A DNA stretch of 64,000 nt from Eledone cirrhosa (Eukaryota). Below, piece by piece: positions 1 through 64,000 of this stretch (position 1 is the stretch's first letter; the number at the start of each line of letters is the position of its first letter). Under the pieces are notes generated by a model. The model saw nothing but the letters and a program-made list of their open reading frames with translations, was not told where the DNA came from and did no database searches. The translations under genes were made by a program, and so were the position numbers. The stretch lies in the NCBI GenBank assembly GCA_964016885.1, contig OZ024741.1:157666001-157730000 (forward strand), in the 5' to 3' direction.

Positions 1-524
1 CCAAGAGTGTCTTGGCATCACTCGGCAAGACCTTTGTCAGCTGCTCTTCAGCTATCTATTTAAAGCTGTATATAACTATGGTGCAGCCACACTTATATTT
101 TGCATCCCCAATCTGAAACCCCTATCTTACTTAGAATATTGATCTCCTGAAAACTGATGAGAGACATGCAACCAAACGAATGCCCTCCATCAGGCATCTA
201 CCATACTTTGAATGCCTTTCTTCCCTGGGCATGGATATATTAAAGCTCCAACATCTGCCAACTGACTTAGTAGACACCCAGAAGATTATTAACCATTTTT
301 CCAACAACAACACTGAGCATCTTTTTGAATTCCATGTGTCTAACACCCGTGGACATGCTTACAAAATCAGAAAACAGTACAGCTCCTATGACTTTCTGAA
401 ACATTTTTTCACATTCAGAGTTGCTGAAGCATGGAACAAATTACCTGCATTGGTTGTTAGCTGTCAGGATACTGCATCCTTCAAAACTTCCATGCTTCCT
501 GAAATTCGCCAACTCTACACATGA
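1..524 (+). mobile_element. CR1/L2-group LINE, decayed 3' end of ORF2
   Basis: ORF 180-524 has the CR1-type C-terminal signature TRGH-x-YK...FFTFRVAEAWNKLP...VV...FK. The upstream frameshifted sequence reads KLYITMVQPHL...ATKRMP. Confidence 0.8.
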
Positions 525-706
525 TATTCCCCCTCCATAAACATGCATGCATGTGTGTGTGCGTGTGTGGTGCATGTGTGTGTATCATAACTCATACACA
601 GTTCACTTTCCTGGCATTTGTACATTATTTTACATACTATACATGCACTTTTGATGAGTTGTAGTGCACCTGAGCACTGTACACAATAATTATCTTTATT
701 ATATAT

Positions 707-842
707 AATTGTTTCTACTTTTTGGCACAAGGCCAGCAATTATCCAGTGCATTACTGGTACTTTATTTTATCGACCCCATAAGGATGAAAGGCAAAGTTA
801 ACCTCGGCGGGATTTGAACTCAGAATGGCAAGGGCCGTAACT
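707..842 (-). mobile_element. tRNA-derived SINE family A, 5'-truncated copy
   Basis: Reverse complement of the B-box (gagttcaaatccc), central gcctttcatcctt..gggtcgataaaataaagtaccag and tail ggccttgtgccaaaagtagaaacaatt, all shared with many copies in the window. Confidence 0.8.
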
Positions 843-874
843 TTATTATATATAATGTTTATATATAATATAAA

Positions 875-1066
875 GGTGGTGGATTGGTAGTATTGGTGGA
901 GCGTCAGACACCATACTTTGCAGCATAGAGTTATGGCCCTTTGCGTTCTGAGTTCAAATCCACCCCCGAGGTTAACTTTACCTTTCATCCTTACGGCGTC
1001 GATAAAATAAAGCACTAGTAATACACTGGGGTAATTGCTGGTCTTGTGCCAAAAGTAGAAACAATT
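875..1066 (+). mobile_element. tRNA-derived SINE family A, full length
   Basis: A-box-like tggtagtattgg, B-box gagttcaaatcc and the family 3' end gtgccaaaagtagaaacaatt. Matches the copy at 20212-20401. Confidence 0.85.
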
Positions 1067-1075
1067 ATTATATAT

Positions 1076-1265
1076 AATTGTTTCTACTTTTGGCACAAGG
1101 CCAGCAAATACGCAGTACATTACTGGTACTTTATTTTATCAACCCTGTAAGGATGAAAGGCAAAGTTAACCTCGGCGGGATTTGAACTCAGAATGGCAAG
1201 GGCCGTAACTCTATGCGTCAAAGCATGGCGTCCGATCCTCAACCGATACTGCCAATCCACTGCCC
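1076..1265 (-). mobile_element. tRNA-derived SINE family A, full length
   Basis: Near-exact reverse complement of 20212-20401. Lies tail-to-tail with 875-1066. Confidence 0.85.
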
Positions 1266-1481
1266 TTTATTATATATAATGTTGATGAAAATGATGAGTG
1301 TGTATATATAGATCTGTGTCCTTGATTTTCCTTTCACCTATGTCTGTGTAACATAGTAGTTTGACAAAAAAGATTAATAAAATATGTACTGGTGTCGATG
1401 TAATCAACTAAATTCCTTTAAGGAGGTGCCCCTGCCTTGCTGTTGTCTAATGGATGAAACTAGTAAAAGATACATGCATGT

Positions 1482-1730
1482 CATCATCATCATCATCATC
1501 ATCATCGTTTAACGTCCATCTTCCACGTTAGCATGGGTCTGGACGGGAATTGTCCCACTTGAGGCAAGATTGGTTGTCTTGCTCAGACTGTCTGACGAGT
1601 TTTCTACGGCTGGATGCCCTTCCTAACACCAACCACATTTACAGTGTGGACTGGGAGGTTGTTACCGTGTTACCTACACGGCCACATTACAGCGAGGACT
1701 GTGTGTGTTTTTTGTCGTGACACCTACACG
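1482..1730 (-). mobile_element. RTE LINE family 1 3' UTR fragment with (GAT)n tail
   Basis: (cat)n, gtttaacgtccatcttccac and ggatgcccttcctaacaccaaccac. Same 3' end as the ORF-bearing copies at 25175 and 33259. Confidence 0.75.
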
Positions 1731-1864
1731 ACCTCATATACAAAATGCATATTTGGAAACACACACATATACACATAAAAATATATGCACATGTGATTGA
1801 GTAAATAATTATTGTTTCTATATAGGTAAAAGGTCAGTAATTTTGGTGGAGATAAATGTCGATT

Positions 1865-2142
1865 GGCGCATGGCTTAGTGGTTAGAGCATTAGGCTTGTA
1901 ATCGAAAGGTTGTGAGTTCAATTCTCAAACCGGGTGATGTGTTGTTTCCTTGAGCAAGACACTTTATTTCACGTTGTTCCAGTTTACTCAGCTGAAAATG
2001 AGTACCAGCAATAACTGGAGGTTTAACCCAGCGATGGACTGGCGTCCTGTCCAGGGGGGAGTCTTGTACTCTCAGTCGCTTCACACCATGAAACCAGGAA
2101 AAGCACCAGCCAAATGAGCCTTCTGGCTAAAGACAGGCTTAA
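1865..2142 (+). mobile_element. tRNA-derived CORE-type SINE (family B)
   Basis: A-box tggcttagtgg, B-box gagttcaattc, then the CORE-like ccttgagcaagacacttt...ccagtttactcagctg. Confidence 0.75.
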
Positions 2143-2525
2143 AATGTCGATTACATCAACACCACTACTTGACTTGTACTTTATTTTATCGACCCAGGAA
2201 TGATGAAAGACAAAGTTGATCTCAGTGGGATTTGAACTCAGAAAGTAAAGACCCAGAACAAATACTGCTAATATGCCTGATGCTCTAACGATTCTGCCAA
2301 TCCCCCATCCTAGTGTACATCATAATAATTGTTTCTACTTTAGGCACAAGGCCAGCAATTTAATAGGGGTGGGGAAAGTCGATTACGGGTACTTTATTTT
2401 ATCGACCCCATACAGATGAAAGGCAAAGCTAACCACAGCAGGATTTTAACTGAGAACTTAAAGCATCAGACAACATGCCACAATGCATGTTGTCTGACGC
2501 TCTACCAATACTGCCAATCCACCAT
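2140..2525 (-). mobile_element. Two diverged SINE family A copies in tandem
   Basis: Two runs of tactttattttatcgaccc...gatgaaag..aaag...ggattt.aact, at about 2175-2240 and 2390-2455. Confidence 0.7.
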
Positions 2526-2646
2526 CATAGTAGTAATAATTTGTTAGCTGAAAGTAAATAGGACTCAATATGTAGCATGCGGTGTAGAGTAAATATTTAT
2601 TATAATATAATAAACATAAACAAAAGCTTACACTTAGATTGTCTTA

Positions 2647-2853
2647 ACACACAAACACACACACATACGCATGCTCACACACACACACGCACACATACAC
2701 ACATGTATGTGTATACACATACATACATACATAATACATACAATAAATACATAATACACACATAATACATACATAGATAGATAATACACACATAGTACAT
2801 ACATAGTACATACATAGTACATACATACATACGTAAGTAAGTACGAACATAGG

Positions 2854-2895
<42 letters not shown>
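2647..2895. repeat. Compound (CA)n/(CATA)n/(TA)n microsatellite
   Basis: Direct inspection. Confidence 0.9.
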
Positions 2896-2898
<3 letters not shown>

Positions 2899-3090
2899 GT
2901 TCATGTGTGTGATTGTTGATATAGGGAGCAGTGTAATTTTAAACAACATTACATATATAAAGAGCCTAGAACTCCAAACTCAGTGGATTTAGATAACATA
3001 CAACTGGCTCCATCAACAAAATAACATGGAGAGTGAAGTGGTGTAATTACACCCGAATAACTGCATCAATTATTTCAACCAAGTCAACAG

Positions 3091-6000
3091 TTGTTGTCTG
3101 TACACCCTCCCTACATATACACACACACACATACACTGTTGTCTGAACACTCTCCCCACACATACACTGTTGCCTGTACACTCTCCCCACACATACACTG
3201 TTGTCTGTACACTATCCCCACACATACACTGTTATCTGTACATTCTCCCCCCACATACACTGTTGCCTGTATACTATCCCCACACATACACTGTTATCTG
3301 TACATTCTCCCCACACATACACTGTTATCTGTACATTCCCCCCCCCCACATACACTGTTATCTGTACATTCTCCCCACACATACACTATTGTCTGCACAC
3401 TCTCCCCACACATACACTGTTATCTGTACATTCTCCCCCCACATACACTGTTGCCTGTACACTCTCCCCACACACACACTGTTGTCTGTACATTCTCTCC
3501 ACACATACACTGTTGTCCGTACATTCTCCCCACACATACACTGCTGCCTGTACACCCTCCCCACACATACACTGTTGTCTGTACATCCCCCCACACATAC
3601 ACTGTTGTCTGTACACTCTCCCCACACATACACTGTTGTCTGTACACACTCCCCACACACACACTGTTGTCTGTACACTCTCCCCGCACATACACTGTTG
3701 CCTGTACATTCCCCCCACACATACACTGTTGCCTGTACACTCTCCCCGCACATACACTGGTGTCTGAACACTCTCCCCACACATACACTGTTGTCTGTAC
3801 ACTCTCCCCACACATATACCTATTGTCTGTGCACTCTCCCCACACATACACTGCTGTCTGTACATTCTCTCCACACATACACTGTTGTCTGTACATTCTC
3901 CCCACACATACACTGTTGCCTGTACACCCTCCCCACACATACACTGTTGCCTGTAGATGCCCCCACACATACACTGTTGTCCGTACACTCTCCCCACACA
4001 TACACTGTTGTCTGTACACACTCCCCACACACACACTGTTGTCTGTATATTCTCCCCACACATACAATGTTGTCTGCACACTCTCCCCACACATACACTG
4101 TTGCCTGTACACTCTCCCCACACATACACTGGTGTCTGAACACTCTCTCCACACATACACTGTTGTCTGTACACTCTCCCCACACATATACCTATTGTCT
4201 GTACACTCTCCCCACACATACACTGTTGTCTTACATTCTCCCCACGCATACACTGTTACCTGTACACTCTCCCCACACATACACTGTTGCCTGGACACCC
4301 CCCCCCCATACACTGTTGCCTGTACACTCTCCCCACACATACACTGTTGCCTGTACACCCTCCCCAAACATACACTGTTGTCTGTATATCCTGCCCACAC
4401 AGACACTGTTGTCTGTACACTCCCCCCACACATTCACTGTTGTCTGTATATTCTCCCCACACATACACTGTTGTCTGTACACTCCCCCCACACATACACT
4501 GTTGTCTGTACATTCTCCCCACACATACACTGTTATCTGTACATCCCCCCCCCCACATACACTGTTATCTGTACATTCTCCCCACACATACACTGTTGTC
4601 TGCACACTCTCCCCACACATACACTGTTGTCTGTACATTCTCCCCACACATACACTGTTTCCTGGCCATCCCCCCCCCACACAAACACTGTTGTCTGTAC
4701 ACTCTCCCCACACATACACTGCTGCCTGTACACTCTCCCCACACATACACTGGTGTCTGAACACTCTCCCCACACATACACTGTTGTCTGTACACTCTCC
4801 CCACACATATACCTATTGTCTGTACACTCTCCCCACACATACACTGTTGTCTTACATTCTCCCCACGCATACACTGTTACCTGTACGCTCTCCCCACACA
4901 TACACTGTTGCCTGGACATCCCCCCCCCATACACTGTTGCCTGTACACTCTCCCCACACATACACTGTTGCCTGTACACCCTCCCCAAACATACACTGTT
5001 GTCTGTATATTCTCCCCACACAGACACTGTTGTCTGTACACTCCCCCCCACACATACACTGTTGTCTGTACATTCTCCCCACACATACACTGTTGTCTGT
5101 ACACTCCCCCCACACATAGACTGTTGTCTGTACACTCTCCCCACACATACACTGTTTCCTGGCCATCCCCCCCCACACATACACTGTTGTCTGTACACTC
5201 TCCCCACACATACACTGCTGCCTGTACACTCTCCCCACACATACACTGTTGCCTGTACACCCTCCCCAAACATACACTGTTGTCTGTATATTCTCCCCAC
5301 ACAGACACTGTTGTCTGTACACTCACCCCACACATACACTGTTGCCTGTACATTCTCCCCACACATACACTGTTGTCTGTACACTCCCCCCACACATACA
5401 CTGTTGTCTGTACACTCTCCCCACACATACACTGTTTCCTGGCCACCCCCCACACATACACTGTTGTCTGTACACTCCCCCCACACATTCACTGTTACCT
5501 GTACACTCTCCCCACACATACACTGTTTCCTGGCCATCCCCCCCCACACATACACTGTTACCTGTACACTCTCCCCACACATACACTATGTCTGTACACT
5601 CTCCCCACACATACACTATGTCTGTACTCTCTCCCCACACATATACTATTGTCTGTACATTCTCCCCACGCATACAGTGTTGTCTGTACACTCCGCCCAC
5701 ACATACACTGTTGCCTGTACACTCTCCCCACACATACACTGCTGCCTGTACACTCTCCCCGCGCATACACTGTTGTCTGCACATTCTACCACACATACAC
5801 TGTTGCCTGTACACTCTCCCCACACATACACTGTTATCTGTACATTCTCCCCCCACATACACTGTTGCCCGTATACTATCCCCACACATACACTGTTATC
5901 TGTACATTCTCCCCATGCATACACTGTTATCTGTACATCCCCCCCCACATACACTGTTGCCTGTACACTCTCCCCACACACACACTGTTGTCTGTACATT

Positions 6001-9000
6001 CTCTCCACACATACACTGTTGTCCGTACATTCTCCCCACACATACACTGTTGCCTGTACACCCTCCCCACACACACACTGTTGTCTGTACATTCCCCCCA
6101 CACATACACTGTTGTCTGTACACTCTCCCCACACATACACTGTTGTCTGTACATTCCCCCCCACATACACTGTTATCTGTACATTCTCCCCACACATACA
6201 CTGTTGTCTGCACACTCTCCCCACACATACACTGTTATCTGTACATTCTCCCCCCACATACACTGTTGCCTGTACACTCTCCCCACACACACACTGTTGT
6301 CTGTACATTGTCTCCACACATACGCTGTTGTCCGTACATTCTCCCCACACATACACTGTTGCCTGTACACCCCCCCCCCCACACATACACTGTTGTCTGT
6401 ACATTCCCCCCACATATACACTGTTGTCTGTACACTCTCCCCACACATACACTGTTGTCTGTACACACTCCCCACACACACACTGTTGTCTGTACACTCC
6501 CCCCGCACATACACTGTTGCCTGTACATTCCCCCCACACATACACTGTTGTCTGTATATTCTCCCCACACATACACTGTTGCCTGTACACCCTCCCCACA
6601 CACACACTGTTGTCTGTACATTCTCTCCACACATAGGCTGTTGTCCGTACATTCTCCCCACACATACACTGTTGCCTGTACACCCTCCCCACACAGACAC
6701 TGTTGTCTGTACATTCCCCCCACACATACACTGTTGCCTGTACACTCTCCCCGCACATACACTGGTGTCTGAACACTCTCCCCACACATACACTGTTGTC
6801 TGTACACTCTCCCCACACATATACCTATTGTCTGTACACTCTCCCTACACATACACTGCTGTCTGTACATTCTCTCCACACATACACTGTTGTCTGTACA
6901 TTCTCCCCACACATACACTGTTGTCTGTACACTCTCCCCACACATATACCTATTGTCTGTACACTCTCCCCACACATACACTGTTGTCTTACATTCTCCC
7001 CACGCATACACTGTTACCTGTACGCTCTCCCCACACATACACTGTTGGCTGGACATTCCCCCCCCCATACACTGTTGCCTGTACACTCTCCCCACACATA
7101 CACTGTTGCCTGTACACCCTCCCCAAACATACACTGTTGTCTGTATATTCTCCCCACACAGACACTGTTGTCTGTACACTCCCCCCCACACATACACTGT
7201 TGTCTGTACATTCTCGCCACACATACACTGTTGTCTGTACACTCCCCCCACACATAGACTGTTGTCTGTACACTCTCCCCACACATACACTGTTTCCTGG
7301 CCATCCCCCCCCACACATACACTGTTGTCTGTACACTCTCCCCACACATACACTGCTGCCTGTACACTCTCCCCACACATACACTGTTGCCTGTACACCC
7401 TCCCCATACATACACTGTTGTCTGTATATTCTCACCAGACAGACACTGTTGTCTGTACACTCACCCCACACATACACTGTTGTCTGTACATTCTCCCCAC
7501 ACATACACTGTTGTCTGTACACTCCCCCCACACATACACTGTTGTCTGTACACTCTCCCCACACATACACTGTTTCCTGGCCACCCCCCACACATACACT
7601 GTTGTCTGTACACTCTCCCCACACATACACTGTTTCCTGGCCATCCCCCCCACACATACACTGTTATCTGTACACTCTCCCCACACATACACTATGTCTG
7701 TACACTCTCCCCACACATACACTATGTCTGTACTCTCTCCCCACACATATACTATTGTCTGTACATTCTCCCCACGCATACAGTGTTGTCTGTACACTCC
7801 GCCCACACATACACTGTTGTCTGTACACTCTCCCCACACATACACTGCTGCCTGTACACTCTCCCCACACATACACTGTTGCCTGTACACCCTCCCCAAA
7901 CATACACTGTTGTCTGTATATTCTCCCCACACAGACACTGTTGTCTGTACACTCCCCCCACACATACACTGTTGTCTGTACACTCCCCCCACACATACAC
8001 TGTTTCCTGGCCACCCCCCCCCACACATACACTGTTGTCTGTACACTCTCCCCACACATACACTGCTGCCTGTACACTCTCCTCACACATACACTGTTGT
8101 CTGTACCCCCCCCCACGCACATACACTGTTGTCTGTACATTCTCCCCACACATACACTGTTGTCTGTACACTCCTCCCACACATACACTGTTGCCTGTAC
8201 ATATTCCTTACACACACACTGGTGCCTGTACACTCTCCCCACACATACACTGGTATCTGTACACTCTCCCCACACATACACTGTTGTCTGTACACTCTCC
8301 CCAGACATACACTGTTATCTGTACACTCTCCCCACACATACACTATGTCTGTACACTCTCCCCACACATATACTATTGTCTGTACATTCTCCCCACGCAT
8401 ACAGTGTTGTCTGTACACTCCGCCCACACATACACTGTTGTCTGTACACTCTCCCCACACATACACTGCTGCCTGTACACTCTCCCCGCGCATACACTGT
8501 TGTCTGTACATTCTACCACACATACACTGTTGTCTGTACACTCCCCCATGCATACACTTTTGTCTGTACACTCTCTCCACACATACACTGTTCTCTGTGC
8601 ACTCTCCCCACACACATACACTGGTGTCTGAACACTCCCCCCCCCCCCCACACATACACTGTTGCCTGTACATTCTCCCCACATATACACTGTTGTCTGC
8701 ACATTCCCCTCACACAAAAACCGTTGTCTGCACACTCCCCTCACACAAACACTGTTATCTGTATATTTTCCCCACACATACACTGTTCTCTGTACATTCC
8801 CTCCCCACACATACACTGTTGCCTGTACACCCCCCCCCGCACATACACTGTTGCCTGTACATCCCCCCACACACACACTGTTGTCTGTACACTTTCCCCA
8901 CACATACACTGTTTCCTGGCCATCCCCCCCCCCACACATACACTGTTGTCTGTACATTCTCCCCAAGCACATACACTGTTGTCTGTACATTCACCCCACA

Positions 9001-12000
9001 CATACACTGTTGTCTGTACGCTCCCCCCACACATACACTGTTGTCTGTACATTCCCCCCACACATACACTGTTGCCTGTACACTCTCCCCACACATACAC
9101 TGTTGTCTGTACATTCTCCCCACACATGCACTGCTGTCTGTACACTCTCCCCACACATACACTGCTGTCTGTACACTCTCCCCACACATACACTGTTGTC
9201 TGTACATTCTCCCCACACATACACTGTTGTCTGTACACTCTCCCCACACATACACTGTTGTTTGCACATTCTCCCCACACATACACTGTTGCCTGTACAT
9301 TCTCCCCACACATACACTGTTGTCTGTACACTCCCCCCACACATATACTGTTGTCTGTACATTCTCCCCACACATACACTGTTGCCTGTACACTCTCCCC
9401 ACACATACACTGTTGCCTGTACATTCTCCCCACACATACACTGTTGTTTGCACATTCACCCCACACATACACTGTTGTCTGTACATTCTCCCCACACATA
9501 CACTGTTGTCTGTACACTCTCCCCACACATACACTGTTGTCTGTACATCCTCCCCACACATACACTGTTGTTTGCACATTCTCCCCACACATACACTGTT
9601 GTCTGTACATTCTCCCCACACATACACTGTTGTCTGTACATTCTCCCCACATATACACTGGTGCCTGTACATTCTCCCCACACATACACTGTTGTCTGTA
9701 CACTCTCCCCACACATACACTGTTGTCTGTACATCCTCCCCACACATACACTGTTGTTTGCACATTCTCCCCACACATACACTGTTGTCTGTACATTCTC
9801 CCCACACATACACTGTTGTCTGTACATTCTCCCCACATATACACTGGTGCCTGTACATTCTCCCCACACATACACTGTTGTCTGTACACTCTCCCCACAC
9901 ATACACTGTTGTCTGTACATTCTCCCCACACATACACTGTTGTTTGCACATTCTCCCCACACATACACTGCTGTCTGTACACTCTCCCCACACATACACT
10001 GTTGTTTGCACATTCTCCCCACACATACACTGTTGTCTGAACACTCTCCCCACACATACACTGTTGTCTGTACACTCTCCCCACACATACACTGCTGTCT
10101 GTACACTCTCCCCACACATACACTGCTGTCTGTACACTCTCCCCACACATACACTGTTGTCTGTACATTCTCCCCACACATACACTGTTGTCTGTACACT
10201 CTCCCCACACATACACTGCTGTCTGTACATTCTCCCCACACATACACTGTTGTCTGTACACTCTCCCCACACATACACTGTTGTCTGTACACTCTCCCCA
10301 CACATACACTGCTGTCTGTACACTCTCCCCACACATACACTGCTGTCTGTACACCCTCCCCCCACATACACTGTTGTCTGTACATTCTCCCCACACATAC
10401 ACTGTTGTCTGTACACTCTCCCCACACATACACTGTTGCCTGTACATTCTCCCCACACATACACTGTTGTCTGTACATTCTCCCCACACATACACTGTTG
10501 TCTGTACATTCTCCCCACACATACACTGTTGTCTGTACATTCTCCCCACACATACACTGTTGTCTGTACACTCTCCCCACACATACACTGTTGTTTGCAC
10601 ATTCTCCCCACACATACACTGTTGTCTGTACACTCTCCCCACACATACACTGTTGTCTGTACACTCTCCCCACACTTACACTGTTGTCTGTACATTCTCC
10701 CCACACATACACTGTTGTCTGTACATTCTCCCCACACATACACTGTTGCCTGTACATTCTCCCCACACAATACACTGTTGTCTGTACATTCTCCCCATAC
10801 ATACACTGTTGTCTGTACACTCTCCCCACACATACACTGTTGTCTGTACATTCTCCCCACACATACACTGTTGTCTGTACATTCCCCCCACACATACACT
10901 GTTGTCTGTACATTCTCCCCACACATACACTGTTGTCTGTACACTCTCCCCACACATACACTGTTGTCTGTACATTCTCCCCACACATACACTGTTGTCT
11001 GTACATTCTCCCCACACACACACTGTTGTCTGTACATTCTCCCCACACATACACTGTTGTCTGTACATTCTCCCCACACATACACTGTTGTCTGTACACT
11101 CTCCCCACACATACACTGTTGTCTGTACATTCTCCCCACACATACATTGTTGTCTGTACATTCTCCCCACACATACACTGTTGTCTGTACACTCTCCCCA
11201 CACATACACTGTTGTCTGTACACTCTCCCCACACATACACTGTTGTCTGTACATTCTCCCCACACATACACTGTTGTCTGTACATTCTCCCCACACATAC
11301 ACTGTTGTCTGTACACTCTCCCCACACATACACTGTTGTCTGTACACTCTCCCCACACATACACTGTTGTCTGTACATTCTCCCCACACATACACTGTTG
11401 TCTGTACATTCTCCCCACACATACACTGTTGTCTGTACATTCTCCCCACACATACACTGTTGTCTGTACATTCTCCCCACACATACACTGTTGTCTGTAC
11501 ACTCTCCCCACACATACACTGTTGACTGTACATTCTCCCCACACATACACTGTTGTCTGTACATTCTCCCCACACATACACTGTTGTCTGTACACTCTCC
11601 CCACACATACACTGTTGTCTGCACACTCTCCCCACACATACACTGTTGTCTGTACATTCTCCCCACACATACACTGTTGTCTGTACATTCTCCCCACACA
11701 TACACTGTCATCTGTACATTCTCCCACACATACACTGTTGTCTGCACACTCTCCCCACACATACACTGTTGCCTGTACATTCTCCCCACACATACACTGT
11801 TGTCTGTACATTCCCCCCACACATGCACTGTTGTCTGTACATTCTCCCCACACATACACTGTTGTCTGTACATTCTCCCCACACATACACTGTTGTCTGT
11901 ACACTCTCCCCACACATACACTGTTGTCTGTACATTATCCCCACACATACACTGTTGTCTGTACACTCTCCCCACACATACACTGTTGTCTGTACACTCT

Positions 12001-12505
12001 CCCCACACATACACTGTTGTCTGTACATTCTCCCCACACATACACTGTTGTCTGTACATTCTCCCCACACATACACTGTTGTCTGTACACTCTCCCCACA
12101 CATACACTGTTGTCTGTACATTCTCCCCACACATACACTGTTGTCTGTACACTCTCCCCACACATACACTGTTGTCTGTACATTCTCCCCACACATACAC
12201 TGTTGTCTGTACATTCTCCCCACACATACACTGTTGTCTGTACACTCTCCCCACACATACACTGTTGTCTGTACACTCTCCCCACACATACACTGTTGTC
12301 TGTACATTCTCCCCACACATACACTGTTGTCTGTACATTCTCCCCGCACATACACTGTTGTCTGTACATTCTCCCCACACATACACTGTTGTCTGTACAC
12401 TCTCCCCACACATACACTGTTGTCTGTACATTCTCCCCACACATACACTGTTGTTTGCACACTCTCCCCACACATACATACACTGTTGTTTGTACACTCC
12501 CCCCC
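3091..12505. repeat. 31-bp minisatellite array, about 9.4 kb (about 300 units), consensus CCCCACACATACACTGTTGTCTGTACAYTCT
   Basis: Continuous tandem repetition of the 31-mer. The predicted ORFs in all six frames simply repeat one 31-aa (93-nt) translation. Confidence 0.98.
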
Positions 12506-12624
12506 ACACACACATACACCTACACACACAACTACATACATACACACACCTGCATACATACAAACACACATACCTATACAGACACACACACACCTACACA
12601 CAAACTACACACACACGCGCCTCT

Positions 12625-12948
12625 ATGGCCCCATTCACGAATAACCATGGATTTGTACCTAGAAGCTTTCCCTCCGAGGTACAAGCCTGGGCAAGGTTTA
12701 TTTATGGAAGACCAGTGGTCACCTAGGCATACCAGCCTCCCCTCTCCATGCCACCAATGTCATAGGGAAAGGCTATGGCTGATACAGCTTGGCACCAGTG
12801 ACGTCGCAACTCATTTCTACAGCTGAGTAAACTGGAGCAAAGTGAAATAAAGCGTCTTGCTCAAGAACACAATGCATCACCCAGTCCAAGAATCGAACTA
12901 CCAACCTTTCAGTTGCAAGCCCAATGCTCTAACCACTAAGCCATGCAC
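12625..12948 (-). mobile_element. CORE-type SINE (family B variant)
   Basis: Reverse complement of the tRNA head (accactaagccatgcacc, aatcgaac) and of the CORE-like cagctgagtaaactggagcaa...gtcttgctcaag. Confidence 0.7.
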
Positions 12949-12949
12949 C

Positions 12950-13190
12950 GTCACACACACCTACATACACACAAACACATGCATACACACCTATACAGAC
13001 ACAAACACACACACACACAAACACACACCTACACACACATACACACACCTACACACAGACACACCTACACACACAACCACCTGCATACATACACACATAC
13101 ACACACACATGCACACATACGCCTACACACACATATAAACCAACACACACACTTACACACACATACATTTACACACACACCCACACACCA
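12950..13190. repeat. Degenerate (CA)n tract
   Basis: Direct inspection. Confidence 0.85.
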
Positions 13191-13366
13191 AAATGTGCTT
13201 AAACCTCTGTTGATTCTGACAAGTGTTGCAATTGTTTGAACAATAGAACAGCTTGCTTGTGAATTAACATGAAAGTGGCTGAGCATTCCACAGACACATG
13301 CACTCTTAACATAGTTCTCAAGGAGATTCAGTGTTACACCTGAGTGGACTGAAGCAATATATCATG

Positions 13367-13545
13367 AACCCTTTAGCATTTACATTACTCTATATTTACT
13401 ATTGCATTTTAACAGTAAACACTTTATCTCACAAAATATTGAACCTATGAGATTTTGATATTATTTATTTTGAGAACAATACCTTAACATCAGTATGAGC
13501 AGCCGGTACGGCCAGTTTAAATAGAAAGAGGTGAGAGAATATCTT
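13367..13545. mobile_element. Partial piggyBac-type MITE, same family as 54748-54968, opposite orientation
   Basis: aaccctttagcatttacattactc...catcagtatgagcagcc...gaaagaggtgagagaat is the reverse complement of about 54780-54968. Confidence 0.7.
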
Positions 13546-13881
13546 ACAATCATGAGCCAAACACTCTAACCACTAAGCAAGATGCCTTCACACACACACA
13601 CACTTATGAATGTGTCAGTGTGTTTACGTTATGAAGACATGTAAGCACAAACGTTACTATGTACTAAAAAAACACAAACATTGTTGCTGTTATTTTATGT
13701 ATTAACATCAGTTCACGGTAAGTAATGGATATGGAATATGTGTTTATAAAACTGCATATATGTATGGTATATTAACCCATGCTAGTGTGGAAGATGGACG
13801 TTAAACGAAGAAGATGATGATGATGATGCTGAAGTTTATATTATATACATACTCTCTCTTTATATATATATATATATATAT

Positions 13882-14219
13882 GGAAAGTTATATTTAAATT
13901 GTTGGGTTACAACTAGTAAATATTTATAACTGATATAAAAGCACTCGACAAGTATTTGGAGTATATTTACAATATTAAATAAATGGAAACTATATTTATA
14001 AAACCATATTTATTTCATTATATATATTTCAGGGATATCATATTAACAATATGCTATGCCTTCCTCAGACAAAATACAATATAAACAGTTTTATAAAACT
14101 GTTTATATTGTATTTTGTCTGAGGAAGGCATAGCATATTGTTAATATGATATCCCTGAAATATATATAATGAAATAAATATGGTTTTATAAATATAGTTT
14201 CCATTTATTTAATATTGTA
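13882..14219 (-). mobile_element. Penelope-like fold-back pLTR element: perfect 252-bp palindrome (13968-14219) plus 86-nt extension, inside (TA)n
   Basis: The arms are exact reverse complements about 14093/14094 with no spacer. Each arm holds a hammerhead. (TA)n lies on both sides. Confidence 0.7.
14105..14181 (+). ncRNA. Type I hammerhead ribozyme (mirror copy on minus strand at 14006-14082)
   Basis: CUGAGGA at 14119-14125. Stem II AGG.AUA.CAUAUU-guu-AAUAUG.UAU.CCU. GAAA at 14157-14160. Palindromic stem III UAUAUA. AUA cleavage triplet ends at 14168. Stem I auauu(g)uauuuugu pairs with augaaauaaauau. Confidence 0.75.
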
Positions 14220-14556
14220 TATATATATATATATATATATACATCAAAATATATGATAAACACAAAACGTGTTTGCATTGCAACAGACAAAGTCAGCCAT
14301 TAATGAAATAAACTAATTAAAGTGAATACAATTTGTCTGTCTCGATATAAGTCAATAAAGACAAGCTTATATTGGCAACAGCCATGATTCCTGGACAGAT
14401 TTAAATTTCAAAATCCAAACCTGTTCCGTAGACGAATTTGAACCTCGAAACCTAAATCCGTTTCGCAACGGTGGTATGTGAAATGCTCGGAAATGCCCCC
14501 TTTCTTGGAGCTTCATTATTGTAAACGACAGAGTTTATTCTCAAAATATAATATAG

Positions 14557-14614
<58 letters not shown>

Positions 14615-14615
14615 C

Positions 14616-14676
<61 letters not shown>

Positions 14677-14679
<3 letters not shown>

Positions 14680-15055
14680 ACTACAGTCATTAGGCATCTC
14701 TAACAAAATACACCCCCGTCCCACCACCCCCAACCCCATCCACACCGCCCCTTTCAATGTAAAGTTACGTTGGTGCCACAACATCCAGGCCGAAACAAAT
14801 AAGATCGTGTAGGTGTCACGACAAAAAAACACACAGTCCACGCTGTAATGTGGCCGTGTAGGTAACACAGTAAAAACCTCCCAGCCCCACACTGTAAATG
14901 TGGTTGGTGTTAGGAAGGGCATCCAGCCGTAGAAAACCTGCCAGATAGTCCTATGCGAGCAAGACAACCACTCTTGCCTCAAGTGGGAAAACTCCCGTCC
15001 AAACCCATGTAAGCGTGGAAGATTGACGTTAAACGATGATGATGATGATGATGAT
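14677..15055 (+). mobile_element. RTE LINE family 1 3' UTR with (GAT)n tail
   Basis: Closely matches 26925-27299. Contains gtggttggtgttaggaagggcatccagccgtagaaa and ends gacgttaaacgatgatgat. Confidence 0.8.
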
Positions 15056-15100
15056 ATATATATATATATATACTTCCCTGATAGTTAGATAGAGAGACAG

Positions 15101-15224
15101 ACAGTCAGTCATATATATATATATCTGTCTATCTATCTGTCTATCTATCTATCTATTTAGATAGATAGATAGATAGATAGATAGACAGATAGATAGACAG
15201 ATATATATATATATGACTGACTGT
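15101..15224. repeat. Palindrome built from (CTAT)n/(ATAG)n microsatellites
   Basis: acagtcagtc-(at)n-(ctat/ctgt)n | (atag/acag)n-(at)n-gactgactgt. Confidence 0.85.
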
Positions 15225-15559
15225 ATGTAAAATCCCCGGCATGTCTTTGTATTGTCCCCTTTCTTGTTGCGCCCTTGTGGCTAATAAAGAAATCTATCTA
15301 TTTAGATAGATATTTATCTATCATAAAGAAAGATATCTATTTCTCTATCTATCTATCTGTCTGTCTGTCTGTATATCTGTCTGTCTGTTTGTCTGCCGGT
15401 CTGTCTATCAGGAAAGGATGACTGTAAAAAGTAGAAAGATGTAACAACACTTAAGCTGTCCTTCATTCACACACTCCTCAATATCTATTCACACCACCTT
15501 GTTTTCCTCTTACCCACTTGATCTCTTCCCATCAACCTACATCCATGAGCTCCACTAGT

Positions 15560-15701
15560 CTCACTTGGGGTCCAGCCAGATCAATTGAAGATGGTTGCTT
15601 CTGGAAGGAGTGTTTACAACAACCCTCTCCAGAATAAGTGGGTGAAGAAGAAGAAGAAGAAGAAGAAGAAGAAGAAGAAGAAGAAGAAGAAGAAGAAGAA
15701 G

Positions 15702-15758
<57 letters not shown>

Positions 15759-15857
15759 AACGACAACAACAACAGCAGCAGCAGCAGCAGCAGCAACAAC
15801 AACAACAACAACAACAACAATAACGTCAACAACAACAGCAGCAGCAGCAGCAGCAGC

Positions 15858-15901
<44 letters not shown>

Positions 15902-15902
15902 C
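15560..15902 (+). repeat. RTE family 2 3' end followed by compound (GAA)20-(CAA)n-(CAG)n microsatellite
   Basis: ccagatcaattg...gttgcttctg...ctctccagaataagtgggt-gaagaa matches the 3' end of 19460-20178. Triplet tract spans 15644-15902. Confidence 0.85.
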
Positions 15903-16439
15903 TTATTTGGTGTAAGTTTTCACTCATTCATAGATTAAGTAACCAAGTAAATATTTGTAGATCAGGACAGTGACTAGTATAAATGCTGCTAGATGTAGCA
16001 GCTATTTATCTTTGGAGACTCGAACCTGCACAGGACTCGTTATTTTTTTTATCAACCTTCAAAGAATGAAACACAAAATCAACTTTAGAGGGATTCAAAC
16101 TCAAAGTGCAAAGAGCTGAGACAAATAGCAGAAAGCTGGAACAAATACCAGAGAGCATTCTATTTTATGTTCTAATGACTTTCCCAATTCACCATCTACA
16201 TTGAATAGACACTCATTTCACAACCTCATTGTTCTAAGTTCAATACCACTGTATCTTGAGCAGACCTCTTCTACAACTGTAGTTTACGGTTGTATATTGT
16301 TTTAGCAACAACTTCATACCACAGAGGAATGTAAACACCTTTAATTACAAATTGGGCAGCAGATGATTCCATGTGTAAAAGTGTCCTTGAAATATGACAA
16401 AATTTATATTTTCTATTGCTAAGTGTCTGACAAAGAGTT

Positions 16440-17135
16440 GTAAGGAGATTGTCAAATCCAAGAGAGCTGATGAACAGTATGGTTTAGTCTTGCTTTGCAG
16501 ATCTTGAAAAGGCATACAGCCATGAAGAAGTTCAAGTATCTCAGGGCTGTGTTCATGAGTGATGGAAGGCAAGAGGCTGAATTAAGTGCAAGAATTGCCA
16601 GAGTTGGAACAGTAATGTGCTAGCTTTGACATTCAGTAATCAGAAGAAAGGAGGTAGGTGTAAAAGCCAAACTCACTATCTTAAAATTGGCATTTGTTCC
16701 CTTACCTGTGATCAGGAATCTTGGGTAATGACCGAATGAATACAATGGTGAATACAAGCAGTTGAAATGGGGTTCCTCAAAAGGGTTTTGGGAGTAATGT
16801 TACTCAATAGAGTGTGTAGCTCAGAGATCAGAGAGTTGCTCCAGGTAGAGTTACTACTTCTCCGAATTGTGAGATCACAGCTCTGATATTATGAGCACGT
16901 GGTTAGAATATCTCAGGAAAGAATCCCTGGACAGATTTTACAGACAAAACCAATTGGTAGGAGACCCAAAGGTAAACCCTAAACAAAATGGTTGGATAAT
17001 ATCCATGAACTCAGTTGGTCTCGCATGGAAATCCAGCTAGATCAATTGGAGAAAGTTGCTTCTGACAGGACCTGGTGGAAGGAGTGTTTGAGGTCTCTGT
17101 CCTAACAATCCTTTCAGAAATATGTGAGTGAAGAT
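16440..17135 (+). mobile_element. RTE-clade LINE family 2 (Rex3/Expander-like), decayed C-terminal ORF2
   Basis: Paralogous to 19460-20178: KFKYL...AELSARI...EMGFL.RV.GV.LL.RVCSSEIRE.LQVE, with stops and frameshifts. Confidence 0.75.
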
Positions 17136-17149
17136 CTTGAAAGTGTTGT

Positions 17150-17420
17150 TCATTGTTTGTGTGTAATAGTGTTGGACCTGCTCATGAAATTAACAAACAA
17201 GTAATTAAGGTTTCCACTGATAATGTACCCTTAATGTAATTCTCAGAGAGATTCAGCCAGGCACAGGCTGTGACAAAGCAAGTCCTTTCAATTACAGGTA
17301 CAACTTATTTTTTTTTAGCTGAATGGACTGGAGCAATGTGAAATAAAGTGTCTTGCTCAACATGATGCCAACCTTATGATTGTGAACTGAATATCCTAAA
17401 CACTCAGCAATCTGCCTTTA
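17150..17420 (-). mobile_element. CORE-type SINE fragment
   Basis: agctgaatggactggagcaatgtgaaataaagtgtcttgctcaa is the reverse complement of the CORE region. Confidence 0.6.
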
Positions 17421-17619
17421 TTGTCCAGTAGGTATTTTGTAGCCATTTCCTGCTCTAGCACTGCAAAAATATAACCTTCATGTTCAACAACCACAACAAC
17501 CATAGGCAGTACCTTAGCTAATTAATTAAATAAATATATAAAGAGATTTTTAAAGAAATAGAGGAAAGAAAGTGATGTCCGAATCTGTATCCTCCACCTC
17601 TAGGTGGAGAATACATTAC

Positions 17620-17970
17620 AGGATGTAGAATACATTGCTCCCAAGTAGGGCAAGAGTGATGCGCTAGAACAGCCACTCCACCTCATGGGTCTCACACCTG
17701 CAGGTGGATAGCCACCTCCCCTGCGATAGCAGTGAGTAGGGATGAGGTCCAGGGGCCAAAAATGCCAGAGGTCTCCAATGCTACAGGTTCTACCACGGAC
17801 CTATTAGAGAGTGGCCGATACTGGGACAGTTTTCTCTCTTCAGATTGGCAGGCAGCAGAGTCTGGGCTGATAGCGGAATGCACTAGGTTGCCATTAGAGT
17901 AGGTGTCAAAACGTGTGAGTTCCAGAGAAGGAGCCTACTCCCACGGAATGGGAAGATTGTCATACCAATT
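17620..17970 (-). mobile_element. CRE-clade non-LTR retrotransposon, restriction-like endonuclease fragment
   Basis: Translation GMTIFPFRG...DTY...AA..SE.RK..QY..L....V.PVALETSGIFGP...WLF.R. Paralogue at 44690-44860. Confidence 0.7.
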
Positions 17971-19459
17971 AAATTGTCATAGCAACCACACTATACAATA
18001 CCAAATCAGAAATATGTATGTATATGTGTAGCAAATTCTCTTCGCACATGCTGACCCCTGAATGACATCTGGCTGCTATTTGTCTTTATCTCACTTGGCG
18101 TAAGTAGTCTGGAAAGGCTGGCTAGCTTGAGGTGAAGCAAGATAAGTTTTTCTTTGTCTCATTTGACTCTGGTTCCTTGGGAGAGAAGCATCGCTTTGAC
18201 CTGCTCAAGCAAGTAGCGAGATGTAGCACTTATCAAAAATAAATGTTGGCCCTATCGATAAGGGCCTGATAAAAATTCTCCCAACAACACTTCAACCACA
18301 AACAGAATCATCTGTCCCTTCATACAAACAAAGATTCTTCAGCATGACACAGAGACCTTTTTTTAACACTGTATTCATTTGTAAGTGCTACCATCAAACT
18401 TTATATTTTTTTGATTCAAAGTAATCATATTCTTTTTCCTTTTTGCTGAAGTGAAGTAAAGTTCTATATCTGACCAAAATGATTGTATTTGTCATGTTTA
18501 TCATCCTCTTCAACAACAACAACCACTAACTTCGCTTCAATTGGTGACTTCGATGTAATCAAACTATTTACAAAACTTTGCTTTATATGTGCTGATGTAT
18601 GTGTGTCTATGTGTGCATTTCTCCATGTTTGTTTATTAATAAGTGTGTTAAAGTTTTTTGTTGTATGTGTAATGTATCTACATCTGTGTGAGTATTTCCA
18701 TGTAGTGCAGCAATAGTGTATCCATATCGGTGTGCACATGGATGAAGGAGGGTACTGGATGCGGTGGGAAGAGCAGATTAAAGGAAGAGGGGTGATGCAT
18801 TTAAGTCAATGTGGGTAGATGTATTTAGAAAGAAAATAAGCTGAAGTTCCCTCTGGTGGCAGGTATCTGTGGGTCTGGTACAGGAAGTGATCCCAAGGGT
18901 GAACACATGCTGCCACTGAGCTTCAAAAATGGCATTATTTGGAGACATCACCACTATTAACACTCACTTGGTGAACTGATTTCCTTAGTTATAGATAATT
19001 TATCAGCCAAACCTAACTCAGTGATTACCACATCAAAGATGAAATATGTTACCAGCAGTAAAGTGTGAGGAACTAAGATATATGATGGTGGGAGGCTGGT
19101 GAGAAAAACTATAAATCTAGTCGAAAACCAGATACAGAGGACAAGTGAGTAATGGGTAGTTAATGAAACCACCTCTTTCATGCCAGCCAGCAAATGTAAA
19201 ACAAAATGAATTTTGAACTCATATGCAGACGGGCTTTTGAAAGAGCAACCTCGAATGCAAGTCCATTCCCTTATCAACAGCCTGTATTGCATTTGAAATA
19301 TATTACATAATAAATGTATTACCTCATAGATTGTCTGAAGACGTTGTGTTAGTAATTGCATGATAACAGCATTACATAATTAATAACGTCACAGAAATAT
19401 GTATTACAGTGAATTTCGTAATAAAATAAATTATGAAAATCTAGCCTTCATATTTTCAA

Positions 19460-20178
19460 ACAGGAAAATCAGTACTGCAAAAACGGAGACTCTTTTCCTA
19501 TCAAGGAAGCCTGCACAGTGCATCCTACATGGAGTTCCACTGAAGCAGGTAGAGAAGTTCAAGTTTCTCAGGATTATGTTCACGAGTGATAGAAAGCAGG
19601 ATGCTGAATTAAGTGCAAGAATTACAGAAGCTGCTACAGAAATGTGCTAACTTCATCATTCAATCATCAAAAGAAGGGAAGTAGGTGTACAAACCAAACT
19701 TGCTGTCTTCAATTTGGTATTTGTGCCAACCCTTACCTACGGTTATGAATCTTAGGTAATGAGTGAAAGAGTATAATTGCAAATACAAGTGGCCAAAATG
19801 GGGTTTCTCCAAAGGGTCTTCGGAGTAACATTACTTGATAGGGTGTGTAGCTCAGAGATCAGAGATTCACTCCAGGTAGAGCCGCTATTTCTTTGCATTG
19901 AGAAATCACATCTCAGATACTACAGTCATATGGTTAGAATGTCTCAGAAAAGAATCACTGTACAGGTTTTACAAGCAAAACCAATCAGCAAGGAGCCCAG
20001 GAGTAAATCTTGAGCAGGGCGGTTGGAAAATATCCATGAGCTTAGCTGGCCTCTTTTGGGAATACAACTGGATGAATTGGAGATAGTTGCTTCTGACAGA
20101 ACCCACTGGAAGACATGCTTAAGGACTCTGCCCCCTTTACCCTCTCCCAGAAATAAGCGGATGAAGAAGAAGAAGAAA
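19460..20178 (+). mobile_element. RTE-clade LINE family 2 3' portion with (GAA)n tail
   Basis: KTETL...LKQVEKFKFL...AELSARI...PTLTYG.ES...MGFLQRV.GVTLLDRV.SSEIR..LQVEPL...LRYYSHMVRM; ends in gaagaagaag. Confidence 0.8.
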
Positions 20179-20211
20179 GCCATAGTATTTTTATTATTAT
20201 TGTGTGTATAA

Positions 20212-20401
20212 GGGCGGTGGATTGGCAGTATCGGTAGAGGGTCGGACGCCATGCTTTGATGCATAGAGTTACGGTCCTTGCCATTCTGAGTTCAAATCCC
20301 ACCGAGGTTAACTTTGCCTTTCATCCTTACGGGGTCGATAAAATAAAGTACCAGTAATGCACTGGGTAATTGCTGGCCTTCTGCCAAAAGTAGAAACAAT
20401 T
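20212..20401 (+). mobile_element. tRNA-derived SINE family A, full length with target-site duplication
   Basis: A and B boxes present. TSD ttattattgtgt(g/c)tata on both sides. Confidence 0.85.
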
Positions 20402-20930
20402 ATTATTGTGTCTATATATATGTATGTGTGTGTATATATATATACATATATATATCATAAATCATGTCTTTAGAATCATCAGATATTAAAATATATACTA
20501 TTTCTTCTTCTAATTAGCATAATTAACCATATAAAAAATCAATCAGAACAAGCTATGAGAATAAATGCTCTTATGGGGAAATCTCCGACAAATAACCGAA
20601 CGTAGCCTCTTCGCGGCGGCCCCAGTCGATTATTTATCCAACATTTCGACAGCATGTAGAAACTGACTAAATATACCATCAACCATACACAATTAGTTGT
20701 AAAATTAAACTTAGAAGAAATGCGCACATACCGTAATTATATCTCTACCATGGTTTCTTCCTTATTTTGGACATCCAAATAATAGGAATGTCCTGAGCTA
20801 GGATTCATCAGGAGACAAACTCAAAATCAGACATCTAGTTTTTCAATCCGATCCCGCCAAAATTAGATTCAAAAATGGCTAAAAATCGCTATGTGGCTGT
20901 GTTCATAATAGATAGATAGATAGATATATA

Positions 20931-22075
20931 CAGGTGCGAACGATATTTGTTTGCAAGATTACTGTCTAGGAAAAAATAACAGTAGTTTTACTTTTTAAGA
21001 TTTATTTATCAAACTTGGGTCAGTATGTCTTTATGACTTGTTCTTTCGATCTCACTCGATAAAGCCACCGTTAGCTTTGATGACGGCCTCAAGGCAGCCT
21101 TGGATACGGCTACAGGCCTTTGTCATTGTCCCCCGACTTAGGCCCCTAAAGGCACTTGTGATCCTGGCCCTCAGATCGTCTTTCGTATTGCAGCTGATCT
21201 GTTGGTGTCTCATTCCACTGCGCCCCACACAAAGAAGTCGAGGGGGTTGCAGTCAGGCGAGCTGGGAGGCCAGATGTCAGGTGAAGTGTGGTCGATGAAG
21301 TTCTCTGACAGCCAGGCTTGGGTCTTTCGGCTGGTATGGCAGGGCGCTGAGTCTTGCTGCCACACGTACGGCCTACCTGCAGCTACCTGGTCGATCTAGG
21401 GCTTTACTACCTCGCTCAGAACGCGGATGTAGCCATCGGTGTTCAGCTTGAGGCCCTCAGGATGAGACAGCGAGCCACCTGTTGTTCTGGGAGTTGATCT
21501 TCTGGTCTTGGCAGAAGTTTTTATCGTTGGAGAAAAACCACAGCATGTCTGGCTCCAGTGGGTGTTTCAACTTGTTGATCAGCTTCTTTGCGTGCTTCAG
21601 TCGCTTTTCTTGCATCGCCTTTGACAGAAATTGTCCTTTCCTCATCTTGTATGAAACGTAGCGAATGTTTCATGTACCACCAGCCTAATGAGCTTTTCAC
21701 ACCTTTCTCCCTTGCAATGGCACGCATCGACTTGCTAGGCGTCAGACCATCAATCACGTGTTTTCCTCTCTGATGTTGCTTCATAGTCAGATCCTGAATC
21801 TTCCAATTCCTTTTTGATCTTTTCCACCATTCTCCTGCTGACGCTGAGAAAGTCTGAAATTTCCTTATTTGTCCTCCTGGCTCGGATTCTAAGAAGAACT
21901 CCATGTCTCTTCCACAAATTTGGAGGTTCAAAATTATTCATAATCAATTATTCTGAAAATAAATAATGGAAATATAATCACTATTTTTATGAAGGCAAGA
22001 GGTGACAACGGAAGTAAAAAAAAATTGCATTAAATTAGCAGTTGAAAATTGCGAACAAATATCGTCCGCACCCTG
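20931..22075 (-). mobile_element. Tc1/mariner DNA transposon, DD37D (maT-type), degenerate transposase
   Basis: TIRs caggtgcgaacgatatttgtttgcaa / ttgcgaacaaatatcgtccgcaccctg with flanking TA. The minus strand reads FSNDKNFCQDQKINSQNNRW and QQDSAPCH...WPPSSPDCNPLDFFVWG, with 37 residues between the second and third Asp. Frameshifts and an internal deletion are present. Confidence 0.9.
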
Positions 22076-22081
22076 TATATA

Positions 22082-22391
22082 TCTAAAACAGAGAATGTTT
22101 GTCTGTCTGTCTGTTATTTTAATATATATATAATTATATATTCGTGTACAGATATTTTTGCATACACAATAACATAATATAAACAAAAGTATTTATTTTG
22201 CGATAAAGTATGGATTTTCTTCGCACGGAAAAAAACCCTGGTAATCTACGATGATTTTTTTTATAAGCACAAAATGTAGACACCATCCCGAGGCTGAGGT
22301 ATTCCGTACTTCTCTGTACTGTTTCAGAAAGGAGGGATAAACATGCCAATCTATGTTTAGAATCCCGAACAACGCTGGGCCATTCTGCTAG
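22082..22391 (+). mobile_element. Non-autonomous Helitron-type element
   Basis: A|TC 5' end (tctaaaacagagaatg, (gtct)n), subterminal hairpin cccg-aacaacgc-tggg, CTAG|T 3' end. Confidence 0.75.
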
Positions 22392-22397
22392 TATATA

Positions 22398-22704
22398 TCT
22401 AAAACAGAGAATGTCTGTCTGTCTGACTCCCTAAAACTTGGGAACCACCTTACCGATCTTTTTCAAACTTTACACATGTAATACTTATGGTCATGTGAGT
22501 GTTTTGAGCAAAAAATATTTCAAATTTTCTATGCCCTATGGACCGCATTAGGCGATTTAGCGATCTCTCTCTATAATTCTTAGTCTTTCTTTTTAGATAG
22601 ATACATAGCTACGACGTCGTGCCCTTATAATATCTGTCTGTATGTCTGGCTGTCTGCATTATGACATTATGACACTATCTGTGTGTGTGTATATATGTAT
22701 ATAT

Positions 22705-22736
<32 letters not shown>

Positions 22737-23019
22737 GTGTGTAACGTTTTTCGAAATATTTACTTCTGCGTTCACAGATTGATTTTTTTAGTTTCAGAAG
22801 ATCCCGTTAAGGGTGAAAGCAGCGATTCCTTGCTTAAACTTTAATCTGTTATTTCAATATATATATATAATTATATATTCGTGTACAGATATTTTTGCAT
22901 ACACAATTACAAAATATAAACAAACGTATTTATTTCACGAGGCTCGATAAGGATAAATATATATCAAATACATAAGAACCCTAGAGCAAATCCCGAGCAA
23001 CGCCGGGTCATTCTGCTAG
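22398..23019 (+). mobile_element. Non-autonomous Helitron-type element (second copy, longer)
   Basis: Same TC start, hairpin cccg-agcaacgc-cggg at 22992-23007, CTAG at 23016-23019 followed by T. Shares an internal segment with the first copy. Confidence 0.75.
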
Positions 23020-23043
23020 TATAAATATATATATATATATATA

Positions 23044-23995
23044 TAGAAAAGATGAATATAAAAGGAAAGTGCTTTTTTTAAAAAGGAATTTATTAGGTAT
23101 TGACATGTTTCTGTAACAGACGGAATACCTATGTATCGCTGCTTGCGTAATCATATAATGTTAGCAAGTATTCGATAGCAAATGTATAATCAGTTGTCAC
23201 TTCTTCAGAGATTTTGGATAAATTGGATAAAATCAGAAAAATTGAAGTATTTATATTAGTAATAGAGGAAGAAGAGAGGGGATAGTATATGACAGATGGT
23301 AATTCAATTTACTGCTAAACAAGTATATAAAGGGTTTCTAATGAGAATACCATGAGTAAATGGTTCATTTTATCTAAATAAGAATTTTTGGGAGTGCCAA
23401 TTTTAATCTCTACTTGACCAATTGGACAGTGGACAGGGCTGGTCATTTGGTGTAGTAGTTTTAATTATAAAGTGTCAATTGGTCAAGTAGAGTTTTAATT
23501 ATAAAGTGTCCAATTGGTCAAGTAGAGATTAAAATTGGCACTCCCAAAAATTCTCATTTAGATAAAATGAACCATTTACTCATGGTATTCTCATTAGAAA
23601 CCCTTTATATACTTGTTTAGCAGTAAATTGAATTACCATCTGTCATATACTATCCCCTCTCTTCTTCCTCTATTACTAATATAAATACTTCAATTTTTCT
23701 GATTTTATCCAATTTATCCAAAATCTCTGAAGAAGTGACAACTGATTATACATTTGCTATCGAATACTTGCTAACATTATATGATTACGCAAGCAGCGAT
23801 ACATAGGTATTCCATCTGTTACAGAAACATATGTCAATACCTAATAAATTCCTTTTTAAAAAAAGCACTTTCATTTTATATTCATCTTTTCTACATTTTC
23901 TCCGGAATATAATTTATACTCGTTGAGCAAACCTACACGTACGCTGTTCATCTCTAACGTAACGATATATTATCACTACATTATTGATAACCTGA

Positions 23996-24000
<5 letters not shown>
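23044..24000 (+). mobile_element. Penelope-like fold-back element: about 386-bp inverted arms (23044-23428 / 23507-23893) plus 107-nt extension, inside (TA)n
   Basis: Arms differ by about 3 substitutions and one 2-nt indel. Hammerhead-like core CUGAAGA (23727-23733)...GUGACA/UGUUAC...GAAACAU(AU)GUC (23824-23835). Confidence 0.65.
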
Positions 24001-24028
<28 letters not shown>

Positions 24029-24029
24029 A

Positions 24030-24965
24030 TGATACAAGGACGAATGGTTACTCCTTCATTACGTTTATTGGTTGGTGACGTGTGTTTCACTACTTATCAG
24101 CTCCAAGTTTGATCTGTATCAATCTAGCCCGATTCTGGAATCAAAAGTTCGTCGGACCTCAGTGGTAGTGATGACAGAATGAATATACATGGCATACAAG
24201 AAAGTCTAACATTCCTATGTTGATCATTTTAAGTTGTTTTGATTGGTGGGTTAATTATGAGAAATGTTTTGGCCTGTAAGATAGGTGGGGGTGTGAGTGT
24301 AGTGACGAGTTAGTGGTGAGGAGCAAAGGTTGATGTGAGTAGCAGGTGTGGCGTTGTGGCTATCCCTAGACATGTTGGTGTGTTGTGTTGAGGCTGAGGT
24401 GCTGTGTGTAGTGTGGATGAGGTGGTGGTGCAGGGTATGATATGAGATGAAATATTGCAGTCTTTTACTATTAGGTAGGGGGTAGGATGTTCTGTTTAGG
24501 CATCGTTAAAGGGGACAAGCGCTACAAGGAATTAATGAGGTGATGGGATAATACATATAAAAGATATATATATATAAAGAAAAAAAATAATAAAAAATGA
24601 ATACATAAAAATATATTTGAAAAGGGAAGTAAGGTTCTATACAAAACAGTGGAAAGGTGAGATTGGAAATAGCACTGAAAATATATTTAAGGGCCTGGTT
24701 TTCTTTTTTTTTTTTTTTTTCCTTTTCTTTGATTTGTCAAAGTGACATTATTGAAAAAATGAGAGGGACAATTCTTTTAAAAAAAGAGTTTTATAATGTA
24801 CATAAAGTATATAAAGTATAACTGGTTTTGATGTATTAATAAAATTCATCTTATCAAATGCTGAGTATTAAAATTAAAAAGAATAAGGATTAAAAACTAA
24901 AAATTAAAGATTTAAAATCAAGTGCTGAGATAAGTTTTTGCATCTTCCTTGTTGAGATGGAGACT
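24030..24965 (-). mobile_element. Highly decayed Penelope-like element (RT and endonuclease remnants)
   Basis: Minus-strand remnants HLNK.DAKT..S..DFKSL, FNNVTL.QIK and SAISNLT.FCIE resemble PLE RT motifs. Heavily frameshifted; flanked by TA tracts. Confidence 0.4.
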
Positions 24966-25174
24966 ATAAAAATATATATATATAATATATATATATATCC
25001 AAACCCATGCAAGCGTGGAACATGGACGTTAAACGATGATGATACACACAAATGAGGAAATATGGTGTGAAGTTGGTTTTGTGAAGACTAGGGAGTAGAG
25101 AAGGCTAACAAACATGTAACATAGATGTAAATATATACACACACACACAGAGACACACTTGTATATATATATAT

Positions 25175-26135
25175 CATCATCATCTCATCATCATCTTCGT
25201 TTTAACATCCATCTTCCACGCTAGCATGGGTTAGACAGGAGTTGTCCCACTTGAGGCAAGGTTGGTCGGATGACCGTGTCTCACTCATATAGGACTATCT
25301 GGCAGGTTTTCTACGGTTAGATGCCCTTCCTAACACCAACCACATTTACAGTGTGGAACTGGGAACTTTTTACTGTGTTACCTACACGACCACATTACAG
25401 CGTGGACTGTGTGTTTTTTTGTTGTGACACCTACACGATCTCAATCTCATTATCTCATTTATTTGGACTGGATGTTGTGGTACCAACTTTACAGAGAGAG
25501 GGTGGTGTTGGTGGAAGTGGGAGGATAGAATAGGGGTAGTGGATTGGGGTGTATATTTGGTTAAGAGGTGCCTACTGACTGTAGGTTTCGCTTTGTACAT
25601 AGGCAAGGTGGATCTTCTGTATTACTGCGTAGCGCCAAAGATCTCGATCCAGTGACATTGTCTTAGAGAGATGCAAGTGTGCAAGGTCGGAATTTATCAG
25701 ATCATCCCTGGTTTTTCTGGGTCAACCTACTCCGTAACTACCATCAATTTTGATCGCCTTGCACTTTTTTATACAGCTGTCGTCTTTCATGCGCATCACG
25801 TGGCCATACCAATGTAGACTTCTCTCAAGTAAACAACATCTGATCCCTCTTATTCTTAATTTCTCACTTAGTTCATTTATGCTTTGCCGTTCACGTATAT
25901 TACTATTACACATCCAACGGAGCATGCATGCTTCATTCCTTTCCAGTCTACGCAGGTCCTCTGCATGTAATGCCCATGTCTCACTGCCATGTAGCATTGC
26001 TGTTCGTATACAGGCATCATACAATCTGTCTTTCATTTTTAGAGAGAAACCTTTTGTGGCCAACAGCGGTATAAGCTCTCTGGACTTTTTCCCGTTCTGA
26101 CTCTGGTTACTGTACTTTCAGAACACCTCCACCAC

Positions 26136-26137
<2 letters not shown>
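25175..26137 (-). mobile_element. RTE LINE family 1, 5'-truncated (ORF2 C-terminus, 3' UTR, (GAT)n tail)
   Basis: ORF 25722-26063: KGFSLKMK.RLYDACIRTAMLHGSETW...LERNE..MLRWMC...L.WYGHVMRM. Very similar to 33259-34205. Confidence 0.88.
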
Positions 26138-26183
<46 letters not shown>

Positions 26184-26865
26184 GCACACACACACACACA
26201 CACACACACACCCATATATACATCACCCCACATAGGCATGCGTGGGAGGGACGCGGAGTCAGATGTGCGTGCCTTATTATATGCGTCTGCTCGTGACAGG
26301 AGATATGGAGTTTTCATGCGGTCATCTTGGGCACCCGCACTGGCCACATGGGCTCACGCACGCGTCGTATGAGTTGTATGAATTTTCGGATGCATCGACC
26401 CATGCACACATATACCTTGGTCCCCGCATGTGTACATGCCGATGAGATGAGGCTGGTTACAGTCCGGGGACCCATACTATTATATGGCTGTACAGGGGTG
26501 CATTCACATACATACACACTCATTTACTCTACACACACCTATATGCACATCCGTACATAAACCTACAACTATACATGCATGTACACACATGTACGCGTAC
26601 ACAGGACATGTGCGGGTGCACACGCATCGGCATTGCATGTAGATGATACCATGTGGGGTTAATAGGTGGTAGAAAGGATATAAGAAGTGATGTTGAATAA
26701 CGGTGGTGAAATTACTGATACAAAAAGTGTGTATGGTGCTAGTGGTTTGTGTGTGCCTCAATGGGATGTAGTATGTGTTGGTGTGGGTGAGGGTGGTGGA
26801 TTTATTGTGATATGTTTAGTGGTGGGGGTTATAGTAATGAATGTCACTGGACATGTCACTGCACC

Positions 26866-27299
26866 GAGATCTTTGACGCTACACAGTAATACAGAAGACC
26901 CGCTTTGCCTAAGTACAAAGCGAAACCTACAGTCAGTAGGCACCTCTAACAAAAATACACCCCTGTCCCACTACCCCCACCCCATCCACACCACCACTTC
27001 AATGTAAAGTTATGTTGGTACCACAACATCCAGTCCAAAACAAATGAGGTCATGTAGGTATCACGACAAAAAAAAACACACAGTCCACGCTGCAATGTGG
27101 CCGTGTAGGTAACATGGTAAAAACCTCCCAGTCCACACTGTAAACATGGTTGGTGTTAGGAAGGGCATCCAGCTGTAGAAAACCCGCTAGACAGTCCTCT
27201 ACGAGCAGGACAACCAATCTTGCCTCAAGTGGGAAAACTCCCGTCCAAACCCATGCAAGCGTGGAAGATGGACATTAAACGATGATGATGATGATGATG
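26866..27299 (+). mobile_element. RTE LINE family 1 3' end
   Basis: Reverse-complement match to about 25175-25660; (gat)n tail. Confidence 0.8.
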
Positions 27300-27624
27300 T
27301 GACCTAACATTTACAGGATCAAAACTTAACACAGGTTACAAATTGAAATTTGACAAGGATAACGGTGGTAATGAAATGAGAAATGGTGTGAGAAAATGGT
27401 GGTAGTTATTCCTATGTTGTGTTTAAGTTGTTATGGTTTGTCCGTGGCACCTGGCCGAATGTCAGGGCGGAGAAAGTGTTACATATATTTGTAGTTTATT
27501 GGTGTGTAATGTTCAGTTATGATTGGTTCACCAGTTTAAGCACTCAATGCCAATATGGGTCCAGTTACCGTTGTGGTATTCTACATATGGTATTACACCA
27601 TAGTCAATATCCTTAAGAAGGAGA

Positions 27625-28875
27625 GTGTTAATGGACTACAAAAATACCTAATTAAAAACAAATAGCCACAAAACATGAACAAATCAAAAAACTGTTCTCA
27701 GTCTTCAAGGAAGCCAAAACATTCAAATAAGAAACTGGACTAACAGATAATTGTGAGGAAAATGAAAACAAAGAAAATACAATAGAAATTGTGAAAGTCA
27801 TAAAATTTAAATTGAAAACTGTCATCCAGAATGCCATGTTAAAACGATGGCAAGAGAATTCCTTACATGGCCAATACCCCCAAAAAGCTAAATAGAAAGG
27901 AAGTAGACAAAGAAGACACACAAAACTGGCTCCAAAGCACTGGACTAAAAGATGAGACAGAAGGATTTCTATTTGCAGCGCAGGGCAAGGGTCTACCCAC
28001 CAAAAACTATCAAAAGTACATAATTGTTTCTACTTTAGGCACAAGGCCAGTGCATTACTGGTACTTTATTTTATCGACCCCGTAAGGGTGAAAGGCAAAG
28101 TCAACCTCGGCGGGATTTGAACTCAGATCGTAAAGGGACGTAACTATGCTGGAAAGCATGGCGTCCGACCCTCTACCGATACTGCCAATCCACCGTACAT
28201 AATGAAACAAAGTACAATAAGTAACTGTAGAATATGTGAAAATAGGGAAGAAACAATCAACCACATAGTCTCTGGATGACAAGCTCTAGCCAAAAAAGAA
28301 TATATCCACAGGCATGATAGAGTTGGGACTTTCATACACTGGAAGTTATGCCAGCATTATGAAAAAAGATAGTGCAAACACACACCAGAAAAAGTGTCAG
28401 AGAATAACAAAGCAAACATTCTCTAGGATATGCCAATACAGACAGACAGAGAGATCAAAGCCAACCAACCAGATATTATAGTCAAAGACCACAAAGAAAA
28501 AAATGAATGCCTTTTAATAGATGTATTTATCCCCAGAGACGACAATATATCTTCCAAGGAAATAGAGAAACTCTCCAAATATAAAGATCTAGAGCTAGAA
28601 ATAACTCGAATGTGGAAAATGAAAACAGAAACAATACCTATAATAATAGGTGCTCTAAGAATGATAATAAATACACAAATACATAGCCAAAACCCTATGA
28701 CTTACAACATACAACATACAAAAGAAAGCACTACTAGGCACTTCACACATATTACGAAAGGTACTATCAATACAATAGAAACAACATCAGCAAAAACTAC
28801 ACTGCTCATACCCAAGCTACACAGAGCTGTGTTAAGGAAAGCAATAAAAATAATAATGGAAATAATAATAATAAT
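27625..28875 (+). mobile_element. R4/Dong-clade non-LTR retrotransposon 3' part (zinc knuckle plus restriction-like endonuclease)
   Basis: LHGQYP...WLQSTGLKDETEGFLFAAQ; CRIC...ETINHIVSG...YIHRHD; TDREIKANQPDIIV...LIDVFIP...EKLSKYKDL...PIIIGAL. Ends in an (AAT)n tract, the known Dong target. Confidence 0.85.
28025..28194 (-). mobile_element. SINE family A inserted into the R4/Dong element
   Basis: Flanked by the 9-bp TSD gtacataat (28016-28024, 28195-28203). The LINE frame resumes across it. Confidence 0.88.
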
Positions 28876-28877
28876 GG

Positions 28878-31415
28878 TTTCTTTCTTAGCCACATATGGC
28901 TTACATTAAGAGGACAATAAGGATGGTACAGTGTGGGTTTTTTGTGAGAGTGAAAGGTTTATAAAGAAGACTAAAAAATAAACATTTAAAAATATAACAA
29001 CAAATTCCCTAAAAGTGAGGATACCTGCAAAGGTCACTCATGGACAAAGCCCACAAAAAGCCATGATAACCTTGACCGCTAGGGCAGTACCCTCTCTCAG
29101 ATTATCTCCTCCAATTTACAGGTGCATACTCAGAGAAAGCCCATTTACTCGGACCATGCTCACCTCTCTCACCCACCTTTCAACAAATTGGTTGAAAGGC
29201 AGCATTTGCTTCTCCACCCTGATTTTTTTTCTTCAGGTGAAACCTGAAAAAGTCAATTGAGGCTTCAGCAAAGAAGAAAGTGCTTGTCTTCAACCCTTTC
29301 AAGCACATCCACCACACAATTTGTTTTTGCCATGGCCACCTGGCAAGTAAATGCTGCATGTTCTTCCCCTCCAAAGGAAGATGGCAGGGCTATCTTCATA
29401 ATGCACTCAGTTCATAGTTTTATCCATCCCATACGTGACTGCTGGTGTTCAACAGAAACCTACAGGTCAGCAATACTTGGACATTCGATGAGTGCATGCA
29501 TGATGGTTTTGTCACCCTGCGTGCTTCTCAGACAGGCACTGCCAAGCCAGGGATTTCTGGAAATTATCCATGGGCCCTGGACTGAAACTCTGGAAAAGGA
29601 TGATTGATTTTCGTTGACCTCCAAAGTCTCCCCAAGAACGTTATTGTTTTTACCTGCCACTAAACCTCTATAGAAAGCTAAGGTGGAGTTTCCACCGATC
29701 ACACTGATCGATTGGCTGTAAGTGCTTGGAGACATTTTTCAAGCGCACCCTCTCAGTCTTTGTTTGACCCAGGACTGCAGCCCTATCATGGGGATGAGCT
29801 GTGTAAAACTGTGTTTAGCAAACAGTGACCACACCTGTTCACCATCAAGGTAAAGCAGGAGATGGCGTAGCATGTTTACGTATCATCAGCCATGCTATGT
29901 CTAGTCTTCCTCTTAGGGTTGGTGTTGACAGCAAATGAACCACCTGACAATTGGCACACATCCCTTCCACAAAAAGCAAAAGAGCAAATGCTCCAGTGCA
30001 GTCAGGCATGGGCCAGGACAAGGCACAATGATCAGTTGGTAATACACGTTCACCACCTCTGCCCAACATTTCAGAGATAGCTTATACTCAGCCCATTTCT
30101 GTGTGAGAGTGGCTACCCTGCTCCTTACCTCATCTCAGTTTTTGTCCATTTGAAAGTCTGGACCAAACCACACCCCAAACAATTCAACCGGTCCATCCAT
30201 CCAGTGCCTGACAATGTTGTTGGACAGAATGGACTTGCCTCCATGTTTCTAGCTGCAGGCCCATCAACTTTTCCTTCAGAGCAGTGCCGATCAACTCAAT
30301 ATGTTTGCTGCTCAACACCACTATAGTAACATCTTAGGCATATGCTGACACAGATCTTCCACATCCTAGTTCACTAGGGATGCCCCTTAATGTCTCCAAT
30401 TTGTGTAGTAGTGGCTCGAGAGTCAATACATACAATGGAGATGAGAGAGGACAAGCTTGGTGAACCAAACGCATGAAGTTGAAAGGTTATGAGAGGTAAC
30501 CATTCACTCTAACCACTGAACAGGTGTTGCTGTACATTGCAGCAATCCATCCTCAGAATACAGGCCTGAAGCCCACTGCCTTGAGAACAGCTGCCAGGTA
30601 CCAATGGTTGACCCTATCGAAAGCTTTCAACTGATGTACATTGATCAAGGCCTCACCCCAGCCAGGTTCCTTAGTCACCCTCTCTATGATGTATTGCATT
30701 AGGTCAAGGTTGTGTGAATGGATCTATCTGGAATAGCACATGATTGCGCCTTTCCTTCCAGACCACCAACAACAAATGCCATCCTCGTCACTCACACATT
30801 GGCCAACATTTTAAACTCTGTATCTAGCAGACCTGAAATTATCTATATAGTCCACTTTGATCAAATCATTTCCTTGGCTCACAGAACTGGGAATTCTCCC
30901 ATTCTGCTGCCAGTTGACATAGATGTCTGCTAAGATATCACCCAATATATCTGGCATGTTTGTGTAAAACTCGTAAAGCAGATCATCCAATCCAGGCAAT
31001 TCACCTTTTGTGCAGTTAGTCATCAGATCCCATATTTCATCAGCTGTTATCAGTTTTTCGCAACATTCTGCCTCCCTTACTGAGAGCCATAGCAAGCCTT
31101 CAATCCAACCCATCATTCTTCATGAACATTTGCACGAAATGTTGCTGAAAAACTGCACACATCTGCTTGGGATTGTGTATCGTACACACGTCATCATCCA
31201 CTAAAGACCAGATTGTAGCTTTGTTGCCATGCCGTGCCTCCGCTACTTGGGCCCATCGAATAACTTTCATCCCCTTGTGTCTGAGAGCATGCACCTTAGC
31301 TTGACAATACAGCCTTCGTGCTTCATATTGAAGAATTCATTGAGCACCAATCTCGCTGCAACCACATCGGCTGCGATGCCTTCTCTAATGGCCTCTTCTA
31401 GCTTTCTAACTAGTT
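28878..31415 (-). mobile_element. L1/Tx1-clade LINE, decayed ORF2 (RT and C-terminus)
   Basis: Minus strand PGLDDLLYEFY, ALIN..Q.KAFDRVNHW and VSAYA*DVT (decayed YADD). The 3' end tgtggctaagaaagaaa is similar to 15230-15292. Confidence 0.8.
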
Positions 31416-31624
31416 CAATAATAATAAGGAATATGAACAAGTATCAATATGGCATCATTGTGTTTATTCATGTGCGACATGCATTTGATTTGATTGATCA
31501 TGAAAGGCATATCACTTGTGAATAAAAATAATGATGCTATATTGAAACTACATTCTAGCTCCTTATTATAATTATTATTATTATATCTATGTATGTATGT
31601 ACATATGTATGTATGTATGATGTT

Positions 31625-32050
31625 TATGTTGGGGTCACTCTTGAGTGCTACTAGTAACATGTAACCCAGCACAACCTGTCCCACGGTCGGGTCGGCGGCG
31701 ACTAAACCGGCGACCCCACCAAGTTTACTTAGTGAGGAGGGTGATTTTGGACACCCTGCAGGACAAAAAACAAAACCCGACAAAGGGCGGAAGAGCTCAT
31801 AAGAGTCAACGGCCATCCAAAAGTATGTAAATATGTATATACACATGTACATGTGTGTGTATATGTATATGTGTATATGCATGGGTGCATGTGTATGTAT
31901 ATGCGCGGGGACATAGAAATATTCGGGCTGGACACCCGATCGCGCGGTTAAACCACTGGGAGCGAAGGACCCCTAGCGTTTGTCAGGGCATTCTTCTAGG
32001 AGAAGGCAACTCAGGAAACTGGGATAACTCCGATATAAAACCTGCAGCTC
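31625..32050 (+). mobile_element. Two GC-rich structured segments resembling non-LTR retrotransposon 5' leaders, embedded in (TATG)n
   Basis: 31631-31717 is enclosed by ggggtc/gacccc with internal hairpins. 31985-32045 gggcattcttctaggagaaggcaactc...aaaacc resembles RTE 5' UTR motifs (recalled, unverified). Confidence 0.35.
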
Positions 32051-32205
32051 AGTAGTTACCGATGATGTTGATTTTTTTCTTCTTTTCGGGTTATAGCTAC
32101 TGTCGCTCAGAGAGTGGGATTGGCTCAGTGCACAGTCTTTCCTCACTTTAAAAAATATCTTCACACACAGGCATTGCACGATAGAATTAATCAATAATTA
32201 TTAAT

Positions 32206-32320
32206 AATTGTTTCTACTTTAGGCACAAGGTCGGCAATTAACCAGTGCATTAGTGGTACTTTATTTTATCGACCCCGTAAGGATGAAAGGCAAAGTCAAC
32301 CTCGGCGGGATTTGAACTTT
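32206..32320 (-). mobile_element. SINE family A, truncated
   Basis: aattgtttctactttaggcacaagg...cctcggcgggatttgaact. Confidence 0.8.
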
Positions 32321-32490
32321 AATAATAGTATACCATGCAATGGCCATACTCGATAACGGGGGGGCAACCATCATCATGTATGTATGTATGTATGTATGTA
32401 TGTAGGTATGTATGTATGTATGTATGTAGATATGTAGGTATGTATGTATGTAGATATGTAGGTATGTATGTATGTATATGTATATATATG

Positions 32491-33066
32491 TCATCATCAT
32501 CATCATCATCACCGTTTTATGTCCGTTCTTCCACACTAGCATGGGTTAGACGTGTTGTCCTGTTTTTGGGCAGTGTCCAGGTGGCTGACCTTGTCTTGCT
32601 CATACAGGAACTGATTCTGGCTTGATTTCTACAGCTGGATGCCCTTCCTAACACCAACCTCATTTACAGTGAGTGCTGGGTGCTTTTTTTCTGTGGTGCC
32701 TATACGTCCACTTTGCAGTGAGAGGGGGTGGGAGCATATTGTCTATATGCTGCAGCTTCAGCTTGTTCCTGTGAGAAGTCGGGTCTTCTGTATTACTGCG
32801 TGATGCCAGAGGTCACGGTCGTGTGTCATCGCCCTTGAGAGGTGCATTTGGGTAATATATGTGTGTGTGTGTGTCACAATAAAAAGCCCCCAGTCCACTA
32901 CGTAAATGTGGTTGGTGTTAGGAAGGGCATCCAGCCATAGAAACAAAGCCAAAACCAGTCCAGCATGAGCAAGACATGGTCATCTGATCTGGCTTCACTC
33001 ACAATGGAACAACTCATCTAATCCATGCTAGCAAAAAAAAAATGAACATTAAATGGTGATGATGAT
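32491..33066. mobile_element. Two RTE family 1-type 3' ends, head-to-head (32491-32850 minus, 32873-33066 plus)
   Basis: ggatgcccttcctaacaccaacc followed by its reverse complement ggttggtgttaggaagggcatcc; (cat)n and (gat)n tails. Confidence 0.7.
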
Positions 33067-33105
33067 AATGACTGAAATAATAGCTAAAAATACCACTTAG
33101 AGTAT

Positions 33106-33222
33106 TATATACATATTTAGAATAACTTTACAAAGTTAGCTAAGGGGAGATTGCTAACAGATCAACCTAAAATAAGCAATCTCTCCTCAGCTAACTTTGT
33201 AAAAGTTATTCTATATGTATAT
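33106..33222. repeat. Short fold-back palindrome (about 50-bp arms, 19-nt spacer) next to (TA)n
   Basis: tagaataactttacaaagttagctaaggggagattgct pairs with agcaatctctcctcagctaactttgtaaaagttattcta. Confidence 0.8.
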
Positions 33223-33258
33223 ATAAATATATATATATATACATACACACACACATAT

Positions 33259-34575
33259 ATCATCATCATCTTCGTTTAATGTCCATCTTCCATGCTAGCA
33301 TGGGTTAGACGAGAGTTGTGCCACTTGAAGCAAGGTTGGTCGGGTGACCGTGTCTCGCTATATAGCACTATCTGGAAGGTTTTCTACGGCTGGATGCCCT
33401 TCCTAACACCAACCACATTTACAGTGTGGAACTGGGAACTTTTTACCGTGTTACCTACACGGCCACATTACAGCGTGGACTGTGTGTTTTTTTGTCATGA
33501 CACCTACACGATCTCGATCTCTTTATCTCATTTATTTGGACTGGATGTTGTGGTACCAACTTTACAGAGAGAGGGTGGTGTTGGTGGGAGTGGGAGGATA
33601 AGGTAGGGGTAGTGGATTGGGGTGTATATTTGGTTAAGAGGTGCCTACTGACTGTAGGTTTCACTTTGTACATAGGCAAGGCGGGTCTTCTTTATTACTG
33701 CGTAGCGCCAAAGATCTCGGTCCAGTGACATTGTCTTAGAGAGGTGCAAGTGTGTAAGGTCGGAATTTATCTATCATCCCAGGTTTTCTGGGTCTACCTA
33801 CTCCGTAACTACCATCAATTTTGATCGCCCTGCACTTTTTTATACAGCTGTCGTCTTTCATGCGCATCACGTGGCCATACCAATGTAGTCTTCTCTCAAG
33901 TAAACAGCATCTGATCCCTCTTATTCCTAATTTCTCACTTAGTTCATTTATGCTTTTCCGTTCACGTATATTACTATTACACATCCAATGGAGCATGCAT
34001 GCTTCATTCCTTTCCAGTCTGCGCAGGTCCTCTGCATGCAATGCCCATGTCTCACTGCCATGTAGCATTGCTGTTCGTATACAGGCATCATACAATCTGC
34101 TTTTCATTTTTAGAGAGAAACCTTTTGTGGCCAACAGCAGTATAAGCTCTCTGAACTTTTTTCCATCCCGTTCTGACTCTGGCTACTGTACTTCCAGAAC
34201 ACTCTCCAACGCTGCTGATTTCATCACCCAGGTAACGGAAAGTGTCCACTATTTCTATAGAACCATCTGGGCAATAGAAGGATCTAGTATCCTGTGGGCA
34301 CTTGCTACTTATTGCACCTGAGCATCGGCCACATATAAAGTCTACGTTCTTAGATAGTTTACCTATGATCCCACTACATCTTTTATGTACCCATAGTTTG
34401 CATTTGGGACATAAAATGGAATTTCTGCCTACTCCTTTCCTACACACTGAGCATGGCCATTTTCCTGAGGGCACCTGTACCCTATTTTCCTTTCTACAAA
34501 CTAGAACTTTAGTCTTAGACAAGTTAACTTTAAGGCCTTTTGATTTTAGGCCGTGCTTCCCTTTTTGGAATTTCT
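33259..34575 (-). mobile_element. RTE LINE family 1 (RT C-terminus with PHD finger, ORF2 end, 3' UTR)
   Basis: GLKVNLSKTKV...C4HC3...EIVDTFRYLG...ARVRTGWKK...RLYDACIRTAMLHGSETW...RRLHWYGHVMR...GRPRK, with frameshifts. Confidence 0.9.
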
Positions 34576-34586
34576 TTGATACAATG

Positions 34587-34861
34587 AAGTTTCATTTTAA
34601 AATGTTTTTATTGTACATTGACCGTTGCACATGTTTCACAGATAATTGGCTCGATATTTTCATTGATGTGATAGATCTGACTCCCGCATGGATTTGTTCA
34701 TCAGACATGTGGATGTGAGATATATATGTGTGTGCCCGTGAGATGTAAATGTTTTGATTGAGTCTACATGTCTGAAGAGCAGATCAATGCTGACCTCAAG
34801 GCAGTTATCTGTGAAACATATAACGGTTAATATACAATAAAAATATTTAAAATTGAAACTT
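34587..34861. mobile_element. Older Penelope-like fold-back element with hammerhead cores in both diverged arms
   Basis: Plus arm: CUGAAGA (34772-34778), GCAGAU/AUCUGU, GAAA (34813-34816). Minus arm: CUGAUGA (34704-34698)...AUCUGU-GAAACAUG. The outer arms align as acaataaaaa.attt.aaa.tgaaactt. Confidence 0.55.
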
Positions 34862-36349
34862 GGTTATATCATACATAATATATACATTCTGCTACAACAT
34901 CAAGTGATCACATTTATGTCACCTTCAGTAATCAACAATATTACTGGATCTGTCAGTGTTAATGTCCTGTAATTTGGTGGCTCGTCAAAGGAGAGATTTA
35001 TAAAATATGTACCAGTCCTGAAAAAATAAGTGCTGGTGTCGATATGATCGACTAAATCATTTTAAGTTGGTGTCCCTGCGTGGTCGCAATCTATGAACTG
35101 AAACATGCAAAGCAAAAAAAAAAAAAGAAAGAAAAGAAAAAAAAAAGAATAGGTTAATTAATTAAAAAAAAAAAAAAAAAGGTTAATTAAAAAAAAAAAA
35201 AGAATAGGTTAATTAATAATAAAATCCAAGGGGGATAATTATAATCAACAAGATGAAAAATAGAAACATTGAATATAAAAGTTATTTCCCTTGTAAACTT
35301 ATGTACTTTTGTAGTTTTCTCCCTTGCAATCATGTACGATTAGCTTGACCGCGGTATACCACAATAAAACGAAGTCCAGTTAAATTTGAAATAGTTTGAG
35401 TGACATTGCTCCCTAACCTACCCCGATATTGAAGTTTAAATAAAATCAGTTTATCTGATCTACCCGCTATTTTGATTAAGTGATTTTAATTAAAGGAATA
35501 ACAACATCAGATGGAAATTCTTTGCTGTATTTGTTCCGGCTCTCTACGCCCTGAAATAAAATTCACCGCGTTCAGCTTAGCCATTAATCTTTCGAGGTAG
35601 ATAATCAAAGTACCAGTCTAATGCTGGAATTGATTTCCCTACTACTGTCAGCGACTCTATTGTTCCTTCTGATATCCTAAAGCTGCAAACATAACCGAAC
35701 GAAATAAACTACGGAAATATCACAATTTATCGGTAAATTACAAGTATTTTTTCTCTTAGTAGAATTCGAGACATTCAAGGAGCTGGTTCATTAACTATGT
35801 GGTTAATTATATATGTTTGTATTCACATGTGATAATTATGGGATATGTGTTCAATTATATATATGTGTACCACTATACTGTGTGTGTACTACTATCATAT
35901 ATATATGTGTACAGCTATGATGCGTGTATAGCTATTATATATGTCCACCGCGATGATATATGTGTACAGCTGGAATATATATGTACAAATTTTACCCTCC
36001 TTTTTCTCACCACTATGTATTTTCTCTATAGACCGTGAATTTGGCAGAAATATTAAAATGTTGGATGGTTTCTGCGTTTCAGTCCCCGTCGAGATTCACT
36101 TTGTGTTTTCATCCATTCGCGACCGAAAATGAAAGTGCCAGCCCTGTGCTGGTACAGCCTTCTCTCATTCTAGGGTGTTCTGCTGGATCAAAGGAAGGAG
36201 AATCGTAAAGGTGTTTGATTTTGCTCACGACTTCATAGACACCAACAAACCTTATTGAAAAAATAGTATATACTACCAAGTCATATTCGATTTCGAGTGA
36301 TGACTGTAGTTTGTATCTTATCAACGTTGTCGTTAATACTACTGAAGAC

Positions 36350-36600
36350 AGATGGCTTAGTGGGTTCTGCTTACGGCTAAGGTCATGTGTTCGATTCCAG
36401 ACAGTGTATTGTGTCTTTGACCAAGGCACTATTTCACGCTTTCTCGAGTCTACTCAGCTGGAAAAAAATACTTGTAAATGTAATTTAAAGTCCCAGCTAT
36501 GTCTCAGAGTATTTCCTTGAGAATTACGTTATGGGTACGTGTCTGTGGAATGCTCAGCCACATGCCGGTTAATTTCACAAGGTCGCTGTTCCAGTGGTGA
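36350..36600 (+). mobile_element. CORE-type SINE
   Basis: tggcttagtgg...gttcgattcc...ctttgaccaaggcactatttcacg...tactcagctg. Confidence 0.65.
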
Positions 36601-37014
36601 CACGGCTGGAATACTCGTCGTCGGAGTTAACAGAGGTCTAACTGCAAAATTTAACATTGATCTTTGTCTTCTCATATTATCTCCCTTGAACCACAACTTG
36701 AAATTCTGCAACTCATGAATATATTCATTTGCTGGTTTCACTTATTAGACTACGACCACGCTGGGGCATTGCTTCGAATACATTTAGCCAATCATATCGA
36801 CACCAATATCTATTTATTTGAATTTTTTGCAAGTTTGCTACTTATTTTTTCTTTTTTATACACAAATATCACACCTGTAAAACGGTATGCAGGAGCAAGG
36901 CAGGTTTGTGGGGTCATTCGTGACCCCATTGTCGTTCAGCACAACATTGAAAAGATGGCCCACCTCTGTAAAAGAATGGCAGTTATCATATATTTATATA
37001 TATATATATACACA

Positions 37015-37490
37015 CTGCTGCAAACTACAAAAGGTTTTCCCCTCAAAATGTAAAGTAGACTGTATGATGCATGTATACGAACAACAATATTGCACAGTAG
37101 GGAGACCTGGGCACTGTGCAGAGAACCTGCAAAGATTGGAAAGAAATGAAGCCACCATGCTTCAATGGGTGTGTAATAGTAATATATGCAAACAGCAAAG
37201 CATAAATTAACTGACAGAAAAAATAGGCATAAGAGGGATAAGATACAGTGCACAGGAGAGGGGATTGCATTGGTATGGACATCTGATGCATATGAAGGAT
37301 GATAGCTGTATAAAAAGTTGCAGAACGCTCAAAGTTGACGGAAGCCATGGAGTGGGGAGACCTGGGAAGACTTGGGATGAGGTAATAAAAGCTCACCTTG
37401 CACAATTACAACTCTCTAAGGCAATGACACAGGACCGGGACCTTTGACACTATGCAGTAATACAGAAGACCCGCCCTCCCATATGCAGAA
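37015..37490 (+). mobile_element. RTE LINE family 1 C-terminal fragment
   Basis: KGFPLKM...LERNEATMLQWVC...LHWYGHLMHMKDDSCIK...GRPGKTWDEVIK. Confidence 0.8.
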
Positions 37491-37659
37491 GCTAGGCATA
37501 CATCTAGTATCCACCACCTTCCCTCCCATACACCTCCCTGTAATCACCCCCCCCCCATATTTGCCTCCCCAATTCCCCATGCACCTCTCACACCCAAGTC
37601 TCCAATCCAAAACATTCTTAACTTTTCTATTTTCTGCTTTCCTTCTTGTGAAGTGAATT

Positions 37660-38085
37660 GTCACCTAGCATCCTGGTAATGTTCTCTACTTCCTCCATTC
37701 TGCCATTCTTTTCTGTCATTTGGCCTTAATTGTTTCACCCTAATATTCCCCCACCAAGTCACTCTCCTTTTCCCTAGAGACCTGTTCCAGCCACATATTT
37801 TATTTGTTACATTCAGCAGATTATCTTTCAGGAACTCCCACTGCTCCTCTATATTATATGTCTCTACTTGTTCTTCCTTACTCTCAAGCAACATACCTCT
37901 AAATTTCTTATTAGTTTAGGGGACTTTTAATTTCCCTATGCTTTTCCTCCAAGTTGTCTTCTGTTGCCAAATTTGTCTAGCCCTAACTATAAGGTCACTA
38001 ACTAATAGGTTATGTTGGGAGGTGCATTCCTCACCAGGGAAGGACTTTGTGTTTACAACTGTCACTCTATCTCATCTTCTGGTGA
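37660..38085 (-). mobile_element. RTE LINE fragment (endonuclease-to-RT linker)
   Basis: VKSFPGEECTSQHNLLVSDL...W..LKDNLL.VT.KICGW...TWW. Confidence 0.65.
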
Positions 38086-38579
38086 GGATATATATATCCT
38101 ACATCGGACTTTCCACACCCTACTCCCAATTCCTCTGTCATTGTCGGTTCTGTAGCCTAGACCATGATTTTGAGACCCAGTCCCAACACATGGCCTCCTG
38201 TTTCATCCAACATGGATATCCCTCCACACATTCATGCTCTTTATAAAAAACGATCTTTTCGGCTAGACGACTTCGATCACCACCTTTTAAAATAAGAACA
38301 ACTGATTTTCTTATACACCAATGCCAGATTCAACAGTTTTCCAAGAGATGGCAACTTGAACAGATCTTTTTATTTTCTTAGGAATTTTTTCTTTTTTTGT
38401 TTCTGTCACTGCCCAACTCTCCTCTATCTTTCTATTTCTTCTTTAATTTCTCATTCTATTTTCTGGTGAAGGACTAACATTCAAAACATTAAGACTCTTT
38501 TCCTACTATATGAAGCATAAAACTAATACATTTTTTTTCATTGTTCAGTGTCGTTTGGTTTGATATTTCTGTGGAGAGA

Positions 38580-38963
38580 TGCTGTGCTGAATAGGACCCG
38601 TCCAACCCTTGCAAGCAGGGAAAACCGGACGTAAAATGATGATGATATTACAGGTACAAGCTGAAGCATATAGACAGTATGCCCCCACTCCCTTCTACTG
38701 TAAAGTGGTTGTGTAGGTGTCACGACAAAAAAGCACCCAGTCCACACTGTAAAGTGGTCATGTAGGTGTCATGGTAAAAAAGCACCCAGTACTCACTGTA
38801 AATGAGGTTGGTGTTAGGAAGGGCATCCAGCTGTAGAAATCAAGCCAAAATCAGTTCTGTATGAGCAAGACATGGTCACCTGATCTGCATTGCCCACAAC
38901 AGGACAACCGTCTAACCCATGCTAGCATGGAAGAATGGACGTAAAACGGTGATGATGATGATG
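38580..38963 (+). mobile_element. RTE family 1-type 3' ends (two stacked) with (GAT)n tails
   Basis: ggttggtgttaggaagggcatccagctgtagaaa; ends gacgtaaaacggtgatgatgat. Confidence 0.7.
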
Positions 38964-39300
38964 GTATATATATATCATCCCATAACTCCTGATAGAGTTG
39001 TAGGGGTGCCATATTGATATACAGTGTTTCTATGGCATTTTCTAAACCTGGTGGAGCCCATCCCTCTCCAGGTCTGAGTATAGCAGATTTCTTCCAGAGA
39101 AAGATAGAAAGTGAGAGAGAGGAAACGAGAAAGAGATATAGAGGAAGAATCAACCCCAGTACCAGACTTTTTTTATCAACCATGAATGGATGAAAGGTAA
39201 AGTTGAACTCAGAGAGCAGAGAACATTCTATCCGATGTTCTAATGACTCTCCCAATTCACTGCCTTATAAATACATATACATATATATAAATACATATAC

Positions 39301-41130
39301 ATCATCATCATCACCGTTTAACGTCCATTTTTCCACACTAGCATGGGTTATACAAGTTGTCCTGTTGTGAGACAAGCCAAATGAGATGAACATGTCTTGC
39401 TCATAGAGAACTCATTTGGTCTTGGATTCTGACTGGATGCCCTTTGCAACACCAACCACATTTACTCTATGTACTGGGTGTTTTTTTTATCATAACACCA
39501 AAATGACCACTCTACAATGTGGACTAGGCACTTTGTGTTGTCACCAACAAGATCAATTTACAGTGTGGACTGGGTGCTTTTTGTCAATGTACTAAACGAT
39601 CACTTTATAGTGTGGACTGGGGGCTGGTGTGGAGGAGATTGGAGAGGTAGATGTAGTTTAGGGGATTTATCTGGTAAAGTGTAGGTGTAGGGACGTGGGT
39701 GAAGGGTGGGATGTCAGGATGTGGGAGATATATGGAAGAGATAGGTAAATGTAAGGGAAAGTGGTGTATACTAGGTATGCTTCAACCCTTGCCCATGGGA
39801 AGGTGAGTTTTCCACATAACTGCTTAACACCAGAGATCTCCATCCTGTGTGATTGACTTTAAGAAGTGCAAGGTCAACTTTTATTACCTCATCTCAAGTC
39901 TTCTTACTCCATAGCTACCATCAACTTTGAGCGCCCTTCACCTTTTTATAAAGCTGTCATCCTTCATATGTATCACATGTCCATACCATAGACATCACAT
40001 GTCTATTACACATTCATTGAAGCATGCCAGTACTGTGTGCAGAAGACCTGTGAAGATTGCTGTTTGTGTACATGTATCATACAATCTACCCTTCATTTTG
40101 ATGGAAAAACATTTTATAGCTAGCAGTGGTAAAACTCTCTGAACTTTTTCCATCCCATTCTCATTCTGGTTATTGTACTTTCAGAACTCCCACCTCCTCT
40201 GTTAATTTGGTTACCTAGGTAACAGAAGTTGTCAATTGCTTCTTTGGAACCATCCAAGAATTTAATAGTGCTTGTTTCCTGTGAGCATTTTCTGCTAACT
40301 ACTCCTGTGCAATGGCCACATGTAAAACCTATGTACTTGGCTAACCTGCCTGAGAGTCTGTGTACCCATAGTTTGCATTTTAAACAGAGGATGGAATTTC
40401 TATATAGTGAGCTAAGCCATTTCCCTGTTGGGGTCTGGACCTTGTTTTCCTTCCTGTTTACTAGGACTTTAATCATCACCACATTGACTTTAAGACCTTT
40501 TGATTCCAGGTTATGAATACTTTTTTAATTTCCATCATAGATTCAGCTATGATAGTTAGATTATCAGCATACATGACGTCCTGTTTTAAACACTTCTGTT
40601 ATAGCCTGGAGGATGATTATAAACAGGAGAGGGTAAAGGATGGAGTCTTGGTGGACACCAACTTGCACATTAAACTCTTCACTATAGTAATTATTAATTT
40701 AAACCTTGCTAACTGCACCTCTGTACACAGACTGTACTGCCCTCACAAACCACTTTTCCACTCCAAGTTTCCTAAGTGCCTGCCAGATTACAAATGGGTG
40801 ACCCTGTAAAAAGCTTTTCCTAGGTCAACAAATACCAAGTAGTGGGGTTTGCTTTTAGCTAGGTTTTTCTCCTACAGTTGCTTCACAAGTGGTACTTTTA
40901 ACTGGCACAAATTCGAACTGCATTTCATCTAGGTTAATTCGATCCCTAATCAGTTGTACAACACTTTCTGTACTTTCATGACATGGTAAATCAGTTTGAT
41001 ACCTCAATAGTTACCTCTGACTAGAGCATCACCTTTGCCCTTGTAGCACTCGATGATGCTACTGCTATGCCAGACATTGGGTATGGCACCATTTTGCATT
41101 ACTTGGTTTACAATATGGGTGGTTATACAT
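39301..41130 (-). mobile_element. RTE LINE family 1, older copy including RT core
   Basis: YKGKGDALVRGNY.GIKL, VDLGKAFYRV, VGVHQDSILYPLLFII, YADNL, GLKVNV..IKV, decayed PHD, FCYLG. Confidence 0.85.
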
Positions 41131-41199
41131 TGACAAACACATATGCACACTCACACATACATATATGTAGATAAATACATATTTATTATATATATAAAA

Positions 41200-41310
41200 A
41201 TGACTTCTACAAGACTAGAACTGTTTCATTGTATGAAATCATCAGGACATCTCTGCTGATTTCATTTGTAACTCTGGTACCCCACTCCCTGACAAAATTG
41301 GGCAATCTAC
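41200..41310 (-). mobile_element. Penelope-like pLTR fragment with hammerhead-like core
   Basis: Minus strand CCUGAUGAuuucauacaauGAAAcaguucuaguc. Same family as 42982-43130 and 50670-50800. Flanked by TA tracts. Stem I is not evident. Confidence 0.4.
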
Positions 41311-41360
41311 ATATATATATACACACACGTACATATATATATATACTAAGAAACATATAA

Positions 41361-41401
<41 letters not shown>

Positions 41402-41559
41402 AATATATATATACATACATAATATATAAACACACACATATACGTGTGAGAGTGGAGCATGCAAAATGGATTCGGTGAATCGGACGAGATATTTTCATTT
41501 TCAATTTAAAAGGATATTTATTGTAAATTACTGTTTTTAAAGTTTCTCTAAGATTACAT

Positions 41560-42525
41560 TTCAAAGACTTTCCGGTTGTTGATAGTAGCGAGATATGGCT
41601 ATTGTTTCTAGCGTGCAGAACTACAAACATATGAGCTGTTTTGCTGGCGAGAAACAGTAGTACGAAACTGCGGCCTGTAAAAATCCGACTGTAGTTACAC
41701 GCCCACTTTACCCAGAATTCTAGTCGGGAAGCTGCGGTGAGGCTTCAATGGTTTGAACGAGAGAGGAAATAAAGGAAAAAAGATTATTTATATACTTCAC
41801 ATATCACTCACACGTATATATATATACTGCAAAAAGTGTTATTTACCAATATCAACCACAAGAAGAGGCTGGATAACCCTAGAATATACTAAGGTCAACA
41901 TAAGATCTTTTAAAAAAAGATCCTACCGTTTGGGTCCCTGTTATACACGGGGGATGACAATTGACAGACAGTCTTTGACAAAAATATCACTCGCACAAAC
42001 TCGTCTATGGAGACTTGTTTTTAAACCCCAGGTTTAGTATTAAATATTTCATTTCCCTGGGGGGTGTTTATTGGCAGTCTTTGACAAACAAACCCTACAG
42101 ACTGGCTCAAAAACACGCCCGAAGAATCATTAAACACTATTTGAAGGTTTTTTTTATGCTACCGACCTCAGGTTTAGCATAAAATATTAATATTTATTTA
42201 TCATTGACTTTTACATCCCCTCCCTCCTAAAAAAGCAAAGAAAAAAAAAATACCAACGGACGAAACGAAACGTAAAACGAGGGAAGCCAACTAAGCAAGT
42301 CTTTGACAATTTCTTTCGTTGTCCTAGTAATATATATACACACATAATTATATCCATATATATATATTGTCAAATCATCGTTGTATTTTTTGTGGTTGTT
42401 TAGCGGCAGATTTTTAACTGAACGTTGCTATATATGTGATAATATTACCTACCGACTCTCAGGATATATATATTATATATATTACTTGTATGAAAAATTA
42501 TCATTATGGAAACATATCAAGGTAG
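41560..42525. promoter_or_regulatory. Candidate promoter/enhancer region
   Basis: TE-free and CpG-containing. TTCCGG (ETS-like), ACTACA/TGTAGT and TTACCCAGAATTC (ZNF143/Staf-like), three exact GTCTTTGACAA copies, and a possible donor AAG|GTAGGA near 42521. Confidence 0.3.
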
Positions 42526-42981
42526 GAATTTGGCACTATTATTTAATTTAATATGTTACAATTCATATATGAATATTGTGTCAATCATCATGTATATGTG
42601 TGTATTTATGTAATATATGTATGTAATATATATATGTATGTATCTCGAACCTATCTTGTATCTGTGTACGTAATGTATGTGTGCATCTATAATGTATGTG
42701 TATGTATTATGTATGTATATATATATATATATATATATATTGTGTATCGAATGTATGTATGTGTATGTATTATATCATCTTCGTTGGTGGAGGACTTTTA
42801 CTGTTCTGGTATTCCGGCAAATAAGAGAAGAAAGAAAGAAATGTAGAGATTTAACCCACTTTATCATTACTAGTTCTGTATTTTAAGCGTAGCGAATTGA
42901 ATCCGAAAACCAAGTCCTCGGCAACGCGACAGTATTTTTTTCGTTGTATATAAATATGTGTATAATTTTAGACACAGAGAT

Positions 42982-43130
42982 ATGACTTCTACAGGACTAG
43001 AACTGTTTCATTCGTATGAAACAGTTCTAATCTCGTAGAAGTCATTTCTTTATATAATAAAGACCCCTATACTCTACCAACGTATTGAGTACCTTTTTAA
43101 ACTGGTTACTCTCCGACACTAGTCGGGAAT
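42982..43130 (+). mobile_element. Mini fold-back element (30-bp arms, 4-nt loop, about 85-nt extension, then (TA)n)
   Basis: atgacttctacaggactagaactgtttcat-tcgt-atgaaacagttctaatctcgtagaagtcat. The extension matches the reverse complement of 50670-50760. Confidence 0.6.
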
Positions 43131-44689
43131 GTATGTATATATATATATATATATATCATCACCGTTTAACGTCCATTTTCCATGCATGGGTTAGACGGGT
43201 TGTCCACGTTGAGAGACAAGTCTTGCCAGAATTGGCCACGCCGTACCTTACTGACGGGACTGTAAATTTGGCCGGGGTTTTTACAGCTGGATGCCCTTCA
43301 TAACACCAACCATATTTACAATATATATATTCCAGCGTTGAGTTTGAAAAAAAATCAGAAAAATCAAACTAACTCTTGATACAAAAATAACCACCTGAAA
43401 CCACCCCTTCTTCTATGATATAAAACTGTTTATTTTAAAGTCTTTAAATTTATCTAAAAGCCTTCCATCATAATTTTAAGTAAGAACGTTTATGTTCTAA
43501 ACACCAGCTTGTAAGAAAGTTATATTTTACATGTATATCTTATATTTAATCTTTTATATTTGTTAAATGATAGATATACACACATACTATAGAGTTTGTA
43601 GAATAAAAAACAAATTTGTAAATAAAGCTATTACTAAAATACTTTTCTAAATCCCTCCAAGTGACTATTTTCAAAATTATTTGAAAATCTTAGACGGGTT
43701 GAAGCTACCTTTGAAGGATCCTCTATATGATCGCTTGCCCTGCTAGATGTAACAGCCAAATCTTTCTCAAATTACATGTCTGGCGGGAGGGAGAAAGAAG
43801 GAAATTATATTGATGTAGTCAGTGGTTATATGCTTCTAAACAGACGAGATGGTCACGGTTGAAGTGCTTTTGATTTGTCTGTTAGCCCAGGTCCTGCTTG
43901 ATTAAACAACGAAAAATAACCGAGAGAAATAGCAGCCAAATTCCTTCACATGAAACCCTATAATATTACGAATGGAAGGGGGCGTTGATTAATGTAGTCC
44001 TACACTCAAAAACCACAAAAGCATCAATGTTACAGAATCTGATTTGCGACTGTTGGCTGTGAAATCATCGAAAGTAATCGATGATAATGACTCGAAGCGA
44101 ATCAGCTATTTCATGTCATGACGGTATATTGCTTTGAGACAGGAATGAAGGTCATCCAATCACTTTTCCTTTCTATAAAATGGGTAATCTTTCGGTTTAA
44201 GATCACTGTAAATAACAAAATTTGGCAATGTTATTTGATTTATTTGTATAATGATTCGAGTCCGAATGATTTACTACCAAATAGACTGAATTATGAAATC
44301 AAAAATAGTGTGATAACAGGGGTACATTAAGTAAGCATTGGGAGTGGGGGTCGAATATTATTTAGGGTAGTAAAAAATTAAGTTGACCCCTTTTTAATTA
44401 TTGTGGAGTCGTTGGCTATATCCCAGTCAGCCCCATCTTATTCTGCCACTGTCCGTGTTGGCTTTAAAGAACAAGTTATTGGGACCCTTGTAATTTTGTG
44501 GGGCCACTGTCTAGGAATGTTCGATTTTTATAGACTATTCTGTACAAACATTTATATCGAAAGTTTACAGAGATTACCAAAAGTGTGTGATGCTAAATCG
44601 AAAGATTACCACCTAAGAAGGTATTGCATTGCTGCAATACCTTTGATCATAAGTTTGCTTTAACAAGGGATATAGCAAAATATGTTGCG

Positions 44690-44860
44690 ACTTCTGGTGT
44701 CCTTGGCCCTAGGACCACCTCCTTACTCACCATCATCGGCACCGAGTTGACTATCTGCATGTGTGAGCCTTGCGAGCTGGAATGGCTCTTCCAGCGCGTC
44801 TCCCTCGCCATCCTCCGGGGAAACGCCTTCTCTATTTTGTCCGCCGGGTGCGCGGGACCC
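44690..44860 (+). mobile_element. CRE-clade retrotransposon C-terminal fragment
   Basis: TSGVLGPRTTSLLTIIG...EWLFQRVSLAILRGNAFSIL. Confidence 0.7.
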
Positions 44861-45099
44861 CCCCCCCCCATTTGCTCATAATAGTGAAAGATGGGGAAAG
44901 TCGAAGAGACGGAGGCAGTGGGAGTTTGGTTCCATTGTGTTCAGACCTGGTGGCTATGTATATATTTATTTACTTCACCACATTAACATAACCATGTTGA
45001 TGATAAGCTTTAACATTGTCACAAAGTGTTTGAACAGTGTCGCTATTCATTTTAACGATCGATCTTTATTCATAACTGAAACCGTTCCTGGTTCTACTA

Positions 45100-45306
45100 T
45101 ACAAAGTTGTTTATTTTAAAGTGTTTATATTCATCTAAAAACCTTCCATCATAATTTTAAGTAAGAACCTTTAAGTTATGTTCCAAACATCAGTTTAATA
45201 ATGAGAATGTTAGTTATATTGTTAAATCCTTCCAAAGTCTTGATTGTTTTCGAAATAATTTGAAAATCTGTGGCTTTCATTTGACGTATGGTAACAAAAG
45301 GTTAAT
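45100..45306. mobile_element. TTAA/CCC-terminated MITE fragment (second piggyBac-like family; relatives at about 43400-43690, 52270-52460 and 53519)
   Basis: Ends ggtaacaaaagggttaa. Shared internal ccttccatcataattttaagtaagaac. Confidence 0.5.
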
Positions 45307-46204
45307 TAGTCATGTTCTATCACCGTATGTTACTAACTACGACATCTACAATTCTTTCTCGGATAGGTGGTGGTAATGGTGTAATGAATAGGTCATCTTT
45401 GGATTTAAGATCACGTCAGTTTTCTCTGTCGAGGAAACTGACGTTTTCCGCAATTTACTTTTAAGCAACTTTTGATATCCATTGACATTACAAGCCTTTA
45501 ATGTAATTTTGACGCATTTTCTTTGATATTAAACTACCCATTTTTAATCACATTTTATGTTCTTCAATAATAATTATGTATTATAATAAATCATCCAGTC
45601 TTCATCGTTGTAATTTGCTAAGTGTTACTAATTACTTTGTGATCTTAAATCGAAATATTACTCACATATATAATATGCCGATTTATCTATCAACCTCCCA
45701 CGCATATTGTTTGAACCATATCACTGTGAGGCCGTGTATGAGAAAGACAGGGTTATTGCTATAGTGGTCAACTGTGTCCTTGAAGAGATGGACACATAGA
45801 TAGGATAGATTCGTTGACAGATAGACGAACAGAGAAGTCATATAGATTGACCGATAGATACTTACGCACACACACGAACTCTCTCTCTCTCACCCACAGA
45901 GCAATAATAAAAAAGAAAAAGAGAAATAAAATTGCAATCATAAAATGAAAGTATATCGATCTATAAAATCGATTGGATTAAGTGAGGAAACAGTACGCAG
46001 CATTTTGAAGGTCACAGAAAAGCTATCTAATTAAAGATATATCATATACTATGTCTACTATTTATACTCGTGTTAAGTGAACTCAATTTTTTGTCGAAAT
46101 ATTTAATTTATCCACGTATTTCACGTATGTGAGAAACGGGCTTAGTCTGTTTAAGAGGTCAGTAGCTCCGATTAACTCTTAATCGTCATGTACCACATGA
46201 ACCA

Positions 46205-46500
46205 CGTTAGAAATGAGTCTTTAGTTTACTGAATCGCGTTAGAAATGAGTCTTTAGTTTACTGTAAATTTTCACAATGGTCTGTCCACCAGTAAAAAAGA
46301 AAACCTAACAAAAAAAAACTCTAAGCATTTGAATTAACAACACTTCCTTTATCACACAAACACCCACACACACATATATTGTGTGGGTATGTGTGTATGT
46401 AATAGTCAGCTGATTTTTGCTGTGGGCTGGGAGTGTGTGGAGGGAAATACTAGTGATCGATACGTGTGTGGAGGGAAATACTAGTGATCGATACGTGTGT
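46205..46500. repeat. Two local direct duplications (32-bp period at 46205-46263; 31-bp period at 46433-46500)
   Basis: cgttagaaatgagtctttagtttactg x2; gtgtgtggagggaaatactagtgatcgatac x2. Confidence 0.85.
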
Positions 46501-47106
46501 GTATATATAGATACACACAGTAAAAAAAGGGAAGAAAACACGGTTCAATCTAATCTGAAAGCTATTATTTATTTATGTTCATATACGGAACAAAAGCAGT
46601 ATGTGTGTGTGTACACACACACCTTTTTAAATAATCGTAGTTATGTTGTCTTATATATATAGATGTATATATGTATGTATACACATGTAAATATATATAT
46701 ATGTGTGTGTGTGTACACACCCAGATAAATGTATGTGTGTAGGAGTCACGTATCTTAAATGTGTGTTCTATGTCCTCCAATAGAAAGCGATATTATTGTC
46801 TCACGATACAAACACAATTAGGTAGGATAATTAGAGGTGAATCTTTGTTTTTAATTAACAACTATCTTCTATTATACTGTCACTGAAAAACGAAAACAAA
46901 GAATCTTTCGTTGTTTTTTTTCTCTAATTCTTTTTCCTTCTTTCATTCATTCGTAAACGATTCAAAATGAAAGTAAACGGCGGATATATAAAAGTAAATA
47001 ATGCGCCATAATCCTATTTTAAGGGTTTCATTAAGTGAAAGGGAAATATATACATACACACATATATCCAGCTACAAATGAAAATTGTAGTTAAAATAGT
47101 GTTATA

Positions 47107-47274
47107 CATGTAAAATTCCATTATAACGAATTTTTCAGTATAACGAATTATTTTCAGTCCCAGAGGTAATAAACAAACGCTCGGTTTGTTTCAGTCGATC
47201 CCGTTATAAAGAATTTTTCGTTACAACGAATTTTTCTAATACCCCGTGAATTTCATTATAACGGAATTTCATTA
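47107..47274. mobile_element. Tc1/pogo-type MITE
   Basis: Imperfect TIRs aaattccattataacgaa / ttcattataacggaattt, subterminal ttataacgaa repeats, TA flanks. Confidence 0.65.
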
Positions 47275-47285
47275 TATATATATAT

Positions 47286-47688
47286 ATATTAAAATACAAA
47301 TATTAATAAAATAGATGTTCTTTTGATCAATTACATTTTATTATACATATTTCGGATGTACAACAGTACGTCCTCATCAGACAAAATATAATGATACATG
47401 ACATACCCTGAGATGTTAAATGGTTAAGATTTACATTTACCTTGATTAAATCTTAACCATTTAACATCTCAGGGTATGTCATGTATCATTATATTTTGTC
47501 TGATGAGGACGTACTGTTGTACATCCGAAATATGTATAATAAAATGTAATTGATCAAAAGAACATCTATTTTGTTAATATTTGTATTTTAATATTAATAA
47601 CTCTGGAAAATTATTTATCGTAGAGTGCTTCCAATCTACTGTAAAACTAATTCTTTGATATATTCATTGAATCTTGTTTAACTCTTTA
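47286..47688 (+). mobile_element. Penelope-like fold-back element: 148-bp arms (47286-47433 / 47447-47594), 13-nt spacer, 94-nt extension, inside (TA)n
   Basis: The arms are reverse complements with one mismatch, and each contains a complete hammerhead. Confidence 0.72.
47485..47554 (+). ncRNA. Type I hammerhead ribozyme (mirror copy on minus strand at 47326-47395)
   Basis: Stem I auuauauuuugu/auaaaauguaau (12 bp). CUGAUGA at 47500-47506. Stem II GGA.GUAC-uguu-GUAC.UCC. GAAA at 47527-47530. Stem III UAUGUA. AUA triplet ends at 47538. Confidence 0.82.
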
Positions 47689-48125
47689 ATATATATATAA
47701 TTTTCGTTGACCCTTGCGGTATGCGGCCGACCTGTCGCACTTGGTGAATTGATGGTTGTTGTTTTTTTACTCTAGCTTTGATCAAATTATTTTGTGCATT
47801 TATTTGTGAGGTTCCTAGCAATAATTGCATTATATATTATGTTTATACTTTCATTCTGTAAGAATTATAAACAATTTGTAATGTTATTGATACAACTGTA
47901 AATAAAAGCTTGTATGTATGTATGTATGTATTTTTATAAAATGAGAGAGAGAAGAGACAAAGAATTAGATAGTTAAATGTACTGGAACATTTTTATAATT
48001 TTACTGGTTTCAGTCATTAGACTGCTGCCATGGTGTGGCACCGCCTTGAATTTAGTAATAATGTCGAACCCAGTACTTATGTTATAGACTTTTGGCAAGT
48101 TATAGGACATAAAAACGAACACAGA

Positions 48126-48128
<3 letters not shown>

Positions 48129-48163
<35 letters not shown>

Positions 48164-48251
48164 GCACGCACGCACGCACGCACGCTCACACGCTCACACG
48201 CTCACACGCTCACACGCTCACACGCTCACACGCTCACACGCACACACGCAC

Positions 48252-48308
<57 letters not shown>

Positions 48309-48337
48309 CTTTCTCTCTCTCTTTCTCTCTCTCTCTC
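48129..48337. repeat. poly(A) followed by (CACG)n/(CACACGCT)n/(CA)n/(CT)n compound microsatellite
   Basis: Direct inspection. Confidence 0.9.
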
Positions 48338-48739
48338 CAAAAGTGTGTTGCATACACGACGGACTGAATTCAAAAACGTGGTTACCAGGTGATTATCTTA
48401 ATTACAGTTTTGTTAGTAACTCTCCATGAAAAGGAAGCACAATGGCAGTTTTCTTGCGGCAGTGTATAAACACAAAATAAAGTGGTACTGCTGGTACATC
48501 AATTAAATGTAAAGTAGCTGGCATTAGGAAGGGTATCAAACTGTAGAAATCATGCTAAATATAGAACATATCAACAGTCTAGTCTTGGACTGTAGTTCTA
48601 TGGGAAAAAGAAAGAAAAGTAGGTAGTTGACGTTCCTCCATGTTAGGTTGAGTATTCAACAGTAAGTTATTTGGAAAATTAAAATAAAAACTCCATCAAA
48701 TGCTCAAAAGATTCATTAGAAGTAGTAGATAGCACTTTA

Positions 48740-48850
48740 CTTTCTGAGTTCAAATCCCGCCGAGGTTAACTTTGCCTTTCCTCCTTACGGGGTTGATAAA
48801 ATAAAGCAGTAATGCACTGGGGTAATTGCTGGCCTTGTGCAGAAACAATT
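48740..48850 (+). mobile_element. SINE family A 3' half
   Basis: ctgagttcaaatcccgccgaggttaactttgccttt...ggccttgtgc-agaaacaatt. Confidence 0.75.
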
Positions 48851-48959
48851 ATTAGTAATGAAGGTGGATATACCAAAAGTGTTGTAGCCAAAGAATGGTG
48901 TGGAAGAAATTCAGGGAGCTGTTTACCTTTACTGCAAAGTGTGGTCAAATTATGATATT

Positions 48960-49380
48960 TGTGTTTTTACTGCTATACTGCATGGTAGTGAGAAGTGGGC
49001 AATGAATGTAGATTTGAAATGGAATGAAGCATACATATTTTTCTAATCCATGCTAGCGTGGAAGAACGGACGTAAAACGATGATGATGATAGTGTACATG
49101 AACAACAGAGCATAAATAAACTAAGAGAAATGCTGACTATAAGAAGAATCAGATGCAGTGTGTAAGAGAGCCAATTGTGCTGGTATGGACAGGTGATGTG
49201 TAAGGAGAGAAAGAGCTGTAAATGGAACCTATGTCTGATAGACCAGCGAAGACATGGGACGAAGTTGTAAAGAATGACTTCGAGAAACTTAATCTCGTGA
49301 AGATGACATAGGATTGTGATAACTGGTGACTTGCTGTGCTGAAAACAACCCAATTACCAGTACAAGCACAGTGATGCTAT
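48960..49380 (+). mobile_element. Old RTE LINE C-terminal fragment
   Basis: ILHGSEKW...LCWYGQVM...TWDEVVKND. Confidence 0.6.
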
Positions 49381-50412
49381 ATGTAAATGTGATGAAAAAT
49401 TAGACTGCATGATGTGGAGATATCTGATAGCCTAGAGTAGATGGGTAACCTCATTAGTGTAAGTGGCATTATGGACTACACTCAGTAGCACTTCTAATGG
49501 TTGACAAACAATCAAACCCAGACAACATAGAATAGAGAAGACTCTTTTGTTTTGTCAAGGAGCTGACAACTTATCTAGTGCTTTTGCCATGATAACATAT
49601 ATTTAATACCCCTGTAAAATGATTGAAGACCAAACTAAGACAACATAGGGTGGAGAGGACCCTTTGGTCTTGTCAAGGGCCCAACAACCTCTAGTGTTAT
49701 TGTCATGGTAAAATACACCTTGTACACTCGGTGATTGATGTTAGAAAGGTCATCAGCCATAGAAATCATGCTAAAATATGGAATGTATGAGCTATATACC
49801 AGTGAATACCTACCCCATAACTATTGACCGCACCATCCATGCCTCCCCCATTATCAACTCTTAGGTATTCTCATCATCGCTACATCTCCCTCCTACTCAT
49901 CACCAAGTCAAATTACATCACACTTGCTATACATTCATAACTTTATACTTATCTTCCTTCTCCTAGCCCCACCTCTAGTGTAAGTGATTTACATAAATAC
50001 ACCCACCACACACTGGAAAGAAGTTGGTGATAGGAAGGGCATCCAGCCATAGAAAGCTTGCCAAATAAAGGGTTGGGAGGACCCTTTAATTATGTTAAGG
50101 ACATGATAATCTCCCTAGCATTGGTGATCTACATGATAAATGCACCCAGTACATGCTGTAAAGGGGTTGGTGATAGGAGGGGCATCCAGCCATAAAAATC
50201 TTGCCAAATAAATTGTCATGATAAAATGTACTGGGTGGAACATGCGCCATATGTAAGCAAAATGCTGACCCTGGGCCTGTTTAGTAGACCTGCTTCAGTA
50301 ATCACTCTGTGAAGACTGGTCCAACTGTTGCTAGCAGGGAAAGCAGATGTTAAATGATATATGTATATATATATATATATGTATTTTGATGCTTATAATA
50401 ATAGTATTAGAT

Positions 50413-50656
50413 GCTTTCACTGTATTTTAGCTACAGAAAATAGTCTAATAACATCATATATAATCAGTTTAACACTCTTATCTGGACAATAAGATGTGTA
50501 GGTTTGATTTCCATGTATGCTGATGCCCATTCTTTTCCATTATGGGGATTCATATGTCCTGTTATGAGACTATTCTCTGTTGTGAAAATATGGTGAAAGC
50601 TTTTAATTATATTTTCAAAATTTTCCATCACTGCTGTATTCTGAATCACATGTGCT
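50413..50656. repeat. Diverged fold-back palindrome (arms about 50413-50453 / 50560-50600) between TA tracts
   Basis: gctttcactgtattttagctacagaaaatagtctaataaca versus the reverse complement of the right arm, gctttcaccatattttcacaacagagaatagtctcataaca. Confidence 0.6.
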
Positions 50657-50936
50657 TATATATATATATGGATTCCTAGTGGGTATTGGGAGATGATTAC
50701 AGTTAAGAGGTACTCAATACTTTGGTAGAGTATAGGAATTTCTATATTATATAGAAATGACTTACTTCTACATGACTAGTACTGTCTCATTCATATGAAA
50801 TAAAGAAAGTCCATTTTGCTTTTCCTTATGCATACAGTTTGAGTTTTCAGAGATCAAGTGAAGTGGTATTTTTCTTCAGCAGCAGTTATACACACTCGTA
50901 TACAGCCAGTCATCATTGCAGTCAACATTACCCCCC

Positions 50937-50967
<31 letters not shown>

Positions 50968-53900
50968 CACACACCCACACACCACACACACGTCAAAAGC
51001 TGATTATGTCAAGGGTGACAACCTTGCTTTTGCCAAACTTCTCAAGGGTGCAGGCTCACTGGTACATTATGTAGGAGTCAGAGAAGTGTTCAGTAGATCT
51101 TGCTCTATAAGAACTAGTGACAGTAGTAGTAGTAGTGGTGGGGGATGATGGTGGTGGTCATTGAGGAGAGCTAAAGAATATACAGATTGAAGGGAATGAA
51201 TGTTGGCTGATTGTTTACAGCTGTCTGTTTAACCTTTGTGGTTAATAAGAGTACATTTTAGCTAATGGGATGATTAATATCCCATCTCTTAGTCATGACT
51301 GACCATGGGTTTGCACCTGGAAAGTCCTTGTCAAGCTGCCAGAACCCATATACCAGTGTTGTCATAATTCATATACACCATATATGATGTTGTCCAAGGG
51401 TAAGGCAAAGGTCAACACAGCATAGCACCAGTGTTGTCACAGCACATTTTTTTCCAGCTGACTGTACTGGAACAGTGGGATATAAGGTATCTTGCTCCAT
51501 GCTAGAAGGCATTGCCCCGTCTGAGAATCAAGCTCATGTTTGGGAGCCCAGCATGCTAACCACTAAGCCATATACCTTTGCAATGACACTGATAAATATT
51601 CGTTTTATCTAAGACTTGAGTTAGAATGGCTGCCCAGCAACAGAAGCAGAATGAACAACAGAAATAAGGTCAGTAAGCCTTTACTAGATGTTGGTAGACA
51701 ACAGATATGAACTCGATGATGATGATGCGATTAAAGTGATTAAGAGGTGTCCATAGACAACAGGTATGGACTGAACAATGATAATGGTGGGATTAAAGTG
51801 ATTAGGTATGTAGCTCAAGGTGCAGAATTTTTAATGTAGGACAGACAAGATTAATCTTAACATCGTATAATGATTTAGTAGAAAATATCTAAAAGTGAGT
51901 TTCTTAATTCAAACATTTATAGTATCTTTTTGGTAGTATCATACTAAAAACTTCAATTTTCTTTAAATGTTGTATATTCAAGGTTGTCGTTAATTAGCTC
52001 TTAACATTCTGTGATGATTCAGCAGAAAATATCTGAAAATCGGTTTGATAATCCAAATGTTTATAGTATCTTTACTAGTGGATAGATCTTTGAAAATTCA
52101 TTATGAGGATAAAGACTTTAGTTTTGAATGTGATGCATTCATAGTGTTTTGTACTTTTCAAGAAAGTTTTGCTAATGTAGTTTCTTGTGGTACAGGATAT
52201 TAGGGGTTAATGGAAAAGAGACTGCAAAGTTCATCCATATACTTAATGTTTAGCATAAAAAATAACGACTTAAAATTTATTAACTTTTATGACCATATTT
52301 CAAATAATTTTGAAAACAATCAAGAATTTAGAGGGATTTAGAAATACAACAATCAGTATTAAGCTACTTGGAATATAAAGTTTCTTACATAAAATTATGA
52401 TGGGAGAATTTTAGATATACACACTTTAAAACAAACAGTTTTATATCATAGCACCAAAGCTGATTTTATGCAGTTTGGTATCAGTTTAGCATATTAGTGA
52501 GGGTATATAGCCAAGTGGTTAGAGTATTGAACTTAGTTTCATAATACTGTGTTTTATTCCTGGACCACATGCTCCTGCATTGAGCTTTTGAGCAAGATAT
52601 TTCATTTCATGCTGTTTTTCACAAAAGGACCTGGGTCCTTATCTTTAAAATACCCAAGAAACCTTGTTTAAAATGAAGCCTCATAGAAAGCCAGTTAAAC
52701 CTACATAGCTGTAACAATAACATGGTAGAACTAAAACACCTGAGAAATATTGGATGAGATACCTCATAGGTGAACTAAATCTATATAGATGTGAGTTGTA
52801 ATAACAATAAAAGACAGGCCCTTATCTTTAAAACACCCAAGAAACTTTGTGTGAGATACAGCTAAACCTACATAGATATGAGCAGTAACTTTTTGACTTT
52901 GTTTAGCATGGGAAATTAGAACTTAAAATTCGTTAATGGTGTGCTGATTTGCATAAATGTATATTCATTAGAACAGATATTTCTTATGCCTAATGAGTAG
53001 TTTGCTTTTGTAATGAGGTTTTCAAGAGGTCATTACATCTTATCAACCTAGCTTCAAAACAGAATATTTCCTTACTTTAAATTCTGGGTAATTAATATCT
53101 ATTAGATATGTTTTATTATTTACTGTTTTCAGTTATTAGACTGTGGCTATGCTGGGCACCATCTTGAAGTGATTTTAGTTGACCATATTGACCTTAGTAC
53201 TTATTTTTTCAATCATGGTTCTTATTTTATTGATCTCTTTTTGTCACATTGCTAAGTTATTGGACTGAAATACACAAACAAGCCTAGAACAAAAGAAGGC
53301 AGTAGTAGTAGTAGTTGTAGTAGGAGTAATTACTTGTGGTGGTAGTAGTAGTGGCAGTTGTGGTGGTGGTTGTAGTAGTAATACTGGTGGTAGTTAGCTT
53401 GTATATAGACAAGAAAACTGTTGTGAGAAAGAAAATTGTGGAACTGTTTTATTTAAACTGACTTAATAGTATTGAATGAGAGAGGAAATATATATAAGAT
53501 GATAGTTATAGAAACACTTTAACCCTTTCATTTCCATATGAAAAATACAATCCCTTATGATTTTCAAATTATCTTCAAATGCTGTTTGCTTTTTTAAATT
53601 TAATTTTTAATTAAAATGAAATTTACAGTTCACATATATGCATGTTTAGCTGGCTTCACATGAGGTTAGATTTCACAAGGAGTTTCTAAGATGTTTTAAT
53701 GATAAGGGCACCAGTTTTATCATGTTTAGCTGGCCTTCTATGAGGTCATGAGTTTAACACCCTTACTGCTTGGCCGCACAATCATTTTATCAAAACATCC
53801 TGTACACTGATTTTACTTTCACTTCAATGTAGAAAGCTTATAAGATTTTGCCCTATATTGTACATTGTAATATAGCGGTGGGACTTATACGCAAGTATAT

Positions 53901-54049
53901 ATGATGCCCCATTCCTGGTTAGTTGTGTGGGGTATTTTGATGAACTTTTTATTATCTACCAAACTTGATTTTGAATTTCTCGCCATACATCAAAGGGTAT
54001 TGTTTTTCTGTTTTTCTTCTTTCAATTTTCTTGGTATTATTTAACAAGG

Positions 54050-54365
54050 TGCAGGTTTGAATGGGTGGTTAAGTAGTTTGGTTTACAACCATGTGGTTTT
54101 GGGTTCAATCCCACTGCACGGTACCTTGGGTAAGTGTCTTCTGCAGCCTTGGGTTGATCAATGCATTGTGAGTGGAATGTGTTAGACAGACAGAAGCTCA
54201 TCATGTGTGTGTGCCATAACTTAGTGGTTCAACTAAAAAGAGATTGTTAAAATAAGTATCAGGCTTGAAGAATATGAATAGGTGTTAACACAATTGATTT
54301 AAATCCTTCTGAGGCAGTGCTCCAGCATAGCCACTATTTAATAACTTGAACCAGTAAAATAATAA
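54050..54365 (+). mobile_element. CORE-type SINE
   Basis: tgggtggttaag...gggttcaatccc...ccttgggtaagtgtcttct. Confidence 0.6.
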
Positions 54366-54747
54366 GAGAATCAATAGTTCATACATTAACTACTGCAGTG
54401 TTGTATGTAGTTCCATGGCATGTAATCATGTGTGTAGCTAGCTTGCATTTAGATAGGTAGGTAGCTAGCTGGCTAGCTAGTGCTACTGCTACACTGCAGT
54501 GATATGTTGCATCTTATCTGTTGCTCTAGCTGCAGCCACTATGTTCCTTGTGTTTTATAAATATAGGCTGTTGTCTGTTGCAGATGGATGCAGTCTAAAG
54601 TGAATTGGCAGTTATTACAGCATCAGATTAAATGCCTTGGTATTTGTTCCGGTAGTTCACTGTACTCTGAGTTCAAATCCTGCTAAGATCAACTTTGACT
54701 TTCACCTTCCTGGGTTGATAAAGTATCAGTCAAGTATTGCAGCTTAA

Positions 54748-54968
54748 CCCTTTAATATTTAAACTGGCCGTATCCGGCCAGAATTCTCTCACCTCTTTCT
54801 GTTCAAACCAGCTGTAACTGGCTGCTCATACTGATGTTAAAGTATTGTTCTCAAAATATATAATATCAAAATCTCATAGATTCGATATTATGTGAAATAA
54901 TTGTGTGGGGTAAAGCCTTTACCGTGAAAATATAATAGTAAATATAGAGTAATGTAAATGCTAAAGGG
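54748..54968. mobile_element. piggyBac-type MITE nested in a SINE family A copy (54600-55025)
   Basis: TTAA TSD at 54744-54747 and 54969-54972. TIRs ccctttaatattta / taaatgctaaaggg. Confidence 0.8.
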
Positions 54969-55488
54969 TTAATCAACTTTGCCCATACCCAAATTTGCTG
55001 TCCTTGTGCCTAAATTAGAAATCATCATTATAATTATTATATATTTTTTCACTTTTCATTTCATTGTTCTGCAAGTATTGGATTGCTAGCTACCCAGATG
55101 TATCCTGCTGCTTTAGCTAGTTATAAAAATATTGTATCAGTCCAGTGACAGTTGATTGGTTGTATTGTTAATGTGTCGGATGAGATACTTTGCCGTATTT
55201 GATCTATCTGTACATTCTCAGTTCAAATCCCACTGAGGGCAACATTGCATTTCATCCTTTCAAGATCTATAAATGAATTACTAATCCAGCAGAAGTGGTG
55301 CATTGGCAGAATTGTTAGTCAGATGGGATGCTTTGTAGTATCTGATCTGACTCTGAGCTCTAAATACAAATCTCACCTCCTTCTGCCAGGAGTTGGAACC
55401 AGCAGATAACAGTAATGGAAATATACTTTCTTTGGTTTGATCTGATAATAGGCTCCTTTATTCTGCCAAGAATTGTGACCAACAGATA

Positions 55489-57312
55489 GTGTGTTTCCCC
55501 GATTATAAGCCATGGCTTATATTAATTTTTACTCCGAAATGTACCACTACGGCTTATTTTCAGGAGACGGAGTTCATATACCGAAAAAAACGACACTACG
55601 AAACTGAAAATAACAAATTCGCTAAATGATTGGAAATTACGAAAAAACAATCGGCATTTACGCGTAACGTTTACTTGAAAGGCCAAATTTATTAAAAATT
55701 AACACACCCTTTAATTCAAAAACTCATGAGCGAAATAATCCACTAATTTATTCAAAAATAATCATGTCATCCTGCTCTGGAATGTCATTTTTTCCAAATC
55801 AGTGGATTCAATGATTCCTGTCTTTCATGTTGAGCGATAGAGGTTGAATTGAATAGAGAGTTCTTATCCAGATAACCCTGCTTGTAGTGCATTCATGACA
55901 CAGCTATCTGTGATTTTGTTCCATCAATTTCCCACCCAAGTCACGATCTCTTGAAGGATGGGCTTCACGAAAGTTCCCAGCTCATTTCTCGCCATTCTGT
56001 TTTCGATGTAGTCATTTATTTCCATGCGCAGATGGTCCTTGAATGGTTTATTCAGTGCGATGTCAAGAGTCTGGAGATAGGCGGTCATTCCTGCGAGAAT
56101 CATGATTTGATCGATTCTTCTTTTTGCAAGAAAATTCTTCATATCTTTGGCGCGGTGCGTGCTGGTTGAATCCCAGACTATGAGACCTCTTTGGGTTCCA
56201 TGCAAAATCAATGGCAGCATGAAATCGACACACTTCCTTAAAACTGCCTGTGTGCACCGCGCCTTTTCAGTTTCCAGAACACAGATACCTGAAACGTGTT
56301 CAATTTTATCTTTCTTGCCTTTAGTGATGATAAGAGGTGGGACTTTGCTTCCTTTGAGACAAATTGCCAAGATACACGTAACTCGTAAATTGACGACGCA
56401 CCTCTTTGGTCAATTGTAAATTGAGAGCTTTGACCCATGAATACTGCTGTTTCATCCATAGAAATCATGTTGGAGAGACGGTAGTTAGAAAAGTCTATTC
56501 CATCAACAAAAGACTTAAATGCGAGTGCACGTTTAATAATCTGTGTTGTCGATCTTCTCAGAGAAAATTTGTGTCACTGAAGGAAATTATCCAGCCAGTG
56601 TTTGGATGCTTTGAATTCTTCTGGAACTATACCAAACTCTAGTGCATTTGTAAGGGCAAATGTTTGAATATCAGCCCTGTGAACAACCAAAGCTCTGGCT
56701 CTTCTTTCAGCAATCCATTCACAGATGGTGTCTTCCAGCTCAAGAAATATCGGTTGTCGACCAGATCCACGCTTACGTTTCTTTGCATTTCCCTCGTCCA
56801 TGTCCTGACTGAGTTTATCGTAGACCATTCGGAGATCCAGATTCTTTTCTTTGCAGAAAATAGTAAGATTCTTGCCCAGTGATTCCTCCACAATTCCTTT
56901 CTTGTACTCGATTGTATAACTCTTCCTTCCTTTCATCTTGTCTAGGGCTGAAAATGATCTTCTCCCGGGAAAGTTACTGATAAGCCATTACTTCCCGTTT
57001 GTACCCGCATTTGCATAAGCAAAATTGATTGCATGCACTTCCCCCTTTCCTTTCGTTGATTTCATTATCAATTTTTTCACTTCCGTGCATTCCACAAACT
57101 TCTTATACACCTGCTTATCAGTTAGTTTTGCATTAAGATACAATCCTGTTCTATAATGGCTGATTGCACCAATTTTCATAGCTGGCCATTTCTTTCTTTT
57201 GGCGTTCATTTTTGCTACGGCTTATTTTCGAGGCATGGCTTATATTAAATCCATCCTGAAATATAGTGCTACGGGTTATTTTCGGGGGTGGCTTATAATG
57301 GGGGAAACACGG
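55489..57312 (-). mobile_element. pogo-superfamily DNA transposon (DD35D, Passer/POGK-like), degenerate transposase at about 56936-55750
   Basis: TIRs gtgtttccccgattataagcca / tggcttataatggggaaacacgg with TA flanks. RKSYTIEYK N-terminal DNA-binding domain, CENP-B-type HTH (FKASKHWLDNF), MDET and WDSTSTH...LQTLD with 35 aa spacing. Frameshifted. Confidence 0.9.
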
Positions 57313-58199
57313 TAGTATCATCAGTGGAAAGAGCAATGAAAACATTTTTCTTGGTCTTATCTGATGATCAACTCCTTTCTTTTCTTTCCCTTCCTTGTTG
57401 AAGAGAAAATCACTACACCTAGATAGTGGTCAGCAGAGTGGAGTATGACCTGTTTGTAGGAGAAAAAAAAAAAGGTATCTGTAATTCTCATGGGATTTAT
57501 GTATTTTCTTTACATATAAATACAATTTGAATATATACAAAAGAAATTAATAATAAAGAAAAAGAAACATGTGCACACACAATTATATACAACAGGAAAG
57601 CTTGTGTTGTCTTAAAAAAAATCTTTGAGGCAACTCAAGACATCTCAACATTGCTGTGGATGGTAGCGAGGCTATGACACAGGAATAGCCAAACACTATC
57701 ATGACTATCACCTGATATTTCAGTAAGACAATGGCAAATACCATATTGTCAACTTTCCAGCTCCCCTGAACACCACAACTTAAACATGTAGCTTACCGAT
57801 AAATTATTTCAGTAGTTTACTCCATTTGGCTATGGATGCAATGACCCCTGTCTTCGCTGCAGCTTCGGAGATGTCAGAAAGAGCAAAAGAGTCACTAAGT
57901 GTGACATCTTATATACCTCTAACCAGAGGGCAAAGGGTAACCATTTAGCTTTTTCTCATTGAATCTCGACAATCCAGCTAGTTCCAAAATTGAGGGGATA
58001 TAGACTTTCACTGTTTTTATGGCAAATTTCTGCAGTTAGATGCCCTTATTGCTAACTCATACTTTTCAAATTCACTTAATGTTTTTGATGTGTAAATGTG
58101 TACACAAACACACATACATATAAACAATGGGTTTCCACAGTTTCTGTCTGAAATTTACTCACAAGATATTGAGTAGGTCATGATCAATCAATATTTTCA

Positions 58200-59290
58200 A
58201 GCTGATTTCCATTTCAAACTAATTTCCTTCTCAGCACAGCATCTCTCCACTCACCGCGTTTCTTTGTCATCTCCTCTGTGAGTTTCAGCGATTTGAAGTC
58301 AGCTCTCACCACCTCTGCCCAGGTCTTTGTTAGTCTACCTCTACTGCAGCTTCCTGCTACTGGCATTTCCTAGCATTCTTCACCCATCGACCATCATCCA
58401 TGCACATAACATGTCCATACCAACACAGTCGTCCCTCCTGCACACCACCTCGAATTCCTCTTAAACTCAGTTTCCCTCTCAATTCTTTCAAATTCTGCCT
58501 TTCTCTCATATTTACATTGCTTATCCAACAGAGCATGGTTGCTTAATTTCTCTCCAGTCTATGCATGTCCTATGCTGTCACTGTCCATGTTTGACTATAA
58601 TGCAGCATTACACTTTGTCCACAGGCATCGTACAGTTGTCCTTTTGTATGTAGAGAGAAACATTTTGTTGTCAACAGTGGGAGCAGCTCTCTAAACTTCT
58701 TTTATCCTATCCTTATTCTAGCTATTATGTTCTCAGAGCAACCATTTCTACTGCTAATTAAGTCACTTAGATAGTAGAAACTATCAACCATTTCTATGGA
58801 CACTTTCTGTAACTTAGAGGTTTATGTCACTGACACTCTTTCTTTCGATTACTCCCATGCATCTTCTACAAAGTCTTCCTTTCCTGTTAGTCTATCCGTT
58901 ATCTCACTAAATCTCTTGTATCCCTAAGATTTACTGTGTATACACCTTAGGGAGTTTATTCCCACTCCTTTTCTACATATTGAGCAGGGCCACTTCCCTG
59001 AAGGGATCAGGGTCCTATCTTCTTTCCTACTCACTAGCACTTTAGTTTTGGCTAATTTACTCTGACATCTTTGATTCCAAATTCCCTTTCTATTGTCATA
59101 ACTTATTTTCTAGTTCTTCTATGGATTCAGCTATAAGGACCAAATAATCTGCATAGAGAAGTTCCCAAGAGCAGTTGGTTTTAAACTCTTCTGAGAGAAC
59201 TATGATGAACAGCAGCAAGCTAAAAAAATGAACCTTGTTAAACTCCTACCTGTACCTTGAATTCCTCTCTAAACTCACTTTCACTTTACT
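58200..59290 (-). mobile_element. Old RTE LINE family 1 relative (RT to C-terminus)
   Basis: CSWELLYADYL, VKLAKTKV, GKWPCSICRKGVGINSL, VDSFYYLSD, LCWYGHVM, GRLTKTW. Confidence 0.8.
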
Positions 59291-60129
59291 GACAGGTTGT
59301 ATTTTATTGTGACACCACCTCTACCTCCTAACATAATGGACTGGATGCTTTTATTGTGGTACCAGCACTACCACTAAGTGGTTGCATCAGCAGTAACATT
59401 TTAAAGATTAGTGTACTCACTGTGTTTTCAGCTAGGCTTGGGGAGCAGTGATATAGGTTTGGCAAGAGCATGGGGGTGGTGGTACATATTACTTGCTGAG
59501 GGAAGGGGTGAAGGGTAAAGAGGGCTTTAAGAAAAACATTTGGCAGTACATTATTGTGTGCATACATCTTCCCATGCTGGCATGGTTGAATCATGGATCA
59601 GGGAGGATGGAAATACTTTGACTTAGATGGTGGAGGTGGAGCTCAAGTGTGTGCATTGGTGGGTTGGAGGAGACGGGGAGTTTAGGTAATGACATAAGCA
59701 GGGTTGAGGGACATATTGGTAGAGGGAGCTGTACCTATATACTGCTGAATGAGAGAGTACACAGATAATATCTGGCAGTAACTGTCTAGTGAGAGAGTTC
59801 ACCTATCTATAGTGGCATGGGTTGGATAGGAAAGGAGGACTAAGGTGTTTGAGGGGAAGGAGTATGATTATATGTGTAAGGGTATGGCTAGGTTGGAGAA
59901 AGTTAGATAATGTGGTAGGGAGATGCGAGGAGACATATTTGGCGGGGTAAAGGGGATCTTAATATTGTTACACCTCTCTGCTTTTACCACCGTCTTCTCT
60001 GTGCTCATTTCATCCTGCTCAAATGGGAAGGAGAGTCTTCTGCAGTACTGCATATTTCCATTTGACTCTATCCTGTGTTATCTCCTTTGTAAGGTCAGCC
60101 TTTACTCCTTCATCTTAGGTTTTTCTTAG

Positions 60130-60505
60130 TCTCTCTCTTCCACAATTTCTACTAACTTTGAGTTTTTATACAACTGTCATCCTTCATATGCATCACATGT
60201 CCAAACCAGTGTAATTCCACTTGCGTTTAAATTTTCTCTTGGTTTGTTAACGCTCCATCAAAGCATGCTCACCTCATTTCTCTTCAGTGATGTGCAGATT
60301 CTCTGCTGTCAAGATCCATGTCTCATTTCTATGCAGCATCGCAGTTCACACACAGGCATCATACAATCTGCCTTTTCATTCTAAGGGAGAACCTTTTATA
60401 ACCAGTAGAGGTAGTAATTCCATGAACTTTTTCTACCCAGTTTTTACTCTAGTCACTCTATTTTCAGAACATCAACCCCCACACTGCTAATTAAGTCTCC
60501 TGGGT
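60130..60505 (-). mobile_element. Old RTE LINE fragment
   Basis: RLYDACV.TAMLH.NETW...LHWFGHVMHM. Confidence 0.7.
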
Positions 60506-60636
60506 ACATAGTTTCTGGAGTCACTGCAACCACGAGGTGCATTGGACAAATGTCTCCTACTGTAGTTTCAAGTTGTTCAGTGTCTTGTGAATGAAATATG
60601 GTTGATGGAACTTGCTGAAACTCATCATCTGTCCAC

Positions 60637-60669
<33 letters not shown>

Positions 60670-61703
60670 TAACCTAGTAGTTCACCAGTTAAAAAAAAAA
60701 AAAATAAATAAATAAATAAATAAATAAAATTAGTACCAGACTTGAAAAAAATGATTGAAACCAATACAAGAATCACCATCATTTAACATCCGTCTTCCAT
60801 GCTAGTATGGGTTAGATGAGTTTGTCCCATTTGAGGCAAGTCATTGACTCAGCCATAATAAAACTATTAATCTTTACTGTGGCATCAAGTATTCATTCTC
60901 AGAACCATTAAAACTAAACAGGTATTCTTAATAAATTTGGGTATTTTCCTTATTTTTATTGTGGTTTATAGAATATGCAATAGGAATTAGACTTCTTGTA
61001 TTCTTTGTCTTTAGTCGTTTAGCTCTTTTTTCTTTAATAACTTAGTATTTTATCAATCTTAAGTATATTTTGTATTGAGTATGTGTATTATGTTTATTTG
61101 AAACCTGGGCTTCCCGGTGTGTGACATCACATCATCTTGGGAGAATTGCTTGAAGGTTTAAGGTCAAAAGTATACAAATGAGGGTGGAGCAAGGCATATT
61201 ATGTAATGGGGTTGTTGTCGCTATACGTAATAATGGATATTTAATGTCAATTCTTAGACAGAAACTGTATAATCTGATGGCTGCAGCTTGAAACAGTCTG
61301 TCACCCCCATACTCATTTTAGGGGTTGGGATATATGGATGATGCCCGAGGCAAGGATTTTGGGGTATGTCTTATCTCGAATATAGACAGTTCATGGTTGG
61401 CTCAGTTTTTATGAGTTTGGAATCAGATGGTCTAGTTCACTAGATGCTTTGTTTATTGTTGGGTTTATTTTCTAAGTGCATTCTTTACATATAGGGCATA
61501 TGTAATGTGAGTGTATGTATATTTACATTTAGGGTAGTTATCGAAGGTGACTAGACTGGTTGGAACAATAGGTCTCTCTCTATCTCTGTGTGCGGTGTGG
61601 TGTGTGTGTGTGCATGATGTGTATGAACATAAATAAATGTTATATTTCTGCTCTCTTTCTGATTGAACACTGTTTTCCTTTTCACATTTATGGATTTTGT
61701 TAC

Positions 61704-62765
61704 ATTCCTGGAAGTATGGCCTAGAATCAAAAGCCCTTAAAGTTAACTTGCCTAAGACTAAAGTGCTAGTATGTAGAATGGTGCTCTCTGGGAAATGGCC
61801 TTGCTCAGTATATAGGAAAGGAGTAGGTAGAAATTCCATACTATGTCCCAAATGCAAATTATAAAAGATGTAGTGGGATCACAGGCAAGATATCAAAGAA
61901 TGCAGGTTTTATATGTGGCCGATGCTCAGATGCAGTAAGCAGCAAGTGCCCATTGGATACTAGCTCCTTCAACTACCCAGATGGTTCTATAGAAATAGTA
62001 AACACTTTCCGTTACCTAGGTGACAAAATCAGCAGTGGGGGGGGGGGGGGGTGTTCTGAAAGTACAACAGCCTGAGTAAGAACAGGATGGAAAAGGTTCA
62101 GAGAGCTAATACTGCTGTTGGCCACAAAAGGTTTCTCTCTAAAAATGTAAGGCAGATTGTATGATGCTTATATACGAACATCAATGTTACATGGTAGTGA
62201 GACCTGGGCATTGTGTGCAGAGGATCTGCACAGATTGGAAAGAAACGAAGCATGCATACTCTGATGGATGTGTAATAGTAGTATAAACAAACAGCAAAAC
62301 ATAAATGAACTGAGAAATTGGGCATAAGAGGGATCAGATGCAGTTTTCTAGAGAGGAGATTGCGTTGGTCTGGTCATGTGATGTGTATGAAGGATGACAG
62401 TGGTATAAAAAAGTGTAGGGCGATCAAAATTGGTGGAAGCTACAGAGTAGGTAGTCCCAGAAAGACCTGAGATGAGGTGATAAAAGCTGACCTTGCACAC
62501 TTGAATGTCTTTAAGACAATAACACAGGATTGAGATGTTTGGTGCTATGCAGTAATAAAGAAGCCCCACCTTGTAGGCACCTCTTGATCCAATATAAACT
62601 CCACACCCCACACCACCCTTACTCTCTAAAGTGGTCGTACAGGTGTCACAACAAAAAGCACCCAGTCCACACTGTAAAGTAATCGTGTAGGAGACACGGC
62701 AAAAAGCACCGAGCACACACTGTAAATGTGGTTGGTGCTAGGAACGGCATCCAGCCAGAAACCTG
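61704..62765 (+). mobile_element. RTE LINE family 1 (RT end, PHD remnant, C-terminus, 3' UTR)
   Basis: LKVNLPKTKV...GKWPCSVYRKGVGRNSILCPKCK...ICGRCS...FRYLGD...MLHGSETW. Confidence 0.85.
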
Positions 62766-64000
62766 TCTATTCTAAAGTTTCTCCCTTGTGGTTATTCTGA
62801 CAATCCTGTAACCATGCAAGAGAAACTTTGGAATATCAGGCCACTAACTCCACCTTAATAAAACTGTATTTCTTTGTTTGTGTAAAAGTTGATGTGGTGT
62901 AATAAAATATTTGTGTTAATGCTACATTTTAACAATGTAAAAACAAGATGTATAAACTTCAGATATAAAATGTCTTTCTCAAGACATTTTATTGAGAGCA
63001 CTAAATCCAATTAAGACGTTGAGTTTCAAAGTTATTGGAGCGTTATGTCTAAATATTTCTTCCAGCCCACTGTGCTCTGAGTTCAAACCCTGTCAAGGTT
63101 GACTTTACTTTTCATCTTTTCAAGATCTATGAAAAATATACCAGACTAGTACCAGGGTCAATTCTTTCTTTCTCTATCTATCTTACTATGGCAGAAACCA
63201 ACAGTATTCAGATCTGGAGAGTGATGGGGGTTTACCAGGTTTAAAATGTGTAAGACACACTGTGTCAGGATGGCACCATTATGACTCCATTACGAGTTAA
63301 ATGCCTTTCTTCCTCCTTTTAAATCCAATAGGATTTGCAATTGAAATTCTAATCTCACAAAGTGGTTAATGTCTTTATCTTTATTTTTTTAACATTTTTA
63401 ATAACCACTTTAAGAATTTAGATTGCATAGAGTATAGATATTTTTATCAACATTTTAATGAATTATTTTTTAAAAAAATTTGAAAATAATTTTGAGACAT
63501 TGATGAGAAAATATTTCTTGAGATATAATCCTTTTCTTTTTTTTTATTAGTTTGTTTCCTATGATTTTTCTTCTGTCTTTCTCAATCTTCTATAATCATT
63601 AGTTAGCCTTTTCTGTAAATTTTGCTGCAAGCTATGGTGTGATTTTAATATCCCCTGAATTTCATACACACACACACATGAAGGTATTTTAGCTATAATC
63701 ATACATAGAAGCAATCAAACATATAACAACTCGTGGCCAACTGGTTAGGGTTTTAGACTCGCAAATATGTCACAGGTTCAATTCCTAGATCAGGACCTCC
63801 TATCATTGAAACATTTGAGAAGCCACTTCTAAGATACAACCTCGTCACAGGCCAGCTAAACCTACATATGTTTGAGCTATGATAACATGATACAACTGAT
63901 GGACTCTGTAATTAAAACACTTAAGATATAACCTAATAGGCCAGCTAAACCTGCATAACTGTGAGCTATAAATTTCATTTTATTTTTTCAAGCTCTTATA

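Follow-up and report, generated by a model that had tools for sequence, protein, structure and literature searches.

Inverted, one-tailed repeats at (TA)n sites as likely head-to-head remnants of Penelope-like element insertions

The window analyzed here, a stretch of DNA of 64 kb in total, contains seven loci with inverted arms, part of which carry hammerhead motifs. These loci raise the question whether they represent a non-autonomous mobile element class of their own, as proposed in a preliminary description, or products of known retroelements. Based on our analysis they are likely not a new mobile element but ordinary insertion remnants of Penelope-like elements (PLEs).

Arrangement of the inverted repeats

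The inverted arms described previously were found at 7/7 loci, with arm identities of 79-99%. The arms of locus A (13962-14093, minus strand; 14094-14225, plus strand) were identical at 131/132 positions and had a spacer of 0. On the left arm (13962-14093) a type I hammerhead with CUGA at 14068 and a predicted cut after 14019 was present. The right arm (14094-14219, plus strand) carried a type I hammerhead with CUGA at 14119, a stem I of 8 bp and a predicted cut after 14168; its short end was followed by (TA)n. A one-sided tail (13882-13961, minus strand) led to a long 3' end 137 nt past the predicted cut.

Locus E consisted of a left short-end arm (47286-47433, minus strand; CUGA at 47380, predicted cut after 47342), a junction (47434-47446, plus strand), a right arm (47447-47594, plus strand; CUGA at 47500, predicted cut after 47538, stem I of 12 bp) and a tail (47595-47688, plus strand) with a long end 150 nt past the predicted cut. 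Both arms carried a type I hammerhead and were identical at 147/148 positions. Within the junction, 47438-47446 is native family sequence which runs on upstream in other copies.

The largest arms were those of locus B, located at ~23041-23428 (short-end arm, minus strand) and 23507-23893 (plus strand) and identical at 402/408 positions. They were separated by a 78-nt spacer (23429-23506) with a patchwork of 34-35 nt local repeats beside a short near-palindrome. The right arm contained an atypical hammerhead core (23727-23835) with a long stem II, in which stem I did not form in register. The tail (23894-24000, plus strand) had its long end 165 nt past the putative cut, followed by (TA)14. Locus D was a palindrome (42978-43049; arms 42978-43011 and 43016-43049, 30/34 identical) with a tail at 43050-43130 (plus strand) and a predicted Hydra-type tail hairpin at 43066-43100.

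Locus C (34577-34871; arms 34577-34670 and 34780-34871, 74/92 or ~80% identical) is an old pair in which the hammerhead core of either arm is decayed. Locus F1 (50400-50656; arms 50400-50465 and 50547-50613, 52/66 identical) is an old pair as well and has a short extension. Locus G (33106-33223; arms 33106-33155 and 33175-33223, 46/48 identical) is a small palindrome in TA-rich DNA. No strand was assigned to C, F1, G, the junction of B and the palindrome of D. Additionally, two unfolded copies of the D family were found on the minus strand: locus H (41182-41245), with its short end running into TA-rich DNA, and the tail-bearing locus F2 (50668-50800; tail hairpin 50701-50736). Thus, 2/3 D-family copies in the window were unfolded and only D was folded.

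A common layout with (TA)n on both sides and a one-sided extension had been proposed for these loci. It held for A, B and E, where (TA)n was clear on both flanks. At D, F1 and G the (TA)n was one-sided or decayed, and left of C it was absent. The extension had a length of ~80 nt in A (on the left in plus strand view), ~107 nt in B, 81 nt in D, 94 nt in E and ~43 nt in F1, whereas C and G had no visible extension. In A, B, D and E the 3' ends were fixed at two positions, and a single arm carried the tail. The arms ended 51 nt (A), 58 nt (B) and 56 nt (E) past the predicted cut, in full agreement with the distances reported earlier. Any target-site duplications of the window loci would be masked by (TA)n. 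The inverted-repeat candidates at ~25040-25200 and 31480-31520 lacked the layout on reading and were dropped, and a further candidate at ~32720-32840 overlapped a dispersed repeat.

Hammerhead motifs, tails and the link to PLEs

A structural descriptor combining the type I hammerhead core with both stems I and II and with a triplet that permits cleavage gave four matches, one on each arm of A and of E, versus 0.025 in 40 local dinucleotide shuffles. Of the four larger loci for which hammerheads had been claimed, A and E were thereby corroborated; B and C carried CUGANGA..GAAAC cores without stem I and failed the descriptor. A full core was missing in D, F1 and G: the hammerhead-like motif in the arms of D was limited to its 3' half, F1 had no convincing hammerhead and G had no core. 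In locus H a CUGAUGA..GAAAC core with a weak stem II was present. An Rfam scan of the window detected no hammerhead at E<=1 and gave only chance microRNA-hairpin matches and two tRNA-like matches. A sequence-only profile of hammerhead plus tail found nothing under E=1.7. Two cores at 57280-57408 were without inverted arms and were rejected as further loci.

For a read-through RNA, pairing of the upstream arm with the arm holding the ribozyme is predicted (94-98% of positions paired, -188 to -641 kcal/mol). Since the fold is complete in only 2/7 loci and the arms are predicted to pair, the former view of these loci as a large source of self-cleaving RNA is unlikely to hold. According to the predicted folds, the ribozymes would be passengers, mostly locked in duplex. 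If transcribed, the remnants would possibly yield long dsRNA rather than cleaved RNA.

The tail hairpin of the Hydra-clade elements used for comparison (see below) showed covariation (9 double-change cells; 0/500 shuffles) and is a candidate RNA signal for RT binding. As a mark of the Hydra clade it was defined in this analysis and not taken from print. The tail-hairpin model matched D (E=0.0003, rank 1 of 10), F2 (E=0.008, rank 2) and A (E=0.084, rank 4; 13933-13967, PLE-type, weak) in the window. These E-values are approximate only, and the tails used for training had been selected by a motif first noticed in the window. No significant match to the tails of E or B was obtained on the right strand.

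No ORF of an RT or endonuclease linked to families A-G was found within the window. Pfam RT or GIY-YIG gave no match in 144 of the 180 listed stop-free stretches, and no remnant of a Hydra-type ORF was detected in the 64 kb by tblastn or profile search. A frame in arm B resembling the end of an endonuclease was rejected, as it had no homolog and no profile match. A weak tblastn match at 57203-57286 (E=0.017) adjoins a pogo-like remnant and was rejected as well.

For comparison, Hydra-clade PLEs from animal DNA in metagenomes were analyzed, comprising 120 loci with a Hydra-type hammerhead. The pattern specific for A and E was found in 0 metagenome loci. Two metagenome families with 78 loci had 3' ends near +30-40 or +100-110 from the cut, and 26 of these loci had an inverted partner. 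A short end was paired with a tailed end in 19/20 scorable loci. The exception (L028) was a perfect palindrome of 7080 nt and an assembly artefact, leaving 19/19 real loci. The palindrome centres were located 20-75 nt upstream of the cut. Flanks shared at least 8 nt in 14/16 loci versus 20/240 mismatched pairs, indicating target duplications. A link of the comparison families to an ORF for a PLE RT and GIY-YIG endonuclease was provided by L053, L075 and L032, and one of them (metagenome family F1) was joined to the end of a PLE ORF in L032, L020 and L101. The L053 protein contained RWR, DKT and YRDD (Hydra-clade motifs: RWK, DKT, CxCX5C, no CCHH); Pfam and PDB searches of this protein were empty.

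Taken together, the window loci are likely truncated copies of endonuclease-bearing PLEs, and their families very likely PLE families. In detail, we regard them as likely very short 5'-truncated insertions of several (TA)n-targeting PLE families, in each of which two ribozyme-bearing 3' ends of the element are joined head to head. For F1 and G, in which no ribozyme or tail was found, the PLE origin is putative. The preference for (TA)n seen in the window loci is not exclusive to the Hydra clade, since Naiads prefer (TA)n as well.

Palindrome centres and priming

Family E was ~10^4 times deeper than its flanks: the summed contig depth was 5e4-3e5 over the E arm bins versus 5.6 in the left flank, a measure which shows that the family is highly repeated and gives no copy number. 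The depth at 47433-47437 was only 665-1222, about half of it with insertions. Less than 0.4% of the family-E depth crosses the centre of locus E and more than 99% does not; up to ~0.3% crosses a centre close to it. Upstream of 47438, other copies run on in other sequence, as seen in 13 contigs and in 395 raw reads from a different sample. At least five other arm-to-arm joints were found in this family (47353>47493, 47388>47493, 47394>47438, 47351>47624 and 47353>47519); the joints were found mirrored in a second set of matches. At the outer ends, 403 raw reads pass from the end of the E tail into (TA)n and one contig terminates at 47594, the short end. Reads also ended at 47548, 47551 and 47588; these positions fall on AATT/TTAA sites of a RAD library and were therefore rejected as biological ends.

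In families E and D the point of 5' truncation varied, and copies both with and without an inverted partner were found. The preliminary description had made its element class dependent on a palindrome centre recurring at many loci. Judged by the depth and joints of family E, the centre differs between copies. Together with the unfolded D copies and the variable centres in ORF-linked families, this speaks against a non-autonomous palindromic element class. The link to PLE ends, the (TA)n targeting and the fixed 3' geometry, explained by a defined priming mechanism, were supported.

Observed are palindromes, two fixed 3' ends, variable centres and a TA target, and ORF-linked PLE families give rise to products of the same kind. 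On this base we propose that the GIY-YIG endonuclease of the element would cut both strands of the (TA)n target. Each 3' end would prime its own cDNA, with initiation at the far site leading to the tailed arm and at the near site to the short arm. Both cDNAs would halt early, and their ends would be joined by microhomology or templated filler; the joint would often lie on a native hairpin of small size. The strict long-plus-short pairing suggests two priming events per insertion, and we would rather favor such double priming over self-priming, by a narrow preference.

Self-priming is a tentative but serious alternative. Here, one cDNA, or an antisense RNA as in PMC3846280, would fold back at a small hairpin and copy itself, and the endonuclease would trim the second arm at the near site. 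It is consistent with the spacers close to zero in A, D and E, with the equal arm starts in B and with centres on native micro-hairpins: the loose ends of E pair with 47443-47449, and the centre of D sits on a small hairpin also found in unfolded D-family copies. Furthermore, a recurring metagenome junction retains native bases on the tailed arm. In metagenome family F1 the arms of the same locus had 0-3 differences (mean 0.7) versus a mean of 1.67 between loci; metagenome family F2 had no such gap. However, in L024, L016, L044 and L084 the 5' reach of the short arm exceeds that of the tailed arm, the templated patchwork junctions in L015, L109, L035 and window locus B are typical of two-end joining, and both end types are also present singly in unfolded metagenome insertions. 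Non-overlapping arms (L114, L029 and the joint 47351>47624) were downgraded as proof of two priming events, since a deletion could explain them; L114 retained 7 nt of the usual junction and is thus explicable by later deletion.

It is unlikely that short ORF-less master RNAs, similar to pLTRs or retrozymes, insert by the same route, in which case the loci would derive as by-products from a non-autonomous family and not from truncation of a full element. The high abundance of family E and the lack of a PLE ORF remnant in the 64 kb fit this reading, and non-autonomous PLE derivatives exist according to 10.64898/2026.07.22.740005 and PMC8557442. However, tandem arrays of units were not present, and equally short copies dominate the metagenome families as well, in which longer copies nevertheless reach an ORF. 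Rather improbably, the window families could lack a coding parent of their own and be mini-PLEs (hammerhead plus conserved tail hairpin), copied in trans by an RT dimer with one priming event at each of two sites. A small fixed-centre subset of family E would then be mobile as a palindrome and would have spread long perfect hairpins by the thousand through the genome.

An ORF-less palindrome with a fixed centre, moving as a unit with PLE enzymes in trans, is very improbable. No ORF lies near the window loci, the depth across a centre near that of E is several hundred and an identical junction is shared by 5 metagenome loci whose flanks differ. However, this junction lies on a native micro-repeat and is present in two families; the off-centre depth, the further joints and the common native upstream run of family E, the unfolded D-family copies and the centres varying in ORF-linked families argue against such a unit. 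An assembly or library artefact (fold-back chimeras), of which L028 is an example, or MITE-like DNA elements can hardly be assumed, even though G is a tail-less palindrome and the only symmetric locus, and none among the contigs listed spans the centre of E: arm differences of 0.7-21% are not expected from chimeras, a 197-nt contig is identical to the E tail-to-flank junction, the region of the centre is crossed by 7-11 raw reads from a different study, and ribozymes and one-sided tails (A, B, D, E and F1) are unlike MITEs with their symmetric terminal inverted repeats.

Comparison with known systems

Hydra-clade PLEs (Craig et al. 2021, PMC8557442; Hydra-1_Obim, Hydra-2_Amil, Penelope-13_HM) are like the window loci in their (TA)n target, a type I hammerhead near the 3' end and two 3' end positions. 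The published consensus ends lie 30-70 nt past the cut in 12/24, 88-153 nt in 11/24 and 355 nt in one, compared with 51-58 and 137-165 nt in the window. For Penelope-13_HM, an inverted copy truncated at its 5' end is known, and a hammerhead is listed for each of the two strands. The Hydra-type tail hairpin is a putative common feature with D, F2 and, less surely, A, and membership of B, C and E in the Hydra clade is putative. The window copies are 120-960 nt in size, without ORF, and differ by eye from the end of Hydra-1_Obim. Their tails of 80-107 nt are longer than the 30-40 nt quoted for PLEs generally and the ~65-70 nt in the metagenome families, and stem II is longer in A-C than in Hydra-clade PLEs.

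The minimal hammerheads of metazoan PLEs (Cervera and de la Pena 2014, PMC4209133) are similar to the window motifs, being type I with a short palindromic helix III and a long helix II. Opposite-strand hammerhead pairs 100-700 bp apart are mentioned there, and single minimal motifs did not cleave. The stems I of A and E (8 and 12 bp) are longer, and their cleavage is predicted only. Non-LTR retrozymes (PMC7229834; 10.64898/2026.07.22.740005) share the lack of an ORF, the type I hammerhead and the relation to PLEs. However, retrozymes are head-to-tail tandem units with a hammerhead each, of which none was found in the window, whereas the window loci are head-to-head pairs with variable centres.

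As an element class the loci are ordinary, since the layout of an inverted one-tailed PLE insertion is already in print. Remnants of this kind, being without an ORF, could readily be misannotated as MITEs or as repeats of unknown type. Inverted pLTR insertions of Penelope/Poseidon were described by Arkhipova et al. 2013 (PMC3846280), who proposed self-priming. In Frangieh et al. 2024 (PMC11167929) cleavage and extension take place on both target strands, and the tail is bounded by two RT start sites. The inverted pLTRs in both studies are like the window loci in their head-to-head repeats, junction palindromes and a tail on only one inverted pLTR. However, they are usually attached to a long element, whereas the window loci are the inverted pair alone, at approximately one per 5-10 kb. 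The origin of inverted PLE structures is named as open in PMC8557442. Here, the 19/19 pairing of short and tailed ends, the target duplications, the patchwork junctions and the covarying hairpin provide a countable test of double priming.

Palindromes and hammerheads of the window

The window is AT-rich animal DNA, rich in microsatellites and octopus-like in appearance, and contains all seven palindromes claimed by the preliminary description. These were: A (13882-14219), B (23041-24000), C (34577-34871), D (42978-43130), E (47286-47688), F1 (50400-50656) and G (33106-33223). The divergence between the arms was 0.7% in E, 0.8% in A, 1.5% in B, 4% in G, 12% in D, 20% in C and 21% in F1, which argues against a fold-back artefact. 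The one-sided extension proposed as part of the common layout was found in A, B, D, E and F1 and is lacking in C and G.

A structural type I hammerhead descriptor matched exactly four sites (mean of 0.025 in 40 local shuffles), namely both arms of A and both arms of E, with a stem I of 8 bp and 12 bp, respectively. Hammerhead cores had been assigned to the four larger loci; the full fold is restricted to A and E, while B and C carry cores with stem I out of register. Locus D holds the 3' half only, and with this descriptor no hammerhead was detected in F1 and G. The distances from the predicted cleavage site (cut) to the end of the short arm were confirmed as 51 nt (A), 58 nt (B) and 56 nt (E); the tailed arms end 137, 165 and 150 nt after the cut, respectively. 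Within locus B (23727-23843), an 8-nt stretch in the long stem II region is perfectly complementary to the 8 nt that follow the putative cut. This pairing is part of the predicted fold and could represent either an inhibitory structure or an atypical hammerhead topology.

Read-through RNA over the loci was predicted to be 94-98% paired, which would trap the ribozymes. The likelier product of any transcription of the loci would then be dsRNA.

Additionally, the window contains a tandem array at 3126-12514 (31-bp unit, ~302 copies, 88% matches), a broken pogo/Tc5-type transposase at 55927-56987 on the minus strand (Pfam HTH_Tnp_Tc5, E 7e-8; DDE_1, E 4e-7) and a palindrome of (TATC)n facing (GATA)n at 15097-15228 (63-nt arms, 97% complementary). 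Two tRNA-like Rfam matches just over the gathering score, at 12881-12950 (minus) and 1871-1928 (plus), are probably SINE heads. Related LINE-like fragments, putatively RTE-type, are located at 25287-26117, 33360-34591, 58324-58701 and 60291-60432, with a PHD-like Cys-rich piece. The first two are 95-97% alike, and locus C adjoins one fragment.

Centres and origin of the inverted pairs

In metagenome assemblies, a Hydra-type hammerhead pattern identified at least 120 loci in DNA of animal origin. Among the matches listed, two loci carried whole ORFs of 721-722 aa, and the protein of locus L053 showed the motifs RWR, DKT and YRDD. The metagenome families F1, F3 and F4 have members with the ORF C-terminus upstream of the ribozyme; the end of metagenome family F2 matches that of Hydra-2_Amil when compared by eye.

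We examined 78 loci among the matches listed (60 of metagenome F1 and 18 of metagenome F2), with 3' ends near +30-40 or +100-110. An inverted partner was present in 26 of these 78. Leaving out the duplicate L100 and five loci in which the contig ended within an arm (L080, L096, L087, L115 and L029), a short end was paired with a tailed end in 19 of the 20 scorable listed loci. The exception, L028, is a perfect palindrome over the whole contig. Among the listed matches of all metagenome families the centres were located 20-75 nt upstream of the cut and clustered near 40, a range biased by the search pattern and short contigs. Flanks shared at least 8 nt in 14 of the 16 listed loci with both flanks, compared to 20 of 240 mismatched pairs, whereby the shared stretches may take in element-end bases. 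Each inverted pair is therefore a single insertion event. One junction, common to five listed loci of two families, sits on a native micro-repeat. Furthermore, in folded and unfolded insertions alike, Hydra-type 5' ends concentrate at positions 33-48 nt upstream of the cut, immediately outside the ribozyme (L009, L012, L017, L025, L041, L072, L092 and others); this cluster is partly search bias and possibly reflects a genuine stop site or the 5' end of the RNA.

Four public runs were aligned to 46800-48100 at 80% likeness, and the results refer to the best-supported rows. Run X1 may derive from the same sample as the window; its summed depth, which is not equal to copy number, was 5.6 in the left flank and 5e4-3e5 in the arm bins, and fell to 665-1222 at 47433-47437, with inserted letters in about half of the latter. 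Run X7 consists of raw reads from a different study; in its best-supported rows 395 reads run on upstream of 47438 into other sequence, and only 7-11 cross 47433-47436. Since the last letters of this continuation can pair with 47443-47449, the family-E centre here sits on a native hairpin. Five other arm-to-arm joints of low depth (8-31) were found among the best-supported rows; on the inverted side they extend to between 9 and 52 nt upstream of the cut. The palindrome centre is thus not fixed in family E, the sole family tested in depth. Among the best-supported rows, 403 reads leave the end of the tail and enter (TA)n, which makes both this end and the target common to the whole family. The D family has three copies in the window, D, F2 (50668-50800) and H (41182-41245), and is folded in D only.

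At 47604-47663 family-E copies diverge far more in the tails than in the arms, which suggests subfamilies differing mainly in the tail. In run X5, a contig of organism B covers 157 nt of family E (47438-47594), differs at a single position and terminates at the short end; the family is ~10^4 times shallower in this run. Possible readings are a close relative, transfer or contamination.

We infer, with slightly better than even confidence, that two cDNAs would be primed from opposite target strands, one at each of two start sites, and then end-joined. The strict long-plus-short pairing fits this priming and joining, as do the observations that either arm can be longer at the centre, that both end types also occur alone, and that junctions in metagenome loci and locus B are patchwork. 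Self-priming with a later deletion is a less probable alternative; self-priming itself has been proposed for inverted structures in PMC3846280.

Tail hairpin and relation to Penelope-like elements

A 7-bp hairpin with a 2-nt bulge, located 40-52 nt past the cut, is common to thirteen diverse tails. Paired cells amounted to 95.6%, with 9 double changes and 0 of 500 shuffles as high, values inflated by kinship and the motif-based choice of tails. Among 10 matches of the model in the 64 kb, D ranked first (E=0.0003), F2 second (0.008) and A fourth (0.084), all on the expected strands; the tails of E and B gave no significant match. The third match (2553-2595, minus strand, E=0.078) showed neither a hammerhead nor an inverted arm beside it.

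No ORF was reached for the window families, and no remnant of a Penelope-like element (PLE) protein was found in the 64-kb window. Architecture gives a strong link to PLEs and sequence a partial one, since the tail model matches D, F2 and A and not E or B.

One-sided PLE tails have been described. PMC8557442 describes an inverted 5'-truncated copy adjoining PLEs and a tail that is present at one end only. According to that paper, the Hydra clade targets (TA)n, bears canonical hammerheads and has an Octopus family among its members. In its tables, 12 of 24 families have a consensus end 30-70 nt past the cut, 11 have it at 88-153 nt and one at 355 nt. In PMC3846280, repeats in head-to-head orientation are reported, with palindromes at the junction and one tailed inverted pLTR, and in PMC4209133 opposite-strand hammerhead pairs 100-700 bp apart and a single minimal motif that did not cleave. 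PMC11167929 describes cutting and extension of both target strands, a tail bounded by two RT start sites and a predicted dimer; the ribozyme depends on protein and is dispensable for insertion. Our literature search, with older PLE-structure papers outside its reach, found neither a tally of the long-plus-short rule nor any account of this tail hairpin. The inverted one-tailed layout is already known, and the window loci are new members.

Follow-up and report, generated by a model that had tools for sequence, protein, structure and literature searches.

Paired hammerhead motifs in a palindrome of Eledone cirrhosa are very probably inverted fragments of a Hydra-clade Penelope-like element

A short stretch of the Eledone cirrhosa genome carries two hammerhead motifs on opposite strands, and had been predicted to be a textbook hammerhead pair, structurally conserved with a second site at 14.1 kb of the same window (the 64,000 nucleotides analysed here). 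We wondered what kind of sequence this is, whether its two motifs act together, and what its many relatives in the genome say about its origin. The answer we consider highly probable is that 47286..47594 is an inverted pair of fragments of a Penelope-like element (PLE) of the Hydra clade, inserted in (TA)n, whose hammerhead likely cut the RNA of the parent element, probably as a dimer or with help from a protein, and is predicted to have no activity at this locus. The hammerhead as such is nothing unusual, since earlier publications report such motifs from PLEs, along with truncated copies in inverted orientation and a Hydra family of octopus. The main interest is the mechanism that the copies record, through a rule by which one of each of two end sites is used, a tail whose side does not depend on arm length, and a twin hairpin found across the clade behind both starts.

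The feature is real: the sequence confirms a palindrome with one type I hammerhead in each arm (Table 1). The arms are 99% identical and match the element for 53 nt and 62 nt, respectively, upstream of the hammerhead cores, which lie 119 nt apart. The extent originally given holds for the palindrome and falls short for the insertion, since a one-sided tail reaches further right; this tail is pLTR-to-ORF sequence of a full-length copy (L038). A sister insertion at the 14.1-kb site is built in the same way.

Table 1 Coordinates of the features in the window.
Feature	Position	Strand	Details
Near-perfect palindrome	47286..47594		309 bp; two 148-bp arms, 13-nt spacer, one mismatched pair
Left arm, 5'-truncated 3' end (pLTR) of a family A element	47286..47433	-	stops at 3'-end site 1 in (TA)n, without tail
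Palindrome centre	47434..47446		47434-47437, four junction bases unmatched to the reference; then nine extra right-arm element bases
Right arm, second 5'-truncated copy	47447..47594	+	up to 3'-end site 1
Type I hammerhead	47488..47550	+	stem I up to 12 bp, palindromic stem III, predicted cut after 47538
Plus-strand stem I	47488-47499 with 47539-47550	+
Plus-strand core and stem II	47500-47506; 47507-47526; 47527-47530		CTGATGA; stem II; GAAA; H17 = A47538
Type I hammerhead, mirror copy	47330..47392	-	core 47380, H17 47342, predicted cut after 47342
One-sided tail to 3'-end site 2	47595..47699	+	105 nt, then (TA)n
Bulged hairpin, copy 1	47600..47629	+	ACUC-stem-loop-UA bulge-GAGU-GCU, 6 nt 3' of end site 1
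(TA)n target microsatellite, left flank	47273..47290	none
Sister family B palindromic insertion	13962..14225		comparison site
Family B one-sided tail, left side	13880..13961	-	includes hairpin copy 1
Family B hammerhead	14111-14176	+	core 14119
Family B hammerhead	14011-14076	-	core 14068
Family G palindrome with one-sided tail	23047-24000		324-bp arms, 23105-23428 and 23507-23830

Beside the insertion, on its left, lies a high-copy repeat with internal direct and inverted repeats (window 47095-47270). The window also holds a 9.4-kb minisatellite (3126-12514; 31-bp unit, about 302 copies, strong GC skew) and two tRNA-like matches just above the Rfam cut-off (1871-1928 and 12881-12950), which are probably the heads of a tRNA-derived (octopus) SINE.

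Core residues are given in hammerhead position numbering. The window motif contains C3 U4 G5 A6 N7 G8 A9, G12 A13 A14, the A15.1-U16.1 pair and H17, and the position of H17 agrees with the cut site predicted earlier from the same letters. The motif shared with the 14.1-kb site, the stem II difference (GGA/UCC versus AGG/CCU) and two G-U swaps in stem I are all as the original prediction described them, while its 3-bp stem II proved too short: three pairs are followed by a conserved C.A mismatch and then by at least 4 bp. A scan of both strands of the 64 kb for the type I motif returned four motifs, all inside the two palindromes, and exact patterns matched the 3.0-Gb genome 6,056 times for the family of the 47-kb site (family A), 6,190 times for that of the 14-kb site (family B) and 9,938 times for their relative, family E; reversed patterns, the control, gave 0 matches genome-wide. 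The motifs are therefore not a product of chance.

They are not textbook hammerheads, either. Hammerhead_1 (RF00163), the model named for checking the prediction, and the other Rfam hammerhead models matched neither the window nor two sub-stretches of it, at the gathering threshold (34 bits for RF00163) or at E <= 10, and stem III of the isolated arm is predicted to form with a probability of 0.001. RF00163 does match elsewhere in the same genome, with 18 matches among 74 scored candidates; L273-L277 represent an Rfam-positive type I family, distinct from A and B, that ends in (TA)n. At least three further small hammerhead families with other stems, probably from other PLE clades, were seen at L210, L218, L242, L247 and L220. 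The Rfam scans of the window yielded sub-cut-off matches of the miRNA type, which are caused by the palindrome, and a miRNA precursor was rejected. Our covariance model R1 found the four known motifs in the window, a recovery that is circular, and one 18-bit match at 19327-19411.

Could the two motifs work as a unit, as the word pair implies? They lie on opposite strands, so one transcript has only one motif in sense. In RNA read through 47286..47594 the two arms would pair over 148 bp and leave neither hammerhead able to form: for the plus strand a single hairpin of -243.7 kcal/mol is predicted, and every hammerhead helix has a predicted probability of 0 in read-through RNA of either strand. 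The pair is thus not supported as a functional unit, and we rejected a tandem-dimer function of the two arms. In the isolated arm stems I and II are predicted to form (0.5-0.98), and a transcript that starts inside the palindrome would also form them with probabilities of 0.5-0.9. A 63-nt family A fragment is predicted to adopt a double hammerhead (-30.4 versus 2 x -13.8 kcal/mol), the minimum-energy form by only about 2.8 kcal/mol, a fragile preference; for shorter fragments the predicted probability of an intermolecular stem III is 0.97 in E, 0.30 in B2, 0.07 in F and at most 0.01 in A and B, and the dimer-folding control gave a mixed result. On these predictions the local hammerhead pair is probably inactive.

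A role of this copy in its host, as an active ribozyme or as a source of dsRNA for editing or small RNAs, seems to us very improbable. Its intact core, the near-identity of its arms and the predicted folding of stems I and II in an internally started transcript would suit such a role, yet the copy is one of thousands of similar ones, the identity of its arms fits a recent insertion, and the list of open reading frames identifies no host exon nearby.

The parent elements encode a reverse transcriptase and an endonuclease. L038 is a full family A element, in which an inverted copy is followed by a pLTR, a decayed RT ORF and a second pLTR, and in 6 of 12 further stretches (L242, L244, L247, L248, L251 and L252) the endonuclease end is joined to the exact hammerhead of the window or to a one-base variant of it. 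No intact family A ORF was found among 150 scored matches, the longest open frame of which has 440 aa. Family B, with a unit of 4,011 bp that includes a 1.6-kb 3' UTR, has many intact 738-aa ORFs with YRDD. The model of the family B protein (pLDDT 89.5) finds its best fold matches in telomerase RT (TERT; E 3e-10). Pfam returned no match for the full family B ORF and nothing useful for ORF fragments; a PDB sequence search gave no match with the single protein and a weak retron RT match (E 0.013) with a profile. The C-terminus is of the GIY-YIG type: the motif IVY...YVG/YIG is accompanied in sequence by R, E and N, residues Y617, Y630, G632 and R641 are invariant in 60 aligned sequences, and Pfam GIY-YIG (PF01541) matches 3 of the 60 members weakly.

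Several traits point to the Hydra clade for these elements. The Hydra motifs DKT (for DKG), a CxCx5C linker, CxxC and CxH are found in the family B ORF and in family A fragments; at the RWK motif A and B have RWR, and RWK occurs in family G and in 44 of 120 homologues. Traits of Penelope EN+ elements are also seen, namely pLTRs, partial tandems, an inverted 5'-truncated copy, a one-sided tail and a hammerhead in the pLTR, and the insertions sit in (TA)n, as for the Hydra clade. Protein identity is 47-60% by segment (about 50%) between A and B and about 53% between E and B over the RT region, and the only named homologues are from the octopod Argonauta hians. By eye, the Hydra proteins in the accessible published text match block by block.

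This origin leaves very little room for a MITE or other TIR DNA transposon, a tandem retrozyme or an assembly artefact, a set of readings that we regard as exceedingly unlikely. A long inverted repeat with no ORF might suggest them, and type I hammerheads are also found in animal retrozymes (PMC7229834, accessible text), but the same sequence forms the 3' end of RT-EN elements, arm lengths range from tens of bases to 3 kb, the locus has no tandem unit of 150-450 bp, and the one-sided tail recurs across contigs. The linked RT-EN ORFs already largely refute this set of readings; a non-LTR retrozyme was rejected on the lack of short head-to-tail tandem repeats at the locus and on the ORF of the parents.

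Intact Hydra-like elements also form head-to-tail arrays, with periods of 4,011 bp in family B and 3,531 bp in family D (L249, L250; G000:C1:437200498-437211354), and such arrays would supply tandem hammerheads and tail-containing templates. In L249 the main truncation hot spot, about 85-140 nt upstream of the family B core, coincides with an extended run of pyrimidines that closes with CTAG and looks like a 3' splice site, such as the one in the Penelope pLTR intron. Members of different Hydra-like families have inserted into one another's (TA)n tails, so that two or three distinct hammerheads lie within 1 kb (L047, L030, L007, L018), and Neptune- or Poseidon-like ORFs were seen at L036, L241 and L245.

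The original prediction rightly took the fold to have been selected in the parents, although the two copies it compared are weak evidence for this; covariation across families A, B, E and F provides the support. We aligned 15 variants picked to represent these four sub-lineages, all from a search that demanded a near-intact core. In 98.4% of cells the positions pair, and 6 of 17 pairs have changed on both sides (5 of 6 in stem II and 1 of 3 in stem III; stem I shows one-sided changes alone, in 3 of 8). The covariation score was matched by 0 of 500 shuffles, a figure that, for related sequences with few independent events, is not a probability, and slid controls pair in 33-64%. A self-complementary hexamer in stem III (UAUAUA, UAUGUA or UGCGCA) is present in 208 of 213 copies (252 loci), and the fourth stem II position is unpaired in all 22 variants found at least twice. 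Selection on the hammerhead fold in the parent elements is thus supported genome-wide at the level of sequence.

Selection on a fold does not specify what the fold does, and a hammerhead-like structure kept for its shape or for binding protein, with cleavage weak or dispensable in the parents, is an alternative we hold to be rather unlikely. Among the 15 aligned variants the catalytic positions show no change and N7 alone varies (U, G, A or C), an argument that is partly circular because the search required a near-intact core, and the self-complementarity of stem III has been kept through a G-C switch. The alternative draws on the spread of families with damaged cores. In family C nearly all of the 29 copies listed (L047:2100-2200, L216-L240) have the core CAGAAGA, with U4 changed to A, and many copies are young and near-identical; family G lacks the CUGAnGA half and stem II and keeps stem I, GAAAC, the palindromic stem III and UC, a half hammerhead, and is likewise young (40 scored copies 98-100% identical; ORF with RWK). 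In the commonest family B variant, too, the pair with which stem II begins, at its base, is an A.C mismatch (58 versus 25 copies for the two main forms, n=83, in a locus sample enriched in ORF-bearing copies). In the accessible text on other PLEs, minimal hammerheads cleave poorly (Cervera and De la Pena 2014, PMC4209133), and that of PAc of Anolis (Frangieh et al. 2024, PMC11167929) depended on protein for cleavage and was dispensable for insertion: with the hammerhead mutated, PAc still inserts normally in vitro, and none of the reads has its end at the cut site. Since families C and G are young and abundant despite their altered or half cores, cleavage is not needed for spread in these families. 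Cleavage of the parent RNA is likely in our reading, and may not be required for spread.

What, then, produced a palindrome with a tail at one end? Copies stop at two sites about 90-105 nt apart, the two sites accounting for 50 and 43 of 97 ends in family A, 51 and 48 of 109 in B, 25 and 21 of 49 in E, 16 and 18 of 42 in C, and 3 and 11 of 15 in G. In contigs of related copies the match to the window gives way to (TA)n at two points, after 47594 and after 47699, although these come from one sample, possibly the assembly's own source. Neighbouring family B matches within 6 kb face outward in 39 of 41 cases and inward in none, among the first 100 listed. Exactly one tail is present in 37 of 40 B pairs (the 39 outward-facing neighbours and the window insertion) and in 19 of 22 A pairs, which were hand-picked from earlier matches and are not random; 56 of 62 inverted insertions therefore use one of each of the two sites (p 1.5e-11 against independent choice). 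In both families the arms of one insertion resemble each other more than other copies do, with 0.2-0.6 versus 3.0 differences per 119 nt in B and 3.8-5.6 versus 13.2 per 135 nt in A.

One route to such an arrangement has been proposed for rotifer Penelope: the same element makes its palindrome by self-priming, when one cDNA folds back and copies itself. The accessible text of PMC3846280 describes one-sided tails of Penelope elements and argues for self-priming. At our locus the arms are nearly symmetric about the cores, and this symmetric locus could also have arisen by fold-back; arms of one insertion share variants, 21 of the 80 arms in family B end 70-100 nt upstream of the core, and several short palindromes are centred on self-complementary words. 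Fold-back, however, cannot put the tail on the shorter arm, yet of 23 asymmetric B insertions 12 have it there and 11 have it on the longer arm (a further 12 are symmetric and 5 were excluded), and for 35 of 37 one-tail pairs the sum of the two arm lengths agrees with the core-to-core distance to within 40 nt. We therefore judge fold-back as the general explanation to be an unlikely one. Because a tail on the shorter arm is hard to obtain from one cDNA, we infer two.

A candidate for what positions two cDNA starts lies next to the end sites. Just 3' of site 1 the RNA would form a bulged hairpin, a second copy of which follows site 2 in full-length elements. Its form is NCUC-stem-loop-stem-UN-GAGY (RCUC..UN-GAGY), and copies end at a median of 0-7 nt 5' of the hairpins in all five families (A, B, C, E and G), a gap blurred by the overlap of TA with the target. 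With a 2-nt bulge, 8 of 10 octopus copies form two or more inner pairs, and with other bulge sizes at most 1 of 10 does so; the two misses are the second E hairpin, mis-anchored by the pattern, and the decayed copy in L038.

Metagenome relatives with 32-38% protein identity provided an out-of-sample test. From 77 loci, 52 were taken (match near the ORF start, leader present), 51 of them with at least 100 nt of leader. The hairpin was found in 33 of these 51 leaders, in 10 of them twice, as against 0 of 51 ORF stretches, 6 of 51 reverse strands and about 1.5 expected from shuffles; counted by sequence cluster, it occurs in 25 of 36. All 43 leader matches read GCUC...UN-GAGC, followed in 38 by ACU, which the pattern does not require, and 76 of 80 copies have U-A or C-G as their first inner pair. 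A relaxed pattern finds the hairpin as a tandem pair, spaced by 55-83 nt, in 31 of the 77 loci, and a hammerhead core lies a median of 58 nt upstream of 29 of 33 tandem pairs. In the published consensus sequences accessible to us we could place the hairpin by eye twice in the leader of Hydra-1_Ajap and once each in the tails of Hydra-2_Ajap and Hydra-2_Amil; in Hydra-1_Obim it could not be placed clearly. Rfam contains no family that matches the hairpin, a twin hairpin goes unmentioned in the main texts of PMC8557442 and PMC11167929, and we found no published description in listings of the literature outside subscription journals and Repbase reports.

The hairpin likely positions the two starts of reverse transcription, judging from where it lies; it may alternatively serve recognition at the DNA level, or translation. 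We can picture the following sequence of events. A protein of the element, probably a dimer, would bind two hairpins on an RNA left uncut by the ribozyme and would nick both strands of (TA)n. One cDNA would begin at each end site, one per nicked strand; both would terminate prematurely and become joined 3' end to 3' end, in many cases through short self-complementary words, and the joined cDNAs would form a palindrome with a tail at one end. On this basis we propose, with belief and doubt in about equal measure, that Hydra-clade PLEs carry a three-part RNA module of a hammerhead and two bulged hairpins (GCUC-stem-loop-UN-GAGC-ACU in most relatives), the hairpins being landing sites for an RT-endonuclease dimer, each of which sets one start per nicked strand.

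If true, the module accounts in one step for the pair of 3' ends, the tail on one side and the palindromes with their head-to-head arms. The choice of start site and inverted repeats with a one-sided tail are called unsettled for PLEs in the accessible text of PMC8557442 and PMC11167929, and the twin hairpin and the one-of-each rule make this open step of PLE transposition directly testable; young intact elements with 738-aa ORFs and defined leaders lead to specific in vitro predictions. At least 22,000 exact motif matches in three families also mean that the genome contains thousands of long AU-rich inverted repeats, which could feed RNA editing or small-RNA silencing.

Among known systems, RF00163 and the animal non-LTR retrozymes share the type I topology and the core with our motif, which differs in escaping that model and in having no short tandem repeat. 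The minimal hammerheads of metazoan PLEs are closer. As given in the accessible text of PMC4209133, they are alike in the full core, the long stem II, the unstable palindromic stem III, opposite-strand copies 100-700 bp apart and many covarying families per genome; in contrast, stem I has 7-12 bp here against 4-5, there is no clear bulged base here between A9 and 10.1, G10.1-C11.1 occurs in only 3 of 22 variants, and all 22 have the mismatch at the fourth position of stem II. With its full core and self-complementary stem III, the window hammerhead fits the minimal, dimer-type PLE hammerhead of that account.

PAc, a Poseidon element, resembles our families, so far as the accessible text of PMC11167929 goes, in two internal start sites 3' of the hammerhead that define the tail, in the use of both strands of an AT-rich target, which in vitro are both cut and extended, and in an RNA element 3' of the start sites, which PAc needs. 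The PAc starts lie inside the ORF, in an AC-rich stem loop, whereas here they lie about 90-105 nt apart in a non-coding leader, with a hairpin after each. The one-of-each rule implies coupling of the starts, and the lack of any strand difference in PAc start-site use in vitro counts against it.

The closest published relatives are the elements of the Hydra clade, which include Hydra-1_Obim of Octopus bimaculoides (Craig et al. 2021, PMC8557442). By the accessible account, published members are mostly below 3 kb, as a general trait, and family B here has 4.0 kb with its 1.6-kb 3' UTR; they have RWK where A and B have RWR, PLE tails are given as 30-40 bp and ours are about 90-105 nt, the hammerhead sequence printed for Hydra-1_Obim differs from that of the window, and the copies here number in the thousands, unlike those of that account. 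Alike are the C-terminal endonuclease, DKT, CxCx5C, CxxC, CxH and the (TA)n target, as well as a type I hammerhead near the 3' end with a short palindromic stem III, an inverted 5'-truncated copy and a tail at one end.
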